Shown in pieces: positions 1 through 64,000 of a DNA stretch of 64,000 nt. This DNA is from a virus (taxonomy: Duplodnaviria; Heunggongvirae; Uroviricota; Caudoviricetes): the IMG/VR virus record IMGVR_UViG_3300027807_000001, positions 19,285 through 83,284 of that record, one strand, 5' to 3'. The notes beneath the pieces are model-generated. The model was not told the origin of the DNA. It saw only the letters and a list, made by a program, of their open reading frames with translations, and did not search any database. The translations under genes and the position numbers were made by a program. Within the stretch, counting starts at the first letter, position 1. Each line of letters starts with the position of its first letter.

Positions 1-481
1 GATCGCCATATGCAGCTGTGTGATATATCTTCAGATATCGAGTACCATCATCGACAACTTTGAAATCAGAGAAAGAAGCAGTAACAACGGGAGAGGATGT
101 TACAGGAGCAGCTATTTCTTTAAGGGCTGCTTTGGCTAACGCTTCTTTAATATCTTTAGCGATGACATCAACTTCAGACTTGTTAATAGAAACAGGGATA
201 GAGGCTATTCTTTCTTGGCTACCATCGAGGAATGATACCCTTGCAGTAATTTTGCCGGAGTACATCGGGACACTAGATTCTGCGTCTTCTGTAGCAGATA
301 AGCTATCAACCTTTGTTTCGAGGATCTTTGCACCCGCAATAGTTCTTAGATGCGCAGTGAGCGTTCGCTCCGCTTTAAATACAAATTTCGCTTTAATATC
401 CGACAAACGATATTCTTCAGCGGAATCTCTGCGCCGCAATGAATCGACCGCTTTAAACTTTCCGTCTAAATTGTTATCCAT
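1..481 (-). CDS. hypothetical protein, 3' end cut by window edge (MDNNLDGKFKAVDSLRRRDSAEEYRLSDIKAKF...)
   Basis: minus frame open from ATG (481-479) to position 2; SD AGGAGCACC upstream; K/E/D-rich protein-like composition; the + ORF 60-512 over it is low-complexity antisense. Confidence 0.5.
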   Translation of the reverse strand, partial: MDNNLDGKFKAVDSLRRRDSAEEYRLSDIKAKFVFKAERTLTAHLRTIAGAKILETKVDSLSATEDAESSVPMYSGKITARVSFLDGSQERIASIPVSINKSEVDVIAKDIKEALAKAALKEIAAPVTSSPVVTASFSDFKVVDDGTRYLKIYHTAAYGD

Positions 482-579
482 GGTGCTCCTCTGCTTTAAT
501 GACTTAACGTAAAATTGACATAACTTCTATATAAATAAACTGGCCGATAATAGTGTTTCTGCTTAGTTCGTCATAAAAA

Positions 580-602
580 TTGCACAGGCGACTGTGTATA
601 AT
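580..602 (+). promoter_or_regulatory. weak candidate promoter upstream of tmRNA (TTGCAC ... TGTGTATAAT)
   Basis: TATAAT at 597-602 with TG immediately upstream; -35-like TTGCAC at 580-585 sits too close (11 nt), so weak; about 20 nt before the tmRNA 5' end. Confidence 0.25.
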
Positions 603-622
603 TAATATAAGCGACAATATTT

Positions 623-992
623 GGGCCCGAATTGGCTTCGACTATGTTGCATTTTAGTTAATTGGTGTTCCGGGTTTGTCGGCTGGCCCGGTAACAAGCC
701 GACAAAACATAACTGACAAGTCGTTACTTGCAGTGGCGAATGAGATTGTCAACAACGCGTTTGCGCGCGAATTGGCAGTAGCGTAAGCCCTCGGCCTAAT
801 AAGCCGTGTCACCCCAGTAGGTCTTCGCTCTCTTCCCACTACTGGGATCACGAAGAGAGCTGGTGGAGGGTAGCATGAAGCAGTCTACCCCTGTAGTACA
901 GAAGTAAGTTGTCGAACTCAAATCGACTACGACACTAGACGTTAACTAAAATCAATTATAGCACGTGAGTTCGACTCTCACCGGGTCCACCA
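623..992 (+). ncRNA. ssrA: tmRNA (SsrA-like) with tag ORF ANEIVNNAFARELAVA*
   Basis: 5' GGGCCCGAATTGGCTTCGAC pairs with 3' CGGGTCC-ACCA acceptor; T-arm GTGAGTTCGACTCTCAC; length 370 nt; internal frame 736-786 encodes ANEIVNNAFARELAVA then TAA. Confidence 0.7.
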
Positions 993-998
993 CTTTAA

Positions 999-1337
999 AT
1001 GAGCGAAGACGATAAGTTCAGAGCAAACCTCTGCCGCATCCTAGGCCATAACTACGATGAGATGGGCGTATGCCTCCGCTGTGAACCGGAGATAAGTGCC
1101 CAGCTAAAACACTCTTTATATTCTATGTCTGTGGGACGTAAAATTACAGGTAACCTCTTGGAGGAGGCAAAGATGTGTGCGGCTAACGTTCTAGAAACAA
1201 TGCGCCAGGAGGGCAAAATAGATTCGTTCTCCGATTTGAGAACATCCCTATCCATCTACGGCTGCCCCACTATATTCGTAACCGTAAGATATCCACAGCA
1301 ACTGACTAATATCCAACTGCAGGTGCAATTTAGCTAA
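999..1337 (+). CDS. Cys-rich hypothetical protein (subfamily B motif NLCRILGHNY...CLRC)
   Basis: ATG ORF straight after tmRNA; LxCxLGH motif shared with about 10 other ORFs. Confidence 0.5.
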   Translation: MSEDDKFRANLCRILGHNYDEMGVCLRCEPEISAQLKHSLYSMSVGRKITGNLLEEAKMCAANVLETMRQEGKIDSFSDLRTSLSIYGCPTIFVTVRYPQQLTNIQLQVQFS

Positions 1338-1522
1338 TGGAAATTAGAGGTACGACTTGGGAAATTAAATGCAGCTGTGGCGAATTTATTTCAGCTGATG
1401 ATAACGCTCATAAGAGTAAATGTTTAGCTTTCCAGGTCAACGGCCTTATTGAGGAATACCGCGTCACCTTAGAAGTTCCTGCAGAGTACATAACTATGAC
1501 ATATGATTTTGAGCCAAGTTAA
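1337..1522 (+). CDS. hypothetical small protein
   Basis: TAATG overlap with previous ORF; 61 aa. Confidence 0.4.
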   Translation: MEIRGTTWEIKCSCGEFISADDNAHKSKCLAFQVNGLIEEYRVTLEVPAEYITMTYDFEPS

Positions 1523-1676
1523 AAAGTTACGTAGAGATCTCTGTAGAGCTGTAGGACATGCCGAGCTTGACGTTCGATACCGGTGTACCCGTTATAAAAA
1601 GTTTAATTGGGTGGGTTATTTATGATGGCGGTTACGCAATAATCAACCCCACGCCTATTATGTCTATAAATATATC

Positions 1677-1871
1677 ATGAGAGATGAAGATCTGCCCGAT
1701 TTTACCCCGACGCATATTAATTCCGCGATTAAAGAGTTTATTCCAAATCTTTGCTGCGAAGTCAACCCAACCGTAATAGTTTACCGGAAAAGAGTGTGTC
1801 AGCGCTGTTTTGACGTATTACGCGCTAGTTATGGAGCAGATGCCTGGATGCTAGGCGGCGGCAGTGAATAA
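1677..1871 (+). CDS. LCC-family Cys-rich mini-protein (LCCEVNP)
   Basis: N-terminal LCCxVNP motif followed by CxxC. Confidence 0.55.
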   Translation: MRDEDLPDFTPTHINSAIKEFIPNLCCEVNPTVIVYRKRVCQRCFDVLRASYGADAWMLGGGSE

Positions 1872-1921
1872 GTTAAATCACCTCACCAGGCCCAAACATT
1901 AGGTCTGAACAAAAGTTAAAC

Positions 1922-2149
1922 ATGTTTGAGCCGACAAAATCTCTAGAAACTATTCAGGCAGAACTATGCTGTTACGTAGCAAGAGCAGGAGGCTCTGTAG
2001 TAATTTCTTGTGACTCCTGCGGATGGTACATCTGTAACGAATGTTTTGTTGCACTGGGCCCAGTATCCGCCCAGATACTTTTACTGGGTACCTGTAAGAA
2101 TTGTCGTAAGCCTTTCTCCTCCCACCTGGATCACTTGTCCGATCCTTAA
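1922..2149 (+). CDS. LCC-family divergent member (LCCYVA...CDSCGWYICNEC)
   Basis: LCC motif plus CxxC and CxxC. Confidence 0.5.
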   Translation: MFEPTKSLETIQAELCCYVARAGGSVVISCDSCGWYICNECFVALGPVSAQILLLGTCKNCRKPFSSHLDHLSDP

Positions 2150-2292
2150 TCCCTCCTCCAAATTAAACAGCAACCCCGCTGTTTGGCCGTACCTCCCGCG
2201 AATTTTATTTGTCGCCCATCGAGGCATAAAGAAGGCGGCATCGCTGCTTCGCAACGCCGCACTCGCTCAATCTAATGAGATATCTTCAGAAA

Positions 2293-2511
2293 CTACGTTT
2301 CTTCAGGAGAATCTTCTCTCGGAATAAGGGGATCATCTTGCAAAGTCGCCATGCCCTTCTGGGCTAGATCAAGAAGAATCCACTTCAGTCTAGAGACCTT
2401 ACATCTAGTGCACTGACGTGGGCCCGGCTTATTGTCCCATGTATGCCCCATAAGGCGACAAAGATCTCTGCGCAGCTTCTTAATTTGGCTTATTCTCATC
2501 AGGTCGATCAT
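2293..2511 (-). CDS. Cys-containing hypothetical (LCRLMGHTW...CTRC, subfamily B-like)
   Basis: minus-strand ORF; subfamily B motif; first of a small minus-strand block 2293-3512. Confidence 0.45.
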   Translation of the reverse strand: MIDLMRISQIKKLRRDLCRLMGHTWDNKPGPRQCTRCKVSRLKWILLDLAQKGMATLQDDPLIPREDSPEET

Positions 2512-2717
2512 ACCAGCTTATCTAAGTGGACGCCGCTATCATCCAGGAGCTTTATTAACTTGTCGTAAAGCTCTGAGTCATGGATATCGGGATCATAAAT
2601 AATGTCGTATATCTTCTCGCGCAGCTTCTCTTTCTTATTTTGTCTTTTCATCGGAGAGCTCCATTTTAAATTGACTGATAAGTTCCTCTTGAAGTTTAAC
2701 TGCCTCCCGGTAATCAA
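2508..2717 (-). CDS. hypothetical protein (true start probably the internal ATG near 2652)
   Basis: minus ORF; overlaps the next minus ORF unless the internal start MKRQNKKEK is used. Confidence 0.35.
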   Translation of the reverse strand: MITGRQLNFKRNLSVNLKWSSPMKRQNKKEKLREKIYDIIYDPDIHDSELYDKLIKLLDDSGVHLDKLV

Positions 2718-2910
2718 AAGAGGAACTTAGGCCTAACACAGATCGAGTGTACACCTCCGCTTCAACTCGACACTCCTGATCTTTTGTCATCTCAAGATCG
2801 TACGCTTGCTTCAGTACTCGCCTAATAGGAGGAATCATGCAGGCGGCAACCTTCTTGTATCCATCTTCGGCCGACATTAATCTACTAAACGCCTCATCGA
2901 TGGGCTTCAC
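2635..2910 (-). CDS. hypothetical protein
   Basis: minus ORF of 91 aa with balanced composition. Confidence 0.45.
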   Translation of the reverse strand: MKPIDEAFSRLMSAEDGYKKVAACMIPPIRRVLKQAYDLEMTKDQECRVEAEVYTRSVLGLSSSFDYREAVKLQEELISQFKMELSDEKTK

Positions 2911-3000
2911 TGCAGCGCTGCCCGACTAACAAAATAGTACAACCCGCCGTACCCTACCACGAGAGTAATGGTACTTATTACTAAAAACCATAGGAAGTAT

Positions 3001-3222
3001 TTAAGATAGATCATTGTTTTCTACATGAATTGTTTCATGTCCACATTCAGGGTAATTACAACAGGGACAATTCTTAAGACGTTCTTCAGCCAACTGTGTT
3101 TGGAGTCTCACAACGTACTGTCTCATCTCTCTTAGCGCATGCAGGAGATCTATTACTTTACAATAATGTTTTGTCCCTGCCTCATAATTCTGAAGACATT
3201 CAGAGCAGCCCATGATTATCAA
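3001..3222 (-). CDS. Cys-rich hypothetical protein (CSEC...CPCCNYPEC)
   Basis: minus ORF; ATGA overlap with 3219-3512. Confidence 0.45.
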   Translation of the reverse strand: MIIMGCSECLQNYEAGTKHYCKVIDLLHALREMRQYVVRLQTQLAEERLKNCPCCNYPECGHETIHVENNDLS

Positions 3223-3512
3223 AAGGTCTGTCTGGCTGCTTGTCTTGCTGCCTTCGGTACTTCCTTCTTTGTATCCGGAAGCGGTTCCCAGGTTACGCTG
3301 CCATCTGCATGAATGACAAATACAATCGGATAAGCTTTCGGATGCAGCTTTCCATCAGATCCAGGCACTAAGACTACGGGTACTCCGATCAAGATGCCTG
3401 GATCAGCAGGAGGAGCAGCAGTCGCAGCAGTCGCGGCATACTTGGTTACCCCAACGACCAAGCCTACGATAAAACTAATTAATAAAATCCATCGGATTTT
3501 TGTGTTTTTCAT
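3219..3512 (-). CDS. small membrane or secreted protein
   Basis: N-terminal hydrophobic segment MKNTKIRWILLISFIVGLVVGV. Confidence 0.5.
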   Translation of the reverse strand: MKNTKIRWILLISFIVGLVVGVTKYAATAATAAPPADPGILIGVPVVLVPGSDGKLHPKAYPIVFVIHADGSVTWEPLPDTKKEVPKAARQAARQTF

Positions 3513-3865
3513 CCACCACCTCTATAAAAATCGACATATTCAATTTAATTATACACAGAAACCTAAAATTGGGTTTTAAAATTTTTGGTATATTTTAGGG
3601 CGATTTCGGCATTTAAACACAGATTTCGGGGTTTGGGTCGGCCGGATTTGGGGCTGATTTACTCCCAATCTTATACTATAATGTACCCTCAAAAATGCAG
3701 TTTGGGTGACAAATTTGGTAAAACCCGGGTACATTGAGAAAAACAAACAAAGTGGAAAAATGCACGATTTTGCCGGGTATATCTACCCCGGCGACATCCC
3801 CGGGTATATGCGGAGGGGATGTATACATGAGCGGGGTTAACATACCCCCGGAGGAGGTGGTAGCA

Positions 3866-3949
3866 ATGGAGAAGATGCTTGACATGCTGATGGCGTTGGT
3901 CTTGATCGTCAGCTTCGTAGAGTGGATTCGTTCGGAGGTGAACGGATGA
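3866..3949 (+). CDS. small hydrophobic peptide (MEKMLDMLMALVLIVSFVEWIRSEVNG)
   Basis: SD GGAGGAGGTG 8 nt upstream; first plus-strand gene after the divergent intergenic region. Confidence 0.35.
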   Translation: MEKMLDMLMALVLIVSFVEWIRSEVNG

Positions 3950-4083
3950 ACGTTAAGCAGAGAAGGAAGGCGGTGGATACTGATCAAGTCACCGTGCTGG
4001 ACGTTGTCGGGATGATCGCAGGAAGCGTGATCGTATTCGTTGGCATCTTAGCGTTCATCTTCGTTGCATCATTCAAAGGCTAA
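3946..4083 (+). CDS. small membrane protein (45 aa)
   Basis: ATGA overlap with previous ORF; transmembrane segment VVGMIAGSVIVFVGILAFIFVA. Confidence 0.4.
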   Translation: MNVKQRRKAVDTDQVTVLDVVGMIAGSVIVFVGILAFIFVASFKG

Positions 4084-4092
4084 GGAGGAAGT

Positions 4093-4347
4093 ATGATCAG
4101 CGTGTGTGCTTGGCATCAGCCTAAGCCGATTGTCATAGGGGAGAAGGAGCCTCTAGATGACAAACGTGAGACACACGTCATGTGTAACGATTGCGCGGCA
4201 GCTATTAATGCTGAGCTCGATCGAATCGAAAACAGAAGTAAAATCCATAGGAGAAAACAAATGAAGAAGCGAATCGTCAGCATCCTGATGTCAGCGAAGT
4301 TCCGCTGGGTTGCTTGCGGCAAGAAGCCGCTGTACATGGTGGACTAG
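4093..4347 (+). CDS. hypothetical protein (CAWHQ...CNDC)
   Basis: SD AAGGAGGAAG upstream of ATG. Confidence 0.5.
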   Translation: MISVCAWHQPKPIVIGEKEPLDDKRETHVMCNDCAAAINAELDRIENRSKIHRRKQMKKRIVSILMSAKFRWVACGKKPLYMVD

Positions 4348-4349
4348 CA

Positions 4350-4508
4350 ATGATCACACAACCGGAGCCTGCTGCTCCTCTTGGTTCGATCGTTCGCATT
4401 CGAATCGGAAGCGTGATCAAGACGGAGGAGGACTTAGGGCATTACGTTCTGCATGCGATTTACTCCATGCAGAGCGAGGGTCGTGAGTTCAAGAAGTTGG
4501 AGCGCTAG
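4350..4508 (+). CDS. hypothetical protein
   Basis: ATG just after previous stop; track start 4314 lies inside the previous gene. Confidence 0.4.
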   Translation: MITQPEPAAPLGSIVRIRIGSVIKTEEDLGHYVLHAIYSMQSEGREFKKLER

Positions 4509-4516
4509 GAGGAGCA

Positions 4517-4678
4517 ATGAAGAAGAAGAAGCTTGTCTTCGTCGTCCAAGTTGACATTGAAGAAGAGAAGGACTTCGACCTCCGAGAACCCAACGTCCGA
4601 AAGTACATTCGCGACTTCAAGGAGGAGACCGAAGCATTGTACGACACGCGAGTGAAGATCGATGAGGTCAAGTTGTAA
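4517..4678 (+). CDS. hypothetical acidic protein (53 aa)
   Basis: SD GGAGGAGCA then ATG; below the ORF track length cutoff. Confidence 0.4.
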   Translation: MKKKKLVFVVQVDIEEEKDFDLREPNVRKYIRDFKEETEALYDTRVKIDEVKL

Positions 4679-4746
4679 GTCGGTTCAATAGCTATACGCT
4701 ATTGTATTGATAAGTCGTTTAAAGTTGCTGCTGGGAGAAAACTACA

Positions 4747-4935
4747 ATGAACACTAACCACCCGCTGGACAAGTTCGTGAAGACGGTTGCGCCGAAGATT
4801 GTTCGCATCTCTTCGGGAGCGACGGCGTATATTCTGTCGCTCGAGCTGTTGGGACGATTGACGCCGCTGGGAGAGAAGATCTACACCGGCTGCGGCGACG
4901 ACATGAACAGCATGCAGCGAACGCCCGTTCGTTAG
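4747..4935 (+). CDS. hypothetical protein
   Basis: ATG ORF of 62 aa. Confidence 0.4.
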   Translation: MNTNHPLDKFVKTVAPKIVRISSGATAYILSLELLGRLTPLGEKIYTGCGDDMNSMQRTPVR

Positions 4936-4966
4936 TCAGCGGCCCAAAATTGGAATCGGAGGTCAA

Positions 4967-5140
4967 ATGAAAACGATGGTACTGATGTTGCTGGCGTGTC
5001 TTCTGATGTGCGGGTGCAAAGGAGATCAGGCGCCGTTCTTCTTCAACAACGGTCCTGATCAGAATGCGCCTGCGCACAAGGAGTGTCCGAGAGTGAGTGA
5101 CAGCTGCGGACCCAATTCGCCGCCTCACAAGGAGCTGTGA
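4967..5140 (+). CDS. putative lipoprotein (MKTMVLMLLACLLMCGCKGD...)
   Basis: signal peptide with lipobox-like LMCGC; SD GGAGG upstream. Confidence 0.45.
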   Translation: MKTMVLMLLACLLMCGCKGDQAPFFFNNGPDQNAPAHKECPRVSDSCGPNSPPHKEL

Positions 5141-5284
5141 TGAAACAACGACTGTTGTTTATGTACCTGATGTGGAAGCTGAGAAGCTTCTAACCTGTGC
5201 TACTTCCATCTGATGAGCCTCGGCGACAGCTACATGCTGTCGCCGAGGCTTTGTCTTTCTACTTGTAAGCTAATAGGAGAGTAT

Positions 5285-5608
5285 ATGAACAACGACATGC
5301 TGAAGGTTTCCACTGCGCGCCTTATCCTCGTCCGCGAGTTGGCGGAGGGGCCCAAGATGCACAAGCAGCTGCGCCTCGCCTACTTCGGCGAAGGACGAGC
5401 CGCTGGCAACGCTGCCAACACGTCCTTCTACAACAAGCTGAAGGCTGCTCTGGCGGATGGCTTGGTGAAGAAGACGGCTGTCGGAATGTACGAGCTCGAC
5501 ACCAAGGGTCTGGAAATGCTGACGTTCGTTCGCGAGCAGAAGATGGACCTGACGGCGGTGAAGAGCGAGGCGCAGGTGAGATGGGAGATGGAACACCCGC
5601 AGGCCTAA
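5285..5608 (+). CDS. winged-helix-like family protein, paralog A (LRLAYFGEGRAAGNAANTSFY)
   Basis: shares L-x-LRxAYFGExRA...T-FY...Y-LTE-G core with ORFs 7425, 8956 and 10425; SD TAGGAGAG. Confidence 0.6.
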   Translation: MNNDMLKVSTARLILVRELAEGPKMHKQLRLAYFGEGRAAGNAANTSFYNKLKAALADGLVKKTAVGMYELDTKGLEMLTFVREQKMDLTAVKSEAQVRWEMEHPQA

Positions 5609-5685
5609 GAAGTAACTGAAGAGGAGGGAATGAAAGGTCCGATCCCTTTCATAGTCGTTTAAATAAAAGCCATAGGAGAAAACAA

Positions 5686-6198
5686 ATGAGAATAGTGCTG
5701 TATGCTTCTATTCTTCCATCTGCCTGGAAGAAAGAATACCGTACGCAGGGCATTAAGAGAGTAGAGAACGTCAGTGATCTCTACGCTCAGCAGCGAGATG
5801 GCAAAGGAGGTTATATCGACATCAAGGATGCCATCTTAACGCAGGCGACCCCGTTCTGGATTCTATTCCCGAATCCTCCAGATTGGTCTAACGAAGTGGT
5901 GATTCAATTCTCTAAGGAATTGAAAGACATCTATGTTGACTTCGGAGATGAGCCCTCCGCGTATGCGGATCAGCTAATGCCGGAATGTCTAGAAGGAGAA
6001 GAAGAACTTACCTACGAGAAGCTTGATGTAGAGAAGTTCTTGAAGCAGAGCGCTCCCCTCTACGGTTCCTGGGTGAAGGAGATTCGCCCCGAAGAGATCA
6101 TGGGAGTCTACCGGCTGAAGCACAATTCGCAGACGCAGCTGGTTGACGGAGAAGAAGTGCATAAGTGGATGGAACGACAGCCGCGCGTTATAAAGTAA
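5686..6198 (+). CDS. hypothetical protein (170 aa)
   Basis: SD ATAGGAGAAAACAAATG. Confidence 0.55.
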   Translation: MRIVLYASILPSAWKKEYRTQGIKRVENVSDLYAQQRDGKGGYIDIKDAILTQATPFWILFPNPPDWSNEVVIQFSKELKDIYVDFGDEPSAYADQLMPECLEGEEELTYEKLDVEKFLKQSAPLYGSWVKEIRPEEIMGVYRLKHNSQTQLVDGEEVHKWMERQPRVIK

Positions 6199-6214
6199 CA
6201 AAGGAGAAAGCGAA

Positions 6215-6466
6215 ATGAAGAATGAGAGGCAGCCTCACCCACTCGGACCCTGGTTGTTCTACCAAGCGGAGTTCATTAAGATGAGGGACGACATCGGTCA
6301 TTACATGAAGTTGATGTTCGTCCGGAGAGATGGCAAACCGAACAAAGACTACCAGATGGTCTACGTGTGGGCTCCCAATACGGTCGTCGCTGTTCGTCAT
6401 ATCCTCTTCAGCGGAGAAGAGGATCTCACGAAGTTCAACGACGCGGTAATTCCTCGGAGGGAATGA
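6215..6466 (+). CDS. hypothetical protein
   Basis: SD AAAGGAGAAAG upstream. Confidence 0.5.
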   Translation: MKNERQPHPLGPWLFYQAEFIKMRDDIGHYMKLMFVRRDGKPNKDYQMVYVWAPNTVVAVRHILFSGEEDLTKFNDAVIPRRE

Positions 6467-6467
6467 C

Positions 6468-6668
6468 ATGGGTGAGAAGCTTCCGAAGTTGTATCCATAC
6501 CTCTTCACAGAGCGGCAGCGTTCCATCATTCACGCTGCTCTGGAAACAGAGTGGGAAGCAACCAGAGCTCTTCTAAAGGGAGAAGAGAACCGAGATGAGC
6601 TGATCACAATACGTGACTATATGAGTGAGACGGAGACACTCATGAAACAAATGAAGGAGGGACAATGA
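6468..6668 (+). CDS. hypothetical protein
   Basis: compact spacing; SD GGAGGGA. Confidence 0.45.
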   Translation: MGEKLPKLYPYLFTERQRSIIHAALETEWEATRALLKGEENRDELITIRDYMSETETLMKQMKEGQ

Positions 6669-6919
6669 GCAAGAAAGATAGACACATAGTCGTTCCTGAT
6701 ACGTTTGAAGAGGCCGAAGCTGCTGACACCAGTACTCTTGAATCTGATGGAATCATGGAGGCTGCTTCACACTTTGTTATGAGTGAGACGGAGCCCCTCG
6801 AGATCACAGAAGAGTATATGTGCACGGCTTGCTTCGACGTTTTCACCAAGGCTGACCTTAATGGTAACCTCGATGACTGCCCTAACTGCAAAGAGAAAGA
6901 AGTAATCATGGAGAGGTGA
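6665..6919 (+). CDS. zinc-ribbon-like hypothetical protein (CTAC...CPNC)
   Basis: ATGA overlap; two CxxC pairs. Confidence 0.5.
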   Translation: MSKKDRHIVVPDTFEEAEAADTSTLESDGIMEAASHFVMSETEPLEITEEYMCTACFDVFTKADLNGNLDDCPNCKEKEVIMER

Positions 6920-6925
6920 ATCGAA

Positions 6926-7105
6926 ATGAAGAAGAGAAGGAAAGAATTCATGGTCACAATCAAAGTGAAGTGGAGAACGTCTGATGGGATCTTTGCGTTG
7001 GAAGATCTCCACGCGCTTCTTCAGAAGTTGAATAATGAATTAGAGGCGACGGAGAAGGGAAAGTTCGAAGCAGGAACGACCGGCGCGACGTTCACCGCTA
7101 AGTAA
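6926..7105 (+). CDS. hypothetical protein (59 aa)
   Basis: SD GGAGAGGTGA; below track cutoff. Confidence 0.4.
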   Translation: MKKRRKEFMVTIKVKWRTSDGIFALEDLHALLQKLNNELEATEKGKFEAGTTGATFTAK

Positions 7106-7120
7106 CAAAGGAGAAATCAA

Positions 7121-7399
7121 ATGACTAAGAAAGATAAAGTAGCACTAGAGAGGGCTTGGAAGAGAAAGATGGAGCTTACTGCGAAGGCACACAAGATCCT
7201 CTTAAGAGGATCTAAACACTTCGAAAAGGTTCAATCGGAGATCTTCAAGAAGATACGTGCTAGGGCCCTTAAGAGACAGGTGAGGGAGCCGTGGATGGCT
7301 ACGACCTGGATTCCTGTCGTAGCTCCTCACTACGCTCCTTTCGATATAGTTGTTCGTATCGGGAGCAGAAGCAAGAAGCTCAGATACACCGTTAAGTAA
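7121..7399 (+). CDS. basic hypothetical protein
   Basis: SD AAAGGAGAAA; K/R-rich. Confidence 0.5.
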   Translation: MTKKDKVALERAWKRKMELTAKAHKILLRGSKHFEKVQSEIFKKIRARALKRQVREPWMATTWIPVVAPHYAPFDIVVRIGSRSKKLRYTVK

Positions 7400-7424
7400 A
7401 ATAAAACCAATAGGAGAAACTAAA

Positions 7425-7661
7425 ATGATGAAGATCACGTTCGAGAAGATGAAGATCCTGACGGCGCTGATCAACGGACCGAAATCTCACAAGCTCCTTC
7501 GCTTAGAGTACTACGGAGAGGAGCGAGCGAAGAACCCTGCTAACACTTCCTTCTATAATCAGCTCAACCGGATGATGGAGGCTGGACTGATCCAGAAAGA
7601 TGTTGTGGGCGTCTACAGCATCACGGAGTTCGGTCAGCAGGTTCTTGAGGAGGCTATCTAG
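7425..7661 (+). CDS. winged-helix-like family protein, paralog B (LRLEYYGEERAKNPANTSFY)
   Basis: family motif; SD TAGGAGAAAC. Confidence 0.6.
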   Translation: MMKITFEKMKILTALINGPKSHKLLRLEYYGEERAKNPANTSFYNQLNRMMEAGLIQKDVVGVYSITEFGQQVLEEAI

Positions 7662-7662
7662 C

Positions 7663-7836
7663 ATGAAAACATTATCAATAATCGAGGCGGTGATGGCTGC
7701 GTACCCCGACGTGAGATCATACGAGGTAACTCCTATGTTTGAGAACGAAGACGACCTCATTAAGTTCGCCCGCGAATGTGCGGCTTCAGTTGGAGCGAAA
7801 CTCGTCATCGATGTACGGCCATCAGACTACTTATAG
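7663..7836 (+). CDS. hypothetical protein (57 aa)
   Basis: SD GAGGAGG; start context GAGGCTATCTAGCATG repeated at 7836-7853. Confidence 0.4.
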   Translation: MKTLSIIEAVMAAYPDVRSYEVTPMFENEDDLIKFARECAASVGAKLVIDVRPSDYL

Positions 7837-7863
7837 AGAGGCTATCTAACATGGAGATACCCG

Positions 7864-8067
7864 ATGAATCCAATAGATGAGAAGTGCGTCTTCTGCGACG
7901 ACGTAGCCGTAATAGAAGTGTGCGGAGAGAAGCCCGACGTCTGGATAGCAGTATGCCAGGCACACATTGATGACTACCGGGTGCAGCTCTGCACTATCTG
8001 TGGGTGTCTTCTAACTAAGCACGCGGCTACCTGTTCTAAGAATCCCGCTGCGGGAGGTGGCGCATAA
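7864..8067 (+). CDS. Cys-rich hypothetical protein (CVFC...CQAH...CTICGC)
   Basis: ATG ORF of 67 aa. Confidence 0.45.
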   Translation: MNPIDEKCVFCDDVAVIEVCGEKPDVWIAVCQAHIDDYRVQLCTICGCLLTKHAATCSKNPAAGGGA

Positions 8068-8127
8068 GACTACATGCATCTGTCTGGGCCCAGGGGACAG
8101 GCAATTGTCTCTGCTACCCATACGTGT

Positions 8128-8160
8128 GGTGAGGTCTCAGGTGCACCTCACCAAAATAAA
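8128..8160 (+). terminator. intrinsic terminator hairpin GGTGAGGT/ACCTCACC with A/T-rich tail
   Basis: 8-bp GC-rich stem followed by AAAATAAAAA; ends the 3.8-8.1 kb gene block. Confidence 0.5.
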
Positions 8161-8180
8161 AAGGCCTTAAGTAAAATATA
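8146..8180 (+). promoter_or_regulatory. degenerate copy of the CCTCAC...TAAGTAAAATAT promoter-like element
   Basis: CCTCACC...TAAGTAAAATATA with a short spacer; overlaps the terminator 3' arm. Confidence 0.3.
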
Positions 8181-8214
8181 TCCTCAGCGTCTGCGCACGA
8201 CTCTATAGCCTTAT

Positions 8215-8250
8215 CCTCACAAAAAGATATAGGGTCGATAAGTAAAATAT
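8215..8250 (+). promoter_or_regulatory. promoter-like element CCTCACAAAAAG-N16-TAAAAT (copy 2)
   Basis: 10-copy conserved motif; -10-like TAAGTAAAATAT; 29 nt upstream of ORF 8279. Confidence 0.5.
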
Positions 8251-8278
8251 CGCATCACCTTCATAGGAGCCTATACAA

Positions 8279-8668
8279 ATGCTGACCCATGAACGCAATA
8301 AGAATCCTCGGACGAAGCGAGGGTGCCTCGCTTGCTACCAGATCGGTTCCACCGGAAAGGCGTTCGGATACATCGAGCTGACCTTGATGCCGATGTACGT
8401 CTCGAAGAAGGAAGGGGCGCCGCAGAAGTTGCCGGTCACGAAGGTCGTTGGTCTTTGCTTCAAGCATACCAAGGAGATGTGCGACCAGAGTCAGGGCTTC
8501 TGGCAAAAGACTCCCTTCGGGAAGATTCCCGTTCGCGATGAGGTCTACGCTCTTCGAGCGGAGTCCAAGGCCGTTAAGACTCCTTACTCCGCTCGGGACG
8601 AAGAGAAGACTTACCGGTCGGCGGCGCCGGGGGAGAGACCCTTCCTTCGCGTTCCGATGTGGTGGTGA
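8279..8668 (+). CDS. hypothetical protein (129 aa)
   Basis: first ATG after promoter copy 2; SD TAGGAG. Confidence 0.5.
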   Translation: MLTHERNKNPRTKRGCLACYQIGSTGKAFGYIELTLMPMYVSKKEGAPQKLPVTKVVGLCFKHTKEMCDQSQGFWQKTPFGKIPVRDEVYALRAESKAVKTPYSARDEEKTYRSAAPGERPFLRVPMWW

Positions 8669-8669
8669 C

Positions 8670-8885
8670 ATGAAGGCAAGCATCTTCGACGCGGCGGAAG
8701 TAGAACTTATCTATGGCATCCTCAATAAGATTGCCATGGCGGTTCCTCTGGATCAGACGGACAAGTCCGTGGCGAAAGCTCTGGTTGCCCGGTCGTTCGA
8801 CTGGACGCTGGCGAAAGCTCTGGCTGCCCGGATCGAAGCGCGAGACAGTAAGCTTTATCCTCACAAAAGCTTTAATGGTCTTTAA
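8670..8885 (+). CDS. hypothetical protein with internal AKALVAR/AKALAAR repeat
   Basis: ATG 2 nt after previous stop; track ORF 8448-8885 begins inside the previous gene; 3' end runs through promoter copy 3. Confidence 0.4.
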   Translation: MKASIFDAAEVELIYGILNKIAMAVPLDQTDKSVAKALVARSFDWTLAKALAARIEARDSKLYPHKSFNGL

Positions 8886-8894
8886 GTAAAATAG
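8859..8894 (+). promoter_or_regulatory. promoter-like element (copy 3) CCTCACAAAAG-N-TAAGTAAAATAG
   Basis: conserved motif; 60 nt upstream of ORF 8956. Confidence 0.45.
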
Positions 8895-8955
8895 ATCATC
8901 GACGTAGCCGTTCAACGATATAAGTCCTTAGGGTGACCTAAGGCAGGAGAAAGAA

Positions 8956-9312
8956 ATGTCCAACGAAGTCAAGCCGTTGCAGGTCAAGGAAGGGATGGTC
9001 GTGATTCTGCGGGCTCTGGAGAACGGGCCGCTCGGGTTCTCCAAGCTGCGGACCGCGTACTTCGGAGAGGGTCGCGCGAAGCTGCCCGCCACCACGGCCT
9101 TCTACATGAAGACCAAGGAAGCGCTGGAGAAGAAGCTGATCCAGAAGATCGACAAGACCTACAGCCTGACCGAGCTGGGCCAGGTGACCATCGCCGCTGT
9201 TCCGGACGAGGTCAAGGCCTCGGCGAAGTCCGAGGCGCAGAAGGCCTTCGAAGCCAGCCCGAAGGGCATCGCGTGGGCCGCGGCGCAGGCCGAGACCGAG
9301 GTCGCGGCTTAA
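8956..9312 (+). CDS. winged-helix-like family protein, paralog C (LRTAYFGEGRAKLPATTAFY)
   Basis: family motif; GC-rich codon usage; SD AGGAGAAAG. Confidence 0.6.
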   Translation: MSNEVKPLQVKEGMVVILRALENGPLGFSKLRTAYFGEGRAKLPATTAFYMKTKEALEKKLIQKIDKTYSLTELGQVTIAAVPDEVKASAKSEAQKAFEASPKGIAWAAAQAETEVAA

Positions 9313-9335
9313 GAACCGGACCCTGCCTTAGAGAC

Positions 9336-9368
9336 GGCCGCGGCAGATCTATATGGTCTGCCGCGGCC
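9336..9368 (+). terminator. GC-rich hairpin GGCCGCGGCAGA/TCTGCCGCGGCC (possible terminator)
   Basis: 12-bp perfect stem 24 nt after the stop of 8956-9312; weak U-tract. Confidence 0.4.
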
Positions 9369-9746
9369 TCTGTACAGAGATATCCGAGAGCCAGCCGTAT
9401 ATACCTAGACACAGTCTAGCCGTCTGGCTGATAGGCTTGGGTATCTCTATACAGGGGCTTGCAGTTAGTGGACGTGTAGCTAATGGAGTCCTGAGCAATC
9501 TCTATAGACAGTGGTATAGAGTTGAGACTGATACAAGTCCACTGGATGCATCTACTCGGTGCTACAAAATAGAGTACGCTAGTAGGAACCGGTGGCTCAG
9601 AGCTATGACCTCTTTATTCCGGAGGCCCATAGACACAGCTCCCTAATTAAAGGGACAAAAGGCCATCCTAGTACAGGGAATAGAAGGACGCTAGCAGTCA
9701 CAGAGTTGGACGCCATAACGACTAGCAGCGCGTAGAGACTAGTCGA

Positions 9747-9816
9747 GTTAGTCACGGATGAGCTAGGCCCAGGTGAATCGATACCTGCGAAGGCGGGAGC
9801 GATCCGTGCACATTTT
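9747..9816 (+). promoter_or_regulatory. bipartite leader element GTTAGTCACGG-N46-CCGTGCACATTTT (copy a)
   Basis: conserved flanks shared with 6 other loci; CACGG/CCGTG can close a hairpin; 44 nt upstream of ATG 9860. Confidence 0.45.
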
Positions 9817-9859
9817 GTACCGCCGTTGAAGACCAATAACCATACAAGCGAGGTGTCAT

Positions 9860-10162
9860 ATGGCTTCGAAGGTCTATCGTCCCGACTCACTCGGTCAGGT
9901 GATGGAGATGAATCACTCCGCCCTGTGCTTCAAGTCGCATAAGGAATTCCGTCCCGTCAAGGAAGCTTACAACGTGGCCAAGGATCTCTTCGTCAGCGAG
10001 GAGCAGCTGTTCCAGCAGGCCGTCGAACGCTGGCACAAGGCCAAGGAAAATTTTCGGAACGCCCGGCAGCATTTCCGGATCTGCCTGGAGGCGCGGCAGA
10101 CGCTTCAAAAAGATTGCCCGAGGTGCGAGCTGAATCGCTCCCTCACGGAAAAGAAGGACTAG
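9860..10162 (+). CDS. hypothetical protein (100 aa)
   Basis: ATG after leader element; SD-like GAGGTG. Confidence 0.5.
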   Translation: MASKVYRPDSLGQVMEMNHSALCFKSHKEFRPVKEAYNVAKDLFVSEEQLFQQAVERWHKAKENFRNARQHFRICLEARQTLQKDCPRCELNRSLTEKKD

Positions 10163-10179
10163 CCTTCGTAGGAGGTCCA

Positions 10180-10368
10180 ATGGATGAGACAGTCGTAGAC
10201 TGGCTCGGTAGACCGCTGGGCATCGTAAAGAAGGAAGGGGATCGTACAACCGTCACCTCATGGACGGGAGATCCCCTCGGATCGGCAGATAATAAAGGTA
10301 CGCGTACGTGGCTGGGACAACCCGTAAGTCCCAACAACGTGCCAGACCTCTTGCTGCCGAAGAAGTAA
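10180..10368 (+). CDS. hypothetical protein with W-x-G-x-P-L-G repeats
   Basis: SD GTAGGAGGTCCA then ATG; track start 10114 lies inside the previous gene. Confidence 0.45.
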   Translation: MDETVVDWLGRPLGIVKKEGDRTTVTSWTGDPLGSADNKGTRTWLGQPVSPNNVPDLLLPKK

Positions 10369-10424
10369 GTGCCCTACACTAGGTAACTAGGTAGGTTTGT
10401 CCGTATACCGTAAGGAGAAATACC

Positions 10425-10805
10425 ATGGCTACGCATACGCATCCGTCCACCAAGGCCGCGGCCGTCCCCGTTCAGACCGCGATGTCCAACAAAGCCGGGA
10501 AGCTGACCCCGGGCCGCATCGTCCTGCTCCGAGAGCTGCACAAGGCGCCGGGCGGCATCCTGAGCTTCGGTCAGCTCCGGATGGCGTACTTCGGGAAAGA
10601 GAGGGGCGCGGGCAACAAAGCCACGACGGCGTTCTACATGGCTCTGCAGCGCGTGATCGAGTTCCTCTGGATCGACAAGAACCCCGAGGGCGGCTATCGG
10701 CTGTCCGAGGCGGGAAAGGACATCATCGAAGCGGAGCTCAAGAAGGACCCGCGCGCCGTGGACCGCGCTCAGTCGCAGGCGGCGTTGAAGTACCACGTCG
10801 CCTAG
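10425..10805 (+). CDS. winged-helix-like family protein, paralog D (LRMAYFGKERGAGNKATTAFY)
   Basis: family motif; SD AAGGAGAAATACC; very GC-rich. Confidence 0.6.
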   Translation: MATHTHPSTKAAAVPVQTAMSNKAGKLTPGRIVLLRELHKAPGGILSFGQLRMAYFGKERGAGNKATTAFYMALQRVIEFLWIDKNPEGGYRLSEAGKDIIEAELKKDPRAVDRAQSQAALKYHVA

Positions 10806-10910
10806 TAGCGTAAGCCGTACGATCACCTGAGCCCAGCCGGGAGGGCGGCAGCACTATCCCGGCACAATTTTGTTATACGTGGGATGTCGACTTAACTTCG
10901 AGGTATTAAA

Positions 10911-11213
10911 ATGCTCCGAGAAGACATCAGTGCCACCATTCCCACCCTGCCTACCAGCGTCGTCTCTCCTGTCCATACCGAAGGATGCCGGACATCCCAC
11001 CAGACCTTCAAGGAGAGACAGGCGCGGTACGAAGCCGCCAAGCGTCGCAACAAGGCTGCCCATGAGGCCTTCAAGGCCGCCGTCGCTTCTTGGGAAGCCG
11101 AGAAAGAGAAGTTCCGAGAAGATGCCGACATCTTCTTCACGACCTTGGACATCCGCAAGGCCATCCAGAGCAAGTGCGCCGGCTGCTGCGGCGGTCGCAA
11201 GACCAAGAGGTAA
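10911..11213 (+). CDS. hypothetical protein (CAGCCGG C-terminus)
   Basis: SD GAGGT; balanced composition, unlike the P/S/R-rich alternative frame 10870-11262. Confidence 0.45.
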   Translation: MLREDISATIPTLPTSVVSPVHTEGCRTSHQTFKERQARYEAAKRRNKAAHEAFKAAVASWEAEKEKFREDADIFFTTLDIRKAIQSKCAGCCGGRKTKR

Positions 11214-11216
11214 CCC

Positions 11217-11456
11217 ATGGATCTCGAAAATCCTAAGTGCCCTTTCTGGTCTAAGCGCATGACCAATAAAGATCTCAAGGCTCGCCGGTGCGCCTCCCAG
11301 CAGCTTGTGCCTGTGCCAACCCCTAAAGGCAAGACCCTCTTGATCTGCCGGCAGCACAGGGCAGAGTTTCTTCAGACCGGAAAAGTCCGCACCAAGGTCG
11401 AAGCCAACCAACCTTACTCGACCCGCATCTACCGACCCACGGAGTGGCACAAGTGA
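11217..11456 (+). CDS. Cys-containing hypothetical protein (CPFW...CRQH)
   Basis: ATG 4 nt after previous stop. Confidence 0.5.
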   Translation: MDLENPKCPFWSKRMTNKDLKARRCASQQLVPVPTPKGKTLLICRQHRAEFLQTGKVRTKVEANQPYSTRIYRPTEWHK

Positions 11457-11508
11457 GCGACAAAGAAATCGCCAAGCGCTGGATGGATCATCTCTACGGA
11501 GTGACCAA

Positions 11509-11694
11509 GTGAGATTCTGGAATGACTTCCTCAGCCTCTTGATGGGCATCTATCTGTTCACATTCGGATGGATGTTCGTTTGGGGACTGATGTCCCACGT
11601 CGACCCCGTTCTTAACAGGTCGAATCGTTATCGATTCGAATTGATCTGCCCTGGCTATCAGCTCGGCAGATGGCTTACGGAGGCCGTCAAGTGA
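11509..11694 (+). CDS. small membrane protein
   Basis: hydrophobic LMGIYLFTFGWMFVWGLM. Confidence 0.45.
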   Translation: MRFWNDFLSLLMGIYLFTFGWMFVWGLMSHVDPVLNRSNRYRFELICPGYQLGRWLTEAVK

Positions 11695-11927
11695 ACGAAC
11701 CTATCATACTTCCAAGCGGATGGATCATCACCGCGGACCCTAAGGCCGAGGGATGCAAGCGCGCCATCGTCTTCCTTAAGAAGCGAATCATCTTTATGTC
11801 GCCGGCCATGTTCAGTTTGCTGGAAACCGACAGGAAGGCTGTCTTGGCCTCTCTTAAGTTCCTGAATGCCGATGCCCTTCTGGATGCCGAAATGGCCGGG
11901 TCGCGCACAAGCGGAGTGGCCACATGA
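11691..11927 (+). CDS. hypothetical protein (GTG start overlapping previous stop)
   Basis: GTGA overlap; track ATG start 11670 lies inside the previous gene. Confidence 0.35.
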   Translation: MNEPIILPSGWIITADPKAEGCKRAIVFLKKRIIFMSPAMFSLLETDRKAVLASLKFLNADALLDAEMAGSRTSGVAT

Positions 11928-12175
11928 TCTTGCTCCTGATCCTCCTGGCACTGTACGCTGCTCTCTTCCTCGGATGGGATGTATCCCGCTATGACAGGGA
12001 GAGAGGGGTCTGGGCGGCGTCGCTCTGGTTAGTCGGAACCGTTCTCTTAGCCGTCCTGGTCTTCCTCCGGCTCTTCCCCTGGTGGGTCGCTTTGATCTTC
12101 CAGTTCTGGTTGGACCAGGTCGTCAGCAACTTCAAACGGATCGACGGTAAAGAAGAAGTAGATTCTAATTTCTAG
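11924..12175 (+). CDS. membrane protein (two transmembrane segments)
   Basis: ATGA overlap; strongly hydrophobic. Confidence 0.5.
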   Translation: MILLLILLALYAALFLGWDVSRYDRERGVWAASLWLVGTVLLAVLVFLRLFPWWVALIFQFWLDQVVSNFKRIDGKEEVDSNF

Positions 12176-12208
12176 AAGGCAACGTAAAGGAAGGAGATAT
12201 CATCTTCT

Positions 12209-12349
12209 ATGATAGAGATAACCTTTGTGATGCAGCCGCATCCGAAACGGCCCGGCTGGTGGCAGCCTGTCGCCGTGGCGACGGTCTCCGAGATCATGAA
12301 GGACGGGAGCCGCCAGCCTATCAAGGGGACAATCGTCGTCGCACCCTGA
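12209..12349 (+). CDS. hypothetical small protein (46 aa)
   Basis: SD AAGGAAGGAGAT then ATG. Confidence 0.3.
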   Translation: MIEITFVMQPHPKRPGWWQPVAVATVSEIMKDGSRQPIKGTIVVAP

Positions 12350-12407
12350 ACCTAAAATTTGGTTTTAGAATTGCAGCAGGCCGAACCGGGGCCACCGTGA
12401 AAGGATC

Positions 12408-12707
12408 GTGAAAGGATGTAGAAGCGGGGTTAACGACAAATCTATGATCAGAAAAGGTTCTTTTATTGTTCCTCATCCTAATCGTTATCTACCTTTAGTT
12501 TACCATGGCAAGGTAGGTAAGGTTGAATTAGCGGGTAAGAAAGGGGAAACGCTTGTCGCTAACTTACTCTCCGTTAAATTTGAAGGATCAGGGATGACGG
12601 AACCTTATCGGTTATTCCGGAAGGATGAAGTAAGACCAGCGACTAGAGAAGAAGTACGCGCACATAAGTTTGTTATAAATGTCGCGACAATGACAATAAG
12701 GAAGTAG
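12408..12707 (+). CDS. ATEEE-tail family protein (C-terminus ATREEVRAHKFVINV)
   Basis: one of 4 paralogs (12408, 16996, 27648, 27957) sharing C-terminal ATEEE-x-R-x-[FY]-[KL]-[FL]-I motif. Confidence 0.5.
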   Translation: MKGCRSGVNDKSMIRKGSFIVPHPNRYLPLVYHGKVGKVELAGKKGETLVANLLSVKFEGSGMTEPYRLFRKDEVRPATREEVRAHKFVINVATMTIRK

Positions 12708-12708
12708 T

Positions 12709-12912
12709 ATGAAGAGAAAGGCGATCTGGACAGCATACGGCGTAGGTGTTATTACCTTCTATATCGTATGCTCGTGTTGTGTATTAATCAGGATGAAGCA
12801 GGCCCAGTTGCGGATTCGCTTAGAGAAGCAAGCTCTTTGCGTTCAACGGGGAGGAACTGACGCTTACGTTGATAGCGACGGCTACTGCGTAAAGAAGGTC
12901 ATACCTAAATAA
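12709..12912 (+). CDS. small membrane protein
   Basis: hydrophobic core AYGVGVITFYIVCSCCVLI. Confidence 0.45.
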   Translation: MKRKAIWTAYGVGVITFYIVCSCCVLIRMKQAQLRIRLEKQALCVQRGGTDAYVDSDGYCVKKVIPK

Positions 12913-12941
12913 TCGGAGATCCTGTGAAACGAATAGGCGTT

Positions 12942-13055
12942 ATGTTCTTGGATTGTATCCAGTGCGCCTTATGTGTTCATATCGTTTATGACAATGGTAA
13001 GGCGAAGTGTATGCTTTGTTCTACCATTAGGCCTCTCCCAGAGCTTCCTAAATGA
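12942..13055 (+). CDS. small Cys-rich peptide (MFLDCIQCALC...CMLC)
   Basis: 37 aa with two CxxC pairs. Confidence 0.3.
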   Translation: MFLDCIQCALCVHIVYDNGKAKCMLCSTIRPLPELPK

Positions 13056-13225
13056 GATACATACTTCTGTCGCTACTTCTCTGCGGGTGTGGAGAGGTAA
13101 GACCTTTGCCGACATTACATTATACCTGCTATAAGAACGACAAAGAGGTCTTTAGCGGAGATAGAGACGTCCTTACGTTGTCGGCAGAGGATCGATTTGA
13201 TAGGTGCGTCGTGCGAGAAAGATGA
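13052..13225 (+). CDS. putative lipoprotein (MRYILLSLLLCGCGEV...)
   Basis: ATGA overlap; lipobox-like LLLCGC. Confidence 0.4.
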   Translation: MRYILLSLLLCGCGEVRPLPTLHYTCYKNDKEVFSGDRDVLTLSAEDRFDRCVVRER

Positions 13226-13458
13226 AAGTTAGAGCTTCTGGTTGGGTAATCCTTAAAGAGGGTAAGAAAGATCTAGCGTGTCTTATCAATAGGCATGCTC
13301 TGTGTAATGAAGAATGTAACAAGTATAGATCTTGTCGTAGGAGAAAGAGAGCCCATTGTTTGCGGTGTGATACTATTTTCGGATGGGCTAGATTAGATAC
13401 CTTCCGTTCGTCGAAATGGAAGAAAGCTGCCATAGGTAATTCATTAGAGAGTTCATGA
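13222..13458 (+). CDS. Cys-rich subfamily B protein (LACLINRH...CLRC)
   Basis: ATGA overlap; paralog of 13455-13682 (RRKRAHCLRC versus RRDRAHCPRC). Confidence 0.5.
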   Translation: MKVRASGWVILKEGKKDLACLINRHALCNEECNKYRSCRRRKRAHCLRCDTIFGWARLDTFRSSKWKKAAIGNSLESS

Positions 13459-13682
13459 TGCGCCAAGTTTGGTATCTTATCAAACCAGGTAGTACCAATC
13501 TAATTTGTTTAATCAAAGGGCATCTACTCTGTAGAATATATTGTCGCGTAACTAAGGCGTGTGGTAGAAGAGATAGAGCGCATTGCCCACGCTGCGGAGC
13601 TCTTACCGGATATCTAAAACAAGAGCGGGTGACTAATAAATTTCCTGAGGTACTGATAGACGGCGACGGATACGAATCTTAG
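13455..13682 (+). CDS. Cys-rich subfamily B protein (LICLIKGH...CPRC)
   Basis: tandem paralog of the previous gene. Confidence 0.5.
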   Translation: MMRQVWYLIKPGSTNLICLIKGHLLCRIYCRVTKACGRRDRAHCPRCGALTGYLKQERVTNKFPEVLIDGDGYES

Positions 13683-13692
13683 AGGTACCTAA

Positions 13693-13728
13693 CCTCACAA
13701 AAGGTTCTATGGGCGAAAGGTAAAATAT
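13693..13728 (+). promoter_or_regulatory. promoter-like element (copy 10) CCTCACAAAAG-N17-TAAAATAT
   Basis: conserved motif; immediately upstream of ATG 13732. Confidence 0.45.
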
Positions 13729-13731
13729 AAG

Positions 13732-13841
13732 ATGAGGATGACAATGACAACCATCTGCATCGCTTCATTGTTAGGACTCGAGGCAGTGAAGATTTACCTT
13801 TGCGCCAAGGCGTGGCGACTGCTAATGGAGAAAAAGAAATG
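13732..13841 (+). CDS. hypothetical small membrane peptide (36 aa)
   Basis: first ATG after promoter copy 10. Confidence 0.3.
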
Positions 13842-13961
13842 AACCTCTTCAAGGCAGTAGAAACCTGGTTGTCGACATACCTATACACCACCAATGCGAC
13901 CCTTCTTTTGATCATCGTTCTTTCGATGATCGTCGGGGCGTTCATAGGGAGACTATTGTGA
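13839..13961 (+). CDS. small membrane protein (40 aa)
   Basis: ATGA overlap; hydrophobic. Confidence 0.3.
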   Translation: MNLFKAVETWLSTYLYTTNATLLLIIVLSMIVGAFIGRLL

Positions 13962-14125
13962 GCAAGAAGATCAAGATCACGCGCCCTTTGAAGAGGCGGA
14001 AGACGAGGTTTCTCACAGGGAAGATTGTCGTTCGACCGTCTACTTGGCAAAGCTTCGGCATGCGATGGCTTACCAATCAGGCCGCCACTAAGAGCGATTA
14101 TCAGACTGTCGGAGGCACTGAATGA
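13958..14125 (+). CDS. basic hypothetical protein (GTG start)
   Basis: GTGA overlap; K/R-rich. Confidence 0.3.
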   Translation: MSKKIKITRPLKRRKTRFLTGKIVVRPSTWQSFGMRWLTNQAATKSDYQTVGGTE

Positions 14126-14415
14126 GCACAGACAAAGTCGTCTGCAAGTGCGGTTCATCTTACGAGAGTAAGATCGAGATCAAGGTTGTCGAGGGAGTCA
14201 AGATCCCTGTCACCGATAAGAAGTGCCCTGGATGTCAGAAGAATGATAACTGGCTTATCGCTGAGAGCATGGAGCAAGTGAAGCTCGCTTGCGAAGAGGA
14301 GATGGCTTGGGCGAGGCTGGAAGCGGAGCGGCAGTCATCAGAACTTCACTATCCGAAAGACTGCTTGGACAGCAATTGTCATCAGTGTGATCCCCGATAC
14401 AAGCAGCCCGTTTGA
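14122..14415 (+). CDS. zinc-ribbon hypothetical protein (CKCG...CPGC...CHQC)
   Basis: ATGA overlap; this run of + ORFs argues against the antisense ORF 13679-14158. Confidence 0.5.
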   Translation: MSTDKVVCKCGSSYESKIEIKVVEGVKIPVTDKKCPGCQKNDNWLIAESMEQVKLACEEEMAWARLEAERQSSELHYPKDCLDSNCHQCDPRYKQPV

Positions 14416-14795
14416 GCAGCTGGATTGGGTTGATGACCGCCAGCTACTTCTCCCCCTATTTACCCATATCGACAATGACCGATATCATAGTGTTTGTGAT
14501 AGTATGGAACTTGATTGGGGTAGCAACCCTGTTCACGATTACTTCACCGAAGGCAAATTGCCGCTGCGGTAAAGTCGTCGAGGAGATCATTCCTCTAAAG
14601 CCTCTACTCAGGTTCATGACACGGATTGCTGCCAAATGGTCGCAAGAGAAGTATGGCACAGCCATGCTGATGCTAGCAGCTATCTTCCAAGCTGTGCCTG
14701 TGCTCGGCGCATGCGAACTCGTCCGCCGCTTTCATTTGAGTCGCCATGGCTCCCGCTGCTTGGTTTACCAGATGGTGCTGCTGGAGAGAAAGTAA
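14412..14795 (+). CDS. membrane protein (127 aa)
   Basis: ATGA overlap; several hydrophobic segments. Confidence 0.5.
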   Translation: MSSWIGLMTASYFSPYLPISTMTDIIVFVIVWNLIGVATLFTITSPKANCRCGKVVEEIIPLKPLLRFMTRIAAKWSQEKYGTAMLMLAAIFQAVPVLGACELVRRFHLSRHGSRCLVYQMVLLERK

Positions 14796-14814
14796 ATTGT
14801 CGGCGTCAGTCCTT

Positions 14815-14854
14815 CCCCAAGGCCAAGGTGTCAGTCGCCTTGGGGCTTTTTGTT
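14815..14854 (+). terminator. rho-independent terminator CCCCAAGGC...GCCTTGGGG-CTTTTTGTT
   Basis: 9-bp GC stem plus T-tract 20 nt after stop; followed by about 270 nt non-coding. Confidence 0.6.
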
Positions 14855-15122
14855 AGGGCCGACAAGAGCATTTCTTATAGTATAAAGGTCAGACCCTAAA
14901 ATTATATTCCGACAATGCTGATGCATTTAGCTCATTCTCGGGAAACATTTTAGGTTAAAGTGGATAGAATTTTGAGGTACACCCTCAAATTGATTTAGAC
15001 TTATAGTAGTAGAATCATAAGAAAGTCGCTGAGAATCCAAAGGAGAGCTTCTCCGCAGCTGTCGGCGGACTACTTGATCATGGTGACCTGCGCGGCTAAC
15101 GCACTCTACAAAAATTAGGGAG

Positions 15123-15371
15123 GTGAATGTTATGCGGAAGATCAGCAAGAACCTCGATAGAGGCATCCGCTACGAGAAGCCGCGCTGGCTGCAGAAGGAG
15201 ACTGAATATGGTTATGGTCCCTTCCACTACAGCCGCGTCGAAGACTTCCTCAAGAGCACCGATGATCCGGTCTTCGTCAAGTTGTACGCCGAGTTCCGGG
15301 ATCTGCAGCTGAAGGTGGAGCTCTCCGACAATGAGGAGGCGCGACGTCTCATCGAGGCGTTCTTGAAGTAG
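15123..15371 (+). CDS. hypothetical protein
   Basis: SD AGGGAGGTGAATG; preceded by 19-mer ATAAGAAAGTCGCTGAGAA at 15017-15035. Confidence 0.5.
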   Translation: MNVMRKISKNLDRGIRYEKPRWLQKETEYGYGPFHYSRVEDFLKSTDDPVFVKLYAEFRDLQLKVELSDNEEARRLIEAFLK

Positions 15372-15373
15372 TC

Positions 15374-15808
15374 ATGATGAAGAAACAAATCGTCATCGAC
15401 AAGATTATAGTCCCCGAAGGACTTCATGTGCACCCCAGTTATTTTAACTGGCACAACAAACATTCCTCTGTCGAAGTTTTTGTCGAAGGTAAGGGATCGT
15501 TCAACGTCGACAAAGGATGTTCTGATTTATGCTTTGCACTCTGGCAGAGCAATATTTATACGACCGAATCTTGCGAAGATGGATATGTGCGCCTCGACAG
15601 AAAACAAGGTCTGTTAAAAGAATTGAATTCATACCAACAGAAGATGTGTTTGTCATCACTCGCCAAAGAGCATCTCACGATGTTCCATATAGCCAAGGTG
15701 TCTGAGAAAGATCATCTCCTATATGACGATCTCTTTATCATTTGGGGAGTTTGGGTGGAGAGATTAAAACACCTGGGCTTAAGGAATCGCGTACGCTGGG
15801 TTATATAA
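15374..15808 (+). CDS. hypothetical protein (144 aa)
   Basis: ATG 3 nt after previous stop. Confidence 0.5.
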   Translation: MMKKQIVIDKIIVPEGLHVHPSYFNWHNKHSSVEVFVEGKGSFNVDKGCSDLCFALWQSNIYTTESCEDGYVRLDRKQGLLKELNSYQQKMCLSSLAKEHLTMFHIAKVSEKDHLLYDDLFIIWGVWVERLKHLGLRNRVRWVI

Positions 15809-15841
15809 GAAAGTCGCTCAGAAGAATGGAGTACATGTACG

Positions 15842-16213
15842 ATGGGTATTGAACACGAAGTCACGCCGACACTCATGGAGTTGAAGGACCGCATCGTCTC
15901 CTTGGAAACCAAACTCGCCGCCTACGAGCATGGGACGGACGACGCGGATTTGAGGGAGGCGCTAGAGGAAATCAAGTACGCAGGATCGCCCCCAGGCTGG
16001 ATGCACGAAATTATCTCCGGCACCCTGCGCTCCGAGCGGGCGAAGGTGGCGGAGTTGAAGGGGATGACATCTTACGGGACTATGAGCGACCTGGGCGTGG
16101 CAAGAGCGGCCATTCGTCAGGAGTATGCTCGCGCCGAGTCCGCCGAGAGCCGGGTCAAGGAGTTGGAGGCGAAGGTCGCGGGGTTAGAAGCGCAAATCAG
16201 GAGGTCAATCTAG
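15842..16213 (+). CDS. coiled-coil hypothetical protein
   Basis: heptad-like ELEAKVAGLEAQIRR; GC-rich block. Confidence 0.5.
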   Translation: MGIEHEVTPTLMELKDRIVSLETKLAAYEHGTDDADLREALEEIKYAGSPPGWMHEIISGTLRSERAKVAELKGMTSYGTMSDLGVARAAIRQEYARAESAESRVKELEAKVAGLEAQIRRSI

Positions 16214-16830
16214 TGGCCACGAAAATAGATCAGAAGTGGGCGCAGTCGATTCTTGCCAACGTCAACGCCCTGATTTCCGAAGTGGAACGTCTCGAAGGTC
16301 AGGTCGAGTCGCTTGAGGCCCGCGTCAAGTCGCAGGGCGAGGCGCTGGCGGGGGCTGAGAAGGCGCTGGAAAACGCTGTGCCTAAAGTTCATGAATATTT
16401 GCCCAGCGTCGCTAATGACTTGACTACTGCCCTCGCCAAGCTGCGCGAGTCCGCGAAGGACGCCCGCATCGCCGATCTTCTGGAAGCAAACCAGGACTAC
16501 GAAAAATACCAGGAAGAGGCGGAAATTAAAATCGCCGACCTGTCCGCGCGGCTGGAGGAGGCGCGCCGGAGTGCAGAAGACCTCGCAAAGACGGAATGCA
16601 CATGCGGTGCTGACGACGGAGATAATCTCGGTTCCGGCGGTCAGGAGACGCGGTGCTTTATCCACGAAATACTTGCCCGCCTCGGCTCGCCGTCCCCGGT
16701 GGCGGCGCTCAAGGACAAGGTGGTGGAGTTAATTCAGGACGCGATAGACAATGGCGAGTACGACGTGTCGCAACCGGTGCTCGATGCAATGAAAGCCCTC
16801 GCCGCCGCCAAGGCCCAGGAGAAGCCGTGA
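16213..16830 (+). CDS. coiled-coil hypothetical protein (205 aa)
   Basis: GTGA/ATG overlap; long alpha-helical E/A/L-rich sequence. Confidence 0.55.
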   Translation: MATKIDQKWAQSILANVNALISEVERLEGQVESLEARVKSQGEALAGAEKALENAVPKVHEYLPSVANDLTTALAKLRESAKDARIADLLEANQDYEKYQEEAEIKIADLSARLEEARRSAEDLAKTECTCGADDGDNLGSGGQETRCFIHEILARLGSPSPVAALKDKVVELIQDAIDNGEYDVSQPVLDAMKALAAAKAQEKP

Positions 16831-16949
16831 AACATTTTATCGGCGGTTCTGCGCTCGGATTTACTCTGTCCGTATTCATGCCGAAAGAATGGCCAAATTG
16901 GCTTGGGGCGCTTCTTGGAGGGTTAATAGCCTGGGGACTACTGCCATAA
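16827..16949 (+). CDS. small membrane protein (GTG start)
   Basis: GTGA overlap; hydrophobic VKHFIGGSALGFTLSVF...; track start 16653 is a GTG inside the previous gene. Confidence 0.35.
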   Translation: MKHFIGGSALGFTLSVFMPKEWPNWLGALLGGLIAWGLLP

Positions 16950-16995
16950 CCCCTCCAATCTAGTATAAGATCTTTCTCGCTACCAACAACTTACC

Positions 16996-17268
16996 ATGAA
17001 GTATAAGCCTGGCACCTACGTTGTTCCGCTCGAAGTTTCTCCGGAAGAATGGGAACATGCTCCCTACTATAGCATTGAAATGGATCCGTACATAGGACAG
17101 GTAGGAAAGGCTGTCTCTCAATCCCATTCTGATAAAAACGTCTACCGCGTAATCTTTGAATTGTCTGCATATGATAAAACATTCTGGTATAGAGAGCACT
17201 GGCTTAGGCTAGCAACTGAAGAGGAGATCAGGAACTACAAGTTCATTAAAAACATCCGAAGGATGTAA
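16996..17268 (+). CDS. ATEEE-tail family protein (ATEEEIRNYKFIKNI)
   Basis: family C-terminal motif. Confidence 0.5.
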   Translation: MKYKPGTYVVPLEVSPEEWEHAPYYSIEMDPYIGQVGKAVSQSHSDKNVYRVIFELSAYDKTFWYREHWLRLATEEEIRNYKFIKNIRRM

Positions 17269-17277
17269 GGAGGAGCC

Positions 17278-17532
17278 ATGAGAGTAGCGTGCCTTGTTGT
17301 CACTGCGTTTGTGCTAACGATCTTCGCAGGAAGTTTTGCTCTCATCCTCATTGAGGATCCCCCTCACCCCGACGGAGTACAATTTTTATTAGCCCACGAC
17401 AACTGCCGCATCTACGCGATTTGGAAAGATAGCCATGCTCATTTCATTAGCGTGTGTCGCAGTACCTTTGACCCTACCACTACTCGACATACCGTAGCAC
17501 CCGTTGCAAGAAAAGAGATCACCCAATTCTAA
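17278..17532 (+). CDS. membrane protein
   Basis: SD AGGAGCC; N-terminal transmembrane segment. Confidence 0.45.
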   Translation: MRVACLVVTAFVLTIFAGSFALILIEDPPHPDGVQFLLAHDNCRIYAIWKDSHAHFISVCRSTFDPTTTRHTVAPVARKEITQF

Positions 17533-17756
17533 TGGAAATTATGATCGGAAAGAGTACAACGGAATTTTTACGTACTCTTTTACTCATCACAGTCGTGGGT
17601 CTAACGTTAGTAGGCCTTCTCTTTGAAGTGGATGGTTGCATGGATTACGGAACCAACATTATTGAAAGCCAGCTTGCTATTCAGCGAAGGCAACATCTTG
17701 ACCACAAAGGAACTTACAAATGGTTCACGAAGCTACTGAAAAGGAATGTGAACTGA
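17532..17756 (+). CDS. membrane protein
   Basis: TAATG overlap; transmembrane segment LLITVVGLTLVGLLF. Confidence 0.45.
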   Translation: MEIMIGKSTTEFLRTLLLITVVGLTLVGLLFEVDGCMDYGTNIIESQLAIQRRQHLDHKGTYKWFTKLLKRNVN

Positions 17757-17889
17757 TTAAGAATCGGTTCATGCGAATGTATCCAAAGGATAAACCTCTT
17801 TCGAATTCAGAAGCAGCAATGGTCGTCATCGCACTGAAGACAGGAAGGCAGTGGTTAAGGGTTCTGAAAGAAGAAACTGCCCCGAGATA
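17721..17889 (+). CDS. hypothetical protein (56 aa)
   Basis: ATG ORF overlapping the end of the previous one; low support. Confidence 0.3.
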
Positions 17890-17914
17890 AGATTCTTATA
17901 CTAGTAGTTCTCCA

Positions 17915-17950
17915 CCTCACAAAAAGACAACTGGGCGATAAGTAAAATAT
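17915..17950 (+). promoter_or_regulatory. promoter-like element (copy 4)
   Basis: CCTCACAAAAAG-N-TAAGTAAAATAT; 18 nt before ATG 17968. Confidence 0.5.
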
Positions 17951-17967
17951 AATGAACACCAGCCATT

Positions 17968-18231
17968 ATGAAGAATAAACTGTTACTCGCCATAGCGATG
18001 ATTGTGGGGACTCTTTCTGCCTGTAAGCGCGAAGAGCAAGCGAAGAAATCTTACTGGCATCAAGAGCGATCAGGTTGGTTAGAACGATATCACGACGACG
18101 AGAAGAATGTAACCTGCTGGCTAATACCGGCAGGCCTCTCTTGCATCCCTGATTCGCAGCTGCAATCCTGCCACACAAATTTTCCATTGAATGAGTGGAC
18201 GACATCAAAGCCGCGAATCTGCCCTAGATAA
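17968..18231 (+). CDS. lipoprotein (MKNKLLLAIAMIVGTLSACKRE...)
   Basis: signal peptide with LSAC lipobox. Confidence 0.55.
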   Translation: MKNKLLLAIAMIVGTLSACKREEQAKKSYWHQERSGWLERYHDDEKNVTCWLIPAGLSCIPDSQLQSCHTNFPLNEWTTSKPRICPR

Positions 18232-18237
18232 ATAAAT

Positions 18238-18432
18238 TTGCTGGTGCGCTTCTTAATACAACAAAGGACCAGGATATTAAAGACAATGATAAAATATGTA
18301 CATGGGCTTAACTTGGTCACAGCAGCTCTATGCCTTCACGGCGCCATGGACGCGTTTAAAAGAGGCTGGAAAGCTATCGCTTTGACTAATTTTCTTCTGG
18401 CTGTAACGAATGTACTTGTCGTATTCTTCTAA
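18238..18432 (+). CDS. small two-transmembrane protein (holin-like topology, speculative)
   Basis: two hydrophobic segments; 64 aa. Confidence 0.4.
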   Translation: MLVRFLIQQRTRILKTMIKYVHGLNLVTAALCLHGAMDAFKRGWKAIALTNFLLAVTNVLVVFF

Positions 18433-18443
18433 GAGGAGACTCC

Positions 18444-18584
18444 ATGAAATACAAGAGCTACAACGAGCCGGGCAGCGATCGTCGCAAGAGGAAGTATTCT
18501 CGCCGCGAAGTGTATTCGTTCAATCGCGAGCTTCACACCTCCAGATCGAAGAAGGAAGCTCGCGCTAAGGATTCCGCCAAGTAA
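18444..18584 (+). CDS. small basic protein (46 aa)
   Basis: SD GAGGAGAC; R/K-rich. Confidence 0.35.
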   Translation: MKYKSYNEPGSDRRKRKYSRREVYSFNRELHTSRSKKEARAKDSAK

Positions 18585-18631
18585 TAGCAGGTCGCTAGGT
18601 TAATAGTAGTGTCAGCAGAAGAGGAGAAGAG

Positions 18632-18760
18632 ATGAAGAATCTGAAGCGCAGGAGAGGTCGCCCTCAAGATCTCACGGAGAAAGACGTTCAGAAGATCATT
18701 CGGGGAGTCAGACATAACTGGCTGATCGAGCGAGAGAAGCTTCTCTTGAAGAACAATTAA
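18632..18760 (+). CDS. small basic protein (42 aa)
   Basis: SD GAGGAGAAGAG. Confidence 0.35.
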   Translation: MKNLKRRRGRPQDLTEKDVQKIIRGVRHNWLIEREKLLLKNN

Positions 18761-18786
18761 CCTCCCTTTAAACAAGGAGGAGTAAC

Positions 18787-18915
18787 ATGAAGTTGCTAAG
18801 CAAGACGATGGGAGTAATATCTCTTATCGTCATCGTAGTAGGGCTAGTATTGTGCCTCAATGCACGGGCTAATGTGGAACCGTGTGTCTGGCCTAACCAC
18901 TGCATCACCAAGTAA
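18787..18915 (+). CDS. small membrane protein (42 aa)
   Basis: SD AAGGAGGAG; transmembrane segment. Confidence 0.35.
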   Translation: MKLLSKTMGVISLIVIVVGLVLCLNARANVEPCVWPNHCITK

Positions 18916-18974
18916 AAGAAAGCTTAGGCTTTGGAAATACAGAGTCTAAGCCAATTTTGTTTACAGGAGAGCAT

Positions 18975-19223
18975 ATGATCCCGAAAATCCTTGGAGTCGT
19001 AGTTGTCGCCACACTTGTCGGGATGTTGATCTACAATCCGCAGGCGCAGTGGAACAACCACTGGAAGAATGTACAGCAAGAAGAAGTCTTCCCTGACAAC
19101 GCTCTTATTCACCAGAAGATGTTAAATGAACATGTCCCTCCGATCTTTACGTCGAAGCCTCCATTCTTTGGAATGGGAGATACGATGTCGTATTTGATTC
19201 ACGGCGATCAGACGAAGAAGTAA
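18975..19223 (+). CDS. membrane protein
   Basis: SD ACAGGAGAGCAT; track start 18957 is further upstream. Confidence 0.45.
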   Translation: MIPKILGVVVVATLVGMLIYNPQAQWNNHWKNVQQEEVFPDNALIHQKMLNEHVPPIFTSKPPFFGMGDTMSYLIHGDQTKK

Positions 19224-19245
19224 TATCTACGTAAGGAGAAATCAA

Positions 19246-19395
19246 ATGGCCGATCCACAAGGTATGGACACAAAACAGTTGGTCAGCTATCTTTGGACCA
19301 ATCGCAACAACCCGAGGAAGCTGACGGAGGTGGGTTTCGGAGTCGCCGACGCCCAGTCCTACTTCAGGCGCTTCCCGCAGTTCGTTCCGAAGTAG
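19246..19395 (+). CDS. hypothetical protein (49 aa)
   Basis: SD TAAGGAGAAATCAAATG. Confidence 0.4.
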   Translation: MADPQGMDTKQLVSYLWTNRNNPRKLTEVGFGVADAQSYFRRFPQFVPK

Positions 19396-19440
19396 ATTTC
19401 GCGGGGTCGCACCCTGCGGGTAACTTCCGCCTTTGGAAGA

Positions 19441-19471
19441 GTTAGCCACGGCATAGAGCCGTGCATAATTT
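19441..19471 (+). promoter_or_regulatory. bipartite leader element, compact copy (GTTAGCCACGG-cataga-GCCGTGCATAATTT)
   Basis: same conserved flanks closing a 6-bp hairpin. Confidence 0.4.
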
Positions 19472-19736
19472 AGTTCAGCGAAGGCTGACTAGAACTTACG
19501 CGAAGAAGCTCTCTGGGTTGCAATTGGGCTTCTTCGCGTAATTACGAGAGGGAGATGAACAGCCCTTCAGAGATAATTTCCCTCTCGACCAATTTGGGAG
19601 TGATAGCCCAGACAGACACTCGGACAGCTACAAGGGGCTATAGAGTGTCAGATGCGGATCGAATGCCTCATCCATATCGATCCTCTACAGGTGTATGTAA
19701 AGAACGAGATACACTTGAACTAGCCCATAGGCTAGA

Positions 19737-19793
19737 GTAAGTCACTCCTCATGAGAGTTCGTTTAATCAGAGTGAGGGGTGCACAATTCATTT
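19737..19793 (+). promoter_or_regulatory. bipartite leader element variant (AGTCAC-hairpin-GGGTGCACAATTCATTT) just before tRNA
   Basis: 3' flank identical to the copies at 50588 and 51067; CACTCCTCA/TGAGGGGTG stem. Confidence 0.4.
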
Positions 19794-19795
19794 GT

Positions 19796-19869
19796 GGGCT
19801 CTTAGCTTAGTTGGTCAAAGCACCGACCTCATAAGTCGGCAATCATTGGTTCGAGTCCAATAGGGCCCA
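19796..19869 (+). tRNA. tRNA-Met or tRNA-Ile2 (anticodon CAT)
   Basis: cloverleaf: acceptor GGGCTCT/AGGGCCC, anticodon arm CCGAC-CTCATAA-GTCGG, T-arm ATTGG-TTCGAGT-CCAAT; CCA not encoded. Confidence 0.7.
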
Positions 19870-20057
19870 GATTTTGTAAGAGGGATAGTCACACGCAGTA
19901 GACTCAAACCAATAAGATCTACTGTAGATGGATCAAACAGTTGCGAGGAGGAAGAGGCTGCCGCATAAGGGCCCCAACTGAACCTCGGCAAGCCAACTGT
20001 GCTAGGCGTAGCTTGACGCTGAATTTGCCCCTCTTACTTACTTCTTAAGGAGGCTGT

Positions 20058-20294
20058 ATGCCTGAAGCCAAGCAGACTGTTTACACCGTCACCCTCAATG
20101 AAGAGAAACCTCCCCTCATGGTAGGGGAGACAGTTTACCACAACAATCCTATCCTCAATATTGTCTTCACCGGCAAGGGCTACCCCTCCACTCTAAAAGT
20201 GGGAGTAGGGAAGGTTCGCATGATTCTTCATGCTCTCCCGGAGCTCGTCGCCTTCTACGAGAAGTATAAGGGGAACCTTAGCTCAGCCGATTAG
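20058..20294 (+). CDS. hypothetical protein
   Basis: SD TAAGGAGGCTGT then ATG. Confidence 0.5.
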   Translation: MPEAKQTVYTVTLNEEKPPLMVGETVYHNNPILNIVFTGKGYPSTLKVGVGKVRMILHALPELVAFYEKYKGNLSSAD

Positions 20295-20407
20295 ATAAGT
20301 TTTGTCTCGAGAAAGCGCAAGGATTTGCGCGAACAACCCTGCTGGGAAGTCGGGGAGATCCTGCGATTGTAACGGACCTTAATCCACGAATTTGTCGGAG
20401 GAATACT

Positions 20408-20638
20408 ATGTCGCGCAAGAAGAATAACTGCTGTAAGCTATACCGCACATCTAGAGGGGGCTCTCTTAATCTAGAAATACACTCGGATTATTGCGTGACA
20501 CTCCAGCAGTGCGGTTGTGGCACTAAAGGATGTAAGGACATCCCTGAACTAACCCAGAAAGAAATGGAGAATGCTTACCGCTGCTTCTTTACTCCTGAGA
20601 AGAAACAGGAGCGCGAGAAGATCTCCAGGGAACTTTAA
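20408..20638 (+). CDS. Cys-rich hypothetical protein (NNCCKLYRT...CGCGTKGC)
   Basis: SD GGAGG; CC motif distantly resembling the LCC family. Confidence 0.5.
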   Translation: MSRKKNNCCKLYRTSRGGSLNLEIHSDYCVTLQQCGCGTKGCKDIPELTQKEMENAYRCFFTPEKKQEREKISREL

Positions 20639-20651
20639 GATCAATTGTTCT

Positions 20652-20885
20652 ATGAACAAGGGTATCTGTTGTTTAATTAACCCCTGCGTTAAGTGTCGAA
20701 TCTGCAACGAGAGCTGGTGCGAAGAACACTGGTTTGGGGTCGTTGACTCCAACACTGCTACCTCCCATTCATCTTCTTCCAATGAGTATGGTGGATGGGG
20801 AGTTTGCCCAAAGACCAAGCAGCACGTGCGATGGGATTCATCCAACTCTACTCGAGATTCGATATCTTGGATTTGCGCCGCTTAA
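20652..20885 (+). CDS. LCC-family mini-protein (ICCLINP)
   Basis: MNKGICCLINPCVKCRICNESWC; track start 20571 lies inside the previous gene. Confidence 0.55.
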   Translation: MNKGICCLINPCVKCRICNESWCEEHWFGVVDSNTATSHSSSSNEYGGWGVCPKTKQHVRWDSSNSTRDSISWICAA

Positions 20886-21012
20886 GATCTTCCTTCCGCT
20901 AGTTTGGAAGGAATAGACACGTTAGTCTTCAACTGAAGACAGCTGTCGAAAGGTTAACGAGGCTAAACCTTACAAAACCTCGAGTACGATAACGCTCAAC
21001 TCGAGCGTTCAA

Positions 21013-21399
21013 ATGACCGGAACAGGAGCTCCTGAAATCCTAGTTAGTCACGGAGCGCGTCGCGAGGATTGGTGCTATCGAGAGATAGCACTTGGCGGAC
21101 ACCTCCAGGTGTTCGTTCATTTTCAAGTCCACACGAACATCCGTGCTATATTTATGGGCTCACCTCCTCCTGATGGTAGAGAACTTTGTTGCCAAATCAA
21201 CCCTGCTCCTCTTTACATCATTCATAACAAGAAGATGGAGTACAAATTATGCGCGTTCTGCACACAGCCTATCTGTGAGCTGTGCATCGAAACATATAAG
21301 GCCTTAGACTTTTATCACCACAAATCTTGCAGAGATACGTGTCCTCACGATCGAAAGCATCATACCTTCTTCGCTCCCGATTTCGCGGCTTCTCCGTAG
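21013..21399 (+). CDS. LCC-family protein (LCCQINP), possibly starting at an internal ATG near 21157
   Basis: LCCQINPAPLY...CAFCTQPIC. Confidence 0.5.
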   Translation: MTGTGAPEILVSHGARREDWCYREIALGGHLQVFVHFQVHTNIRAIFMGSPPPDGRELCCQINPAPLYIIHNKKMEYKLCAFCTQPICELCIETYKALDFYHHKSCRDTCPHDRKHHTFFAPDFAASP

Positions 21400-21543
21400 A
21401 AAGATGGAACAATATAGATGCCTTGAGTGCAACCATTCGTGGGAAGCCTCCACAGGACCTCAAACGTGTTCCTGTAAATCAATTTGGGTGTTATGGATTA
21501 ACCATCCACTCATTCAGAAGTACTCCTAAGTCTACCCAACAAC

Positions 21544-21615
21544 GCCCTGTTAGTCTTAATGGTAGAGCGCTCCCTTTACACGGGAGAGAAAGAGGTTCGA
21601 TTCCTCTACGGGGCA
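21544..21615 (+). tRNA. tRNA-Val (anticodon TAC)
   Basis: acceptor GCCCTGT/ACGGGGC, anticodon arm CTCCC-TTTACAC-GGGAG, T-arm AGAGG-TTCGATT-CCTCT, CCA encoded to 21618. Confidence 0.7.
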
Positions 21616-21622
21616 CCACTTT

Positions 21623-21817
21623 ATGAAATGGCCAGACGGGAGGGATCTCTGCTGCACTGTCAATAGTTCATGGTTATGCTGCACTTTATGTCGTAATCCG
21701 ATATGCGACACCTGCGGTGAATCTTATAAGGTAGAAGGATATTTCCACCATCGCCGCTGCTGGACTGCATGTCCTCATGGCGCATTTTTTCATAGTCGAT
21801 TCGACGACAGACAATAA
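21623..21817 (+). CDS. LCC-family mini-protein (LCCTVN)
   Basis: motif DLCCTVNSSWLCCTLCRNPICDTC; starts 5 nt after tRNA. Confidence 0.55.
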   Translation: MKWPDGRDLCCTVNSSWLCCTLCRNPICDTCGESYKVEGYFHHRRCWTACPHGAFFHSRFDDRQ

Positions 21818-21832
21818 AGAGAATTCAACCCC

Positions 21833-22216
21833 ATGAAAAGTTCTTGGACCACTCCCGAAATGTCGCTCTCTCAAAGCTGGATGAGAACTGCTCTGGAAGA
21901 AATGTTCGTTGCGCTACGACGTCAAGGACAAGGACTAACTTTGGATCAAGAAGATGTCATCTGGGCTACTATGGGAATGCCTCGATATCCTACTCCTCTT
22001 GTTCGTAAAGGTATCGGAGTGAATGATACTCTCTCGCCCTCTGCGCCAGCTCCCGCTGCTCCCGCTGCTCCCTTACCTGCTAAGGCAGGGGATACGCTAA
22101 GCTTTCCCTCTCCTATCGCGGAAGACACAGAGATGCTAGAGGCGCCGCGGATCGATATCACTCAGACCGATGAATATAAAGCAATGCTAAAGGCACGCCA
22201 GGAGAGAGGATCATGA
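21833..22216 (+). CDS. hypothetical protein with P/A-rich linker
   Basis: ATG ORF of 127 aa. Confidence 0.5.
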   Translation: MKSSWTTPEMSLSQSWMRTALEEMFVALRRQGQGLTLDQEDVIWATMGMPRYPTPLVRKGIGVNDTLSPSAPAPAAPAAPLPAKAGDTLSFPSPIAEDTEMLEAPRIDITQTDEYKAMLKARQERGS

Positions 22217-22350
22217 CGATAGGATCAGGGATCGCTGTCGTAGGGATTTGGCTTGGAGTAGGGATAATCAGCAATAGAGATCCTGCCCGCGGCATGTTTG
22301 CCGCATTCTTCGCAACATTCGCTACAATGATGGTTTGCGCTCCAAAGTAA
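22213..22350 (+). CDS. small membrane protein (45 aa)
   Basis: ATGA overlap; hydrophobic. Confidence 0.3.
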   Translation: MTIGSGIAVVGIWLGVGIISNRDPARGMFAAFFATFATMMVCAPK

Positions 22351-22408
22351 TATAACCTGTAGCCGTAAGGCTATGATAGCTCCGCCCTTCAGCACCGTCA
22401 ATAGGGTA

Positions 22409-22490
22409 GTTAGTCACGATTGTTAACTGGGACAGAGGGAGACGAAAGTCAACATTACCTCATACCGAGTTAATATACCGTGCACATTTA
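22409..22490 (+). promoter_or_regulatory. bipartite leader element (copy d) GTTAGTCACG-N59-CCGTGCACATTTA
   Basis: conserved flanks; inside the 600-nt non-coding region. Confidence 0.4.
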
Positions 22491-22961
22491 AATCTAGGCG
22501 GCAAAGATGGTCCTATATGGAATAGACTTCGTCTTTAATGTCTAGCGAGATATCGGGGCTCCAAGCCCCTTGACCGCTTAACCAATGTGGGAGCGGCGGT
22601 CAGATAAACCCTCGGCAGCGGAGGGCAATACAGCTGAGCAGGAAGATCGCCTATCCCACAGCATCTTACTTGACAATGCAAGTCATGAAGAAGCTGAAGG
22701 CCCTCAGAGACATAGGTAACGTCTACGGTACAGTAGGAGAGAGGTCCATCCACTTTCCGTGCAAGGAAAGTAACGGTGCGCGCCATACACCCTGTACCTC
22801 ATTTTGGTGAACCAGAGCACCTACATAACCTCGAGTGGTCTTATATACGATTCCACGCTTGCAGAGGTTCTCTGGCGGTAGACTAGAAAGGACATCTAGT
22901 CTTCTAAAGTACCTTGCGCAGGGCAAGTAAAAACCTGAAGTCCAAACCAAGGGAGAAGAAC

Positions 22962-23246
22962 ATGAAAGCCATCGATGGTATCGACCTGAAGACAGAGCTC
23001 GCTGCTGTCCAGCAGCAGGAGCTCGAAGAGCAGAAGCAGAAGCTGCGCGTCAAGATCGCGCATATCCGCGGCCAGCATTCCGAGGCAGCGGGTTCAGTCA
23101 GGAAGCTTCGAAAGGACTTGGAGAAGGCCGAAGCTTCCCTGGCGAAGCATCAGGCGCGACTCGCCAAGCTGGAAGCTGGCGACTGGTCCGTTCTCGACGA
23201 GGAGAAGGATCAGAAGCAGGGCAATCAGACTCCTGCTGCAGAGTAA
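22962..23246 (+). CDS. coiled-coil hypothetical protein
   Basis: SD AGGGAGAAGAACATG; track start 22914 is earlier. Confidence 0.5.
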   Translation: MKAIDGIDLKTELAAVQQQELEEQKQKLRVKIAHIRGQHSEAAGSVRKLRKDLEKAEASLAKHQARLAKLEAGDWSVLDEEKDQKQGNQTPAAE

Positions 23247-23283
23247 TTAGCCAGGTCCACTACAGTACACGAAAGACCTAACA

Positions 23284-23333
23284 AGATAGCGCACGTATGG
23301 AAGTAGATATAAGACTCCATACGTGCGCTATCT
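23284..23333 (+). terminator. 18-bp perfect hairpin AGATAGCGCACGTATGGA/TCCATACGTGCGCTATCT (possible terminator or processing site)
   Basis: perfect inverted repeat 38 nt after the stop codon; weak T-tract. Confidence 0.4.
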
Positions 23334-23339
23334 CTTAAG

Positions 23340-23675
23340 TTGGAAACCATGCCCAGACTATATTGGCTTACATTAGAGGTAACTTCCGTAATAATGGCAT
23401 TTGATGGGATAGTAACGGCTGTTTATAGTCGCCTCTTCAATGGCGAAGGGTGGGAAAGTTGCGCTTGCGGTAAGCGGTTTTTCCGTGACCCTTTTTACAG
23501 AGATGAACCAAAGTCAGTTATTGTAGTATGGGCGTACTTGCTATTCCTTCTTTACCTATACTTGCCTTTAATAATCCCCTCAGAAATAGCCCAGAGACTT
23601 TTTCACCAACGAAAGTGTCTGCCATATCAATTAAGTAAAATTCACCATGAAGATGACACCACGTCAAATTATTGA
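23340..23675 (+). CDS. membrane protein
   Basis: hydrophobic segments; 111 aa. Confidence 0.5.
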   Translation: METMPRLYWLTLEVTSVIMAFDGIVTAVYSRLFNGEGWESCACGKRFFRDPFYRDEPKSVIVVWAYLLFLLYLYLPLIIPSEIAQRLFHQRKCLPYQLSKIHHEDDTTSNY

Positions 23676-23844
23676 TGAACTTGCAAAGATGGATTATCGC
23701 GAGATGAAAGAGTTTCGAGTCCGTCTTATGGAGTATCTCGGGATCGACTTAGGACCTGACGATGGCTTAAGTTCTTCCGTTGCAGCAGGCCCAAAGCAAC
23801 CTGTCTTGACAGGGGAGGCGAAGAAGTTCATCGACAGCCTATGA
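23647..23844 (+). CDS. hypothetical protein
   Basis: 65 aa, overlapping the previous by 29 nt. Confidence 0.45.
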   Translation: MKMTPRQIIDELAKMDYREMKEFRVRLMEYLGIDLGPDDGLSSSVAAGPKQPVLTGEAKKFIDSL

Positions 23845-24014
23845 ATTACGCTCACATTGACGAAGTCATGAAGGCATATGAGAAGTCAAAGGCGCGGGGC
23901 CTCATGTACAAGAAGTTTCGACTCAACGACGAATCCACCATCAAAAACCTTTCCTTCGGTGACTCGTGGGCACTAGGAGAGCAGCTGATCGCTGAACGAT
24001 GGGGACTCGTATGA
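23841..24014 (+). CDS. hypothetical protein (57 aa)
   Basis: ATGA overlap. Confidence 0.35.
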   Translation: MNYAHIDEVMKAYEKSKARGLMYKKFRLNDESTIKNLSFGDSWALGEQLIAERWGLV

Positions 24015-24220
24015 CTCCTCCTCTCTGCTCATGTCCAACGTCCAACCCAGAAACATTTTGGACTCTCCTCCACGACCTAGCGCACTGGGAATTTGAAGGC
24101 TTTCTCATGCTCATAGACAATTTTGTCATCGGAGGACTAGTGTTAGGACTTCTGTGGCCTAAGATTAAGGAACACTGGGCGCACCACCTCGCTCGCGATA
24201 AGATGGACGGCATTAAATGA
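24011..24220 (+). CDS. hypothetical membrane protein
   Basis: ATGA overlap; FLMLIDNFVIGGLVLGLLW. Confidence 0.45.
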   Translation: MTPPLCSCPTSNPETFWTLLHDLAHWEFEGFLMLIDNFVIGGLVLGLLWPKIKEHWAHHLARDKMDGIK

Positions 24221-24270
24221 ACGCAAGTGAGATACCCCAAGATTGTTTCAACTGCGCAGTTAAATTGGAC

Positions 24271-24343
24271 GGCCTCATAGCTTAATGGATAAAGCCCTCG
24301 CCTTCTAAGCGAGTTATTCCAGGTTCAATTCCTGGTGAGGCCA
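24271..24343 (+). tRNA. tRNA-Arg (anticodon TCT)
   Basis: acceptor GGCCTCA/TGAGGCC, anticodon arm CTCGC-CTTCTAA-GCGAG, T-arm CCAGG-TTCAATT-CCTGG. Confidence 0.75.
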
Positions 24344-24348
24344 AATTT

Positions 24349-24465
24349 ATGGTTAAGTTCAAATCAAGATTATGTTGTCTTGTCAACCCATTCGCCGAAT
24401 GCAAATACTGCAGAACAAAAATTTGTTCTGCATGCCAAAGAGCTCTCGGGGCCCTACATACCTAA
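24349..24465 (+). CDS. LCC-family mini-protein (LCCLVNP), 38 aa
   Basis: MVKFKSRLCCLVNPFAECKYCRTKICSAC; starts 6 nt after tRNA-Arg; below track cutoff. Confidence 0.5.
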   Translation: MVKFKSRLCCLVNPFAECKYCRTKICSACQRALGALHT

Positions 24466-24490
24466 TAATGGTACAAGAAGTTAATGACCC

Positions 24491-24739
24491 ATGCGCAGAA
24501 GATGGACTTATAGATTCCAGAGGGTATCACTGGTGGATCTAGTCTCGAATAAAGATAAGACTGCGCTTCCCTGTATTATAAATGGGTGTCAAGAGTGCAA
24601 ACTCATACGCCTTGTCTGTAATATATTGAAGCACAATCGCGACGAATCATTTCGTCAACTAGATAAGCCTGCTATACTCCACTGTAGATGGTGTGGCCAC
24701 GAATTGTCTAAGTCTGCTTTTAAAAGAGTTATCCAGTAA
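24491..24739 (+). CDS. Cys-rich subfamily B protein (LPCIINGCQEC)
   Basis: subfamily B motif; CRWCGHEL. Confidence 0.5.
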   Translation: MRRRWTYRFQRVSLVDLVSNKDKTALPCIINGCQECKLIRLVCNILKHNRDESFRQLDKPAILHCRWCGHELSKSAFKRVIQ

Positions 24740-24945
24740 TGACTAAGTTTGTGCCACAATTATGCTGTAGAGTTAATCCTCGTGTCAAGTGCAAATGCGG
24801 CGCCGTCGCATGTGTAACGTGCCTGGAAGCTGTTTCTTATGAAAATTCCCCTTGGAGGATTCTCAAGTCGCCTGAATCAAATGACCCCTGTGCGGATGAA
24901 GGGAACCTAGATTCTAGGGGATACCATTGGTGGAGAATAGCGTGA
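24739..24945 (+). CDS. LCC-family mini-protein (LCCRVNP)
   Basis: TAATG overlap; LCCRVNPRVKCKCGAVACVTC. Confidence 0.55.
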   Translation: MTKFVPQLCCRVNPRVKCKCGAVACVTCLEAVSYENSPWRILKSPESNDPCADEGNLDSRGYHWWRIA

Positions 24946-25292
24946 ATCATCCTAAAAATTGCTTAGTCTGTAGTGTACAACGCCCTACAGGTCGACTCGA
25001 GATGTGGGAGTATAAGGAAGGAGAAAAAACTATCGCCGGGTTAATTTTCGGAGATTCTAAAGGAAGATGGGAGGATGGTCATTGGATTCGCTCTTCTCTT
25101 CTCAAGAATCTCGACATCGAGAATGGTCACGCACTCACACTGAATTCCCTATACGTGCTTGGGGAAAGATCAAACAAGTGTCTTCGCTGTTATCGAGGCA
25201 CTGTCTCCGATGACAATCTATCAAGGCGTCTTGGAGCATGTGTAGCGTGTCAACAGAAGGGAATTGTCTCCAGCAAGGTATCAAATGAATAG
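24927..25292 (+). CDS. hypothetical Cys-containing protein
   Basis: 121 aa ORF. Confidence 0.45.
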   Translation: MVENSVNHPKNCLVCSVQRPTGRLEMWEYKEGEKTIAGLIFGDSKGRWEDGHWIRSSLLKNLDIENGHALTLNSLYVLGERSNKCLRCYRGTVSDDNLSRRLGACVACQQKGIVSSKVSNE

Positions 25293-26457
25293 TCTCTTAC
25301 TACAAAAGATATTGGCGAACCCAATGATGGCACCAGGTCTCAGCATTTATGTAGCAGGTATGCTCGCCTTCATAATGAAGGATGTTCCTGGTCAAATCTG
25401 GGAGTTTGTGTCGAAGCACTCTACGACAACTCTATCAATGACCGCCAATACGGACAGTTTCTTTGCTCTAGCAGAGTGGATAGAAAATTCCCCCTACGCG
25501 AAGAAGTTTCGCACTATCCGTGTTGGAGACAACGACAAGATATCCGTCGGGTTTGGAAGACACTTCTTCATCTTCAAAAAGAGGATGTGCTGGCTCTCAC
25601 GCAATCGTGTTCAGAATAAGAATTATGAATTAGAAGAGATTAGTCTCTCTTACTTTGGAAGAGATCAGCAAATCCTGAGAGACATTCTTAAAGAAGCAAT
25701 GGAAGCGCGTCTGCAGTCAACCAAGACGCGAATTTACACCCACCCGCATGGAGAGTGGACCCTTCACGCGGAGCAGGAGAGGAGAGCGCTATCTACCGTT
25801 CTTCTTTCTGACGAGAACAGAAAAGCTCTTCTTAACCACCTCAATGATTATGTCAATCAGAAAGACTGGTATCTTAAACACGGCATTCCCTATAGAACCG
25901 GGATCTGTTTATCGGGCCCTCCCGGCACTGGAAAGACTTCGCTAGTCAGAGCCATCTGCGCTGAGTATAAGTTAAAGCTGTGCACGCTAGACCTGTCGCA
26001 GGTGGGCAATGGATCCTTAATGGTACTGATGTCTCGGCTAGAACCCAAGAGCCTACTACTAGTAGAAGACATAGATACCATCTCCGTAACAGAGGACAGA
26101 GACAGAGTTCAGCCTCGCGGAGAGAAGCTCTCACTAGAGACGCTGACTCTGGGAGGCGTTCTCAATGCGCTCGATGGAGTCGTAGGATCTGATGGGCGTA
26201 TCTTAGTTGTCACCACCAATAAGCTAGCCAAGCTAGACCCTGCCCTATTGCGTCCCGGTCGCATCGATCTGGCTTTGGAACTCGGGTATTTAACACCCCC
26301 GCTGTTCGTAGAGGCGATGAAGAACTTCTTTCCTAACTTCATCGTGACTAATATCGACTGGCCTACAACTATGACGCCTGCTACACTGCAACAGATTATC
26401 CTGGGGCACAAGGATAATCCAAACAAGGTTTTAGAAGTTATTCAGCGAACAAAATAA
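25264..26457 (+). CDS. AAA+ ATPase, BCS1-like
   Basis: Walker A GPPGTGKTS, Walker B LLLVEDID, sensor and arginine finger region VVTTNKLAKLDPALLRPGRID; long N-terminal domain before the AAA core. Confidence 0.8.
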   Translation: MSPARYQMNSLLLQKILANPMMAPGLSIYVAGMLAFIMKDVPGQIWEFVSKHSTTTLSMTANTDSFFALAEWIENSPYAKKFRTIRVGDNDKISVGFGRHFFIFKKRMCWLSRNRVQNKNYELEEISLSYFGRDQQILRDILKEAMEARLQSTKTRIYTHPHGEWTLHAEQERRALSTVLLSDENRKALLNHLNDYVNQKDWYLKHGIPYRTGICLSGPPGTGKTSLVRAICAEYKLKLCTLDLSQVGNGSLMVLMSRLEPKSLLLVEDIDTISVTEDRDRVQPRGEKLSLETLTLGGVLNALDGVVGSDGRILVVTTNKLAKLDPALLRPGRIDLALELGYLTPPLFVEAMKNFFPNFIVTNIDWPTTMTPATLQQIILGHKDNPNKVLEVIQRTK

Positions 26458-26469
26458 ATAGAGAGAACA

Positions 26470-26763
26470 ATGACCCCGACGATAGAAGCCCCTGAGGTAG
26501 GTACCATCAGTATTTCGGATTCCCGAACAGAGAATGCAATGAATTGGAATGTCGTACTCCACAATTGCGACTGCCATACATTCACAGATGTAGAAGATTC
26601 TCTTGTCAGAGTTATCCGCTGCGACCTAGAGAAGGCGAAAGAGTACGCGATGACTGTTCACGAGAAAGGAGTCTGCGTCGTATTTTCAGCACACAAGGAA
26701 AGGGCGGAAGTAAAATATCTAGGATTAAAAGAAGACGGTCTAACAGTTGAACTGACTAAATAG
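26470..26763 (+). CDS. clpS: ClpS-like adaptor protein
   Basis: WNVVLHNCDCHTFTDVEDSLVRV...AMTVHEKGVCVVFSAHKERAE matches the ClpS core fold pattern. Confidence 0.65.
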   Translation: MTPTIEAPEVGTISISDSRTENAMNWNVVLHNCDCHTFTDVEDSLVRVIRCDLEKAKEYAMTVHEKGVCVVFSAHKERAEVKYLGLKEDGLTVELTK

Positions 26764-26789
26764 TCTTCGTTTTCGGTATAGACATTAAT

Positions 26790-27467
26790 ATGAAAATTGC
26801 GGCGGTTAGTGACTCCCATCTCCGCAAGTACACGATACCTAAAGTAGATGTACTTGTGCACGCAGGAGATCATACCCTCCAAGGGAACTTTCAAGAGCTT
26901 AATCGTTCCATCGAGCAGTTAAAAGAACACAAGGAGAATGCTTCTCACATTGTTGTGATCGCAGGTAATCATGAACGTGTCGTAGAGAAAGACCCTTCGC
27001 TTGCGAAGCAACTTTACAAGGAAGCAGGTATCATCTATTTGCAGGATGATATGGTTGAAATTCAGGGTGTTAAATTTTACGGGTCACCTTACACTCCAGA
27101 GTTTTGTAACTGGGCGTTTGCTACCCATCAATTTGATGCAGAGGTTGGAATAGATCCTGAAGAAGTGTGGTCTCGTGTTCCCGAAGAAGTAGACGTACTA
27201 ATCACCCATGGGCCACCATGGGGGCGCTTTGATGTTCCGTTTGGAAGCAACAGCCACGTAGGCTGCCCTACCCTAATGCGTCATCTTCAGCGAATCAAAC
27301 CACAAGTCCATGTCTTTGGACACATACATTCTCCCGGAGATGTCGTAGGAGCAGATGGTATTCGATACATCAACGCTGCAGTGTGTAATGGTCTTTATGA
27401 GAGAGTGTATGAGCCAACCGTCTTCGAAATCGAACCCAGAGTCAAACCTGCCGCAGCTTATTTGTAA
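26790..27467 (+). CDS. calcineurin-like metallophosphoesterase
   Basis: motifs VHAGDH, GNHE, GHIH in canonical order. Confidence 0.75.
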   Translation: MKIAAVSDSHLRKYTIPKVDVLVHAGDHTLQGNFQELNRSIEQLKEHKENASHIVVIAGNHERVVEKDPSLAKQLYKEAGIIYLQDDMVEIQGVKFYGSPYTPEFCNWAFATHQFDAEVGIDPEEVWSRVPEEVDVLITHGPPWGRFDVPFGSNSHVGCPTLMRHLQRIKPQVHVFGHIHSPGDVVGADGIRYINAAVCNGLYERVYEPTVFEIEPRVKPAAAYL

Positions 27468-27471
27468 AGCA

Positions 27472-27651
27472 ATGGGATGCGACTGGGAATCTATTTATGG
27501 AGGTACTAGATACAATCCGGAGATACGCGAGAAGTGCACTAGATGTCTTCTCGAACGCAAATGGGTAAACTTTGTTATGACAAAGCAGGTGCCCCGTAAA
27601 GATGGAACCAAACCCCCTAACGGCTACTGGGAATACGAAGATCCTAAATGA
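27472..27651 (+). CDS. hypothetical protein (59 aa)
   Basis: ATG 5 nt after previous stop; track start 27355 is internal to the previous gene. Confidence 0.4.
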   Translation: MGCDWESIYGGTRYNPEIREKCTRCLLERKWVNFVMTKQVPRKDGTKPPNGYWEYEDPK

Positions 27652-27944
27652 CTTGTAAATTTAAGAAGGGCGATATCGTTGTTATCACCAGGAAATTTAC
27701 GGGTGATAAGACATTGTCTTGGCTACCTGATATGGACAAATTGATAGGTATTCCTGGCATTGTTACAACCACATGGTCAAACGCCTGGGAAGCTGACACT
27801 GCAGCCACAGGCGTAAGAACTTATTTTGAGCCAGCCCCCGTTGTATCCTTCGCATACCGGAGCAGCGTTCTTCGTCCAGCAACTGAAGAAGAGAAGCAGT
27901 CATTCCTTTTAATCCATTTAGTCCGGAAAGATGAGAGTCTCTAA
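27648..27944 (+). CDS. ATEEE-tail family protein (KKGDIVVI ... ATEEEKQSFLLIHLVRK)
   Basis: family motif; KOW/SH3-like N-terminus. Confidence 0.5.
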   Translation: MTCKFKKGDIVVITRKFTGDKTLSWLPDMDKLIGIPGIVTTTWSNAWEADTAATGVRTYFEPAPVVSFAYRSSVLRPATEEEKQSFLLIHLVRKDESL

Positions 27945-27956
27945 AAGCAACCACTC

Positions 27957-28322
27957 ATGTCTAATTCATTTAAGATTGGCGACATTGTTGTCATAGAAAA
28001 ATTATGGACCAGAGACGAAGAGGGCCCAGCTGGGCCTACCAAAAGAAGGTTCGGAGTAGATCATTCTCATATGCCTCTACTTATAGGCAAAGTAGGGGTA
28101 GTAGTTCCTCCCCGAGAGTTGGCTACAAGGGTGATGGGGTCAGGCCCTCTTTCTGAATGCTTAGATGACAATTTACTTTGCAAAGTAAGAACATATGATG
28201 TAGCGCACGAAGTAGGATGGGAAGAACCCGGATGGTATTACTACGCGGACGGGTTACGTCTCGCGACTGAAGAAGAGAAGAGATCATTCCTTCTAATTCA
28301 CTTAATTCGGAAAGAAAGTTAA
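27957..28322 (+). CDS. ATEEE-tail family protein (KIGDIVVI ... ATEEEKRSFLLIHLIRK)
   Basis: tandem paralog of the previous gene. Confidence 0.5.
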   Translation: MSNSFKIGDIVVIEKLWTRDEEGPAGPTKRRFGVDHSHMPLLIGKVGVVVPPRELATRVMGSGPLSECLDDNLLCKVRTYDVAHEVGWEEPGWYYYADGLRLATEEEKRSFLLIHLIRKES

Positions 28323-28330
28323 AGGCCTAA

Positions 28331-28366
28331 CCTCACAAAAAGTCTGCGTGCTGTTTAGTAAAATAT
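28331..28366 (+). promoter_or_regulatory. promoter-like element (copy 5)
   Basis: CCTCACAAAAAG-N-TTAGTAAAATAT. Confidence 0.5.
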
Positions 28367-28392
28367 AACGATGCCGCAAGGAGATAGCAGCT

Positions 28393-28509
28393 ATGCTACC
28401 CGCTTCTGCCAAGAAGAAAAAGATAAAGGTTCGCGTTAAGAGAAAGAGAGTGAACGCTACCGCTCATCAGCTGCAGCTGGAACGGGAACGCGAGTTTCTA
28501 GATCTGTAG
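28393..28509 (+). CDS. small basic protein (38 aa)
   Basis: SD CAAGGAGATAGCAGCT then ATG. Confidence 0.35.
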   Translation: MLPASAKKKKIKVRVKRKRVNATAHQLQLEREREFLDL

Positions 28510-28511
28510 CC

Positions 28512-28724
28512 ATGAATAAACAAGTTCATGACTTCTGTCGCACAATCAATCCGGGATACGATGTTCTCCGACTTAAGACTTTCGTCATAAAGCATCCTAT
28601 CTTAGCAGCTAAGGTCATGCAGAATCAATGGCCTGAAGAAGCAGATTATTGGAAATCAATAGTTGCTTGGTCACCTGGCTTCGTGGCCGGATGGCTGCAC
28701 AGCGCTATGAAGAAAGATCGTTAG
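28512..28724 (+). CDS. hypothetical protein
   Basis: ATG 3 nt after previous stop. Confidence 0.45.
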   Translation: MNKQVHDFCRTINPGYDVLRLKTFVIKHPILAAKVMQNQWPEEADYWKSIVAWSPGFVAGWLHSAMKKDR

Positions 28725-28733
28725 AGGTAAGAA

Positions 28734-29051
28734 ATGATACATACTTGGGCGCCTGTGTGGATCTACACCCACCTGCTCTACGTGATAGTCTGGGCGCACT
28801 TCATGATGGACTTCATCTGTCAGCGCTGGATGAAGAATGCAATACTCAAGAAGCAAGTGTTTGGGCTTGCGACAATCTATGCATTGCCGTTCCTATTCTT
28901 CGGCCCATCCTTTGCGTTCGTCGCTCTTGGGGGTTGGTACTTCGTTACCTCACGGCTAGATGGAGATAGTTTGGCGATCGTGTACATCCGTCAGACAGTG
29001 CTGATAACTTCTCTCCTGCACCTTTCACACCGCTTCTTCATGGTATTCTAA
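28734..29051 (+). CDS. membrane protein (multiple transmembrane segments)
   Basis: SD GAGGTAAGAA; hydrophobic. Confidence 0.5.
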   Translation: MIHTWAPVWIYTHLLYVIVWAHFMMDFICQRWMKNAILKKQVFGLATIYALPFLFFGPSFAFVALGGWYFVTSRLDGDSLAIVYIRQTVLITSLLHLSHRFFMVF

Positions 29052-29052
29052 T

Positions 29053-29370
29053 ATGAACAACAAAATTCAAAAAGAACTAGATAGACTTCTTGAGTTGGAT
29101 AAGCAACGTACGCCGACCGGCAGTCAAGCCAGGTGTGGTAGTCGTCTGAAGAAGGGCGACCTAGGGGAGTTAACGAAAGAACTTTTATCGATAAAATCGG
29201 ACAAAGAGTTAATTTCTTCCTTAAATGAACTGCCTGGTGAGATATTGCGGGCGCTCGGGACCGCTTCCGTAGAATTAAACTACAGAGTATATAATATAGC
29301 GACAGCGGACAAGATGACACATGATCTCGCGCGGCATACTCTTGAGCAGAAATCTCTCGGAAAGAAATGA
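29053..29370 (+). CDS. hypothetical protein, tandem paralog 1 of 3
   Basis: shares LDKxR...LKKxD...LxxALLSIxxDxEL...LxELxxxLL pattern with the next two ORFs. Confidence 0.5.
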   Translation: MNNKIQKELDRLLELDKQRTPTGSQARCGSRLKKGDLGELTKELLSIKSDKELISSLNELPGEILRALGTASVELNYRVYNIATADKMTHDLARHTLEQKSLGKK

Positions 29371-29681
29371 CAATTCCTCTTAAAATTCAGAAGGAAGTAG
29401 AAGCGCTACGAGTACTCGATAAGAAGAGGCAGCAAGAGGGCCCAGCACATAAAGTGTCGAAGCCTCCTTTCTCCTTCCTTAAGAAAGAAGATTACCGTGG
29501 CTTGCGAAAAGCGCTCTTGTCTATTTCTAACGACGCGGAACTTTTTAAGACTCTTAAGGAATTGGAAGCGCCTCTTCTATTTGGAGTTGTGCTGCCAAGG
29601 GAGGCAGCCCCGGATGTGTTAAAATTAGTTAACCGGGTAGAAACCTTCCTGAGAGAAAAGAAATATGACAATCCCACCTGA
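29367..29681 (+). CDS. hypothetical protein, tandem paralog 2 of 3
   Basis: ATGA overlap. Confidence 0.5.
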   Translation: MTIPLKIQKEVEALRVLDKKRQQEGPAHKVSKPPFSFLKKEDYRGLRKALLSISNDAELFKTLKELEAPLLFGVVLPREAAPDVLKLVNRVETFLREKKYDNPT

Positions 29682-29949
29682 ACTTCTAAAGCTTATTGTC
29701 GACCTCGAGAAGAGAAACGCGACGAAGATCTCTCTCGGAGATGTAGAGCCTCTCGCAGACTTCGCAGAGAAGCTTGAGTCTGATAACGACTTTATGGAAT
29801 TTCTGACAAGCCTGCCTACCCAACTGATCGCACGGGTGGGAATAGTTTCCCCTCCTGTTCTTGCGCGTATTCAGAAACTCTTAGAGTTGAAAGAGACTCC
29901 TCTTGTGCAAGATGATAATCGCTTCGAGAGAACATACGACGAGGAATAG
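29665..29949 (+). CDS. hypothetical protein, tandem paralog 3 of 3
   Basis: overlapping start. Confidence 0.5.
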   Translation: MTIPPELLKLIVDLEKRNATKISLGDVEPLADFAEKLESDNDFMEFLTSLPTQLIARVGIVSPPVLARIQKLLELKETPLVQDDNRFERTYDEE

Positions 29950-30300
29950 ATGAACTTTCGACAAGCTAAGAAAATCTATTTGTACCCTGAGAATCACCAG
30001 AAGTCTTCTATCCTGAAAGCAGGAAGGATCTGGAGAAAGAGGTACCCTACCGCTATAAAGATAGGTGACCACGTTGTCGATATCGGATGTGGATGCAATC
30101 ACACAGTCGTTACCGTGGGTAACAAGTATATAGGGATGATCAAGCCTCCCGACTCCCGTTTCCCCGACGAAGAACCCGACGCATACGTATGGAATGTCTC
30201 TCGGAGATATTTCCATAAGGACTATCAAGTCCTTAATCAAGGTGATGAATGTCAATATTGTAAAGCGCAAGGGCAGGACCATTGGGCAGGTAAGATCTAG
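29950..30300 (+). CDS. hypothetical protein (GDHVVDIGCGCN glycine-rich loop)
   Basis: ATG right after previous stop. Confidence 0.45.
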   Translation: MNFRQAKKIYLYPENHQKSSILKAGRIWRKRYPTAIKIGDHVVDIGCGCNHTVVTVGNKYIGMIKPPDSRFPDEEPDAYVWNVSRRYFHKDYQVLNQGDECQYCKAQGQDHWAGKI

Positions 30301-30326
30301 AGGCAGGCAGCCCTATCAAGAATCAA

Positions 30327-30560
30327 ATGGGTAAAAAGAAAGCGGTAGAGGATTGGCCCAGGACGAGGAAGTCTCCCCTCTGTTGCATTATCAATCCTAT
30401 AACAGTATGCGTCGCATGCGACGCGAAGGTTTGCTATGACTGTAACACCAAAGATTGGGACGGAGCAGCGGAGCATGACGAGCGAGCAGCTGACTGGGGC
30501 CATCAAGATGTCGCATGTATTGGCCAAAGAGATGTTCGCCTGTGGGTAGATCCTATCTGA
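30327..30560 (+). CDS. LCC-family mini-protein (LCCIINP)
   Basis: SPLCCIINPITVCVACDAKVCYDC. Confidence 0.55.
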   Translation: MGKKKAVEDWPRTRKSPLCCIINPITVCVACDAKVCYDCNTKDWDGAAEHDERAADWGHQDVACIGQRDVRLWVDPI

Positions 30561-30569
30561 GGTAAAATT

Positions 30570-30950
30570 ATGATACTCTGGTTAGACGATATTCGAGATC
30601 CTTCGGCCTTTCGACCTTCCGATGATCGCTATGTGTGGTGTAAGACCAATACGGAGTTTATCCGCAAACTAGACACGATGAGCGCTCATATTGAAGGCGT
30701 CGCCTTCGATCACGATAAGAGTCACGCTCTCGACAGCGAGAGTGTTGTCGCTCCGTTCTCTTGCGACGAGACGTACGAGCCTTCTGTTCGTTATCTAGTT
30801 CTCTGGGCGGAGAAGTATGATAAGAGGGATTTCCCTGTCGAGATCATAACTTCTAATGTCGCAGGTGCAGATCGGTATAAGAAAATTCTTACCGCCGAAG
30901 ACAACACGCGGTTTAATATAATCATGAATCTTGGTGGCGTAAGAAGATAG
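30570..30950 (+). CDS. hypothetical protein (N-terminus MILWLDDIRD, receiver-like start)
   Basis: SD GAGGTAAAATTATG; no recognised catalytic motif. Confidence 0.5.
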   Translation: MILWLDDIRDPSAFRPSDDRYVWCKTNTEFIRKLDTMSAHIEGVAFDHDKSHALDSESVVAPFSCDETYEPSVRYLVLWAEKYDKRDFPVEIITSNVAGADRYKKILTAEDNTRFNIIMNLGGVRR

Positions 30951-30954
30951 TACT

Positions 30955-31143
30955 ATGAATCTTTGTTGTCAAATCAACGCAGTGGTGTATTGTCAGTTCT
31001 GCGGAGTGGGAGTTTGTGGCACGTGCTATGCTAACCGAGAGTGGAGGCGGACCCCTACTTGCAGTCCCTGCACTCCACGTTCAATACATTTGACCCCAGA
31101 TGGGCATTGGTTAACAAAATTAAAGCAGCCAAAGAAATTATGA
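30955..31143 (+). CDS. LCC-family mini-protein (LCCQINA)
   Basis: MNLCCQINAVVYCQFCGVGVCGTC. Confidence 0.55.
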   Translation: MNLCCQINAVVYCQFCGVGVCGTCYANREWRRTPTCSPCTPRSIHLTPDGHWLTKLKQPKKL

Positions 31144-31328
31144 ATTCTTCCCTGTGCTGTATAATTAACCCATCACTCCACTGTAAATTCTGCAACATAG
31201 CTATGTGTGTTGATTGTTTTCAAAAAGCAAGGGCAGGTGTAGATCCCGCCTGCTCTGATAGAAAGTTCCTCATAGGATCTGCAGGGCATTGGATGACTAG
31301 GAGAACAGTATGGAACTTGTCGACATAG
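31140..31328 (+). CDS. LCC-family mini-protein (LCCIINP)
   Basis: ATGA overlap; MNSSLCCIINPSLHCKFCNIAMC. Confidence 0.55.
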   Translation: MNSSLCCIINPSLHCKFCNIAMCVDCFQKARAGVDPACSDRKFLIGSAGHWMTRRTVWNLST

Positions 31329-31555
31329 TGGTGACCTCTATATTAATACTATTGCTTTGGAAGCCCTTCGAATGGGTGACGACAAAGCTAGTGCTGAAGG
31401 CTATCCGCATTTGGAAAGGGATGGATAACGACGTAGAAGAGATTAGCGATGCGCTAGATGAGACTAAGAAGTGTGGCTCAACTTGTCGCTGTGGTAAACC
31501 TTGTGATAGGAGCGACTTTGCTGCAAAGAAAAACAAACCAAAGAAAGGAGCGTAA
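31310..31555 (+). CDS. hypothetical protein (C-terminal CGSTCRCGKPC)
   Basis: 81 aa ORF. Confidence 0.45.
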   Translation: MELVDIVVTSILILLLWKPFEWVTTKLVLKAIRIWKGMDNDVEEISDALDETKKCGSTCRCGKPCDRSDFAAKKNKPKKGA

Positions 31556-31558
31556 AGA

Positions 31559-32449
31559 ATGTCATTAAAAGATAACGAGCTAGCGGCTGTAGTCGCCAAG
31601 GTTGGAGGGCTGTTAGGGGCAGGCTTGCTGGTACTGGCGGTATTGAATTCGTATGTTTTGGTACCTCAAGGCGAAGTGGGCGTTGTATTTGATAAGTGGT
31701 CTGGCGGAGTACAGTCAGAGACACTGCGAGAGGGGTGGCACTTCAAGTGGCCCATCAAGCAGAAGGTTACGACTTATCCCGTTTCGCTGCGAACGTATTC
31801 AGCGATTGGCTTGGGCGAAGGAACCAATCCTGATCACCCGGAGCTGGTGTCTCTGCCTACGAAGGGCGGTCAGCATATCGATCAGCAGATGTCGATGACG
31901 TATCACGTCGATCCTTCGAAGGCTTCTCTTGTCTTTGATAAGTTTCAGGGTCGCGATATCAATGACATTGAGGTCGAGTTCATTCGTCGGAATGTACAAT
32001 CGGTGGCCACTAACGTCACTGGCACGTATGATCTGATGGATGTCTTAGGTCCTAAGAAGCTTGAGATTCAGGGTCTTATCCAGAGCGGCGTGAAAGAAAG
32101 GCTCGAGTCTTATGGCTTCGTGATTGATCAAATCAACCTGGGCTATGCTGTAGCGCCTGCTTCTATCGAGCAGTCTCTGCAGGCAAAGATGCAGTCTGAA
32201 CAGGCGGCTGATGCGGCCAAGTATGGTCTGCAGAAGGCGGAGATGGATGCCCGTGCAAAGATCGCGACTGCTGAGGGCGAGGCGAAATCCAACGCCTTAG
32301 TACGGCAGCAGTTGAGTCCCGAATTCCTTCAGTTTAAGGAACTCGAGGTTCGCCTCAAGGCGATCGAGAAATGGGACGGTAAACTTCCCGAGCAGTTTGT
32401 TCCGGGCTCTGCAGTCCCCTTCCTTCAGCTGGAGAACAGCCGCAAGTAA
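31559..32449 (+). CDS. SPFH/band-7 (prohibitin/HflK-like) membrane protein
   Basis: N-terminal transmembrane segment then SPFH core (GVVFDKWSG...GWHFKWPI...) and C-terminal coiled coil; 296 aa. Confidence 0.75.
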   Translation: MSLKDNELAAVVAKVGGLLGAGLLVLAVLNSYVLVPQGEVGVVFDKWSGGVQSETLREGWHFKWPIKQKVTTYPVSLRTYSAIGLGEGTNPDHPELVSLPTKGGQHIDQQMSMTYHVDPSKASLVFDKFQGRDINDIEVEFIRRNVQSVATNVTGTYDLMDVLGPKKLEIQGLIQSGVKERLESYGFVIDQINLGYAVAPASIEQSLQAKMQSEQAADAAKYGLQKAEMDARAKIATAEGEAKSNALVRQQLSPEFLQFKELEVRLKAIEKWDGKLPEQFVPGSAVPFLQLENSRK

Positions 32450-32480
32450 TTCGCAAGTAATTCGCAAGTAATTCGCAAGG
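32441..32480 (+). repeat. tandem 11-mer repeat (CGCAAGTAATT) x3.6
   Basis: direct repeats that include the stop codon of the SPFH gene. Confidence 0.6.
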
Positions 32481-32527
32481 GCCGGGCCTATCCATTAGGC
32501 AAAGTCAGATCTCTACTTAAGAGGTCA

Positions 32528-32557
32528 GTTAGTCACGGGGCACGTAACCCCGTGCAC
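32528..32557 (+). promoter_or_regulatory. bipartite leader element (copy e) GTTAGTCACGGGG-cacgtaa-CCCCGTGCAC
   Basis: perfect hairpin; 6 nt before ATG 32563. Confidence 0.45.
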
Positions 32558-32562
32558 GATCT

Positions 32563-32751
32563 ATGTCTACTAATTTAATTTGTCTTGTTAAAGGACATTA
32601 CCCGTGCGACATAGAAGGTTGCACATGGTGCTACAACAACGATGAGATTACTGAGTGCTACCACTGCAAACAGCCTATAGAGAGGGATCTCTCTTCCTAT
32701 GTCGGCGTTAATGGTCCTTCTCACCCATACAAATGGCGATTAATAAAATGA
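32563..32751 (+). CDS. Cys-rich subfamily B protein (LICLVKGHYPC)
   Basis: subfamily B motif; CYHC. Confidence 0.5.
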   Translation: MSTNLICLVKGHYPCDIEGCTWCYNNDEITECYHCKQPIERDLSSYVGVNGPSHPYKWRLIK

Positions 32752-32921
32752 ATGATCTCGCCTGCTTAGTCAATGGGCATTATCCATGTAAAAATCGGAA
32801 CTGTGTAATTCATAATGCAGTAGTAGTAGAGTTGTGCTTTCAGTGCGGTCGAACGATAGAAAAAGCATCTGAGACGCCCACATCAGGTATTTACGAATGG
32901 CGATCAAAAGGAAGCGCTTAG
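32733..32921 (+). CDS. Cys-rich subfamily B protein (LACLVNGHYPC)
   Basis: tandem paralog of the previous gene. Confidence 0.5.
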   Translation: MAINKMNDLACLVNGHYPCKNRNCVIHNAVVVELCFQCGRTIEKASETPTSGIYEWRSKGSA

Positions 32922-33058
32922 AAAAGTTATGCTGTATCGTTAACACGCTAGTGTCTTGTGCATCGTGTGAACGGAAGTGGTGTAGCAAATGTTGGAAGTC
33001 TCTACCTTGGTGCGCAAAAAGTTCCTCTAAAAGACATTGGTTAATATTAAGAGCTTGA
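32897..33058 (+). CDS. LCC-family mini-protein (LCCIVNT), 53 aa
   Basis: MAIKRKRLEKLCCIVNTLVSCASCERKWCSKCW; below track cutoff. Confidence 0.5.
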   Translation: MAIKRKRLEKLCCIVNTLVSCASCERKWCSKCWKSLPWCAKSSSKRHWLILRA

Positions 33059-33078
33059 TAGAAGATACGAGGTTCTAA

Positions 33079-33297
33079 TTGTCTGAACAACTTTGCTGTA
33101 TAGTTAATCCGAGATTTAGATGCACCACTTGTAGACGCAGCTGGTGTAGTGGTCATCAGCACCTATGGCATATGTTTCCATGCAAAGTTAAGACAACGCC
33201 TGTTTGGCATTCTGAGAATGATAACTATCATGATCTGGAGAAAATGGGCCCGCCGGCCGATTCCGGGGACTACAAGGCCTGGTGGATTGAGGATTAG
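33079..33297 (+). CDS. LCC-family mini-protein (LCCIVNP)
   Basis: MSEQLCCIVNPRFRCTTCRRSWC. Confidence 0.55.
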   Translation: MSEQLCCIVNPRFRCTTCRRSWCSGHQHLWHMFPCKVKTTPVWHSENDNYHDLEKMGPPADSGDYKAWWIED

Positions 33298-33299
33298 GC

Positions 33300-33470
33300 A
33301 TGATTTTCATCAAGAATAAGAAAGGATCTACTCTCATTGAGCTCATGATTATCGTTGCAATGCTTGGGGACAACGGTATCAACTTTATCAACGGATCATA
33401 TACATACCCTCCTTATCATATTGTAAAGTACAAGAAAGAATATGGCGCCCCAGCAACCCGCTCAAGATAG
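33300..33470 (+). CDS. prepilin-like small protein (N-terminal KGSTLIELMIIVAML)
   Basis: matches the type IV pilin and pseudopilin N-terminal motif G-[FS]-TLIELMIVVAI; 56 aa. Confidence 0.45.
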   Translation: MIFIKNKKGSTLIELMIIVAMLGDNGINFINGSYTYPPYHIVKYKKEYGAPATRSR

Positions 33471-33720
33471 TTGCCTTCCTTGTCAAGTACAAAGAATCAT
33501 CGGCTTTGATGTCGAATGTTATCGATGTGGTGAAGGATACTGCCATCGTTGTTTTAAGAGAACAGACACAGGTGGACGACGATGCACCCTACGTCCTATC
33601 CGCGAGATAAGTGACGACGAGCAATGTGAAATAGAGTGGTCAGTAAGACTCCCTTCGTACTATCATTCATTTACTTATAAGAGGCCTGAGCCTTCAGAGG
33701 AGATTGAACAAAATGGCTGA
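33442..33720 (+). CDS. Cys-rich hypothetical (CLPC...CYRCGEGYCHRC)
   Basis: 92 aa. Confidence 0.45.
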   Translation: MAPQQPAQDSCLPCQVQRIIGFDVECYRCGEGYCHRCFKRTDTGGRRCTLRPIREISDDEQCEIEWSVRLPSYYHSFTYKRPEPSEEIEQNG

Positions 33721-34114
33721 CGAAGAAGTTACAGACGAGATCGTAGAAGACACAGAAGTAGCGCACTACGACGCTTTCGCTGACCTTTGTAACAGGAAGC
33801 AGGGCGTCCAGTGCCCTAACCCCGAATGCGGAGATCATCTTTACTCGTATGTGGTTAATAAGAGCGTTAATTGTCGGTGTGGCCTGACATGGTCCTCGGG
33901 AGGATCCCTGTGCCTACGGTACGGCGTTGGATACCCTTTTACGCTCGCAGACGTGCGAGTCGTGAGCCAAAGGCTGGAAGATACCAGCTTTACTGCGCCC
34001 CACCCAGCAGAACCTAATATGGATGGCTTTGAGGAAGCTGTCGCTGAAGAGATGAATCAGACTGTAGAAGAGACCCTAGCTGATGGATCAGTGGTAGATC
34101 CAGAGGTGCCCTGA
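33704..34114 (+). CDS. acidic zinc-ribbon hypothetical protein (CPNPECGDH...CRCG)
   Basis: 136 aa. Confidence 0.5.
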   Translation: MNKMADEEVTDEIVEDTEVAHYDAFADLCNRKQGVQCPNPECGDHLYSYVVNKSVNCRCGLTWSSGGSLCLRYGVGYPFTLADVRVVSQRLEDTSFTAPHPAEPNMDGFEEAVAEEMNQTVEETLADGSVVDPEVP

Positions 34115-34315
34115 TGATCATTCTTAGTCTTATCGGCTACGCTTGTGTTGGCGGCGTAGTGGCGGGCTCTTAACCAGAGTAGTCAAGAGCGCGACTCAAA
34201 GAGAAATTGGAGACTACGATCTCTTCCTCACAGGAGTGCTGTGGCCTATGACCTTTTGTATGCTTACTGGGTGGATTTGCTATCGGGTAGCATTTAAGTA
34301 GATTAGTCGCCTTAT

Positions 34316-34351
34316 CCTCACAAAAAGACTAGAGGACTCAGAGTATAATAT
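34316..34351 (+). promoter_or_regulatory. promoter-like element (copy 6), 37-nt identical core with copy 7
   Basis: CCTCACAAAAAGACTAGAGGACTCAGAGTATAATAT. Confidence 0.5.
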
Positions 34352-34361
34352 AAAACAAGAT

Positions 34362-34769
34362 ATGGCAAATAAATTCAACTTTGCTTGGCAGTTAGTCCGT
34401 GTTCAAGCGCGAAAGATAAAAGATGTAGAACAGAAGATCCAAAAGGTCGTAGAGTATCTGAAGGAGAATCCTAACATCCATAATTATGATCGCGTTCATA
34501 ATTGGATGAAAATGACTGCCCTTGGGTACAAAGGCAATACCGCAGCAATCTCCCTTTTTAATCAAGCCATTAAAGAACTAGAGGATCACAAGAGTAAGTA
34601 TGATGATCCTTTCGATAATGAGGCAGATCTTCATCTTGCCAAGACAGAAGATCTAAAAGCGGTGCTGACAGATTTAAATAGTCGGAAGTATGATTTCCAA
34701 TACTCATCTGTACCTAAAGCTCATACGGAATTTGTTAAACAGTTAGAGACAGAACTGAAGTCGCGGTAG
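34362..34769 (+). CDS. hypothetical protein (135 aa)
   Basis: first ATG after promoter copy 6. Confidence 0.5.
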   Translation: MANKFNFAWQLVRVQARKIKDVEQKIQKVVEYLKENPNIHNYDRVHNWMKMTALGYKGNTAAISLFNQAIKELEDHKSKYDDPFDNEADLHLAKTEDLKAVLTDLNSRKYDFQYSSVPKAHTEFVKQLETELKSR

Positions 34770-34770
34770 C

Positions 34771-34977
34771 ATGAAGCTTCGTCGCCCCAAAGAACTTTGC
34801 TGCTTAATAAACTACAAGCTAACGTGCATCTATTGTAGAATCGTTTGGTGCAAAGATCACCACGATAATTCACGGAATGTAGTAGGCGCTCCATGCACGC
34901 AGCGAATAGGTAACTATGCGCCGGACGGGCACTGGAGCACTCCAGTTGGTCCAGAGGATAGAATCTCTTTTGGCTAA
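34771..34977 (+). CDS. LCC-family mini-protein (LCCLINY)
   Basis: KELCCLINYKLTCIYCRIVWC. Confidence 0.55.
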   Translation: MKLRRPKELCCLINYKLTCIYCRIVWCKDHHDNSRNVVGAPCTQRIGNYAPDGHWSTPVGPEDRISFG

Positions 34978-34990
34978 AATAAAAATTGAA

Positions 34991-35296
34991 GTGGTCCGAG
35001 ATGTAAGACCGACAGATTCAAATCTCTGTTGTGTTATTCATCCTGATTATTGTTGTCTCTATTGTGGGCAGAAGTTATGTAAGATGTGCGCACAGCGTTG
35101 GTCAGGACGAAAACATTTCATCCTTGATCAGTGCAGAAAGAGATTTACCGAGAGCGACATCCTTGCAGCTAACATCTGCTTTAAGAAGAGATTCGTCAAT
35201 GGTGAAATACCAAAGGGTCTTGGAGATTGTAAGATCTGTCTTAGTAAGAAAAAGTTGGGCATAAATGACCGAGGGAGGATATCCCTAGATGACTAA
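34991..35296 (+). CDS. LCC-family protein (LCCVIHP), GTG start inferred
   Basis: NLCCVIHPDYCCLYCGQKLCKMC; track ATG 34916 lies inside the previous gene. Confidence 0.45.
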   Translation: MVRDVRPTDSNLCCVIHPDYCCLYCGQKLCKMCAQRWSGRKHFILDQCRKRFTESDILAANICFKKRFVNGEIPKGLGDCKICLSKKKLGINDRGRISLDD

Positions 35297-35332
35297 TATA
35301 GAAGACATCTGGATTGATCTAGGTGGAGAAGG

Positions 35333-35563
35333 ATGATCACCAGGGCACCCAGTGGAAGAATGGAAGATAAGAAAGATTTAGCTTGCGTAGTTAACGGCTG
35401 TACTCCCAAACAAGTAGCGGATCTTGAGAGACAGGGCAAGGGGCTTGAAGCGCTTGTCCCTGGCGGCGACTATTGCGACAGATGCGGAAGCGCAATGCGC
35501 ATCTCCCAGATGTGGGCAGGAATGAAATGGAGATACTCTTGGTATAAGTTGCCTCACAGCTAG
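35333..35563 (+). CDS. Cys-rich subfamily B protein (LACVVNGC)
   Basis: subfamily B motif; CDRCGS. Confidence 0.5.
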   Translation: MITRAPSGRMEDKKDLACVVNGCTPKQVADLERQGKGLEALVPGGDYCDRCGSAMRISQMWAGMKWRYSWYKLPHS

Positions 35564-35598
35564 AACGCCGCAGCCCTCCTATTACAATACCTTATTGC

Positions 35599-35799
35599 AT
35601 GAATACGCCACTATGTTGTATCATCAACTCGTATGTTGTATGTGAGTGTAAAGGGAGGCTGTGTATGGATCATTGGACAGAGGCAGTCAAAGATCCTGTA
35701 GCAGAATGGCTATGCCCTAACTGCAAGCGAACATGGAAGGACAAATACAGCATAGTGACACTTCCTGTCGTTAACGTTATACATAACAAGCAGCTGTGA
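35599..35799 (+). CDS. LCC-family mini-protein (LCCIINS)
   Basis: MNTPLCCIINSYVVCECKGRLC...CPNC. Confidence 0.55.
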   Translation: MNTPLCCIINSYVVCECKGRLCMDHWTEAVKDPVAEWLCPNCKRTWKDKYSIVTLPVVNVIHNKQL

Positions 35800-36002
35800 A
35801 CTCTAAACTCTGTTGTTGCGTTAATACCTGGAGTAAATGTTCTCTCTGTGGGAAAAGATGGTGCGCCGAGTGCTGGGATGCTGAAAAAGAAGATCACCGT
35901 GATTCAGATAAGCTAAATATATGCCCATCTGCGGGCGTTCAATTGCATTGGGTTAAGCCGCTTAGGCAACCCTATACTTTAGAAGAAAGGCGCTTACGAT
36001 AA
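35796..36002 (+). CDS. LCC-family mini-protein (LCCCVNT)
   Basis: ATGA overlap; MNSKLCCCVNTWSKCSLCGKRWC. Confidence 0.55.
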   Translation: MNSKLCCCVNTWSKCSLCGKRWCAECWDAEKEDHRDSDKLNICPSAGVQLHWVKPLRQPYTLEERRLR

Positions 36003-36202
36003 TGAATTCTCGCCTTTGCTGCGTAGTTAATACCGAGGTGGCCTGTTCTATCTGTAGCAAGAGATGGTGCGCACTCGACTGGCTATCCGAGAGAAGAGAC
36101 CATAGAGATCGAACTGCGTATACCAGGTGTCCTCGCACGAATCAAAAAGTTTACCACTCGGCAGGCACAGTCCCGCCATATACGCTGGTATCTGTCGAAT
36201 AG
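36002..36202 (+). CDS. LCC-family mini-protein (LCCVVNT)
   Basis: TAATG overlap; close paralog of the previous gene. Confidence 0.55.
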   Translation: MNSRLCCVVNTEVACSICSKRWCALDWLSERRDHRDRTAYTRCPRTNQKVYHSAGTVPPYTLVSVE

Positions 36203-36214
36203 CCTTTAACAACC

Positions 36215-36436
36215 ATGAAAATCCCGAAGAGGGGGCTTTGTTGTATTGTCCATCCAGTATGGATATGTCTATCGTGTAACGATAGACAGTGTTATGAGTG
36301 TTGGGAGCAATGGTGCTCATTACATATAGAAAAACGACGAGGTAGCACACCTATCAGGGATTATATTTGCCAGGTGACAGGCAAAACTCTTCGGGTTACC
36401 CACGACACCGGCATTAACATTTGGCATGAGATTTGA
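36215..36436 (+). CDS. LCC-family mini-protein (LCCIVHP)
   Basis: GLCCIVHPVWICLSCNDRQCYEC. Confidence 0.55.
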   Translation: MKIPKRGLCCIVHPVWICLSCNDRQCYECWEQWCSLHIEKRRGSTPIRDYICQVTGKTLRVTHDTGINIWHEI

Positions 36437-36439
36437 TTC

Positions 36440-37819
36440 ATGGATAAACTAACAGAAGTTCTTGAGCGTATAGTCTCACAAGGAGGCGAGCCTTATTTTG
36501 TCGGTGGATACGTTCGCGATCATGTTCTGAAGATGTCTAGTAAGGATATAGACATAGAGGTGTTTAATATGTCGCTAGATGTTCTTCAGAAGACGTTAGA
36601 AACTTTCGGTACCGTAGATCTTGTCGGCAAACAGTTCGGTGTACTGAAGGTGCACGAATTGCCTAATGTAGATTTTAGTATACCTAGGCGCGATAATAAG
36701 ACGGGAGTAGGCCATAAAGATTTTAAAGTAGAGCTGTGGGAGGGTGCTACTTTAGAACAAGCAGCGTCCCGCAGGGATCTTACTATGAACAGTATGTTCA
36801 TGCGTCCCAGCGACCAGCAGATAATTGATCCCTTCAATGGATTAATTGATATGGCGAAGGGAAAGTTAAGAGCAACCACGCTCTCCACTTTTCTAGAAGA
36901 TCCCCTAAGGCCATTAAGAGTGGCGCAATTCATATCGCGCTTCCCTCAAATGGGTCCCGATGATGAGTTAGTTTCCCTTTGTTCAAAGGCAGATCTCTCT
37001 CATCTGCCAGGAGAAAGAGTATGGGAAGAGTTTCGAAAACTTCTACTAAAGGGAAGTCGTCCCGATCTCGCTCTAGATTTTCTCGAGCACACTGGATTGT
37101 TGAGATTCTTCCCGGAGGTCAAGGCTACCATTGGGTGCATGCAACATCCAGTCTTCCACGCGGAGGGAGACGTCTTTACTCATACTAAGATGGCTCTCAA
37201 GGTAGCCACTACTCTTAAAGGTAGTGACGAGAAAGAGAATCTTCTTTTGATGTTGGCGACGCTTTGTCACGACTTTGGCAAACCTCTGACGACAGAATGG
37301 AGCCACGAGAAGCAACGACTTGTGTCGAATGGCCATGATGTTGCAGGCGTTAAGCCTGCAGAAGACTTCTTAAAGAGAATGAAAGCTCCATCGGAAGTTG
37401 TCGATGCAGTTAAAGTTCTTGTCAAAGAACATTTAAAGCCCTTTGAGTTGGTAAGAGAGAATGCTGGAGCGGCAGCATACAGACGCCTTGCTCGCCGTAT
37501 GAATGGCACTTCTCTAAATCTCTTGGCAAAGTTATCCATCGCTGACGGAGATGGACGTATTTGTTACGATGAGAAGCATCAGACGCGCGATGACATAAAT
37601 ACCTTTCTCGCGAAGGCAAGTGAGATAGGCGTTCATAATCTGGATTCAATTCCTGAAGATGTAGTCAAAGGAAGACACCTCCTTGAAGAGGGGTTACAGC
37701 CAGGTCCTCTTATAGGTAAGATCCTGCAGGAGTGCCGGGCTTATCAAGACGAGTCTGGAGAAAAAGATCCTAAGAAGATTCTCGGAGTAGTATTCGCCAG
37801 GAATACAAGAGGACAGTGA
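36440..37819 (+). CDS. cca: CCA-adding tRNA nucleotidyltransferase with C-terminal HD domain
   Basis: polymerase-beta head GGYVRD...DIDIEV, RRDLTMNSM motif, HD signature LCHDFGKP; 459 aa. Confidence 0.8.
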   Translation: MDKLTEVLERIVSQGGEPYFVGGYVRDHVLKMSSKDIDIEVFNMSLDVLQKTLETFGTVDLVGKQFGVLKVHELPNVDFSIPRRDNKTGVGHKDFKVELWEGATLEQAASRRDLTMNSMFMRPSDQQIIDPFNGLIDMAKGKLRATTLSTFLEDPLRPLRVAQFISRFPQMGPDDELVSLCSKADLSHLPGERVWEEFRKLLLKGSRPDLALDFLEHTGLLRFFPEVKATIGCMQHPVFHAEGDVFTHTKMALKVATTLKGSDEKENLLLMLATLCHDFGKPLTTEWSHEKQRLVSNGHDVAGVKPAEDFLKRMKAPSEVVDAVKVLVKEHLKPFELVRENAGAAAYRRLARRMNGTSLNLLAKLSIADGDGRICYDEKHQTRDDINTFLAKASEIGVHNLDSIPEDVVKGRHLLEEGLQPGPLIGKILQECRAYQDESGEKDPKKILGVVFARNTRGQ

Positions 37820-37838
37820 ATTTCAGGAAGGAGACGAG

Positions 37839-37994
37839 ATGTGTAAATGGCCTCGAGGTTGTCGCAGAAAAGCGAGAGTATGGACTTTCGTTTCTCGACC
37901 AGGTATGGTAAATCATGCGTTCGGGAAGATGTGTAAAATACATGCAGCGGGCCTACAAATGTATTTTGGAAGTCTTATCAAGGTGCTGCCCTAA
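37839..37994 (+). CDS. small Cys-containing protein (51 aa)
   Basis: SD AGGAGACGAG; its TAATG junction with the next gene argues against the overlapping track ORF 37915-38142. Confidence 0.35.
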   Translation: MCKWPRGCRRKARVWTFVSRPGMVNHAFGKMCKIHAAGLQMYFGSLIKVLP

Positions 37995-38314
37995 TGTTGC
38001 CGAAAAGAGGGGATATAGTAAAGATAGATCAGCCGGTGCAGGCTCTGCCTGTTTACTCGTCCGGTGGGGGCCTTCTAAAGGATGGAGAAGCACAGACCTT
38101 CTTAGAAGGGACACTACTCCGATACCTTCGCACGACAGGTAGTAGTGTTGTAGTGCAACCAATTAATCCACCTAAGGTGCGGAGGATGTTGAAGATTGTT
38201 AATCCCGATACGAATAATCGGCAGACCTATCTTTTAGATGCTTATTCTGTCTCATTCTACTGTAAGAGAGAAGAGCTAAACTGGAATAAGAATGAAAGTC
38301 AGAACAGCCATTAG
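37994..38314 (+). CDS. hypothetical protein (KOW-like KRGDIVKI N-terminus)
   Basis: TAATG overlap. Confidence 0.5.
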   Translation: MLPKRGDIVKIDQPVQALPVYSSGGGLLKDGEAQTFLEGTLLRYLRTTGSSVVVQPINPPKVRRMLKIVNPDTNNRQTYLLDAYSVSFYCKREELNWNKNESQNSH

Positions 38315-38546
38315 CGACGCAAAAATACTTTTCGTATTTGAAATTAACGTATGGGAAGCTGCCAAGTGGCATCTCACCGGCACATCTCTCACCGACGAGC
38401 TTGACGCTAGAGCGTGTAAAGCCGCCGGAATTAATCCTACAGACCCTACCATCGTTATAAAACAACAAGTTACAAACACTCCCGGTTGGCTTTTTCGAGT
38501 GACAATACAGCGCACAGTGTGGAAGGAATTTAAGGAATTCCCGTGA
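38292..38546 (+). CDS. hypothetical protein
   Basis: 84 aa. Confidence 0.45.
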   Translation: MKVRTAISDAKILFVFEINVWEAAKWHLTGTSLTDELDARACKAAGINPTDPTIVIKQQVTNTPGWLFRVTIQRTVWKEFKEFP

Positions 38547-38818
38547 GTTTCTTCGCTAAAACAAGAATAGGCTCTATCGTAAAAATTACAGGGGGCGTAC
38601 TCCGGGACAAGTATGCCATGATTGTAGGGGTCTTCCCTAAGACAAAAACCGCTGATGCGGGAGTCGCTGTCATAGTAGATCCTTCTGATTGGCCTGCGGA
38701 GGTCCCTTCTGCCTTTAATGCTATTTATGTTTTAGAAGAACGCGTCCTGGAGCTCACAAAAGAAGAACAGGCTTTGCTAAAACTCAAGTTCCCTAATCCA
38801 GATCAGTTTGAGGAATAG
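38543..38818 (+). CDS. hypothetical protein (GSIVKITGG KOW-like)
   Basis: ATGA-type overlap. Confidence 0.5.
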   Translation: MSFFAKTRIGSIVKITGGVLRDKYAMIVGVFPKTKTADAGVAVIVDPSDWPAEVPSAFNAIYVLEERVLELTKEEQALLKLKFPNPDQFEE

Positions 38819-39040
38819 ATGAAGCCACCGAAGAAGCGCAAGTCAGGTTCTCACAAGCCTAAACTATGTTGCCTTGTGGCAAAGGCATCTCCAATGCCTA
38901 GAGATGTCTTTTGTGTTAGGTGTCGTGAAATTTGGTGCAACATGTGTTACCGTTCGTTTGAAAGCGAAAATTATACACACATTGGGTGCGGTGGTCAATT
39001 GTACTTCGAGAGCGTTAGAGAAAGGTTAGAGAAAGAATGA
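38819..39040 (+). CDS. LCC-family divergent member (LCCLVA...CVRCREIWCNMC)
   Basis: LCC plus CxxC and WCxxC. Confidence 0.5.
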   Translation: MKPPKKRKSGSHKPKLCCLVAKASPMPRDVFCVRCREIWCNMCYRSFESENYTHIGCGGQLYFESVRERLEKE

Positions 39041-39047
39041 GAGCGCT

Positions 39048-39164
39048 ATGGCTAAAAAATTCAAAAGAGTATCGCGACTTAGCAAAAAACCATCCCCGGT
39101 AAAGAAGAAAGTTTTTATGTTACGTACTGTCGGTATCAATCTCAAATACAAGAGGACTAAATGA
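39048..39164 (+). CDS. small basic protein (38 aa)
   Basis: ATG with K/R-rich product; TGA/ATG junction with the next gene. Confidence 0.3.
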   Translation: MAKKFKRVSRLSKKPSPVKKKVFMLRTVGINLKYKRTK

Positions 39165-39517
39165 AACAGAAGATCGACGATCTCAAGCAAGGATTTACCT
39201 GGGTAAAAGTTAAGCACTACAATACTCCGGAGTACAAAGCGACTCATGTCGCTTTGGTCAAAGATGGCGAAGTTTTTGTGGGGATAGCTAGGGCTAATCC
39301 TAACGACCAATTTAGCAGAGCCATCGGGAGAGAGGTGGCCCTCGGCCGCGCGATGCACGTTTGGAAAGTGCATGTGGGCATTATTCAGGAGAGAGCCAGA
39401 GCGTTAGCACTGGGGCGCAAGACCGCCTACGTTCGAAAGTATGAGACGGTCGAGGAGCTGGAGAAGATCCTCCAAGAGGAGGTCTTTTCCGGGGAGGCCG
39501 TTCTCTCCCCACTCTAG
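39161..39517 (+). CDS. hypothetical protein (118 aa)
   Basis: ATGA overlap. Confidence 0.5.
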   Translation: MKQKIDDLKQGFTWVKVKHYNTPEYKATHVALVKDGEVFVGIARANPNDQFSRAIGREVALGRAMHVWKVHVGIIQERARALALGRKTAYVRKYETVEELEKILQEEVFSGEAVLSPL

Positions 39518-39526
39518 AACTAATCT

Positions 39527-39661
39527 ATGGACAGTCTTCCCGACTTCAACAGGATAATCATAGACGTGGCGGCCGCTGCTTTGCTCTGCTTGGGGATCTT
39601 AGGGGGGGGGGCTTATGTATCTTTTTTATTGTCCATGACGCGTATAAGTCTTTGGGGCTAA
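39527..39661 (+). CDS. small membrane protein containing a G10 homopolymer tract
   Basis: MDSLPDF...LGILGGGAYVSFLL; G10 at 39602-39611 encodes GGG. Confidence 0.35.
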   Translation: MDSLPDFNRIIIDVAAAALLCLGILGGGAYVSFLLSMTRISLWG

Positions 39662-39846
39662 AGATTATACTAATGCCAGTAGGGGTAGCAGTACTATGGG
39701 CAGCTGGCCACTGTATTAGTGGGAGGGCTGCTGCTCAGCAGGTTCCATGCAGGGGATGTCATACTTACAGATATGGAAACATATTCAGCGAGTACTGGCA
39801 CAAAAGGGCGTGTCTTCCCTTCTTAACGGAGAAAGTTGGTGGATAA
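39652..39846 (+). CDS. hypothetical Cys/His-containing protein (TTG start in track)
   Basis: start uncertain; frame relation to the previous ORF depends on G-tract length. Confidence 0.3.
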   Translation: MGLKIILMPVGVAVLWAAGHCISGRAAAQQVPCRGCHTYRYGNIFSEYWHKRACLPFLTEKVGG

Positions 39847-40087
39847 TAAACTCTGCTGTTTAGTGAATAGAGTCTACGGAAACTCTCTTCGCGGAAAGAA
39901 TTATTGTGTTCGTTGCGACAAGATATTCTGTTCATTCACCTGCGAAGAAGAGACGCCTTGTGATACTCCTCAGCACAGGCACTTCACCTTCATCTTATTG
40001 CCGGGAACACAGTGGACTCCTAGCACGCACCCAGACAAAGAAGGCACAAGACAAAGGCTTGATTTAAGCCGTAACTACGATAAATGA
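39836..40087 (+). CDS. LCC-family mini-protein (LCCLVNR)
   Basis: MVDNKLCCLVNRVYGNSLRGKNYCVRCDKIFC. Confidence 0.55.
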   Translation: MVDNKLCCLVNRVYGNSLRGKNYCVRCDKIFCSFTCEEETPCDTPQHRHFTFILLPGTQWTPSTHPDKEGTRQRLDLSRNYDK

Positions 40088-41223
40088 AAAATCTAAACTC
40101 GTTGTTCATTGAGCATGGGCTTTATGATAAGCACACGCTAGATCTGTATGCGGAAAGACATACGGTACGCTTGCGTATGTCTGAAAGGCTACCCCATCTC
40201 GGCATCCTTCACTACCGAGATGATGTTGTTTTCGGGAAAGGTCAATGGACTGACTTTACAAAATCGTGCCGCGGAGTAGTTGTAGATTTCAATCAAAAGA
40301 AAATCTTGGCGCAAGGGTACAATAAGTTCTTTAACCTGGGAGAAGCTGAAGCGCCTTCACTCAGGGAGCTAGAAGCGAAGGGCGAATTTGTCGTGACAGA
40401 GAAGTTAGATGGATCTATGATTCTTCTCTTTTGGGATGAGACGACAAAACAGTTTGTCGCTACAACCAAAGGCTCGATAGACTCCGAGCAGGGCCAACAT
40501 GCCACAACACTAATCCCTTCTTCTGTCCGCGATGTTAAACTCGTTCAATCGCATACTTTAATGTTCGAGCTCATTTCCCCCAAGTATCAAATTGTCGTCC
40601 CGTACGACAAGATTGGGTACGAAGAAGGACTCTACTTGATCGGAGTTCGCGAGTTAAAGTCGGAGAAGATCTTCTCTCCTAAAGAAGTTCTCGCCTTTGC
40701 GAAAGAGTATAATCTCAAGGCATACAAGACTTACCCCTTCGCAAGTCTCCAAGCTGTCGTAGAGGATGTCAAAGAGCTCCCATACACTCGCGAAGGATTC
40801 GTTGTTGTTTACAACGATGCGATGGTAAAGATCAAAGGTAAAGAGTATCTGCGTGTCCATAGGTTCATCTCTACCCTCAGCGATAAGAACTTGTTGGATG
40901 TAATGATTGCAGGTGAAGATAAGAATGTTGTCGAGAACATAGGATCAGTTCCTGAGGAGTACAGACAGGACGTACTCGATACGTTTGCTAACTTCAAAAG
41001 AAAGGCGCTGGACTTTCAGAAGCAGTGCTACTCTTACTTCGCAGACGTAGTAGGAAAGATTCCTGCTGATACACAGAAGATTGAGAATCAGAAGAGGAAA
41101 GCGTTCGCAGCACATGTACAGTCAATCCCTGAAGAGTACAGAGGCTTCTTATTTAAGATGTATGATCACAAAGAGCCGGAACTGACTCAGATTTATATGC
41201 TGTTCAAGAGAAGAGGGGTATGA
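40084..41223 (+). CDS. ATP-dependent RNA ligase (Rnl-like nucleotidyltransferase)
   Basis: motif I TEKLDGSM (KxDG lysine nucleotidyltransferase); size and neighbourhood (CCA enzyme, Pnkp, tRNAs) fit an RNA repair ligase. Confidence 0.65.
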   Translation: MKNLNSLFIEHGLYDKHTLDLYAERHTVRLRMSERLPHLGILHYRDDVVFGKGQWTDFTKSCRGVVVDFNQKKILAQGYNKFFNLGEAEAPSLRELEAKGEFVVTEKLDGSMILLFWDETTKQFVATTKGSIDSEQGQHATTLIPSSVRDVKLVQSHTLMFELISPKYQIVVPYDKIGYEEGLYLIGVRELKSEKIFSPKEVLAFAKEYNLKAYKTYPFASLQAVVEDVKELPYTREGFVVVYNDAMVKIKGKEYLRVHRFISTLSDKNLLDVMIAGEDKNVVENIGSVPEEYRQDVLDTFANFKRKALDFQKQCYSYFADVVGKIPADTQKIENQKRKAFAAHVQSIPEEYRGFLFKMYDHKEPELTQIYMLFKRRGV

Positions 41224-41495
41224 TAAACAGAATACTGTGTTGGTATGGACATCACATGTGGACTTATCAAATTCATGTTCCAAGTCGCTGTGTCGATGAA
41301 CGTTTCTGCAAGAGCTGTAGGAAGACAGAGAACGTTTTACGACATCGATGGAGCAAATGGATAGTAGAGTTCTGGGGCAGCGAGACCCGTCAAACAGATG
41401 GAACTATTACTACCCATAAGATCGCGGTACAGACACGAGTGTGCGTAGATTGTAGTTTAAGGGAGTCGAACGAATATCACGCAAGGAAAGTATAA
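41220..41495 (+). CDS. zinc-finger hypothetical (ILCWYGHH...CKSC...CVDC), subfamily B-like
   Basis: ATGA overlap. Confidence 0.5.
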   Translation: MINRILCWYGHHMWTYQIHVPSRCVDERFCKSCRKTENVLRHRWSKWIVEFWGSETRQTDGTITTHKIAVQTRVCVDCSLRESNEYHARKV

Positions 41496-41659
41496 TGAAC
41501 ACCGCTTGGGCTGCATGGTCCCTTATCTGCGTAGCACTTATGGCTAACGGAGCAAGGAACAGATACAATATCTACGGTTGGAAGGATAAATGGTTCGGTA
41601 TCTTTTTAGTAGGAACTGTTTATAACGCAGTGGGGTTCTGGTTATTCCTAACTCACTAA
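41495..41659 (+). CDS. small membrane protein (54 aa)
   Basis: TAATG overlaps on both sides; hydrophobic. Confidence 0.35.
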   Translation: MNTAWAAWSLICVALMANGARNRYNIYGWKDKWFGIFLVGTVYNAVGFWLFLTH

Positions 41660-42084
41660 TGAGCATGGATCTTGTCTTTTTCTTCAGTGCACTAGCACTT
41701 CCCAGCTATATGCTAGTCTGCTTAGCAGATGTAGTGTTAGCAACCAGCTTAGAGAAGAAGCTACATTACTACCCACTGATAGACTTTGATTGCTTCTGCG
41801 GAAAGCACTGGAGCAATCTGTCGTCTCCAATTCTATTTCCTAATAGACTATACGACCTATATAAAATACACAGGCACATTAGTAGATGTCTCCCATGGAT
41901 AATGGTCGCAGAATTCAACGGGCTAACCCCTTACTGGGGATCTAGCCTAGCAGAAGACTTATCAAAACCTTCGGTGCTGTCAAGCTTTATAACCAAAGAA
42001 TGGCTCTTGAAGAAGGCTAGATTCAGAAGTCAAAGAGTAAGGGCAGGAAGAGATCCTTTTGATGACAGTGATGGACGCAAATAG
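41659..42084 (+). CDS. hypothetical protein with N-terminal transmembrane segment
   Basis: 141 aa; its stop abuts the tRNA-Leu 5' end. Confidence 0.5.
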   Translation: MSMDLVFFFSALALPSYMLVCLADVVLATSLEKKLHYYPLIDFDCFCGKHWSNLSSPILFPNRLYDLYKIHRHISRCLPWIMVAEFNGLTPYWGSSLAEDLSKPSVLSSFITKEWLLKKARFRSQRVRAGRDPFDDSDGRK

Positions 42085-42166
42085 GTCTAGTGGTGAAATG
42101 GCAAACACTGGAGACTTAAAATCTCCCGCTCGCAAGGGCTTGTGGGTTCGAGTCCCACCTAGACCA
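42084..42166 (+). tRNA. tRNA-Leu (anticodon TAA) with long variable arm
   Basis: acceptor GGTCTAG/CTAGACC, anticodon arm GGAGA-CTTAAAA-TCTCC, 15-nt variable arm, T-arm GTGGG-TTCGAGT-CCCAC, CCA encoded. Confidence 0.75.
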
Positions 42167-42173
42167 CCAATTT

Positions 42174-42398
42174 ATGTCTAAATTACAATTCTGGATTGTT
42201 AAATACGATCGTGGAGAAAAGTCTCACGCGACCGGATGGAATGCAGGGCAAGCCTTCGGGTGCTCATCTATTTGTAGAATGGGCCCGTATAACTGCCCAG
42301 AAGTAAGTCGTGCACCTTTTGACGGAAAGAACTTCCCCTCTTGTGTCCCCTGTGCGAAGTTAACTCAAAAGATGCTCCCAATGATAGCGATCAAATAA
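42174..42398 (+). CDS. hypothetical Cys-containing protein
   Basis: 74 aa. Confidence 0.45.
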   Translation: MSKLQFWIVKYDRGEKSHATGWNAGQAFGCSSICRMGPYNCPEVSRAPFDGKNFPSCVPCAKLTQKMLPMIAIK

Positions 42399-42400
42399 TT

Positions 42401-42694
42401 ATGGCAGACCTCTGTTGCTACGTATCTCCTATAATCAATACGGAGTACCCTTACTCTTATTGCTACTGTGTTCATTGTCATGATCTTATCTGCAATGAAT
42501 GCTCCGGAAAATTTCTTTACATTTCTGATGATGATGGAAGTGGATACTTTCACCACCAGAAATGTAAAGAAATCTGCGATGAGAATCCCTCCATTTATAA
42601 CAGTCAGTGGCATGAAAAGTACCCACGAACAGAGGATTGTAATGATCATGCCCTCTGCTTAAAAAGAAAGATTGTCACCGGGAAGAAGCCTTGA
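42401..42694 (+). CDS. LCC-family protein (LCCYVSP)
   Basis: MADLCCYVSPIINTEYPYSYCYCVHCHDLICNEC. Confidence 0.55.
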   Translation: MADLCCYVSPIINTEYPYSYCYCVHCHDLICNECSGKFLYISDDDGSGYFHHQKCKEICDENPSIYNSQWHEKYPRTEDCNDHALCLKRKIVTGKKP

Positions 42695-42903
42695 ACAGCA
42701 ACCTCTGTTGCCTCGCTAAAGCAGCGTATAGGTGCTGCGGATGCCATATAACTCTCTGCGAAGACCATTCCACAGAATACACAGCACCTATATGCGCTAC
42801 ACCACATAGGGTTACCATAGCCGCAGGGTCCCGTGTATGCCACGCGCATCCTCTAGATGATTTTGTTTTTGAAGAGGGGGCTTGGAGATTTTGGCATGAA
42901 TGA
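42691..42903 (+). CDS. LCC-family mini-protein (LCCLAKA)
   Basis: ATGA overlap; MNSNLCCLAKAAYRCCGCHITLC. Confidence 0.55.
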   Translation: MNSNLCCLAKAAYRCCGCHITLCEDHSTEYTAPICATPHRVTIAAGSRVCHAHPLDDFVFEEGAWRFWHE

Positions 42904-43087
42904 GCAGCTATGCTGTCAAATACATCCGGCGTTCAGATGCTGTGAATGCGCTCTATCTGTATGTACAGAACATTTTTCCACTAGCCAGGAAAGAGAATGC
43001 AGACTAATCCCCGGGAATTCTCATTGCTGCCTTCATGGTCTAGAGACCACCTCCATACTCTTGTTCCAGAGATCATATGAAGAATAA
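42896..43087 (+). CDS. LCC-family mini-protein (LCCQIHP)
   Basis: MNEQLCCQIHPAFRCCECALSVC. Confidence 0.55.
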   Translation: MNEQLCCQIHPAFRCCECALSVCTEHFSTSQERECRLIPGNSHCCLHGLETTSILLFQRSYEE

Positions 43088-43220
43088 GGCCCTTTGTTGC
43101 ATATTAAATCCTGTTGTGCAGGAAATGTGTATAGACCGTTATTCGGAAATGGCAGCTAAGAAAGTCACAGAGGGGCTCGATGCATTTCTAAAGAAGCTTA
43201 AGATACCCCTACCTCCGTAG
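43077..43220 (+). CDS. LCC-family mini-protein (LCCILNP), 47 aa
   Basis: MKNKALCCILNPVVQEMC; below track cutoff. Confidence 0.45.
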   Translation: MKNKALCCILNPVVQEMCIDRYSEMAAKKVTEGLDAFLKKLKIPLPP

Positions 43221-43226
43221 TCCTCA

Positions 43227-43262
43227 CCTCACAAAAAGACTAGAGGACTCAGAGTATAATAT
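43227..43262 (+). promoter_or_regulatory. promoter-like element (copy 7)
   Basis: identical 37-mer to copy 6. Confidence 0.5.
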
Positions 43263-43339
43263 ATTAACAGAAGGCGCCTCTTACAGGAGTAAACAAAAAC
43301 CGTTTGGAGAACACAATAGAATTTAAACGAGAAGGCGCA

Positions 43340-43540
43340 ATGCAGTCTCTGCCCCTATGTTGTAGCGTTAATCCCGTTAGATGTGATACCCGTAAAGGTA
43401 TGGCGTATTGTCCAGGTAACATAGGCATCTGTGCAGAACATCAAAAGGTTCTTTTTCAAGAGAAGGGCAAATGGATCACCCTCTGTAGAGCTTGTAGCGA
43501 CGCAATCTATGAAGCCGATAAGAAAAGACGCCATGGTTAA
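43340..43540 (+). CDS. LCC-family mini-protein (LCCSVNP)
   Basis: SD GAGAAGGCGCA; MQSLPLCCSVNPVRCD. Confidence 0.55.
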   Translation: MQSLPLCCSVNPVRCDTRKGMAYCPGNIGICAEHQKVLFQEKGKWITLCRACSDAIYEADKKRRHG

Positions 43541-43739
43541 GAACAATCTGTGTTGTCTAGTTAATCCATTCGTAAGGTGCAGGGAATGTTCAGCTACCAG
43601 GTGTGAGCAACATGGCGCTGCACCTTACGATTGTGGGACGGGCGTTTGGCCTGACACGCCCATAAAGGCGCACCTCTTCGAGTCGCTAATAGGATGGGGT
43701 CCTCTTATCTGGACAAAAGAATCTGGGTGGACATTTTGA
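43533..43739 (+). CDS. LCC-family mini-protein (LCCLVNP)
   Basis: MVKNNLCCLVNPFVRCRECSATRC. Confidence 0.55.
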   Translation: MVKNNLCCLVNPFVRCRECSATRCEQHGAAPYDCGTGVWPDTPIKAHLFESLIGWGPLIWTKESGWTF

Positions 43740-43918
43740 AGAAACTATGCTGTGCTGTTAATCCCTATATAATGTGCGCTACCTGTGGGTGGACATGTTG
43801 TAAAGATTGTGGTAATGAGATTTGGGAGATGCCAGGAGGACTTCTCTATTCTACTCACGCAAAAGACTCTGAGGAGTGTTATTATTGGGATCCAATAACA
43901 GTCGCCTCTGCTGCATAA
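43727..43918 (+). CDS. LCC-family mini-protein (LCCAVNP), GTG or TTG start
   Basis: KKLCCAVNPYIMCATCGWTCCKDC. Confidence 0.5.
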   Translation: MDILKKLCCAVNPYIMCATCGWTCCKDCGNEIWEMPGGLLYSTHAKDSEECYYWDPITVASAA

Positions 43919-44091
43919 TCAACCCTGTAGTTAGATGTACATCCTGTAGTACAACTAGATGTTCAGACCATGGAGAAGATCCTATCTATTTTGTGTACCT
44001 CCTTATACCTATATGGGTCACCACTTTATCACTACCTCTCCAAAAGCTACGTTTCGCCAAGCCCACTGGACAAAACAGCATGGGTGGGTAA
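43876..44091 (+). CDS. LCC-family mini-protein (LCCIINP), non-ATG start
   Basis: SRLCCIINPVVRCTSCSTTRC. Confidence 0.45.
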   Translation: MLLLGSNNSRLCCIINPVVRCTSCSTTRCSDHGEDPIYFVYLLIPIWVTTLSLPLQKLRFAKPTGQNSMGG

Positions 44092-44095
44092 TATA

Positions 44096-44287
44096 ATGTC
44101 TACGTCTTTCTGGAACTGGCTAAAGTTACTCCCTAGGGGATGTAGTAATGGGCATAAGTGGGTAATACCCATTAAGCATGTAAGAGGCAATGGCGCCATA
44201 GTATACGACTACTCCGAGGACGTTTTGTATAATGGCCTTCGCGTATGCGCTAGATGTAATGTACGAAATGACCAGAAGAAATCATGA
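44096..44287 (+). CDS. hypothetical protein (GCSNGH...CARC)
   Basis: ATG after previous stop; alternative to the longer track ORF 43970-44287. Confidence 0.35.
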   Translation: MSTSFWNWLKLLPRGCSNGHKWVIPIKHVRGNGAIVYDYSEDVLYNGLRVCARCNVRNDQKKS

Positions 44288-44355
44288 TATCAATTAACTA
44301 TTTACATCAATGTCATGATCTGTGAACAGATACTAAGCATTAACTAGAAAAGTCT

Positions 44356-44589
44356 ATGGCATTACCCCAGATAAGACCATCACCGCTATGTTGCCTTATT
44401 AGGCCTGCATTCATATGTAGAATATGCCACGCTAGAATCTGCGACGACTGTAATGACCAAGATTTAGCGGCTGCCGGCCAAGCTGGTGAAACTCCAAACA
44501 ATTTTGGGCATGTAAGCAGGGAGTGCTTGTCAAGAACTCACGAGCAGCGAATGAACGACTGGATAGTTGTTGAACACGAAGGAGAATGA
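44356..44589 (+). CDS. LCC-family mini-protein (LCCLIRP)
   Basis: SPLCCLIRPAFICRICHARICDDC. Confidence 0.55.
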   Translation: MALPQIRPSPLCCLIRPAFICRICHARICDDCNDQDLAAAGQAGETPNNFGHVSRECLSRTHEQRMNDWIVVEHEGE

Positions 44590-44596
44590 TCTGTCT

Positions 44597-44821
44597 ATGC
44601 TGCAGCGACATACCATGCAATCTTCTCTATGTTGTTTAATTAATCCAGAGCGCTACTGCCTCCCCTGTGGGAAGAGATATTGCAAAGAGTGTCTCCGAGT
44701 ACTTATTCACACCACACCCAGTGATCAACTTTGTGAGGCAGGGTTTATCATTTGTAGTTGTGGATCGGCTGAAAAGAAGAGATGGAAAGAAGGGGCACCT
44801 GCCCCGAGAGTATTTCCTTGA
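44597..44821 (+). CDS. LCC-family mini-protein (LCCLINP)
   Basis: SD GAAGGAGAATG upstream; QSSLCCLINPERYCLPCGKRYC. Confidence 0.55.
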   Translation: MLQRHTMQSSLCCLINPERYCLPCGKRYCKECLRVLIHTTPSDQLCEAGFIICSCGSAEKKRWKEGAPAPRVFP

Positions 44822-45027
44822 ATAATTTAGCGTGTCTTATTAACGGGCACGAATGGCACGGAGAGTTCGACGCGAACGACCTTTCCCTACAAGCCTCTTT
44901 GGCTACGGGGTTCAAGGTGCTGTATGATAGCAAGGCTATCTGTTATTGGTGTAAAGAAAGAATTTTCTGGTCGTATAAAAATCCTAGTAGGCCTCGCTGG
45001 CAAACGTCAAAGGAAATAAATGGCTAA
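44818..45027 (+). CDS. Cys-rich subfamily B protein (LACLINGHEWHG), TTG start
   Basis: TTGA overlap. Confidence 0.45.
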   Translation: MNNLACLINGHEWHGEFDANDLSLQASLATGFKVLYDSKAICYWCKERIFWSYKNPSRPRWQTSKEING

Positions 45028-45901
45028 GCTTACCGTTTTAGTAGGACCGCCTGGCAGTGGGAAGAGCACCTACGCAAAGACTACTCAAGCGACATATATC
45101 AACCAAGATTCTCAAGGAAAGAATCATCTTAACTTGTTCAACGAGGCGCTTTCTCGGAAGGAAGATATAATTGTCGATAGGATGGGCTTTGACAAGGGGC
45201 AACGCGCCCGCTACATCGATCCAGCCAAAGCAGCTGGCTACGAAGTTAACATCCGTACCTTTGTCGTTCCTCGTAAGGTTTGTTTCGAGAGAGTGATGGC
45301 GAGAGTAGGACATGAGACCATCAAAGATGAGGTCGCAGCCAGATCAGCTATCAATCTCTTCTTCGCCAAGTACGATAAGCCTACGGATGCGGAAGGCAAG
45401 CTTGAGTTCGTTCAGTATGGTAGCCAGGATCTGGGCGGAGTTGTTCGCACCAAGCCTAAGGCTATCATTTGCGATCTCGATGGCACGATGTGCAACATTG
45501 ATCATCGGTTGCATTACGTGAAAAAGAATGTCGAGGGAGTTAAGCCTAACTGGTATATGTTCTTCAAAGGTATTCCTCGAGATACTCTCAATGAGTGGTG
45601 CGCTGATCTCGTTAGACGTTACAGCGGCGACCACCAGATCGTTTATTGTTCTGGGCGCGACGAAACTACGCGAGAGGTTACTGAGAAGTGGCTGAAGGAA
45701 CAGGGCGTATGGTTCGGTCATCTCTTTATGCGAAGTGCCGGCGACCACCGTCCGGATAATATCGTTAAGGAGATCTTACTAGACTTCGATATCCTTACTC
45801 AGTTTGATCCGGTACTCATGATCGATGATCGTCAACAAGTGACAGACATGTGGCGACGGCGTGGATTTATTTGTTTGCAGTGCGCGAAAGGCGATTTCTA
45901 A
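45020..45901 (+). CDS. polynucleotide 5'-kinase/3'-phosphatase (T4 Pnk-like)
   Basis: N-terminal P-loop GPPGSGKST kinase domain; C-terminal HAD motif CDLDGTM plus downstream MIDD; two-domain order as in T4 PseT. Confidence 0.8.
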   Translation: MAKLTVLVGPPGSGKSTYAKTTQATYINQDSQGKNHLNLFNEALSRKEDIIVDRMGFDKGQRARYIDPAKAAGYEVNIRTFVVPRKVCFERVMARVGHETIKDEVAARSAINLFFAKYDKPTDAEGKLEFVQYGSQDLGGVVRTKPKAIICDLDGTMCNIDHRLHYVKKNVEGVKPNWYMFFKGIPRDTLNEWCADLVRRYSGDHQIVYCSGRDETTREVTEKWLKEQGVWFGHLFMRSAGDHRPDNIVKEILLDFDILTQFDPVLMIDDRQQVTDMWRRRGFICLQCAKGDF

Positions 45902-45907
45902 GTTAGT

Positions 45908-46162
45908 ATGGAAAAAGAAACGTCGTACAGGCATAGGGCCTTCGCTAGAAGAGTGGAGCGATTAGACCTTAAAGGAGATGGGATCTATACTGTAGATCCT
46001 TGTAAGCCTGGGCTATGTTGCCAAGTCAATCCACATGCAACGTGCGCTACTTGCAACAACAAACTCTGTCAGGAATGCGTGGATAAACTCTACGGGGCAG
46101 TACCTCCGTGGACTCTCGAGAATGAGTTCTGCGGGAAGTTCTGCGGGAGCTGGGTAATATAA
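45908..46162 (+). CDS. LCC-family mini-protein (LCCQVNP)
   Basis: PGLCCQVNPHATCATCNNKLCQEC. Confidence 0.55.
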   Translation: MEKETSYRHRAFARRVERLDLKGDGIYTVDPCKPGLCCQVNPHATCATCNNKLCQECVDKLYGAVPPWTLENEFCGKFCGSWVI

Positions 46163-46209
46163 GTTGTCACCAGCTTACTAAGGGAGATCTGGAGAAGAAG
46201 GCTCTAGAG

Positions 46210-46497
46210 ATGGCCAATGATAGATACCTTAGAGAGGGGGGGGTACACATTATGTCCTATCTAAGCATCAGCGGAATTAATGGCCCATACTCTTCTCTTG
46301 AAGAGTCTGAATTTAGGGCGGATATTGCAGAAGCCCTGATCGAGAAAGGATTAGATCCTGTAGCGCAAACAACGAAATGCCCTACGTGCAAAGCGCGCAG
46401 AGGACAGAGTTGTCGTAACGAGAAGATGAAGAAGATTCCCTCTCACACAGAGAGAGGAGTTGCTGCATTGAAGATTTCGGTTAATCCGGAGGGCTAA
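46210..46497 (+). CDS. hypothetical protein with G8 tract near the N-terminus (alternative start ATG 46252)
   Basis: G8 at 46236-46243; CPTCKARRGQSC zinc-ribbon-like. Confidence 0.45.
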   Translation: MANDRYLREGGVHIMSYLSISGINGPYSSLEESEFRADIAEALIEKGLDPVAQTTKCPTCKARRGQSCRNEKMKKIPSHTERGVAALKISVNPEG

Positions 46498-46501
46498 CAA
46501 C

Positions 46502-47044
46502 ATGGCTAAGAAAGTGACGTTAAAGAGTCAATCAGCGATCTGGTGGGCAAGAACCAAGAAGTCAGATGCCTTAACCACTCTCTGGCTTCAGAAACAGTTT
46601 ATGGGCGAGGCTCGCGCGGCCGCTCGTCTAAAAGCGTACCTAGACAAGTTTAATCTTAATACTAAGGTTAGAAAGATTGTCCAGGTCATCGCTATGCAGG
46701 AAGGCGCCCACGCTGGATGGATTGCAGATCTTCTCCAGACAAGAAAGGCTTTACCTGATTTAGATCATGAGGATCGTTACTGGAAACATACTCTCAAGAA
46801 CATCAAATCTTTTGACGATATGTGCGGAGTGGCTTGGGCTGCAGAGAACATGCGCTTGGTACGAATACGTACTATCGTTGAAGACACTAAAGCCCCTAAG
46901 GATATTCGCTCTACCTTCCAAAAGATTCTTAAGGATGAGATCTTCCACGAGAAGGCATTCCGTGCTTTATCTTCAACTTCTTCTAAGAAGAAAGCGCTGG
47001 TCAAGCATTCCGAAGGGATGAAAGCAATTGGATTATTCGCCTAA
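46502..47044 (+). CDS. ferritin-like di-iron protein (possible MiaE-like tRNA hydroxylase)
   Basis: two E...ExxH pairs (GEARAA...EGAH and ENMRL...EIFHE) typical of di-iron carboxylate proteins; the tRNA hydroxylase assignment is inference from context. Confidence 0.5.
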   Translation: MAKKVTLKSQSAIWWARTKKSDALTTLWLQKQFMGEARAAARLKAYLDKFNLNTKVRKIVQVIAMQEGAHAGWIADLLQTRKALPDLDHEDRYWKHTLKNIKSFDDMCGVAWAAENMRLVRIRTIVEDTKAPKDIRSTFQKILKDEIFHEKAFRALSSTSSKKKALVKHSEGMKAIGLFA

Positions 47045-47054
47045 AGAGATTCAA

Positions 47055-47276
47055 ATGGAACAGGAATTCCTTAGAACGAAAAAGCAGTCCTTATGCTGCT
47101 TATTGAATCCAATGTGGATTTGTCGCAGGTGTGGTGCAAAGAACTGCGAACTATGCTGGCGCATAGATCATGAGGCAGCTCAACTTCTTGGAATAAGCGT
47201 TAACCAGATGGGGCACTTGCCCGGCTGTACTATACTAAAAACAGAACTGACGACTATATGGGCAAGATATGCCTAA
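47055..47276 (+). CDS. LCC-family mini-protein (LCCLLNP)
   Basis: MEQEFLRTKKQSLCCLLNPMWICRRCGAKNC. Confidence 0.55.
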   Translation: MEQEFLRTKKQSLCCLLNPMWICRRCGAKNCELCWRIDHEAAQLLGISVNQMGHLPGCTILKTELTTIWARYA

Positions 47277-47499
47277 GGAACTATGTCTCGTGTGTCTCAC
47301 CGGCCAAAGAGTATCGGGAGAAGTGTTCTGGTGCGAAGCATGCCATAGACAGGTATGCGTTAACCATGCTAATCCAGAATCCCTAGCAGGATGGGACTAT
47401 ACGAGTTTAAATCTGCTTTGTCCTGACTGTAAGTATAAAAAGTACCCTATCTCACTAGGGGTCTTCAATTCCCTAAAAATCATTGCGGGGATTGTATAG
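47269..47499 (+). CDS. Cys-rich variant (LCLVCLTG...WCEACHRQVC)
   Basis: shifted-Cys variant of the family. Confidence 0.45.
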   Translation: MPKELCLVCLTGQRVSGEVFWCEACHRQVCVNHANPESLAGWDYTSLNLLCPDCKYKKYPISLGVFNSLKIIAGIV

Positions 47500-47508
47500 G
47501 GTGCTACG

Positions 47509-47673
47509 ATGAGCCACAAAGAGAAGATGAAACTTCCCAAGAAAGAGGTTAAGATTAGAAAGACTTGGGGTAATCTTAATCCAATAACTAAGGTTATTGC
47601 GACAGAAAAAAAGTACAATCGAAATAAAGAGAAGAGAAGCTTCCGAAAAGAGACACACGAATGTGATTGGTAG
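47509..47673 (+). CDS. small basic protein (54 aa)
   Basis: K/R-rich ATG ORF. Confidence 0.35.
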   Translation: MSHKEKMKLPKKEVKIRKTWGNLNPITKVIATEKKYNRNKEKRSFRKETHECDW

Positions 47674-47676
47674 CTA

Positions 47677-47877
47677 ATGAAAGATAGCCAGGAAACTAAA
47701 AGGTTTCTTCGTCAGCTTCGTCAACGAAGAGAGAAGGCAGCGGCGCGACAAGAGCGACAAGCTAAAGAGCCACGGAATAGTATATGTAAGATATGGGGAC
47801 ACGAGAATGATGAAGCCATCTATTCCTGCACACTTTGTCGTATGATTCCCATAAAGCGCGCCGCGAATCTGCCCTGA
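47677..47877 (+). CDS. small basic protein (66 aa)
   Basis: R/K/E-rich. Confidence 0.4.
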   Translation: MKDSQETKRFLRQLRQRREKAAARQERQAKEPRNSICKIWGHENDEAIYSCTLCRMIPIKRAANLP

Positions 47878-48020
47878 CGATATTGTATAAGTGCTCGAGA
47901 TGTGATAGCATCATACAGGCAGACAATTAAATAAAGAAGTGCCTGTGCCGTTTTATCCATGCATATATTATTTGTGTGGATTGTAAAGAAGGATCTCACT
48001 CCCTGAGTTAGCGAGAATCT

Positions 48021-48608
48021 ATGAATGACATTATCAAGAAAGCGATTGAGGAAGCGACTATAAAAGCAGGTGGGCTGCCTGAGAATGTCAAGGAAGTTCT
48101 AGCGCCCAAACCTAGGGAGTACTGTGACGGTCGATGCGGGGGAGGTCCTACGTTTGCAACAAGAGAAATTTCTCTCCCCAAGAGCGAACCTACAGAAGGC
48201 CTTCTTTCTAGAAAAGAGGCTGTTTGGCCCGTTGAACCTGGACAGATGTCCTTGTGGAAGTTAGAAACGGAGCAAGCCCATAGGAAGCGAGAACTGTTTC
48301 TCCAATCGCTTGATACCCCGGAACACTTAGATAGTGTACGTGAGGCCGGGGCTGCTTCTGCTCAAAAGAAAATGTCGCTTAAATCCCAAGCCACTCCTCC
48401 AAGAGAAATTGTTGATAAAGAGCCCAAACTTAAGAAAGTACCTCGACAAAATCGTCTAGGACAAACTAAGCTAATCGACGGCCTGTTAAGAGCTGGAAAG
48501 AATGAGAAAGAGATCTTCGCTGCGGTGAGAGAGCAGATTCCTTCCTATCCTGCAGATAAGCTGCCTAAGCTGATTAAGTTGCGACAATACCATGTGACAA
48601 AGAAATAA
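48021..48608 (+). CDS. hypothetical protein (195 aa)
   Basis: ATG ORF after a 140-nt gap. Confidence 0.5.
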   Translation: MNDIIKKAIEEATIKAGGLPENVKEVLAPKPREYCDGRCGGGPTFATREISLPKSEPTEGLLSRKEAVWPVEPGQMSLWKLETEQAHRKRELFLQSLDTPEHLDSVREAGAASAQKKMSLKSQATPPREIVDKEPKLKKVPRQNRLGQTKLIDGLLRAGKNEKEIFAAVREQIPSYPADKLPKLIKLRQYHVTKK

Positions 48609-48609
48609 C

Positions 48610-48795
48610 ATGAGTCAGTGTCTTGTATGTTTAATAAACACGTCTTCAAGGTGTCTTAACTGTGGAAAAAGATGGTGCGTAGACTGTATCCGCCAGCGAG
48701 ATATGGGAACAGATATAACTCGCTGTCCAAATAGGCCTCTCTACGGAGGCGGGGATGGTCATTGCGTTGTGCATAATCCATGGATCCCAAGATAA
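48610..48795 (+). CDS. Cys-rich variant (CLVCLINT...CLNCGKRWC)
   Basis: shifted-Cys variant. Confidence 0.5.
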   Translation: MSQCLVCLINTSSRCLNCGKRWCVDCIRQRDMGTDITRCPNRPLYGGGDGHCVVHNPWIPR

Positions 48796-49025
48796 CTAAT
48801 CTTCAAGATAGCAGGAGTCTTTGCTGCATAGTTAATGGCAGAAAGTTGAAGATTCCCCGGGATTGTACGTGCAATTTTAAATTGTGCGACGAGTGCATTA
48901 ACCGTAACAAGAACTCCAATTCTAAAATCTTCTGCGGCCGACGTAACTTAAACGCAGACGTTCATTACCGTTTCAATCCCTCATGTCCTTCCTTTAAAGG
49001 ATATACTCTTGTCAATAACCCATAA
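48780..49025 (+). CDS. LCC-family mini-protein (LCCIVNG)
   Basis: SRSLCCIVNGRKLKIPRDCTCNFKLCDEC. Confidence 0.55.
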   Translation: MDPKITNLQDSRSLCCIVNGRKLKIPRDCTCNFKLCDECINRNKNSNSKIFCGRRNLNADVHYRFNPSCPSFKGYTLVNNP

Positions 49026-49209
49026 TAGAAAGCTTTGCTGCGTGGTTAATACGGTTTACGTATGCAGAGACTGTGGCGAAAAGTATTGTGGGCCATGCGG
49101 AGATGACCGATGGATCTTAGTGTGGGTACCTTGGCCATCTCCAAGGATTAGATGCCGTATCTGCAATGGAGGCCACATCTATAACAAAGACGAGATTAGG
49201 CTATTATGA
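49009..49209 (+). CDS. LCC-family mini-protein (LCCVVNT), start uncertain
   Basis: RKLCCVVNTVYVCRDCGEKYC. Confidence 0.45.
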   Translation: MSITHNRKLCCVVNTVYVCRDCGEKYCGPCGDDRWILVWVPWPSPRIRCRICNGGHIYNKDEIRLL

Positions 49210-49340
49210 ATAATCTCTGTTGCACGGTAAATCCCGTCCTAAGGTGTGAGGTGTGTAAGTACTCGTACTGTCGGGATCATACATATCTGTGGCGGCGTCA
49301 TCACCTCACAAAAAGATATAGGGCATTAAGTATAATATGA
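49206..49340 (+). CDS. LCC-family mini-protein (LCCTVNP), 44 aa, 3' end runs through promoter copy 8
   Basis: ATGA overlap; MNNLCCTVNPVLRCEVCKYSYC. Confidence 0.45.
   Translation: MNNLCCTVNPVLRCEVCKYSYCRDHTYLWRRHHLTKRYRALSII
49304..49338 (+). promoter_or_regulatory. promoter-like element (copy 8)
   Basis: CCTCACAAAAAG-N15-TATAAT; 77 nt upstream of the MoxR gene. Confidence 0.5.
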
Positions 49341-49414
49341 TACAAGCTTCGCAGTTTGCACAAAGTTTGTATAGAAAGATCTTGTCGTAGCTACAGCAGC
49401 AAAGGAGGAGTAAG

Positions 49415-50467
49415 TTGAGACCACTCGAAGTTGAAGAAGTCCTCAAATCGATTATCAGCAAGGGAGTTAAGTGTCCTGTCGTTGTGAAGGGAGACGCCGG
49501 AATCGGAAAGAGCCAGGTCATCCAGAAGGTTGGTCGGGACTTGGGCATGCACGTGATTGATTTGCGTCTTGCCCAGATGGAGCCGGGAGATTTGATTGGT
49601 CTTCCCCGGACCGACCCGGAATCCCACAAGACGGTGTGGTACGCTCCGGAGTGGTGGCCTTCGAAGAGCGATAAGGGGACTATCGTATTCTTCGACGAGC
49701 TCAATCGCGCGCCTGTCGATGTGCGACAGGCGGTTTTCCAGGTGCTGACGGAGTATAAGATGCACACGCACGTCCTCCCTGAGAACACCTTCCTCGTCGC
49801 GGCTATCAACCCTGATGAGGGCGGCAAGATGAATTACCAGGTCGAGCAGTTCGACCCCGCCATGGTAAATCGCATGTGCTTCATCTCCATGGAACCTGAT
49901 GGGCAGCAGTGGATCAACTGGGCCACCGCTGCGGGCGTGCATGAGATGGTGATTAAGTTTATCGCCGTCAATACCGCGATGTTGTACGCCGGCAGCGAGA
50001 CGGGCCCTTTCCCGTCGCCTCGCTCGTGGGTCCGCTTGTCGGATCTGATGAATGCGAATGCGATTCCGGCGTCAGCCCAATCGGAGGTTATCTCCGGCCT
50101 GATCGGTGAGAAGCCGGCGATCTCGTTCATTCGCTTCTTGGATAAGTCTTACAAGAAGCCGGTGAGCGGCAAGGAAGTCCTGGAATCGTTCGCGAAGTTC
50201 AAGGACAAGATCAAGGCGCAGAAGAACGACGAGAACTTCGTTACGATCTCGGAGCTCGTCGGTCTCCTGGGCGACGGAGCGAAGCTGAAGAAGGATCAGC
50301 TGACCAACGTCACCGACTTCGCCTTGGCGTTGAAGCAAGAGGAGAAGATGGCCTTGCTGAAGAAGCTGCCGAATTCTCTTCTGTCGAAGCTCGGTCAGAC
50401 CTCGCAGGACCTGTGCAATACGATCGCCTCTATCGCGGCTGAAATGGACAAGGAAAGAGGGCGGTAA
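49415..50467 (+). CDS. MoxR-type AAA+ ATPase
   Basis: TTG start with strong SD AAAGGAGGAG; Walker A GDAGIGKSQ, Walker B IVFFDELNRAP, MoxR-type sensor region. Confidence 0.85.
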   Translation: MRPLEVEEVLKSIISKGVKCPVVVKGDAGIGKSQVIQKVGRDLGMHVIDLRLAQMEPGDLIGLPRTDPESHKTVWYAPEWWPSKSDKGTIVFFDELNRAPVDVRQAVFQVLTEYKMHTHVLPENTFLVAAINPDEGGKMNYQVEQFDPAMVNRMCFISMEPDGQQWINWATAAGVHEMVIKFIAVNTAMLYAGSETGPFPSPRSWVRLSDLMNANAIPASAQSEVISGLIGEKPAISFIRFLDKSYKKPVSGKEVLESFAKFKDKIKAQKNDENFVTISELVGLLGDGAKLKKDQLTNVTDFALALKQEEKMALLKKLPNSLLSKLGQTSQDLCNTIASIAAEMDKERGR

Positions 50468-50534
50468 GGTCTAAGTGATTCTGCGCCCGTACGGGGCCCT
50501 TTATTCGATTCGGGGGACAAGGTTAAAATCGAAA

Positions 50535-50600
50535 GTTAGTCACGGTAATTATCATCTGCGAGCGTAGGAAGGGTATCGATGATAAATCCGTGCACAATTT
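50535..50600 (+). promoter_or_regulatory. bipartite leader element (copy f) GTTAGTCACGG-N42-CCGTGCACAATTT, directly before ATG 50601
   Basis: conserved flanks with nested stem TATCATC/GATGATA. Confidence 0.45.
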
Positions 50601-50908
50601 ATGATTGAACTCCAAGATAGTAATTCTTTTGATCAAGAGGTAGCACAGGGATTAACACTAGTCGACGTGGGGGCCCCCGGTGCGCTCCGTGTAGAGCTTT
50701 AGCTCCAACTATAGAAGCAGTAAGTACCATCCTAGTGGGCAAACTTAAGGTAGTAAAGATAAACGCGGACGAACATACGGAGCTAGTAAATAAGTTAGGT
50801 GTCCATAGTATTCCGACTATTTTATACTACAAAGATGGCGCTCTAGTTAGACGCAGCGTCGGAGTAACAGACCAAGCCACTATTACTGCGGTTGTTGCAT
50901 CACTCTAA
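50601..50908 (+). pseudogene. thioredoxin-like gene interrupted by a -1 frame change in a G5C5 run (50669-50678)
   Basis: frame 0 gives MIELQDSNSFDQEVAQGLTLVDV then stops at 50700; a shifted frame continues GGPRCAPCRALAPTIEAV...IPTILYYKDGALVRRSVGV (CxxC active site and thioredoxin C-terminus). May be a sequencing error or a real frameshift. Confidence 0.6.
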
Positions 50909-51040
50909 AGACACGAACCAGCTTTGCTGTTAAATCCCTCTAAGGAACAAGGACGGTAATTGTGTTGCATTGAAATATAGGAGTCTACCCGTTAGGTAAA
51001 CTCCTCCCTGGACGGTAAACTTCCAACCGTATAAATGGAA

Positions 51041-51082
51041 GAGTTAGCCACTCGCACGCCAGGTGCGGGTGCACAATTCATG
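51041..51082 (+). promoter_or_regulatory. bipartite leader element variant (GTTAGCCACTCGCACG-N-GGGTGCACAATTCATG)
   Basis: 3' flank identical to copies at 19778 and 50588; abuts ATG 51080. Confidence 0.4.
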
Positions 51083-51322
51083 ACGAATCAGAATAAAGCA
51101 AGAGGGGATGGAACAGATCTATGTTGTCTAGTTAACCCTTATAGACGGCATCGAAATTGTTCTTATGCTTTTTGCATAGCTCATTACTGGAACGAATCCC
51201 GCGCACGAGCAGGACTAGGGCCACTGCAAGACGTAGCAAATACTCTTGACGGCAAATGTATTCGATGTGGTAAGGATGCAAGCACTGAAGCTGAATGGGA
51301 GTACGTTGTTGAAGAAAGCTAG
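51080..51322 (+). CDS. LCC-family protein (LCCLVNP)
   Basis: MTNQNKARGDGTDLCCLVNPYRRHRNCSYAFC; close paralog of 52435-52686. Confidence 0.55.
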   Translation: MTNQNKARGDGTDLCCLVNPYRRHRNCSYAFCIAHYWNESRARAGLGPLQDVANTLDGKCIRCGKDASTEAEWEYVVEES

Positions 51323-51512
51323 GCTGTGCTGTTTAATAAACACCCACACAGCGTGTTCTGTTTGCGAAAAGAAGTGGTGTGCACCTCATTGGGTGCAGGA
51401 AGGGGCTAGTCATTATTTTTTCAAGACGGCGGGAAACCTCGAATACAGTTGCAACGGCTTATCTTTAATAAGAAGTGAACCTTGCGGAATCTACCTCAAA
51501 GTCTCTACTTGA
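51276..51512 (+). CDS. LCC-family mini-protein (LCCLINT), start uncertain
   Basis: KARLCCLINTHTACSVCEKKWC. Confidence 0.5.
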   Translation: MQALKLNGSTLLKKARLCCLINTHTACSVCEKKWCAPHWVQEGASHYFFKTAGNLEYSCNGLSLIRSEPCGIYLKVST

Positions 51513-51564
51513 GAAGCAAACTGAGATGCGGTTATAGTGATTCGAACAATCTTGGAGATAAATA

Positions 51565-51903
51565 ATGAAACCTGCCACTTTACTTTCTAGAGAAGATATT
51601 GTATTACTACTAGAGCGCGCGCGTAGCCGGCGAATGTTCAGCGCAGAGGACCTCAGAGAATTCGCTTCAAATCTGCCGGATGACAAAGCATTTGCGCTGT
51701 CGCGACTACTCCCGAAAGATATTCAAGAGAAACTTCTCTCTCATAGAGACCAGACCTTTGCAGACAAGGTATTAAACTTTTGGAGTTCAATTTCAAAGGA
51801 AGGAGCCTTAGTAGAAGTAACTAAGGCTAAGGTTGCCGATGATCAGTTTTTAGTAACTCATGCAATCCCGTTGCTTACACTTATTGGGGTTGAAGGTTAC
51901 TAA
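51565..51903 (+). CDS. hypothetical protein (112 aa)
   Basis: ATG ORF, not Cys-rich. Confidence 0.5.
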   Translation: MKPATLLSREDIVLLLERARSRRMFSAEDLREFASNLPDDKAFALSRLLPKDIQEKLLSHRDQTFADKVLNFWSSISKEGALVEVTKAKVADDQFLVTHAIPLLTLIGVEGY

Positions 51904-52081
51904 ATAGTAGGTGTTTATAGAGATGTTTATGCCACGCACTTGTAGTGAGTTGTAGCTCGTGAGCCCCAATAAAGGGGGTGCGTCTGGTTAGATTATTGAC
52001 GTACTCACCGAACTGCTAAAACAAGATCGTAATAGCGGTAATGTTCGGGAGATAAAAATCCGAATCCTGAGGATAGATTTT

Positions 52082-52285
52082 ATGCAGACAGATCAACAGT
52101 TGTGTTGCATTATTAATCCAAGGTTCACCTGCGATAGATGCAAACAAAAGAGTTGTGAGGACCATTTCTTCGCCTGGCGCAATATCCATAAGATACCTTC
52201 GTACAAAGAGTCGTTACACAACAACGCCCATTGGTATTGCGAAAGTGCACGAGGATATATCGGAAGATATGGTAGACCAGTCTAA
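52082..52285 (+). CDS. LCC-family mini-protein (LCCIINP)
   Basis: MQTDQQLCCIINPRFTCDRCKQKSC. Confidence 0.55.
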   Translation: MQTDQQLCCIINPRFTCDRCKQKSCEDHFFAWRNIHKIPSYKESLHNNAHWYCESARGYIGRYGRPV

Positions 52286-52454
52286 GCGCTTGTGCTGCAT
52301 CGTTAATGAGATCGTCAAATGCGAAGACTGCGGCTATGGTATTTGTAAAGGTCACTTCTTCAAGAAGAGGGCTAGCAGCAGAACAAGATGTCTAAAGTGT
52401 TTCCGCAAGCAGATCATGCGGCACAGGCAAGGGAATGAACAACCTAAAATCTAA
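52269..52454 (+). CDS. LCC-family mini-protein (LCCIVNE)
   Basis: MVDQSKRLCCIVNEIVKCEDCGYGIC. Confidence 0.55.
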   Translation: MVDQSKRLCCIVNEIVKCEDCGYGICKGHFFKKRASSRTRCLKCFRKQIMRHRQGNEQPKI

Positions 52455-52686
52455 AGGAGACGGTACAGATTTATGTTGTCTAATAGCGCCTATTCGGAAG
52501 TGTTTAAACTGCGGTCTTACGCTATGTAATGACCACTGGTGGAATTCTGCTAGGGATTTGTTAGGGCTGTCTCCTCTGCCGACAACCGGAGGGGAGGATC
52601 CCCACGCTGTATGCCCTAGATGTTTTTATGCCAAAAAAGCTACATCTAAAGAGTTAGAGAGCTTACGCACCTGGGAAATTGCATGA
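52435..52686 (+). CDS. LCC-family protein (LCCLIAP)
   Basis: KGDGTDLCCLIAPIRKCLNCGLTLC; paralog of 51080. Confidence 0.55.
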   Translation: MNNLKSKGDGTDLCCLIAPIRKCLNCGLTLCNDHWWNSARDLLGLSPLPTTGGEDPHAVCPRCFYAKKATSKELESLRTWEIA

Positions 52687-52913
52687 AGTATTTTACTAGA
52701 TGGGGATTTGAGCCAGGAAACGCCTCCACTGGATTCGAATTTGGTAATCGAGAATTATACTCAACTGATTGGGATCGACAAGAGAGATGGCGTCTAGTAG
52801 GGAATATCCTTACAGGATACATAGCTATCGGCCGCTTTAGAACAGCTCTTAAATTTTACCACCCCGGTTCCTGGCGATTCTATATGATTTTGGTTCATCC
52901 AACTCGCGGATAA
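52683..52913 (+). CDS. hypothetical protein (not Cys-rich)
   Basis: ATGA overlap; 76 aa. Confidence 0.45.
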   Translation: MKYFTRWGFEPGNASTGFEFGNRELYSTDWDRQERWRLVGNILTGYIAIGRFRTALKFYHPGSWRFYMILVHPTRG

Positions 52914-52929
52914 TTACGAGGGTTTCATA

Positions 52930-53151
52930 ATGAAACTTTGCTGTATCGTTAATCCCTACACCATATGCATTTGTAACATGCAGTTTTGCTCACAATGCCT
53001 CGGAGATACTTCTAGAGATTCCTCTTTAGGAGGAGGGCACATTGTGCAAGTGAACAGTGCATGGGATGGTCGAGGACGATGTACAGTTACTGGGAAGATA
53101 GTGATCTGCTCACCTAAGCAGAAGAATACCGACCCGTGGCGATTAATATAG
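52930..53151 (+). CDS. LCC-family mini-protein (LCCIVNP)
   Basis: MKLCCIVNPYTICICNMQFCSQC. Confidence 0.55.
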   Translation: MKLCCIVNPYTICICNMQFCSQCLGDTSRDSSLGGGHIVQVNSAWDGRGRCTVTGKIVICSPKQKNTDPWRLI

Positions 53152-53160
53152 AGAGGGCAG

Positions 53161-53358
53161 ATGGAGATTAAATGGTTTAAGAAGTACAGACCCCTCTGCT
53201 GCATCGTTAACCCAGTAGCATCTGAAGATACGCGTTCATACTACGATGGATACCAGACTTATGTGAAGAAAGTTTACTGCTGCGAAGCTGTAAACAGATG
53301 TGCTGATCATCATGCACCAGGATGTTGGAGAAGAATTAAGTGGCACCCGGTTGTTTAG
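53161..53358 (+). CDS. LCC-family mini-protein (LCCIVNP)
   Basis: YRPLCCIVNPVASEDTRSYYDGY. Confidence 0.55.
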   Translation: MEIKWFKKYRPLCCIVNPVASEDTRSYYDGYQTYVKKVYCCEAVNRCADHHAPGCWRRIKWHPVV

Positions 53359-53371
53359 TTTGTCTTATTAA

Positions 53372-53517
53372 TCCAACACCATCGCTGCCTAGCAAATGCT
53401 ATAGCTGTCTTGTAGAAGGAAAGTGCGCAGAGCATCATGCCGATAATTGTATAAGAAAAGTTATTTGGCGACTACAACAAAGTTTAGAAGAGTTATCGAA
53501 ACCATCCGAGGATTAAA
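53372..53517 (+). CDS. Cys-rich variant (LVCLINP...CYSC), GTG start
   Basis: shifted-Cys variant, short. Confidence 0.35.
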
Positions 53518-54785
53518 TGGACAAAATACAAAAAGCGCAGATAGCATTACTTACTTCTAATGGTATCTTCTACGCTGCCCTCATGCAACAGATGAATCGC
53601 ATTGAAGGGAAAGATGTCCTCCCTAAGGATGCTCTCGCTGCTGTTCTCGTCCAGAACGGTCGTATCAATCTTTATACGAACTGCGAACTCTACGACAAGT
53701 TTAATCTTGATCAGATGTGTCGAATCTTGGAGCATGAGATGCTCCACGTGATCTTAGAGCATGGTAGCCGTTGCCCGAGCGGCGCAGGTTCTCTGTGGAA
53801 TATCGCATCAGATCTTGCCGTTAATTCATTAATCCCCGGCATGGATTTAGGGCTTCTTCCTGGTAAAGATCAGTTCAAAGATTTCCCCCTTGCCAAGTCT
53901 GCCGAATTTTACTACGGTCTGTTAAAGGATAAGCAGGGCAAAGGCGACTTATCTATTGACAAAGATGGCGATGTAAGTATGAAGGGTAAGGGCGGAAAGA
54001 TGGAGAAGGTAAAGACGGGCAAGTGCCCCTCTACTGAAAAGAGCGATTCTAAGTCCTCCGACGCGGAAAAGCTTGCCAAAGAAGTAGTTAAGCAAGCGGT
54101 TGCAGAAGCGATGGCAGAATCGTCTAGAACAGCCGGCGGCGCTCCTGCTGGACTTGAATCTATCATTGATGATCTTCTGAAGAAGAGCACCGTTAATTGG
54201 AAAGCAGTCCTTCGCCAGTTCGTCGGCTCTGCAGTCAAGTGTGGATCCAAATCTACCTGGAAAAGACAGTCCCGTCGCTTTGGAGATACGCAGAAGGGCA
54301 AGATGCCCGACCGAATGTTAGAGGTGGCAGTCGCTATCGATACCTCGGGGTCTATCACAGATGAAGATCTTGCCGAGTTTGTTGGTGAGATGAAGGGTAT
54401 CTTGAAGTCATACAAGTCAAAGATTCACGTCGTTGAGTGTGGCACATCCGTCGACAGGGCCTACGATCTTAAGCCGCATACCAAGATCAATTCAAAGTTC
54501 TTCGGTCGCGGCGGCGGAGACTTACGCCCCCCGTATGAATACTTCAAGGAAAAGAGGAAGAAGCCCAATGTATTAGTGTATTTTACGGACTGCTATGAAC
54601 AAGCTCCCGACAAAGAAACTATCAAGACTTTGTGGGTACGACCGAGTCAGGTTGACGGTACTAAGCCGCCTGAGATGCCCTTTGGCAAAGTTCTGCAGAT
54701 CCCTCGCCGGGGAGATTCTAGATCAGGCTACTGCCCTATTTGTAATCAGCCGGGGTGTAATTGTAACACGGCGGCGCGTCGCTAA
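53517..54785 (+). CDS. vWA-domain protein with N-terminal HExxH putative metallopeptidase domain (MoxR partner type), paralog 1
   Basis: HEMLHVILEH near the N-terminus; MIDAS motif VAIDTSGSI in the C-terminal vWA domain; 422 aa. Confidence 0.75.
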   Translation: MDKIQKAQIALLTSNGIFYAALMQQMNRIEGKDVLPKDALAAVLVQNGRINLYTNCELYDKFNLDQMCRILEHEMLHVILEHGSRCPSGAGSLWNIASDLAVNSLIPGMDLGLLPGKDQFKDFPLAKSAEFYYGLLKDKQGKGDLSIDKDGDVSMKGKGGKMEKVKTGKCPSTEKSDSKSSDAEKLAKEVVKQAVAEAMAESSRTAGGAPAGLESIIDDLLKKSTVNWKAVLRQFVGSAVKCGSKSTWKRQSRRFGDTQKGKMPDRMLEVAVAIDTSGSITDEDLAEFVGEMKGILKSYKSKIHVVECGTSVDRAYDLKPHTKINSKFFGRGGGDLRPPYEYFKEKRKKPNVLVYFTDCYEQAPDKETIKTLWVRPSQVDGTKPPEMPFGKVLQIPRRGDSRSGYCPICNQPGCNCNTAARR

Positions 54786-54794
54786 GGATGATGA

Positions 54795-55025
54795 TTGAAT
54801 AAACTTTGCTGCCAAGTTAACACATACCTACTGTGTGAGGGATGTAACGCAAGGTGGTGTTTGACATTCCACATTAGTGGAATGTCAGAGGACCATCCTT
54901 ACGTCGGAGCAGACCGCTGGAGATGCCCTGTTGTCCAAGAAGTTCAGCGTCGCTATGCAGGAAGGCGCCATATCTTTTATGTTAGGGCTAACGAGGTAAA
55001 CCTAAATGGGTTACGCATTAACTAA
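54795..55025 (+). CDS. LCC-family mini-protein (LCCQVNT)
   Basis: MNKLCCQVNTYLLCEGCNARWC. Confidence 0.55.
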   Translation: MNKLCCQVNTYLLCEGCNARWCLTFHISGMSEDHPYVGADRWRCPVVQEVQRRYAGRRHIFYVRANEVNLNGLRIN

Positions 55026-55464
55026 GATACTTTTGTACGGAATTGAAGTTCCAGAAGAAGTAGCAGAGCGAATATATAACGACCCAGATTGCTACGACGA
55101 AGGTGAGTGTATTATCCTGGAAGCTCCGTATGAGGCAGGCGTATTGAAATCTATAAAGCACGAGCCCTGGATGGCTCAAGATGATGATAATTCTAGGTAC
55201 GAAGTAGAATTATTATCAGATGGAACAGACTCTAGAATCGAGTCACTTACATTTGAACCGGGATTTCAACATTACTTCGGAGTCTCATTGGCATTCAAGG
55301 GGTACGGCAGTGACGATAATCTGTCGGGAAAATTTCATCACCCAGTAACGGCTAAACATCCTGAAGCAATTGATAGGTGGAGCAAGTATGCTCTTCCTAT
55401 TTTATTAAAACACATGAAAGAAGTACCCAAGCCAGATTTGCATACAATAGGACAAACATGGTAG
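55006..55464 (+). CDS. hypothetical acidic protein (152 aa)
   Basis: ATG ORF. Confidence 0.5.
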   Translation: MGYALTKILLYGIEVPEEVAERIYNDPDCYDEGECIILEAPYEAGVLKSIKHEPWMAQDDDNSRYEVELLSDGTDSRIESLTFEPGFQHYFGVSLAFKGYGSDDNLSGKFHHPVTAKHPEAIDRWSKYALPILLKHMKEVPKPDLHTIGQTW

Positions 55465-55976
55465 AAGAGATTTGGAAGACAGTACCATCGAACGACGACT
55501 ACGCTGTGTCGAACTTTGGGCACATCAAGAGGACCAGGTGGGTCAATGGCGCCAAGCGCGCGGGTCGTTCTTTAGGATACAACTGCGAGAGCGGCTATAG
55601 AGAAGTAGCATTCTATGACACTAAGCATAGGAAGACAGTTAGACTTATACACCAAGTTGTCGCAGAAGCATTCTTAGGACCTTGCCCCCCAGGCAAAGAA
55701 ATTAATCATAAAGATGGGAATAAGCGTAACAATAGATTAGACAATCTGGAGTACGTGACTCCCAGCCAGAACATCCGGCATGCTATCGAGACAGGGCTAC
55801 TTGTACCTGTACGCGGGACTCAAGTCAGCACTTCTGTGCTAACGAACAGGCAAGTTCGGCGAATACGGGAGCGGTTTAAAAAAGGAGCGTCGATGTCGGA
55901 TATTGCTAGACGTCTCAAGATAGGATTGACTACTGTTTCGGACATTGTTAATCGGCGTACTTGGACACATATTTAA
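55458..55976 (+). CDS. HNH homing endonuclease with NUMOD4-like N-terminus and C-terminal HTH
   Basis: WKTVPSNDDYAVSNFGHIKR (NUMOD4-like), HQVVAEAF...NHKDGNKRNNRLDNLEYV (HNH core), C-terminal helix-turn-helix. Confidence 0.75.
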   Translation: MVEEIWKTVPSNDDYAVSNFGHIKRTRWVNGAKRAGRSLGYNCESGYREVAFYDTKHRKTVRLIHQVVAEAFLGPCPPGKEINHKDGNKRNNRLDNLEYVTPSQNIRHAIETGLLVPVRGTQVSTSVLTNRQVRRIRERFKKGASMSDIARRLKIGLTTVSDIVNRRTWTHI

Positions 55977-55997
55977 TAAGATGGTCCTGAGGAGAAT

Positions 55998-56276
55998 GTG
56001 AGCAGCCAGGATACTCTAGACGATGATAGAGCAGACAGAGTACCTTTCAACGGGCTCTGTTGTCAAACCAACCCTGTTCTGGTCTGTGAAGGGTGCGGCG
56101 TACGCTGGTGCAATGATCATGAACTATCATATAGATGGCGAGATGCTATCTCGCATAGGAACTTGGGATACTCTATACCGAAAAAAGAATGTTGTTGGGA
56201 TTGTCCAGTGGTGGGACACGTTCGACGCGTAGAGCCTCGCGTTAAAGACGCACCTTGGGCCTTCAGATCATTCTAA
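55998..56276 (+). CDS. LCC-family protein (LCCQTNP), GTG start
   Basis: GLCCQTNPVLVCEGCGVRWC; close to 54795 (CEGCNARWC). Confidence 0.5.
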   Translation: MSSQDTLDDDRADRVPFNGLCCQTNPVLVCEGCGVRWCNDHELSYRWRDAISHRNLGYSIPKKECCWDCPVVGHVRRVEPRVKDAPWAFRSF

Positions 56277-56336
56277 TCAGATTTACGCTAATACGCACCG
56301 GAGACTATATTCTATGTCCAATGCACCGAGCGGAAA

Positions 56337-56618
56337 ATGACTTTCAATAAAATCTTACTGGCGTATGCCATTGGATTTGTAGTCGCTCCATTTATTTCAG
56401 GTAAACTGGTCAAAGTGCCTCCCGAGCAAGCGGAGCAAAGAGTCTGGGTGGACTTGATTATCGCATGTATGTGGCCTGCATTCGCAGGATTTGTAATACT
56501 GCTAACGATCGTTAGTCTCCCCACCATTCTTAAAAATCTATCGAATAGACTCTCTGCTAAGTTAGAGGCTAAGCGGGAAGTCAAGAAAGTTCTAAGCGAT
56601 CTTGGAGTAAAAGAATGA
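56337..56618 (+). CDS. membrane protein (two transmembrane segments)
   Basis: hydrophobic. Confidence 0.5.
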   Translation: MTFNKILLAYAIGFVVAPFISGKLVKVPPEQAEQRVWVDLIIACMWPAFAGFVILLTIVSLPTILKNLSNRLSAKLEAKREVKKVLSDLGVKE

Positions 56619-57058
56619 CAGTATTCAATGTTACGTTGAAGGATAAGGATTATGTCATCAAAAGCTTTGATAAGATGAGAAACGTCAAAGCTATTAAACT
56701 CAAGAGACTGCTGGCGAAAGTTCCCGCTTGGGAAAGAGAAATAACGCGCCTTGAGGATACTACTCCCCTCGCTCTTCTGAAAGAAAGACTAGCTCTTCTA
56801 GAAAAGCTGTCTAAAGAAGAAGGGCTATCTTATAACAAACAAGGAACCCTTTCTTATTCAAAGGGGGCAGTCACTTTCGACGACCTTCGCAGCAGAATTT
56901 GCACACACCAAGACGGCTCTGTTTCTCTCGATGTATATGTCCCTAGGAGTAAGTATGGCGCGTACCGCTCACCGAGCGACAGGGTGTTGCGTATCTTCGT
57001 GGGAGATACCACACGAATAACTAACACAATCCTGCAGCACCTACTAAAGAAGGTGTGA
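56615..57058 (+). CDS. hypothetical protein (147 aa)
   Basis: ATGA overlap. Confidence 0.5.
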   Translation: MTVFNVTLKDKDYVIKSFDKMRNVKAIKLKRLLAKVPAWEREITRLEDTTPLALLKERLALLEKLSKEEGLSYNKQGTLSYSKGAVTFDDLRSRICTHQDGSVSLDVYVPRSKYGAYRSPSDRVLRIFVGDTTRITNTILQHLLKKV

Positions 57059-57173
57059 GTGCGTAGCATTAAAATGAACTTGCCTATCCCCTGCAAGCAA
57101 GTAATGGGTTTTCCTTCGTCTGAGAAAAACGGGGATGCCGTCACAATATACGAAAGGAAGAAAGGGTGATTCC

Positions 57174-57518
57174 ATGAAAATTGGACGAAAGGTGCTAGAA
57201 TCGTGGCGTCGATTCCTGAGTAATATTTTGATCGCCCTTGGAGCCAAGGAATATATGCCAGCGCCTGCACCCATCAACACAATTGAAGCCATACTCTCAA
57301 CTCTGAATGGTGGTCCAACGGGCCCCTGGGTAACCGTTGAAGGCTATCATGCGGTTTCAGTTCCGATAGTTAGTTCTAACTTCGTTAATTTTACTCCCCC
57401 AAATCCGGGCGGAATTATTTTGAAGACGTTTTTTAATACGGCAACGGGAGAGGTCCGCTTTTATGCGGCTAAGTTCCTGAATATCCCAGAGGGTGAGAGA
57501 GAGTTTCTTTTTCGGTAA
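57174..57518 (+). CDS. hypothetical protein
   Basis: SD AAGGGTGATTCC then ATG; track start 57135 is earlier. Confidence 0.45.
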   Translation: MKIGRKVLESWRRFLSNILIALGAKEYMPAPAPINTIEAILSTLNGGPTGPWVTVEGYHAVSVPIVSSNFVNFTPPNPGGIILKTFFNTATGEVRFYAAKFLNIPEGEREFLFR

Positions 57519-57702
57519 ATCTCATGTCCCCAGCTCCAACCAAAGCCGTTTTGGCCGAATCAGTTTCGCAATTAGCTCAAAAAGTCGTCGCGACGCGGAG
57601 TATGCAGGAGAAGTCTTTCTCTCGGAGAGAGTATAACTTTGCCATGTAACATCTTCTCCCCGGGTACTCCACTTGAATGTAGGAAGTAACTGTGATACCA
57701 CA

Positions 57703-57738
57703 CCTCACAAAAAGCCTCGTAGGCGTTTAGTATAATAT
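57703..57738 (+). promoter_or_regulatory. promoter-like element (copy 9)
   Basis: CCTCACAAAAAG-N16-TATAATAT; 67 nt upstream of ORF 57805. Confidence 0.5.
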
Positions 57739-57804
57739 ATTATCAGCGGTAACCGCGAATAGCTTATTGCTGGCAACAAAATATATCTCGTACGGAGAGA
57801 CAAA

Positions 57805-59016
57805 ATGTCTATGGACAAGATGCAGAAGGCGCTGATCCATCTGCTGGGCGGCGACGGCATCTTTTATGCATCTCTGTTGATGCAGATGAGAACAATTGAC
57901 GGGAAGGATCTCCCCAAGGATGCTCTCGCCGCGGTCTCCGTCCAAAACGGACGGATTCAGTTACACATTGATCCCCCTCGCTTAGAGCCATTTTCCGTTG
58001 ATCAGGTCGCCCGGATCTTAGAGCATGAGTGCTTACATCTTGTGCTAGAACACATCGGCCGCATGGAAAATCGGCACCCTTACCTTTGGAATATCGCTAC
58101 GGACCTTGCAGTGAATTCGTTGATCAACGGCATGGATATGGGATTGCTCTGCGGCAAGGAGCCTTTTACAGATATCCCTGAAAAGAAGTCGGCCGACTTC
58201 TACTACGCGATCCTTCGCGACAAATATGATATGAAGGAGGTTACCTTCAACGCCGACGGCACCGTTACCGTTAAAGATGGTAAGACCGGCAAATCGGTGA
58301 CGTTGAAGCCTACAGGTGATCATAAAGATTGGGAGAAGTCTTCGAGTTCCGCAGCTGAAGCTTTGGCGAAAGAGGTAATTAAGCAGGCGGTGGCAGAAGC
58401 CGCGGCTTCTGCCAAAGCTGCAGGCAAGTGGCCTGCGGGTGTGAAAGAGCTTGTTGACGACCTGCTTGGTGCAGAGAAGATTAACTGGAAGAGGTTGTTG
58501 CGCCAGTATATCGGTAATAAGGTTAAGTCTGGCCAAAAGAATTCATGGAAGCGAGAGAGTAAGCGATTCGGGGAGATGCAGAAAGGTAAGCTGAAGAATC
58601 GCATCGTTAAGATAGGTGTCGCTATCGATACCTCTGGGTCTGTCAGCTCTGCCGAACTTCAGGAATTCATGAACGAGATCAACGCTATCATGGGCTCTTA
58701 TAAGACAGATATTACGATCTTAGAGTGTGACGCTGCTGTGCAGAAAGTTTACACCATGAAAAGGCATATGAAGGTTGATCCTAAGTTCGCCGGCAGGGGA
58801 GGAACTTCTTTTATTCCTCCTTATGAATACTTCAAGGGCGTAGGCAAAGGTAAGCGCCCGGAGCTACTTGTGTATTTTACGGATGCTGAAGGAACTGCTC
58901 CTGCTACTGAAGAAATCAAGACCGTGTGGGTGATTACCTCTGCTTCTAGCATTGAAACCATGCCTTGGGGCAGAGTACTGAAAATTCCGCGAGATGAAGG
59001 AAAGAGGAAGCGCTAG
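57805..59016 (+). CDS. vWA-domain protein with N-terminal HExxH putative metallopeptidase domain, paralog 2
   Basis: HECLHLVLEH; VAIDTSGSV MIDAS motif; collinear with 53517-54785. Confidence 0.75.
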   Translation: MSMDKMQKALIHLLGGDGIFYASLLMQMRTIDGKDLPKDALAAVSVQNGRIQLHIDPPRLEPFSVDQVARILEHECLHLVLEHIGRMENRHPYLWNIATDLAVNSLINGMDMGLLCGKEPFTDIPEKKSADFYYAILRDKYDMKEVTFNADGTVTVKDGKTGKSVTLKPTGDHKDWEKSSSSAAEALAKEVIKQAVAEAAASAKAAGKWPAGVKELVDDLLGAEKINWKRLLRQYIGNKVKSGQKNSWKRESKRFGEMQKGKLKNRIVKIGVAIDTSGSVSSAELQEFMNEINAIMGSYKTDITILECDAAVQKVYTMKRHMKVDPKFAGRGGTSFIPPYEYFKGVGKGKRPELLVYFTDAEGTAPATEEIKTVWVITSASSIETMPWGRVLKIPRDEGKRKR

Positions 59017-59327
59017 TGGTAATTGCAGGGCTACTTATTGCTGTAGCAATACTAATCTGCGGCATACTTTACTTTCTCGGGATGGTCAGCGGCGTCCTTC
59101 GCAACCTAATCAAAGAGCTTAGGGAGGAAAGAGAATTAATCTTACTTCAGAAGCAAATCGTGTCACTTACTGCGAAGGAAGTAGCAATCCAGCGATCCCT
59201 GATTGACAAGCGGTACGAGATGATGGTCAATACTCTTACCATGATGAAGCTGATTGCTGACAAACAGGCTGACCCTGTTTGGGCAAAAAAGTTCGATGAA
59301 GGGCGTGAAAACTCGAAGTGGAATTAA
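59016..59327 (+). CDS. membrane-anchored coiled-coil protein
   Basis: ATGA/TAGTG overlap; N-terminal transmembrane segment. Confidence 0.5.
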   Translation: MVIAGLLIAVAILICGILYFLGMVSGVLRNLIKELREERELILLQKQIVSLTAKEVAIQRSLIDKRYEMMVNTLTMMKLIADKQADPVWAKKFDEGRENSKWN

Positions 59328-59328
59328 A

Positions 59329-59547
59329 ATGGAGAAGACACAGTATTACTGTGATAAGTGCGGCGAGGAAGACGAGCGCTGTCGGACTTGGCGTTTAGGT
59401 ACTACAAGCGGATCCTACGAGGTTCTCTTTATTCTTTGTCGCAAATGCAAGACTAAAGTCTTCGACGATTTCGTCTCGGGCCTAAAAAGTTACAGCGACC
59501 TTAAACGGGACTCCGTAGAAATTGTTAGAAGCGGAAGAGTTTTGTGA
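59329..59547 (+). CDS. zinc-ribbon protein (CDKCG...CRKC)
   Basis: ATG after previous stop; track start 59254 lies inside the previous gene. Confidence 0.45.
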   Translation: MEKTQYYCDKCGEEDERCRTWRLGTTSGSYEVLFILCRKCKTKVFDDFVSGLKSYSDLKRDSVEIVRSGRVL

Positions 59548-59556
59548 AAAGTACGT

Positions 59557-59712
59557 ATGAAATACTTTTGTAGCAACTGCGGTCTGGTAAATGACCCGGA
59601 GAAGTGTTCTTATTGTGACAATGAAGTTATTGAGGTCGTAGAAGAGAAGCCCAAGGTGAAAGTCTTCAAAGGACCAACTAAACTAAGCGACTTTGAAGAC
59701 GCAGGGGGATAA
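59557..59712 (+). CDS. zinc-ribbon protein (CSNCG...CSYC), 51 aa
   Basis: below track cutoff. Confidence 0.4.
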   Translation: MKYFCSNCGLVNDPEKCSYCDNEVIEVVEEKPKVKVFKGPTKLSDFEDAGG

Positions 59713-59718
59713 AATTAT

Positions 59719-59916
59719 ATGTTTTGTCATAAGTGCGGGAATCAGATTCCGGAAGAGCGGCTGGAAATTTTACCGGAGACCCGGGTATGCGTTAGCTGCT
59801 CAACTGAGCCGCCTTACCGCGGCTTCGTAAGCACTACTCCTCGTCATAAGGGCACAGAACTTTCAATTACGAAAGATCCTGAAGCTGCCGCTCAAATGGA
59901 TCGATACCGAATTTAA
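59719..59916 (+). CDS. TraR/DksA-like C4 zinc-finger protein
   Basis: CHKCGNQIPEERLEILPETRVCVSC matches TraR/DksA C-terminal finger spacing. Confidence 0.5.
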   Translation: MFCHKCGNQIPEERLEILPETRVCVSCSTEPPYRGFVSTTPRHKGTELSITKDPEAAAQMDRYRI

Positions 59917-59918
59917 TT

Positions 59919-60125
59919 ATGGAAGAGTGGTATGATCCAACGCAAACTAAAAGACAGCTTCCTTGTATTTTAAATGGATGTAAGCCATGTGTCGCTAAAA
60001 TATACTGTCAGACACATGACAAGCCCGTTAAAGGTAACATCCCTTCACTACCATCTCATTGTGCCGAATGCGGGGAGTACATTTATGATATTGATAAAGA
60101 TACCAAAGGCATGTTCGAGGGCTAA
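59919..60125 (+). CDS. Cys-rich subfamily B protein (LPCILNGCKPC)
   Basis: subfamily B motif. Confidence 0.5.
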   Translation: MEEWYDPTQTKRQLPCILNGCKPCVAKIYCQTHDKPVKGNIPSLPSHCAECGEYIYDIDKDTKGMFEG

Positions 60126-60545
60126 ATGGAACTCTGCTGCTCTATAAACGGCGACAACAAGTGCGTCTTCTGTAAGAAAGCATTCTGCTCAAATCATTCT
60201 TACAGGACGAAAGATTTATATGGGGTTTCATCAGAATACTCTTGCGTGGACTGCTACGACAAAGAAGTGAGAGAGCCTTTTCTTTCCAAGCCGAGGTCAG
60301 GTATGACTTTTGCAGATTTGGTTAGAGAAGTAAGGCGCCTTGAACCTCAAGGTTATATAAGTGTATCAGTTGCTGTGGATGATTCCCGACCAGGAGCTGT
60401 GCTCCCTGTAGCAAGGTGGGCAGTGTATCATCACAGTTACGGGCATTGCACAGGGAATTCTCCAGAACAGACCCTGGCGGAATTTAAGGCAAAAAGAAGC
60501 GCGCATTCCCTCCCTGCTGCGCCGTTGACCAACGTAACCATTTAA
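60126..60545 (+). CDS. LCC-family protein (LCCSING)
   Basis: TAAATG junction; MELCCSINGDNKCVFCKKAFC. Confidence 0.55.
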   Translation: MELCCSINGDNKCVFCKKAFCSNHSYRTKDLYGVSSEYSCVDCYDKEVREPFLSKPRSGMTFADLVREVRRLEPQGYISVSVAVDDSRPGAVLPVARWAVYHHSYGHCTGNSPEQTLAEFKAKRSAHSLPAAPLTNVTI

Positions 60546-60547
60546 TT

Positions 60548-60766
60548 ATGTCTAGATCACGCTTTCTGAAGAGTGCCTCTGACCACGAGATTGGACGTAT
60601 TAAGCAGTTTACAGCTAAGGCCCGAGACGAAGAACATCTTAGACAACTACTTCTAGTGCGAGCGGCTAGATGCGGGCCTGAAAAATTGGAAAGGTTTATC
60701 GCCGCTCTAAAACAGATGGGCAGACAGGATCTTGCTGGTTTTATTGAAATGGTAATGAAGAAGTAA
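60548..60766 (+). CDS. hypothetical protein
   Basis: 72 aa. Confidence 0.45.
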   Translation: MSRSRFLKSASDHEIGRIKQFTAKARDEEHLRQLLLVRAARCGPEKLERFIAALKQMGRQDLAGFIEMVMKK

Positions 60767-60785
60767 ATAACCGAGGTGAAATAGC

Positions 60786-61220
60786 ATGGCCTGTGAAGGT
60801 GACAAAATCGCCAGTTACGATATGGGGCAGGTGTGTTATCGCTTAGAAGGATGCCCTGGGTGTGCGAAGTGCATTATCAAGTGCGATCCCCCTTGTGAGA
60901 ACTGCCCAACTTGGGAAGGAACCAAACCTCGCGATCCAGAGCCCGGCGACTACGTAACGGTAGTGCAGCCTATCATCACTACTGACTATAAGGGACCTAA
61001 GTGGTCAGCTGCAATGGATTTAGCTGTTGGAAGGCTGGCTTGGGTCAAGAATGGAGACCCGGTTAACGGGTATAAACTCAAGTTCACGACTACTTCTAAG
61101 GATATCTTAGATCAATTCGTATACCCGCCGCAGGCGCTAAAGCTTGCATTTCCCGGCGATCAGGCTATCGACAAGATGATTAAGACCGCAAAGGAAGGGT
61201 CAGTTAACGAAGAGATGTAA
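60786..61220 (+). CDS. Cys-rich hypothetical protein (CPGCAKCIIKCDPPCENC)
   Basis: 144 aa. Confidence 0.5.
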   Translation: MACEGDKIASYDMGQVCYRLEGCPGCAKCIIKCDPPCENCPTWEGTKPRDPEPGDYVTVVQPIITTDYKGPKWSAAMDLAVGRLAWVKNGDPVNGYKLKFTTTSKDILDQFVYPPQALKLAFPGDQAIDKMIKTAKEGSVNEEM

Positions 61221-61222
61221 GG

Positions 61223-61744
61223 ATGAATGCAAACTCGTTGAGACAGCAGCTGGATCTAATATCGTTACTTAGATACGGATATGACATAGGATATAAAATG
61301 AACTTACATATAGGGGATTTACTTAGAGGACCTATTGCATACCAGGGAGACTATTTACTGAAGGTAATAGACTCGCAAAACGGTTATAGTATCTCTTATG
61401 GCCAAGCTTCTACTGTAGAAATTGTCGGCCGTAATATGGGCCCTTTACCTGTGGGATATAAGTGTAATGTAACACATGATGGTACTCTTCGAGGAGCAAC
61501 TAATCAAGATTTAATAGCATTCGGTTGGGCGCCAAAAGACGAAAAGATTAACAGTTCATACAAAGGAGAAACTAAAATGAAGTTTGGCACGTGGCTTAAC
61601 GACTATGTTGAGAAGCATCGTGACGTACTGTTCACGATTGCGGTAGTTCTCGTTCTTGATCATTATGTATTCGAGGGTAAGTTTCGCCAGAAGATCGAGG
61701 ATATGGTCGAGGGCTTCTTAAAGAAGAATACGGCCGGAGCGTAA
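61223..61744 (+). CDS. hypothetical protein with C-terminal transmembrane segment
   Basis: 173 aa. Confidence 0.5.
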   Translation: MNANSLRQQLDLISLLRYGYDIGYKMNLHIGDLLRGPIAYQGDYLLKVIDSQNGYSISYGQASTVEIVGRNMGPLPVGYKCNVTHDGTLRGATNQDLIAFGWAPKDEKINSSYKGETKMKFGTWLNDYVEKHRDVLFTIAVVLVLDHYVFEGKFRQKIEDMVEGFLKKNTAGA

Positions 61745-61748
61745 CCTT

Positions 61749-61874
61749 ATGAAGGATAAGGCACTCCCTTTCTTAATAGGGTTCGCTCTTGGCCATAGGG
61801 GGAGCTCTGTGCTAGTGCACGGAGTATACCTGACTATTATAGCTCTTCTGCTTGTTGCAAGACATTGGCATTAA
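61749..61874 (+). CDS. small membrane peptide (41 aa)
   Basis: ATG 5 nt after previous stop. Confidence 0.3.
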   Translation: MKDKALPFLIGFALGHRGSSVLVHGVYLTIIALLLVARHWH

Positions 61875-62029
61875 CTTCCAACAAGCTGTGTTGTATCGTT
61901 AATCCTTATGTAGAGTGCCCTGGGTGCAGCCATGGAATATGTGAACAGTGTCTTCTCGATGGCACAGGTGTGCGCTCATTGGCGTGTGCCGTATGCAATA
62001 ATGCTCTCCGCTGGAGCAAACTTAGATGA
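61865..62029 (+). CDS. LCC-family mini-protein (LCCIVNP), non-ATG (TTG) start
   Basis: LTSNKLCCIVNPYVECPGCSHGICEQC; frame open from 61799 with no ATG. Confidence 0.4.
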   Translation: MALTSNKLCCIVNPYVECPGCSHGICEQCLLDGTGVRSLACAVCNNALRWSKLR

Positions 62030-62370
62030 AAGTAGAATCTCTAGGACGGCCTGCACACTTTTATATTCCAGCTAGTAAGTGGAATGATCCGGCCTACTCC
62101 TTTAGGAATAAGACGATTGACGTATTGATCCACGAGTTCATGATAGGAAACTATAATGGCTACACTGTAAGAGGTCCCTATAAGGGTAACTGGCGCCCAC
62201 ACAAAGGTGTTGCGCCAGTAGTGGAATCTGTTATAGAGATAAAGGTTTCTTTCAAAGGTAAAGACCGTATACCAAAACTTCAGAAGTTCTTAGCGGGTAT
62301 GTGTTCTCTAATGAAAGAAGAATGCCTTTACCTAGAAACAGGGGAGGATAGTTGGATAATTCATCCTTAG
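62026..62370 (+). CDS. hypothetical protein (114 aa)
   Basis: ATGA overlap. Confidence 0.5.
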   Translation: MKVESLGRPAHFYIPASKWNDPAYSFRNKTIDVLIHEFMIGNYNGYTVRGPYKGNWRPHKGVAPVVESVIEIKVSFKGKDRIPKLQKFLAGMCSLMKEECLYLETGEDSWIIHP

Positions 62371-62591
62371 TGCCACCTCTATGCTGTACAATCAATCCAA
62401 TAAGAAGATGTCAAATATGTCGATGGACTGTATGTAACAGCCACTGGTGGACAAATTTCTTCGCAGGAGACGATTTCGAGATCGTAAACGATCGATGGCA
62501 TGTACCTACAGTAGGTGGTCGAGATACGACCGCAGTCTGTCTTCGATGTAAAGGAGTGTCGTGGGGAACCTATGAAACAAATGACATCTAA
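62352..62591 (+). CDS. LCC-family mini-protein (LCCTINP)
   Basis: PPLCCTINPIRRCQICRWTVC. Confidence 0.55.
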   Translation: MDNSSLVPPLCCTINPIRRCQICRWTVCNSHWWTNFFAGDDFEIVNDRWHVPTVGGRDTTAVCLRCKGVSWGTYETNDI

Positions 62592-62832
62592 TTCAATGCA
62601 AGTTGAGGACGAATTTGTATCTGTTGATGGCAAAGTTAAATTACCGGGTGCCAAGGTAGGAACCTGGAAAGTTATCTCTGTCGGGCAGAGTAAGATGTAC
62701 CTGCATAGCTCTCTCAGTGTAGAGGTAGCTTCTTCTTTAGCCCTCTGGGAAGATGTTGAAGGATTTACTGATACAGTAAAGCTTACGCGAGATATAGACG
62801 GTCTAATCGTAGGCGTTGCTATAAGGAAATAA
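62572..62832 (+). CDS. hypothetical protein
   Basis: ATG preceded by GGGGAACCT; track start 62515 is earlier. Confidence 0.45.
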   Translation: MKQMTSNSMQVEDEFVSVDGKVKLPGAKVGTWKVISVGQSKMYLHSSLSVEVASSLALWEDVEGFTDTVKLTRDIDGLIVGVAIRK

Positions 62833-62833
62833 A

Positions 62834-63094
62834 ATGTCCAAGAAGACGAAGGTAATTGAATTATTTACTGGTCAAAGTTTTGAAGAGAGTGCTGTAGAGA
62901 TGTTGGCCAGATTTGAACCAGGCCCTGTCTATCTTCTCTCCGCAGAAACCCCGGAAGGAAGCGGCCTCTATATTTGTGATGAGCCTTTCACCCTCGAGGA
63001 AGCGGAAGAGCAACACATGCCCAACTTCTCTGATGAAGTAGATGATCTAGAGGATGACGACATCCCTTTTGAAGAGGAGCTGGATCTTGAGTAA
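62834..63094 (+). CDS. acidic hypothetical protein
   Basis: D/E-rich C-terminus. Confidence 0.45.
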   Translation: MSKKTKVIELFTGQSFEESAVEMLARFEPGPVYLLSAETPEGSGLYICDEPFTLEEAEEQHMPNFSDEVDDLEDDDIPFEEELDLE

Positions 63095-63644
63095 GATTTT
63101 TTCTTACAAAGGTAAAAAACTTACCCCGCTAACTCCTGCAGAGGCGGCCTCTCTAGATCGGGGAGATAAGCTAAAGTATATAGGCGACACCTTGGATACT
63201 GGGTACCTCCGCTCCGGAAGAATCGAGTGGGGTTCCTATTGGGGCAGAAAAGTAATCTCTCTCCCAGACAAGCCTTTCGTTAAATCTGATGTATTGAATG
63301 TATTGATAGTCCAATCTAACTCATATGTTCAGACGTCTATTGAGAGCAAAATAAAAAATCTTGCTCTTGTAGAAAGAGGAGACCCTTCCGCGTTTGACTT
63401 CAAGAAAGCCAAAAGATACATCCCGGTGAATTTAAAGGGGTTCAAACAAAATCTGCAAAATCAGGCGATGCGTGTCAAAGAAAATATAGATTTCTATTTA
63501 GAGGCTCTTCCTCTGCACAAGAAGCTAGAGCTTTTCAGCAAGCTAACTCCTCAAGAAATGGCCATTTACAATTTCTTGTATAAGGATATCGATGAGGTAG
63601 TAGGATTGAAAGATGTCGAAGGTATACAAAAAATCGAATCCTGA
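63054..63644 (+). CDS. hypothetical protein (true start probably TTG near 63087)
   Basis: 196 aa ORF. Confidence 0.45.
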   Translation: MTTSLLKRSWILSKIFSYKGKKLTPLTPAEAASLDRGDKLKYIGDTLDTGYLRSGRIEWGSYWGRKVISLPDKPFVKSDVLNVLIVQSNSYVQTSIESKIKNLALVERGDPSAFDFKKAKRYIPVNLKGFKQNLQNQAMRVKENIDFYLEALPLHKKLELFSKLTPQEMAIYNFLYKDIDEVVGLKDVEGIQKIES

Positions 63645-63906
63645 CCTAGAACCTTCCTCAGAAGATATAGAGACTGCAGTGAATACTGCTAGAGTCTTTG
63701 GCCGCGGAAGAGCATTGTATCTTGAATTTAATTACGCCGGACGATTCCATAACTTTCAAATATCTAAAAGACAGATTCTATGGGCAGGAAGTCATGGATA
63801 CAAAGCGCGCATGCTGGCCGTCTGCGTGTGGGAGCACATACTCCAGTATCCAAACAGTTTTCTTCCGCCGGAATTGATATTAGTGGTACTCATGGGTAAC
63901 GACTGA
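63613..63906 (+). CDS. hypothetical protein
   Basis: 97 aa. Confidence 0.45.
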   Translation: MSKVYKKSNPDLEPSSEDIETAVNTARVFGRGRALYLEFNYAGRFHNFQISKRQILWAGSHGYKARMLAVCVWEHILQYPNSFLPPELILVVLMGND

Positions 63907-64000
63907 TGCACAAGAAGCATTCATTTACTAGAAAAGAGATAGCTCTTTTACTAGATCTAATTACGTTAACCACAAAACAAATAGACCCGGATACAATGAG
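63906..64000 (+). CDS. hypothetical protein, 5' fragment cut by window end
   Basis: ATGA overlap; open to the window end. Confidence 0.3.
   Translation, partial: MHKKHSFTRKEIALLLDLITLTTKQIDPDTM

Follow-up and report, generated by a model that had tools for sequence, protein, structure and literature searches.

A one-piece tmRNA gene with a probable 23-codon tag, kept at one locus in a clade of large uncultured phages

RESULTS

Location and identification of the tmRNA gene

The window (the whole 64,000-nucleotide stretch of DNA that was analyzed) lies within the 210,340-bp JGI metagenome contig Ga0116230_10000007, which is viral and comes from an uncultured phage. A one-piece tmRNA gene of 370 nt occupies positions 623 to 992 on the plus strand. 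To its left, on the opposite strand, is a module of big genes encoding proteins of 441, 390, and 604 amino acids together with others, including the large terminase (phrog_2, 1e-25), which lies 6.5 kb left of the 441-aa gene, on the structural and packaging side. The 441-aa gene (P0001; 5' part at positions 1 to 482, minus strand) is the first of this leftward module, is divergent from the tmRNA gene, and had no match in either Pfam or PHROG. To the right of the tmRNA gene are approximately 130 ORFs, mostly small and on the plus strand. These include phage genes with PHROG matches as well as genes for a CCA-adding enzyme, an Rnl1-type RNA ligase, a polynucleotide kinase-phosphatase (PNKP), and a protein with a cyclic-phosphate-processing receiver domain. 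The Rfam content of the window consisted only of the tmRNA and four tRNAs (Met, Val-UAC, Arg-UCU, and Leu-UAA); riboswitches were absent.

ARAGORN placed a tmRNA at exactly positions 623 to 992 (+), and Rfam model RF00023 matched the same coordinates over its full length (model positions 1 to 374 of 374) with a score of 84.6 bits versus a gathering score of 47 (E value, 2.2e-31). This score, approximately 85 bits, is far under the 142 to 161 bits of the cellular tmRNAs that we tested. An earlier note on this DNA, made from the letters alone, had proposed a virus-encoded tmRNA at these positions, and each of the elements that it described could be seen in the sequence: the acceptor strands GGGCCCG (positions 623 to 629) and CGGGUCC (positions 982 to 988), the latter followed by ACCA; the T-arm GUGAG-UUCGACU-CUCAC (positions 965 to 981); and an internal frame ending in ARELAVA-UAA, with its stop codon at positions 784 to 786. 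That the gene is encoded by a virus is borne out by the 210-kb contig, the adjoining terminase and structural genes, the PHROG matches, and the presence of a syntenic tmRNA in eight relatives. The earlier note also called tmRNAs uncommon but documented in large phages, in line with the literature (PMC9004378, PMC7162821, PMC4131195).

Two independent Logan assemblies contained the tmRNA and its flanks with 100% identity across 451 nt, making three assemblies in all, and the gene is therefore not an assembly artifact. No nucleotide-level match was found among GenBank phages, either for the tmRNA by blastn in distant mode or for positions 1 to 12000 of the window by megablast, and the best protein identity to cultured phages was below 30%. 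Judged by these two comparisons, the phage belongs to an uncultured, distant lineage. In IMG/VR, neither a 32-mer from the 3' end of the tmRNA nor the BCS1-like ATPase, used as a single-protein query for the locus, returned any match.

Putative promoter, RNA ends, and the downstream ORF

Upstream of the tmRNA gene is the sequence TGTGTATAAT (positions 593 to 602, +), which contains a TATAAT -10 hexamer at positions 597 to 602 preceded by TG and is a candidate sigma-70-type promoter. A simple promoter scan missed this box because it lacks a good -35 element. In 8 of the 9 related sequences described below, the motif TGTATAA[TGA] precedes the mature 5' end by approximately 20 nt, and we infer that the box drives transcription of both the tmRNA and the rightward operon. 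Between the box and the mature RNA is a 5' leader (positions 603 to 622, +) containing the sequence AAGCGACAAT (positions 609 to 618), which was conserved in 7 of 9 sequences; this leader would be removed by RNase P.

The discriminator base was A in all nine tmRNA genes. The encoded 3' ends varied, with four of the nine genes specifying a full CCA, three specifying CC plus another base, and two specifying none of it. An ATG was found 3 to 10 nt past the tmRNA 3' end in 9/9. In the window it begins the first rightward ORF (112 aa; positions 999 to 1337, +), which starts 6 nt past the tmRNA and gave no record in an exact sequence look-up. No terminator-like site was found on the plus strand between the tmRNA and this ORF. 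The arrangement suggests that rightward transcription probably yields a polycistronic RNA with the tmRNA at its head, followed by the ORF at positions 999 to 1337, and that the tmRNA probably needs nucleolytic 3' processing and, in most members of the clade, the addition of CCA.

Conservation of the tmRNA at one locus in nine diverged phages

The adjacent 441-aa protein had 33 uncultured homologs with identities of 41 to 100%. Eight further distinct tmRNAs were found at the same locus, between the 441-aa gene and the first divergent ORF, in relatives whose neighboring proteins were 50 to 75% identical to those of the window; in several more distant relatives (41 to 62% identity), a tmRNA was not found at this locus. 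The window sequence and the eight relatives (L007, L011, L025, L014, L010, L027, L030, and L012) formed the comparative set of nine. Their alignment had a mean column identity of 66%, with 34% of positions changed, and RNAalifold identified compensatory changes in 34 of 55 pairs. An explicit structure was also evaluated, comprising the acceptor, three helix 2 segments, stems 1 and 2 of PK1, a post-stop hairpin, stems 1 and 2 of PK2, and the T-arm. Across the nine sequences, 97.0% of the cells of this structure were paired, versus 36 to 44% when the 3' partners were slid by one to three columns, and 41 of the 57 tested pairs had double-sided changes. On four of five measures, none of 500 shuffles reached the observed value.

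These comparisons bear on whether the gene could be passively carried host DNA, that is, the remnant of an ssrA attachment site, a recently captured gene, or a mis-assembled host fragment, with no function for the phage. Many temperate elements do use ssrA as an integration site and contain pieces of it (PMC9004378), and the clade shares an RNA signature with the ssrA genes of Chlamydiales and Omnitrophota (see below). However, the gene is full length rather than a 3' fragment, no integrase was present among the Pfam families of the scanned ORFs in the window and the upstream region, and the sequence was identical in three assemblies. In addition, the core of its tag occurs in no species-representative genome, and the gene has been kept at one locus through change at 34% of its positions with compensatory pairing. 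We consider passive carriage to be highly improbable. By these sequence comparisons, the element is a bona fide one-piece phage tmRNA that is selectively maintained in a clade of large uncultured phages.

RNA architecture

The acceptor stem, whose 5' strand (positions 623 to 629, +) pairs with positions 982 to 988, retained 7/7 pairs in 9/9 sequences, with double changes at four of them. Within it, the G625·U986 pair corresponds to the G3·U70 alanine identity pair and was invariant in all nine. A D-loop-like element, UUCGAC (positions 637 to 642, +), matches the Rfam consensus UUCGAC, and its UCGA was likewise invariant. The 5' strand of helix 2 (positions 659 to 669, +) pairs with positions 931 to 944, and an additional segment joins positions 642 to 645 with 958 to 961; the helix 2 segments were paired in 92 to 100% of cells and had double changes in 12 of 15 pairs. 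At the other end of the molecule, the T-arm (positions 965 to 981, +) was 100% paired, with double changes in 4 of 5 pairs, and is followed by the 3' strand of the acceptor, discriminator A989, and the encoded CCA at positions 990 to 992 (together positions 982 to 992, +).

The earlier note had suggested a check for pseudoknots PK1 to PK4, of which the first two are supported by covariation. PK1 (positions 670 to 703, +) consists of stem 1 (670 to 674 with 687 to 691), which was 98% paired with double changes in 4 of 5 pairs, and stem 2 (678 to 684 with 697 to 703), which was 83% paired with double changes in 3 of 7, two members being misaligned by one column. Both stems of PK2 (positions 813 to 860, +; stem 1, 813 to 819 with 840 to 846; stem 2, 827 to 833 with 854 to 860) were 100% paired, with double changes in 6/7 pairs of stem 1 and 5/7 of stem 2. 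Between the two, after the stop codon, is the H5-like hairpin CGGC-CUAAUAA-GCCG (positions 792 to 806, +) with a UAAUAA loop; it was 100% paired in 6 of the 9 sequences, with double changes in 3 of 4 pairs, and is deleted in L010, L027, and L012.

For the other two pseudoknots, the picture was mixed. Per-sequence folding of the window placed a hairpin, GGGUAG-[CAUGAAGCAGU]-CUACCC (positions 868 to 890, +; 868 to 873 with 885 to 890), at the PK3 position, and no convincing second stem was found there in the window sequence. In L010, L027, and L012, a GGUG/CACC second stem, read by eye, makes a true pseudoknot at this position. A PK4-like compact pseudoknot (positions 906 to 927, +) is formed by stem 2, GUCGA (911 to 915) with UCGAC (923 to 927), and stem 1, AGU (907 to 909) with ACU (916 to 918), and the best pseudoknot candidate shared this architecture in 6 of 9 sequences. 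Both of its stems covary, stem 2 from GUCGA/UCGAC to GCCCA/UGGGC and stem 1 from UAAGU/ACUUA to GGU/ACC, with stem 1 having only 3 bp in the window. An alternative helix pairing positions 908 to 911 with 930 to 933 competes with helix 2. Reduced forms of PK3 and PK4 occur in many tmRNA lineages. Apart from PK3 and PK4, which appear to be partly reduced, the features that define a tmRNA and can be examined in silico are present in the sequence and its predicted structure.

Reading frame of the tag

The resume-codon context AUAACU (positions 709 to 714, +) has A at -4 and U at -5, like A86 and U85 of E. coli. In E. coli tmRNA, A86 is the main determinant of frame and the U85C change is tolerated (PMC2481249). 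A check of this context across the clade found the motif A[UC]AA[AC]U approximately 11 nt past PK1 in 9/9 sequences, followed in each by a G-initial codon. In the window alone, this codon is GAC (Asp); in all eight relatives, it is GCN (Ala). The tag frame obtained from ARAGORN and from the comparison, DKSLLAVANEIVNNAFARELAVA (positions 715 to 786, +), starts with this GAC and has 23 codons before the UAA at positions 784 to 786. The frame set by the motif was open for 22, 23, 25, or 26 codons to a UAA in all nine sequences, and the other two frames were closed. The differences in tag length all lie upstream of GCG 736 and are all whole codons (+9, +6, and -3 nt), and the codons in this upstream part are stop-free and conserved as peptide, with Leu4 invariant, Leu or Val at position 5, and Ala8.

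The earlier note had given a tag of 16 residues, ANEIVNNAFARELAVA, which is the C-terminal part of the 23-codon tag; this assignment is probably wrong, since the frame is open further upstream. For the shorter tag, translation would resume at GCG 736 and the preceding 21 nt would be an untranslated linker. GCG encodes the canonical Ala, the resulting ANE... resembles canonical tags that start with AN, and the competing GAC start in the window is atypical; GCG 736 also has an A at -4, inside a CAG that, read by eye, appears conserved in the alignment. Set against this, a GCN codon directly follows the motif in 8/8 relatives, with spacing and context as in E. coli AAUAGUC|GCA, the indels upstream of GCG 736 are whole codons, and the upstream codons are conserved as amino acids and stop-free with the other frames closed. 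Resumption at GCG 736 is thus unlikely. The spacing and context of the motif, the open frame in 9/9, the whole-codon indels, and the upstream peptide conservation argue that translation very probably resumes at GAC 715 to give the 23-codon tag, so that the annotation is corrected from 16 to 23 residues. A small hairpin, CAAGU-CGUU-ACUUG, can be drawn within codons 1 to 7 of the tag in the window but was discounted, as it was not conserved in the relatives.

In the homologous register, the tags of the relatives are ANKLLAAANEIVNNAFERELTVA (L007), ANTLLTEASAIVESAFARELAVA (L011), ANTLLSEAEAIVESAFVRELAVA (L025), ANSLLAEAQMIVENAFTRELVVA (L014), ANKPNTLVSAAEAIVEAAFARDLVVA (L010), ANTPNKLVSEAVAIVEAAFSRSLVIA (L027), AKLLAEANKIVEAAFNRALAVA (L030), and AKPNKLLAVAEEVVEQAFGRVLVPA (L012). 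Residues L4, A8, V12, A15, F16, R18, L20, and A23 are invariant. Among the 23 codon columns, 17, 12, and 22 were variable at codon positions 1, 2, and 3, respectively, and the pairwise codon differences comprised 279 synonymous and 329 nonsynonymous ones (46% synonymous). The tags of the clade end in L-x-[VIP]-A-UAA, the window tag having -VA rather than the canonical -AA.

The tag-core pattern I-V-[EN]-x-A-F-x-R-x-L-x-x-A-stop had no match in 185,579 bacterial and archaeal species-representative genomes, and its only two matches among IMG/VR viral contigs were both known members of the clade; the tag is therefore clade specific. A tblastn search with the tag against GenBank phages also gave no match. 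A resemblance of the clade tag to cyanobacterial tags (ANNIV..FAR..) found no support here.

Possible partner genes

A gene for a CCA-adding enzyme (tRNA nucleotidyltransferase plus HD domain) is located at positions 36440 to 37819 (+), with matches to PF01743 (1.6e-18), HD (4.5e-09), and phrog_2244 (7.7e-72). Because the encoded CCA is missing in 5/9 tmRNA genes of the clade, we infer that this enzyme is a candidate accessory for the maturation and repair of tmRNA and tRNA 3' ends. Pfam scans covered 10 ORFs of at least 200 aa, 77 window ORFs of at least 85 aa, and five upstream genes, approximately 73 of the 210 kb, and detected no SmpB (PF01668), no ArfA/ArfB-like protein, and no release factor among these ORFs. 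Reliance on the SmpB of the host is our assumption.

A homolog of the ClpS-family adaptors is encoded at positions 26470 to 26763 (+) (PF02617, 1.4e-14; 54 bits versus a cutoff of 23), 13 nt downstream of the gene for the BCS1-like AAA+ ATPase (positions 25264 to 26457). Its nearest solved chain is the ClpS-domain protein 4o2x, and it had no tblastn match among GenBank phages. Genes for ClpS are known in some jumbo phages (PMC7824862, PMC6102473), and E. coli ClpS alters the choice of substrates by ClpAP (cited in PMC6102473). A role for the phage homolog as a modulator of the fate of tagged proteins is speculative.

DISCUSSION

Proposed function of the phage tmRNA

We propose, with a probability of roughly 80%, that this RNA is a functional tmRNA kept by selection, which rescues ribosomes with the host alanyl-tRNA synthetase (AlaRS) and SmpB, adds the 23-codon tag, and benefits the phage by keeping ribosomes available. 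Transcription would start from the TATAAT-type box, with the tmRNA first in a rightward unit of small, early-type genes. Its 5' end would be processed by RNase P, its 3' end would also be processed, and the CCA would be completed or repaired by the CCA-adding enzyme. The host AlaRS would charge the RNA with alanine through G3·U70, and the charged tmRNA would enter ribosomes stalled on broken or non-stop mRNAs together with SmpB, presumably that of the host because the examined phage DNA showed none. Resumption at GAC 715 would then add (Ala)-DKSLLAVANEIVNNAFARELAVA, and termination at the UAA at positions 784 to 786 would free the ribosome. The nonpolar ...L-A-V-A C terminus would most likely make the product a target of C-terminal-degron proteases of the host. 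The phage would probably benefit because ribosomes stay available during infection, when the decay of host mRNAs and RNA-targeting defenses cause ribosomes to stall. This fits the neighboring genes for tRNA repair and maturation (PNKP, Rnl1 ligase, and CCA enzyme) and the four tRNAs. Some features weigh against this reading: the tag end of -VA instead of -AA, the GAC resume codon of the window where all eight relatives have GCN, the hairpin at PK3 and the weakened stem 1 of PK4 in the window, and an Rfam score far under those of the cellular tmRNAs tested. The two roles suggested by the earlier note, namely, that the virus supplies trans-translation capacity or tags stalled products in its own way, are reasonable candidates.

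The RNA might instead act mainly as a decoy, titrating the SmpB of the host or competing with its tmRNA, and so either block host trans-translation or substitute a tag that escapes degradation or is recognized by a phage factor, rather than simply add rescue capacity. Molecules consisting of only the tRNA-like domain (TLD) do exist, as in mycobacteriophage DS6A, and inhibit tmRNA, perhaps through titration of SmpB (PMC4131195). The tag found here is clade specific, long (22 to 26 aa), amphipathic, ends in -VA, and is absent from the species-representative genomes, and a ClpS-family adaptor is encoded beside an AAA+ ATPase in the phage; these points speak for a decoy. However, PK1, PK2, the resume context, and a frame conserved as peptide are all maintained, and an RNA serving purely as an SmpB sponge could do without them. 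Nonpolar C termini are moreover of the type recognized by C-terminal-degron proteases. A decoy role thus seems improbable, and a functional tmRNA that rescues ribosomes remains our preferred reading.

Comparison with known phage and bacterial tmRNAs

Phage tmRNAs are known from Bacillus phage G and eight Bxz1-like mycobacteriophages, with a form reduced to the TLD in DS6A (PMC4131195). Among isolate phage genomes, 402 of 18,146 (2.3%) carry a tmRNA (Buchholz et al. 2022, PMC9004378), and huge phages carry both tmRNA and SmpB (Al-Shayeb et al. 2020, PMC7162821). The kind of element described here, long-tag versions included, is thus already known and not new.

The Bxz1-like phages (Bixzunavirus; tmRNA Website, PMC4131195) offer a close parallel, a one-piece tmRNA in a large, tRNA-rich, lytic-type phage. 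By our own computation, the Bxz1 tmRNA scored 73.9 bits on Rfam, compared to 84.6 bits here, and has a tag of 25 aa, ATDTDATVTDAEIEAFFAEEAAALV, compared to 23; long tags thus have a precedent among phage tmRNAs. Both tags have a helix-prone core rich in Ala, Glu, and Phe and a nonpolar end other than LAA, but beyond this composition they are unrelated, and the two RNAs have no detectable nucleotide similarity. The Bxz1 gene lies inside a tRNA cluster, whereas the gene described here heads a rightward operon from a divergent intergenic region beside the structural module. The tmRNAs of huge phages and isolate phages belong to the same category of translation-related accessory genes; SmpB accompanies the tmRNA in huge phages, while here none was found in the approximately 73 of 210 kb examined. 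Melnitz-like marine phages have two-piece, riboswitch-linked tmRNAs, in contrast to the one-piece, riboswitch-free form in the window.

The order of elements is the same as in E. coli ssrA: a tRNA-like domain, helix 2, PK1, and an 11-nt A-rich linker with U at -5 and A at -4, followed by a G-initial resume codon, a nonpolar tag end, the PK2 to PK4 positions, the T-arm, and ACCA. The E. coli tag has 10 codons and ends in -AA, whereas the phage tag has 23 and ends in -VA. The phage stop codon precedes the H5-like hairpin, while that of E. coli lies within it, and the window form has a reduced PK3 and a compact PK4.

To our knowledge, no phage-borne tmRNA has been functionally characterized. The existence of such RNAs indicates that some viruses invest in keeping host ribosomes running, and the present clade provides a clean comparative case, with nine diverged copies at a fixed locus heading an early operon. 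Two features are worthy of note: the tag is conserved as peptide and is unlike any sequenced bacterial tag, and the encoded CCA is often missing, yet the phage has its own CCA-adding enzyme, RNA ligase, PNKP, tRNAs, and ClpS-family adaptor. The clade could serve to distinguish between two possible uses of phage tmRNAs, namely, extra rescue capacity in the face of RNA-cleaving defenses and the rerouting of tagged proteins.

Origin of the clade tmRNA and a host lead

An RNA signature consisting of PK1 stem 2, the A-rich linker, and the resume context was scanned over genomes and matched 10 genome loci, with approximately 5 expected by chance. Three of the matches were real tmRNAs, in two Chlamydiales MAGs and one Omnitrophota MAG, while 6 of the 10 were chance matches that are not tmRNAs. 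A viral contig (L044) also shared the signature but had no proteins in common with this phage. The two Chlamydiales MAG ssrA genes (L038 and L039) share with the phage clade PK1 stem 2, the A-rich linker, and the resume context, with resumption at nucleotide 93, as well as long tags of 22 and 26 aa. They differ in their length of 413 to 420 nt, in their Rfam scores of 142 to 149 bits, and in the ends of their tags (-AA or -CA). The tag of L038, AKQNSKIVNVNFSQELPLAVAA, is more similar to the phage core, IVNNAFARELAVA, than its shuffled versions are (z = 3.9, P ~0.003); the similarity of the L039 tag to the phage core was not significant (P ~0.09). Outside the signature and the tag, the similarity of the chlamydial RNAs to the phage clade did not exceed that of E. 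coli ssrA. One of the chlamydial tmRNA loci is on a genuine cellular contig, where it is flanked by the genes for IleRS and adenylate kinase.

An origin of the clade tmRNA in the PVC group is therefore possible but doubtful, and we regard it as a lead, not a finding. It is quite unlikely that the clade tmRNA comes from a Chlamydiae/PVC-type ssrA and/or that the tag is a virus-specific signal read by the ClpS-family adaptor and the BCS1-like ATPase rather than a host degron. If descent from a PVC-type ssrA were true, these phages of approximately 200 kb would be identified as infecting Chlamydiota or related bacteria of the PVC group, and we know of no large phages of these bacteria. The signature shared with Chlamydiales and Omnitrophota thus provides a weak host lead that can be tested. 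The tRNAs of the phage decode codons that end in A, a hint that the G+C content of the host may be higher than in typical chlamydiae.

tmRNA occurrence beyond the window phage and the genes adjoining it

A viral contig matched by the PK1/resume RNA signature (L044, IMGVR_UViG_3300028920_000618) carries a tmRNA at 8903-9244 (+), which was detected by Rfam (106 bits) and missed by ARAGORN. This RNA has the same PK1/resume signature as the clade of the window phage and encodes a short tag, ANAELKMAA. It adjoins a RecA gene, a DnaB-like gene and seven tRNAs; the contig has no proteins in common with the window phage and is unrelated to it. We also examined the contig of a more distant relative (L016/L017) that encodes a homolog of the 441-amino-acid protein with 50% identity. 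Upstream of the homologous gene (3309-4253, minus strand) are tRNA-Asn and tRNA-Ala and no tmRNA, so the tmRNA is not universal across the wider lineage.

The 441-amino-acid protein is the product of one of three large genes adjoining the tmRNA on its structural side, which encode proteins of 441, 390, and 604 amino acids and lie on the minus strand at 4815-9145 of the left-extending contig record (L005), continuing into window positions 1-482. None of the three proteins had a Pfam or PHROG match. The 441-amino-acid protein has 33 uncultured homologs, with many residues invariant. The three are probably head proteins that are either novel or very divergent.

A conserved motif, TTGAC(A/G)..ACTTCTAT(A)TA(A)ATTAAAT, was observed in the divergent intergenic region at 515-545 (+), 5' of the TGTATAAT box, and in the equivalent region of eight relatives (alignment A5). 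The copy in the window includes TATAAATA. This motif may be a phage-specific promoter of one of the two divergent units.

To the right of the tmRNA, several small ORFs on both strands between 999 and 2511 were seen to have a common motif, L-(R/C)-R-(D)-L-C-R-x-x-G-H-x-(W/Y)...C-x-R-C. They are the ORFs at 999-1337 (FRANLCRILGHNYDEMGVCLRC) and 1503-1625 (KKLRRDLCRAVGHAEL...RYRCTRYKKFNW), together with the minus-strand ORF at 2293-2511 (KKLRRDLCRLMGHTWD...CTRCKVSRLKW). Their products may be paralogs, forming a family of small early proteins that contain Cys.

Other gene groups of the window

RNA repair and maturation genes are intermixed with four tRNAs on the plus strand between 19795 and 45901. 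The tRNAs are Met-CAU (19795), Val-UAC (21544), Arg-UCU (24271), and Leu-UAA (42084). The genes encode, at 30570-30950, a cREC_REC cyclic-phosphate-processing receiver domain; at 36440-37819, a CCA-adding enzyme that also carries an HD domain; at 40084-41223, an RNA ligase of the T4 Rnl1 type; and at 45020-45901, a PNKP kinase-phosphatase. Together, this suite looks like a counter-measure against host defences that cleave tRNA or RNA.

Domain and PHROG matches identified a gene pair at 25264-26763 (+) encoding a BCS1-like AAA+ ATPase (BCS1_N and AAA domains; phrog_7485, 7e-93) and, 13 nt 3' of it, a ClpS-family adaptor (PF02617, 1.4e-14). This pairing of a phage AAA+ gene with a ClpS homolog resembles the bacterial clpS-clpA arrangement. 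When the homolog was aligned with the ClpS-domain chain 4o2x, N-D-D-I-H in the chain lay opposite N-C-D-C-H in the phage protein, indicating that the first Asp is replaced by Cys in the phage. A tblastn search of GenBank phages with the ClpS homolog gave no match.

A MoxR-like AAA ATPase gene (49415-50467, +; phrog_1297, 1e-65) is followed by one for a DUF2201_N/DUF2201 protein with metallopeptidase-like and VWA-like parts (53517-54785, +). A second ORF with a DUF2201 match was present in the Pfam-scanned set (77 window ORFs of at least 85 amino acids and five upstream genes). An ORF at 57805-59016 (+) matched phrog_1314 ("HNH endonuclease"; 7e-69).

The G+C content is 0.54 to 0.575 at 8001-12000 versus approximately 0.46 elsewhere. 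This island, in which the ORF at 10854-11549 (231 amino acids) had no family match, falls where a series of ORFs (9603-11549) lies on the minus strand in a region otherwise on the plus strand, and may have been acquired recently.

Follow-up and report, generated by a model that had tools for sequence, protein, structure and literature searches.

The phage DNA analyzed here carries a repeated bipartite element, CCTCACAAAAAG-N12-TAAGTAWAATAT, whose copies are, on the evidence of sequence comparison, very probably promoters of some kind. Ten copies lie on the plus strand of the window, the whole stretch of 64,000 nt that was analyzed (Table 1). The comparative evidence for a bipartite promoter is strong, and the element adds a new consensus to a familiar type of promoter rather than representing a new kind of system. 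We give about even chances to a more specific reading, in which the copies form a phage-specific promoter family that heads rightward units and is used in the delayed-early or middle period by a host-type holoenzyme together with a phage specificity factor. The sequences themselves establish the element with its orientation, placement, fixed register, and conservation, whereas the polymerase, the factor, and the timing are what we infer here; dependence on a phage factor seems plausible. Phage-specific promoter classes act as switches of the infection programme.

The source is a contig of 210 kb (Ga0116230_10000007) from a peat-moss metagenome. It belongs to a jumbo-type phage without a cultured relative, and about 82 kb of it (39%) was read.

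Architecture and placement of the element

The original prediction of ten plus-strand copies, one of them degenerate, was borne out. The exact 12-mer CCTCACAAAAAG is found at 8215, 17915, 28331, 34316, 43227, 49304, and 57703, and the boxes at 8146, 8859, and 13693 carry one or two mismatches. A scan for the box with up to two mismatches gave 15 matches versus 5.9 +/- 2.5 in shuffles, and the composite CCTCAC-N21-GTAWAAT gave 8 versus 0.15 expected. Profile scores are bimodal, at 23 to 43 bits versus about 9 bits for the weak copy at 8146, with intermediate values absent; the copy at 49304 was kept out of the profile training set, and a chance match that the set did contain (from contig L127) had a negligible effect.

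Eight copies keep an identical register; the copy at 49304 is shorter by 1 nt and that at 8146 by 2 nt. The two 12-mers stand 12 nt apart, which puts the TAWAAT hexamer 16 nt from the box, and the predicted spacing of 15 to 17 nt thus holds when measured to the hexamer but not between the 12-mers. Every copy has TAAAAT or TATAAT with a conserved flanking G-13 and A-6. The box occupies about -40 to -29, centered near -34, and a G-rich patch (GGnC) lies in the spacer at about -22 to -18. Of two pairs of copies thought to share identical spacers, 34316 and 43227 are indeed identical over 37 to 38 nt, whereas 8215 and 49304 have only the box and the first 8 spacer bases (20 nt) in common. An 11th copy, at window-equivalent 68474 just beyond the window end, equals 43227 at 46/46 scanned profile positions and is identical to it over about 58 nt when flanks are included. 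The degenerate copy at 8146 stands in tandem with that at 8215, 69 nt upstream of it. The element is 36 nt long, and about a dozen copies are known in this phage.

Table 1. Copies of the repeated element and winged-helix paralogs in the window
Feature	Position	Strand	Remarks
Possible diverged 12th copy, CGTCATAAAAAT-TGCACAGGCGAC-TGTGTATAATTA	569..604	+	Box 9/12, exact register
Degenerate copy, CCTCACCAAAAT-N10-TAAGTAAAATAT	8146..8179	+	9.2 bits, spacer 2 nt short
Full copy	8215..8250	+	31 nt before ATG at 8279
Full copy, box AAAAGC	8859..8894	+	64 nt before winged-helix gene 8956-9312
Full copy, box AAAAGG, -10 GGTAAAAT	13693..13728	+	
Full copy	17915..17950	+	20 nt before lipoprotein-like gene 17968-18231
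Full copy	28331..28366	+	29 nt before 38-aa gene at 28393
Full copy	34316..34351	+	13 nt before ATG at 34362
Full copy	43227..43262	+	7 nt past stop of gene 43077-43220
Full copy, spacer 1 nt shorter	49304..49338	+	28.4 bits in profile scan
Full copy	57703..57738	+	About 70 nt before DUF2201 VWA/metallopeptidase gene at 57805
Winged-helix paralog 1	5285..5608	+	107 aa, candidate DNA-binding regulator
Winged-helix paralog 2	7425..7661	+	78 aa, in block preceding first elements
Winged-helix paralog 3	8956..9312	+	118 aa, first gene past element 8859
Winged-helix paralog 4	10425..10805	+	126 aa

All copies are co-oriented with genes. Nine of the 11 fall in non-coding gaps, to which the gene calls assign 25% of the sequence, and the other two overlap small ORFs at their 3' ends only. 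Both overlaps had been predicted and are real: the copy at 8859 covers the final 27 nt of ORF 8670-8885, and in the 44-aa ORF 49206-49340 the final 12 codons and the stop are supplied by the copy at 49304. Gene 27957-28322 ends 9 nt ahead of the copy at 28331. Where 15 to 80 nt had been proposed before the first gene of a block for every copy, eight copies have a called start codon 13 to 79 nt past the -10, and the distance is longer or uncertain for 13693 and 43227. Downstream of 13693, the gene served is uncertain: a 36-aa ORF begins at 13732, and gene calls resume at 14122. At 34316, the ATG is so close that a leader would be nearly absent. The gene starting at 8279 (129 aa) has an AGGAG ribosome-binding site, and a MoxR-like AAA gene starts at 49415, about 79 nt downstream of the copy at 49304.

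The genes downstream include small ORFs, tRNA and RNA-repair genes, a MoxR/VWA set, and a block up to a DNA ligase gene. The element is absent from the 8.7 kb read of the adjoining minus-strand block, which contains the terminase gene and is presumably late. Because the genes served are of early or middle types and the terminase-containing block is devoid of copies, the earlier suggestion that the class might be late is unlikely to hold. The plus-strand block likewise contains no copy in its first 4 kb. The element would provide an operon map of the early/auxiliary half of a jumbo phage that has no cultured relative, divided into about a dozen transcription units.

The possible 12th copy at 569-604 scores 5.4 bits in the profile scan, which alone is not significant. 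With a predicted start about 13 nt ahead of the tmRNA gene (623-992), it has a -10, GTATAATTAATA, that also occurs in variant copies on contig L132. GTATAAT is also present at two further promoter-like sites that do not have the full box, CTGTGTATAATTAA before the tmRNA and a site before the minus-strand gene 3219-3512.

Conservation in related phages

The element occurs in at least seven related metagenomic contigs, in four of them at orthologous intergenic sites. A metagenome motif scan with variable gap returned at least four true relatives, the rest of the matches listed being chance. Relatives that keep the element at orthologous sites show 55 to 84% protein identity and about 70% DNA identity. 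At these sites the box is invariant over ten adjacent columns, as is AGTA.AATA, and the length of the spacer is kept, while its sequence has diverged and the flanks are unconserved. In contig L031, the ortholog of the 8859 copy lies at position 468 on the minus strand with an identical box, directly followed by a winged-helix gene, as at 8859/8956-9312; another copy at position 53, also on the minus strand and 415 nt upstream of that ortholog, is likely the counterpart of 8215. More distant relatives, with a CCA enzyme 64 to 69% identical, each carry the element twice, and in both copies the register is kept. In the most distant one (54% identity) CCTCGC replaces CCTCAC, again with the register unchanged. 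The 36-nt signature can be used to recognize members of the clade in metagenomes. The practical value of the promoter class will be modest until a host or transcript data exist.

In 185,579 bacterial and archaeal genomes the composite gave six single matches, which is chance level. The best of these six, L127, was considered as a family member and rejected: it carries phosphofructokinase and ClpP-like protease genes, a bacterial gene content, and its match is therefore treated as chance. A 12-kb megablast query had no counterpart among GenBank phages, a search of IMG/VR with the motif and with two proteins found no relatives, and a full-text literature search with the sequence strings returned unrelated primers only. 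No known -35, MotA box, or phage-polymerase promoter corresponds to the box. The proposal of a virus-specific promoter class is well supported, if only indirectly, by the co-orientation, intergenic position, sigma70-type -10, and fixed register of the copies, by the conservation of box and -10 but not spacer in relatives, and by the chance-level occurrence in cellular genomes.

How the element may be read

We envisage that each element drives a rightward transcription unit of 0.6 to 11 kb in the early/auxiliary half of the genome. A bacterial-type RNA polymerase holoenzyme would take GTAWAATAT as the -10, with transcription beginning about 6 to 8 nt downstream of it. A usable -35 hexamer appears to be absent, and the invariant CCTCACAAAAAG box would be recognized instead by a phage-encoded specificity factor, which might be an activator, a sigma-remodelling pair, or a phage sigma; the G-rich spacer patch is perhaps part of what the factor recognizes. 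Such a class would be delayed-early or middle, and the small genes that precede the first element (3827-8067, approximately 4 kb) would then constitute the immediate-early block. Against this reading, the high identity from copy to copy could reflect recent duplication or gene conversion instead of selection by a factor, and an unusual -35 preference of the host is possible.

The 3827-8067 block encodes two of the four winged-helix paralogs found at the head of the gene block (5285-5608 and 7425-7661), the other two following the first elements. Paralog 3 has a predicted fold (pLDDT 78) that matches MarR/PadR/RosR/LmrR winged-helix proteins. All four are candidate box binders, the two in the 3827-8067 block being the best available. 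However, the usual targets of MarR/PadR-type winged-helix proteins are palindromes, at which they often act as repressors; the box is non-palindromic, which counts against a binder of this type. Pfam annotation of the genes sampled in the 82 kb read includes no sigma, MotA, or AsiA, and Pfam and PHROG scans of the genes adjoining the elements found none of these and no polymerase. We only tentatively entertain the further idea, which we would not ourselves expect to hold, that the CCTCAC box docks a phage-encoded promoter-specificity system, as yet undescribed, in a peat/soil jumbo-phage clade, for instance small winged-helix activators that replace -35 recognition. If true, this would do the work of T4 MotA/AsiA with different components, and the switch from CCTCAC to CCTCGC would mark coevolution of factor and site.

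Another explanation is that these are strong early promoters for the unmodified host holoenzyme, the box being a host-specific upstream contact that the phage has optimized. Early promoters of T4-type phages are highly uniform, the -10 is sigma70-like and its GTATAAT form is shared with the two sites that lack the full box, and the genes served are of early type. Moreover, the nearest cellular homologs of the CCA enzyme come from MAGs of Planctomycetota and Myxococcota, groups whose promoters are poorly characterized. Canonical promoters (TTGACA-N16-18-TATAAT) were nowhere enriched (20 versus 19.9, 32 versus 26.3, and 30 versus 29.5), so that something else must serve the early genes; this lack of an alternative equally favors the phage-specific reading. 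We nevertheless consider this explanation rather improbable. The element has the -10 close to TATAAT of a canonical sigma70 promoter but not the TTGACA-like -35 at 16 to 18 bp: as had been noted for the upstream box, the sequence at that distance is unlike TTGACA, and it reads CAAAAA/AAAAAG, unlike any described -35. CTCACA, a 4/6 match to TTGACA, lies 21 bp from the -10, which is too far. Twelve almost invariant bases go far beyond the normal content of a -35, the plus-strand block would lack such a promoter over its first 4 kb, and the A-to-G switch in the box of the distant relative is easier to reconcile with a dedicated reader that coevolves with its site than with a host sigma common to both phages. 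The contact itself might be an unusual -35 or a proximal UP-like A-tract. A sigma70 consensus scan flagged a single site at the elements, 17924, by way of an offset hexamer.

Recognition by a phage-encoded RNA polymerase, virion-borne or made after infection as in phiKZ-like or AR9-like jumbo phages, would account for the tripartite look of box, G-rich patch near -20, and -10, and it would suit a phage of jumbo size (210 kb) that lacks canonical host promoters. Early promoters of phiKZ and 201phi2-1, which the virion RNA polymerase reads, are conserved at -10, -20, and -30 (PMC11512511, PMC8244752), and they too are long, uniform, jumbo-phage-specific motifs that head operons of small hypothetical genes. 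We regard this origin as unlikely all the same. The phiKZ early motif has an AT-rich extended -10 and a T-rich stretch upstream of -19 (PMC8244752), and the element does not match it; its spacer is G-rich and its box is CCTCAC, whereas the phiKZ/201phi2-1 promoters have no such GC-containing box. No polymerase-like gene was found in the 82 kb read, and three large unannotated left-flank proteins have no phage homologs by tblastn and PHROG. In addition, the -10 is a textbook TATAAT/TAAAAT, and a DksA/TraR-type zinc-finger gene (at 59719-59916) hints at dealings with a bacterial polymerase. The bipartite layout with a variable spacer also differs from the contiguous recognition sequence of about 23 bp of single-subunit (T7-like) promoters, and no hairpin of the N4 kind (5- to 7-bp stem, 3-nt loop) was found.

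Finally, the copies might be a repeated protein-binding or recombination cassette that is not primarily a promoter and whose AT-rich end merely resembles a -10, which we think very improbable. It could be imagined as an operator for the winged-helix proteins or as a substrate for homologous exchange of gene modules. The approximately 58 nt of identity between 43227 and 68474, 37 nt of which are common to 34316, would fit such a cassette, as would the apparent truncation of ORF 49206-49340 by a copy and the different genes that lie beside orthologous copies in L005 and L009 (in only three or four comparisons). Some copies also have short inverted repeats flanking the box, but these are barely above the mismatched-pair control (mean 4.4 versus 3.7 nt), and the idea that the box sits in the loop of a conserved hairpin was rejected as marginal on the same numbers. 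On the other hand, the -10-like half is as conserved in relatives as the box, at a constant distance from it, and all copies face genes and precede start codons; a role in recombination would in any case be compatible with promoter function, as in the PeSL cassettes discussed below.

Relation to T4-type promoters

A phage factor reading the box would be an independent solution to the problem of -35 replacement, which to our knowledge has so far been worked out in detail only for T4. Like T4 middle promoters, the element combines a host-type -10 with a phage-specific sequence that takes the place of the -35 at a fixed distance, and it would serve genes of delayed-early/middle kind, including those for tRNA and nucleic acid metabolism. 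Cassettes of the T4 middle-promoter type ("Pm") have been described in vibriophage nt-1 (PMC4122927). The MotA box, (a/t)(a/t)TGCTT(t/c)A, is centered at -30 and lies 11 to 13 bp from the -10 (PMC4122927), whereas CCTCACAAAAAG is longer, centered near -34, and 16 nt from the -10. No MotA or AsiA homolog was seen in the 82 kb read of this phage, which is unrelated to T4.

PeSL cassettes of T4-like phages consist of a near-consensus promoter with a TTGACA-type -35 and an adjacent terminator stem-loop (PMC2839356, PMC4122927). The elements differ from these in having neither a sigma70 -35 nor a consistent upstream hairpin or T-run. A PeSL-like upstream terminator was rejected: folds of the 130 nt upstream gave no hairpin and T-run that recurred from copy to copy, and terminator-like sites were absent beside the copies in the scans. 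Rfam gave no known RNA family at the element sites. In other respects the elements may resemble PeSLs, which are short, nearly identical promoter cassettes lying between the small ORFan genes of plastic regions, with copies where gene content differs between relatives and with some copies tandem or degraded; here the three or four comparisons available show different genes beside orthologous copies in L005 and L009.

Architecture and placement of the element

A 12-mer scan of the window bore out the original prediction of ten plus-strand copies: CCTCACAAAAAG is present exactly at 8215, 17915, 28331, 34316, 43227, 49304 and 57703 and with one or two mismatches at 8146, 8859 and 13693. Allowing up to two mismatches, the window contains 15 matches to this 12-mer vs 5.9 +/- 2.5 in shuffles. 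Gapless alignment of the copies yields CCTCACAAAAAG-N12-TAAGTAWAATAT, and the predicted N15-17 spacing holds when measured to the hexamer but not between the two 12-mers, which lie N12 apart. Eight copies place (N)GTAWAAT 26 nt from the start of the upstream box; 49304 is 1 nt shorter (25 nt) and 8146 is 2 nt shorter (24 nt). The composite CCTCAC-N21-GTAWAAT was observed 8 times (0.15 expected). The spacer is itself non-random, with a G-rich patch (GGnC) about 6 to 10 nt in, for instance within ATAGGGTC or TAGAGGAC. Among the pairs said to have identical spacers, 34316 and 43227 indeed agree over 37 to 38 nt, whereas 8215 and 49304 have only 20 nt in common.

The second half of the element is a -10 of the sigma70 type, either TAAAAT or TATAAT, preceded directly by a conserved G and followed directly by AT. 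With this hexamer placed at -12 to -7, the box would extend from about -40 to -29. It was rightly described as unlike TTGACA: CAAAAA/AAAAAG, not a -35, occupies the position 16 to 18 bp upstream of the -10, and the nearest TTGACA-like sequence, CTCACA (4/6 matching), is 21 bp away. The canonical TTGACA-N16-18-TATAAT arrangement shows no enrichment in the window (20 vs 19.9, 32 vs 26.3, and 30 vs 29.5). No Rfam family matched the element sites, and no consistent terminator hairpin was found upstream of the copies. Some copies have a short inverted repeat around the box (e.g., AGTCCTC/GAGGACT at 43227), which overall is barely above a mismatched-pair control (mean, 4.4 nt vs 3.7 nt).

A position-weight scan and an nhmmer profile trained on 21 copies, 49304 not among them, both gave bimodal scores, true copies scoring 23 to 43 bits and everything else below 8 bits; 49304 reached 28 bits despite its absence from the training set, 8146 scored 9 bits, and 116 unrelated loci preselected by core-pattern match scored 20 bits at most. 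An 11th copy, at window-equivalent coordinate 68474 to the right of the window, has a glutamine amidotransferase gene on one side and a 203-amino-acid (aa) gene on the other, and equals 43227 at 46/46 scanned positions (about 58 nt with flanks). There were no minus-strand copies in the scanned sequence. By the recorded gene calls, 9 of the 11 copies are wholly non-coding, and the remaining two overlap solely the last codons of the open reading frames (ORFs) 8670-8885 and 49206-49340, as had been noted. The proposed placement 15 to 80 nt before the first gene of a block is mostly right, the -10 being 13 to 79 nt from the start codon for most copies, but 13693 and 43227 have no clear gene close by. 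At 34316, the predicted mRNA would be almost leaderless. Gaps between successive copies range from 0.07 to 10.8 kb, which is operon scale.

Independent short-read assemblies of this phage, L003 (window 34323-43247), L004 (starting at 34323) and L121 (ending at 68494), break exactly within near-identical copies, an assembly artefact that confirms the identity of the repeats. A MoxR-like AAA ATPase gene (49415-50467) is followed by genes for two paralogous DUF2201 VWA/metallopeptidase proteins (53517-54785 and 57805-59016), and the element lies upstream of the first and third of these.

Conservation in related phages

The strongest argument for a promoter function is comparative. At least four metagenome contigs among the motif-scan matches listed come from close relatives, which are syntenic with the phage (proteins 55 to 84% and DNA about 70% identical). 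In three of them (L009, L063 and L005), the element occupies the position orthologous to 68474. The fourth, L031, has two copies, one orthologous to 8859 and another 415 nt upstream that is likely the counterpart of 8215. Across the sequences of a four-way alignment, ten adjacent box columns (CCTCACAAAA) never vary, and neither does AGTA.AATA; the spacer is fixed in length and variable in sequence, and the flanks are unconserved. More distant relatives were located via homologs of the CCA-adding enzyme. L130 and L131 (enzyme 64 to 69% identical) have two copies each, and L132 (54% identical) has two variant copies, CCTCGCAAAWWW-N-ATAGGGGCTA-N2-(A/C)GTATAATTAATA, all in unchanged register. Both halves and their spacing are kept while the surroundings drift, which is how promoters behave. 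The elements are very probably promoters of some kind.

The claim of a virus-specific class is likewise supported, in that the composite pattern gave 6 single matches in 185,579 bacterial and archaeal genomes, which is chance level. The best-looking cellular match, on a bacterial contig with phosphofructokinase and ClpP genes, was rejected as a family member and treated as chance.

Recognition of the element and alternative explanations

We favor, with roughly even confidence, a mechanism in which the -10 would be read by a bacterial-type holoenzyme and the box by a specificity factor of the phage, the promoters then forming a delayed-early or middle class. Three observations speak for this reading. 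A -35 normally carries far fewer than twelve nearly invariant bases. The rightward block has no copy in its first ~4 kb (3827-8067), and the tandem pair 8146/8215 comes immediately after. In the most distant relative, the box has changed by one base. The suggestion of late promoters is unlikely to hold: the presumably late 8.7-kb minus-strand block on the left contains no copy except, before a 161-aa gene, one weak upstream variant (7.8 bits), TTAGGCAAAAGG-CCGTCGGGTCGA-GTCGTATAGT. That the promoters need a phage factor is plausible.

Recognition by the host holoenzyme alone, through an unusual upstream contact, would have to accommodate the length of the invariant box and seems rather unlikely. 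A polymerase encoded by the phage itself, on the model of phiKZ-like phages, is distinctly unlikely; the early promoters of those phages, too, are long, with conserved positions near -10, -20 and -30 (PMC11512511, PMC8244752), but the element matches none of the phiKZ-type, T7-type or N4-type promoters. Functionally, the element comes closest to the T4 middle promoter, in which a MotA box accompanies a sigma70 -10; it differs in lacking a TGCTT box at -30, and the ~82 of 210 kb read showed neither a MotA nor an AsiA homolog. In genome behavior it most resembles the PeSL/PmSL cassettes of T4-like phages (PMC2839356; PMC4122927), near-identical copies being scattered among ORFan genes, but unlike PeSLs it has neither a TTGACA-type -35 nor an adjoining stem-loop. 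There are hints of gene gain or loss beside copies: L009 has one more gene separating the element from the amidotransferase gene, L005 has an additional small gene after the element, and ORF 49206-49340 terminates within a copy. That the element is a binding or recombination cassette and not a promoter is very improbable. It is a new consensus within a well-known kind of element, and the reader of the box is probably new.

If a specificity factor does read the box, four small winged-helix paralogs at the head of the rightward block are candidates, although we can only infer their link to it. They are 37 to 51% identical to each other, with weak PadR/HTH_45/Mrr_N matches, and a predicted fold (pLDDT 78) matches MarR, PadR, RosR, LmrR, TubR and other winged-helix DNA binders. 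Gene 8956-9312 is the first after element 8859, an arrangement shared with L031. Winged-helix proteins of this type are often dimeric repressors with palindromic sites. Directly 5' of the Shine-Dalgarno sequence of gene 8956 is a hairpin (8920-8955), CCTTAGG-gtga-CCTAAGG; the equivalent position in L031 (minus strand) has a hairpin of different sequence, CTCAGG-tagcc-CCTGAG, suggesting that the 5'-UTR structure may be conserved.

As to the host, the nearest cellular homologs of the CCA-adding enzyme (36440-37819) are 46 to 48% identical and come from Planctomycetota and Myxococcota metagenome-assembled genomes, and L130 has a gene for a prepilin-type N_methyl protein; the two observations combined are a weak hint.

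Related motifs and genome setting

Upstream of the tmRNA gene, the site 569-604, CGTCATAAAAAT-TGCACAGGCGAC-TGTGTATAATTA, has a box matching at 9/12 positions in exact register, GGCG in the spacer as in three full copies, the -10 of the L132 variants (GTATAATTAATA), and a predicted start ~13 nt before the tmRNA. It is probably a diverged family member. The 14-mer CTGTGTATAATTAA occurs twice (0.02 expected), at 592-605 (+) just upstream of the tmRNA gene and at 3545-3558 (-) in a divergent intergenic region upstream of minus-strand gene 3219-3512, and may represent a second promoter type sharing the GTATAAT -10. The occurrence of GTATAAT at sites with and without the full box fits one polymerase on the -10 and something extra on the box. 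Another motif, CCGTGCACAWTT, is found on the plus strand in intergenic sequence shortly before start codons at 9804, 22478 and 50588, and also at 32550, there within a hairpin (CACGGGG...CCCCGTG).

Exact protein matches place the window on JGI metagenome contig Ga0116230_10000007 (210,340 bp), from peat-moss (Sphagnum) sample 3300009510, where it runs in reverse from 191,060 to 127,061. The sequence was extended to -8.7 kb on the left and to +73 kb on the right, and the recorded gene calls leave 25% of it non-coding. Megablast of 12 kb revealed no DNA-level similarity to any GenBank phage, and the best protein matches (~30% identity) are to assorted jumbo phages. Besides tmRNA, four tRNA and RNA-repair genes (CCA-adding enzyme, Rnl1-type RNA ligase and polynucleotide kinase-phosphatase), annotated genes of the window include a BCS1-like AAA ATPase, the MoxR-like ATPase and the two DUF2201 genes, amid more than 100 small ORFs, nearly all on the plus strand. 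Left of the window, a block of minus-strand genes encodes a large terminase and several large proteins, among them three (604, 390 and 441 aa; L133 1-9145, a sequence reaching left of the window) without a detectable homolog in phage databases. As this block is presumably the late module, the window would begin at a divergent junction between it and a long rightward early/auxiliary region.

Coordinates of genes and gene families (window positions unless marked L133)
Feature	Position	Strand	Remarks
tmRNA	623-992	+	tag DKSLLAVANEIVNNAFARELAVA
Four tRNAs	19795, 21544, 24271, 42084		
Winged-helix paralogs	5285-5608, 7425-7661, 8956-9312, 10425-10805	+	four small proteins; head of rightward block
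RNA-repair set	30570-30950, 36440-37819, 40084-41223, 45020-45901		CCA-adding enzyme, Rnl1-type ligase, PNK-phosphatase, cREC_REC protein
Cys-rich paralogs (examples)	20667, 24373, 30381, 33094, 36017, 43095-43909, 49036, 49218, 51122-53197, 61889, 62382	+	
Left minus-strand block	L133 1-9145	-	large terminase, 531 aa
LAGLIDADG_3-domain protein	within L133 1-9145	-	976 aa; possibly intein-containing

Relatives additionally carry NADAR, NAPRTase and PRPP-synthase-like genes. The region 9000-12000 is GC-rich (0.54 to 0.58 vs about 0.46 elsewhere). Minus-strand ORFs are few, and one of them, 10854-11549 (231 aa, no family match), lies in this region. About 30 paralogous Cys-rich small proteins (roughly 40 to 110 aa) are encoded on the plus strand between 1752 and 62382, with an N-proximal LCCx(V/I)N(P/T) followed by a zinc-ribbon-like CxxC...CxxC. 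As the expansion of a single family in one phage this is very large, and the distant relatives L130 and L132 have the family too.
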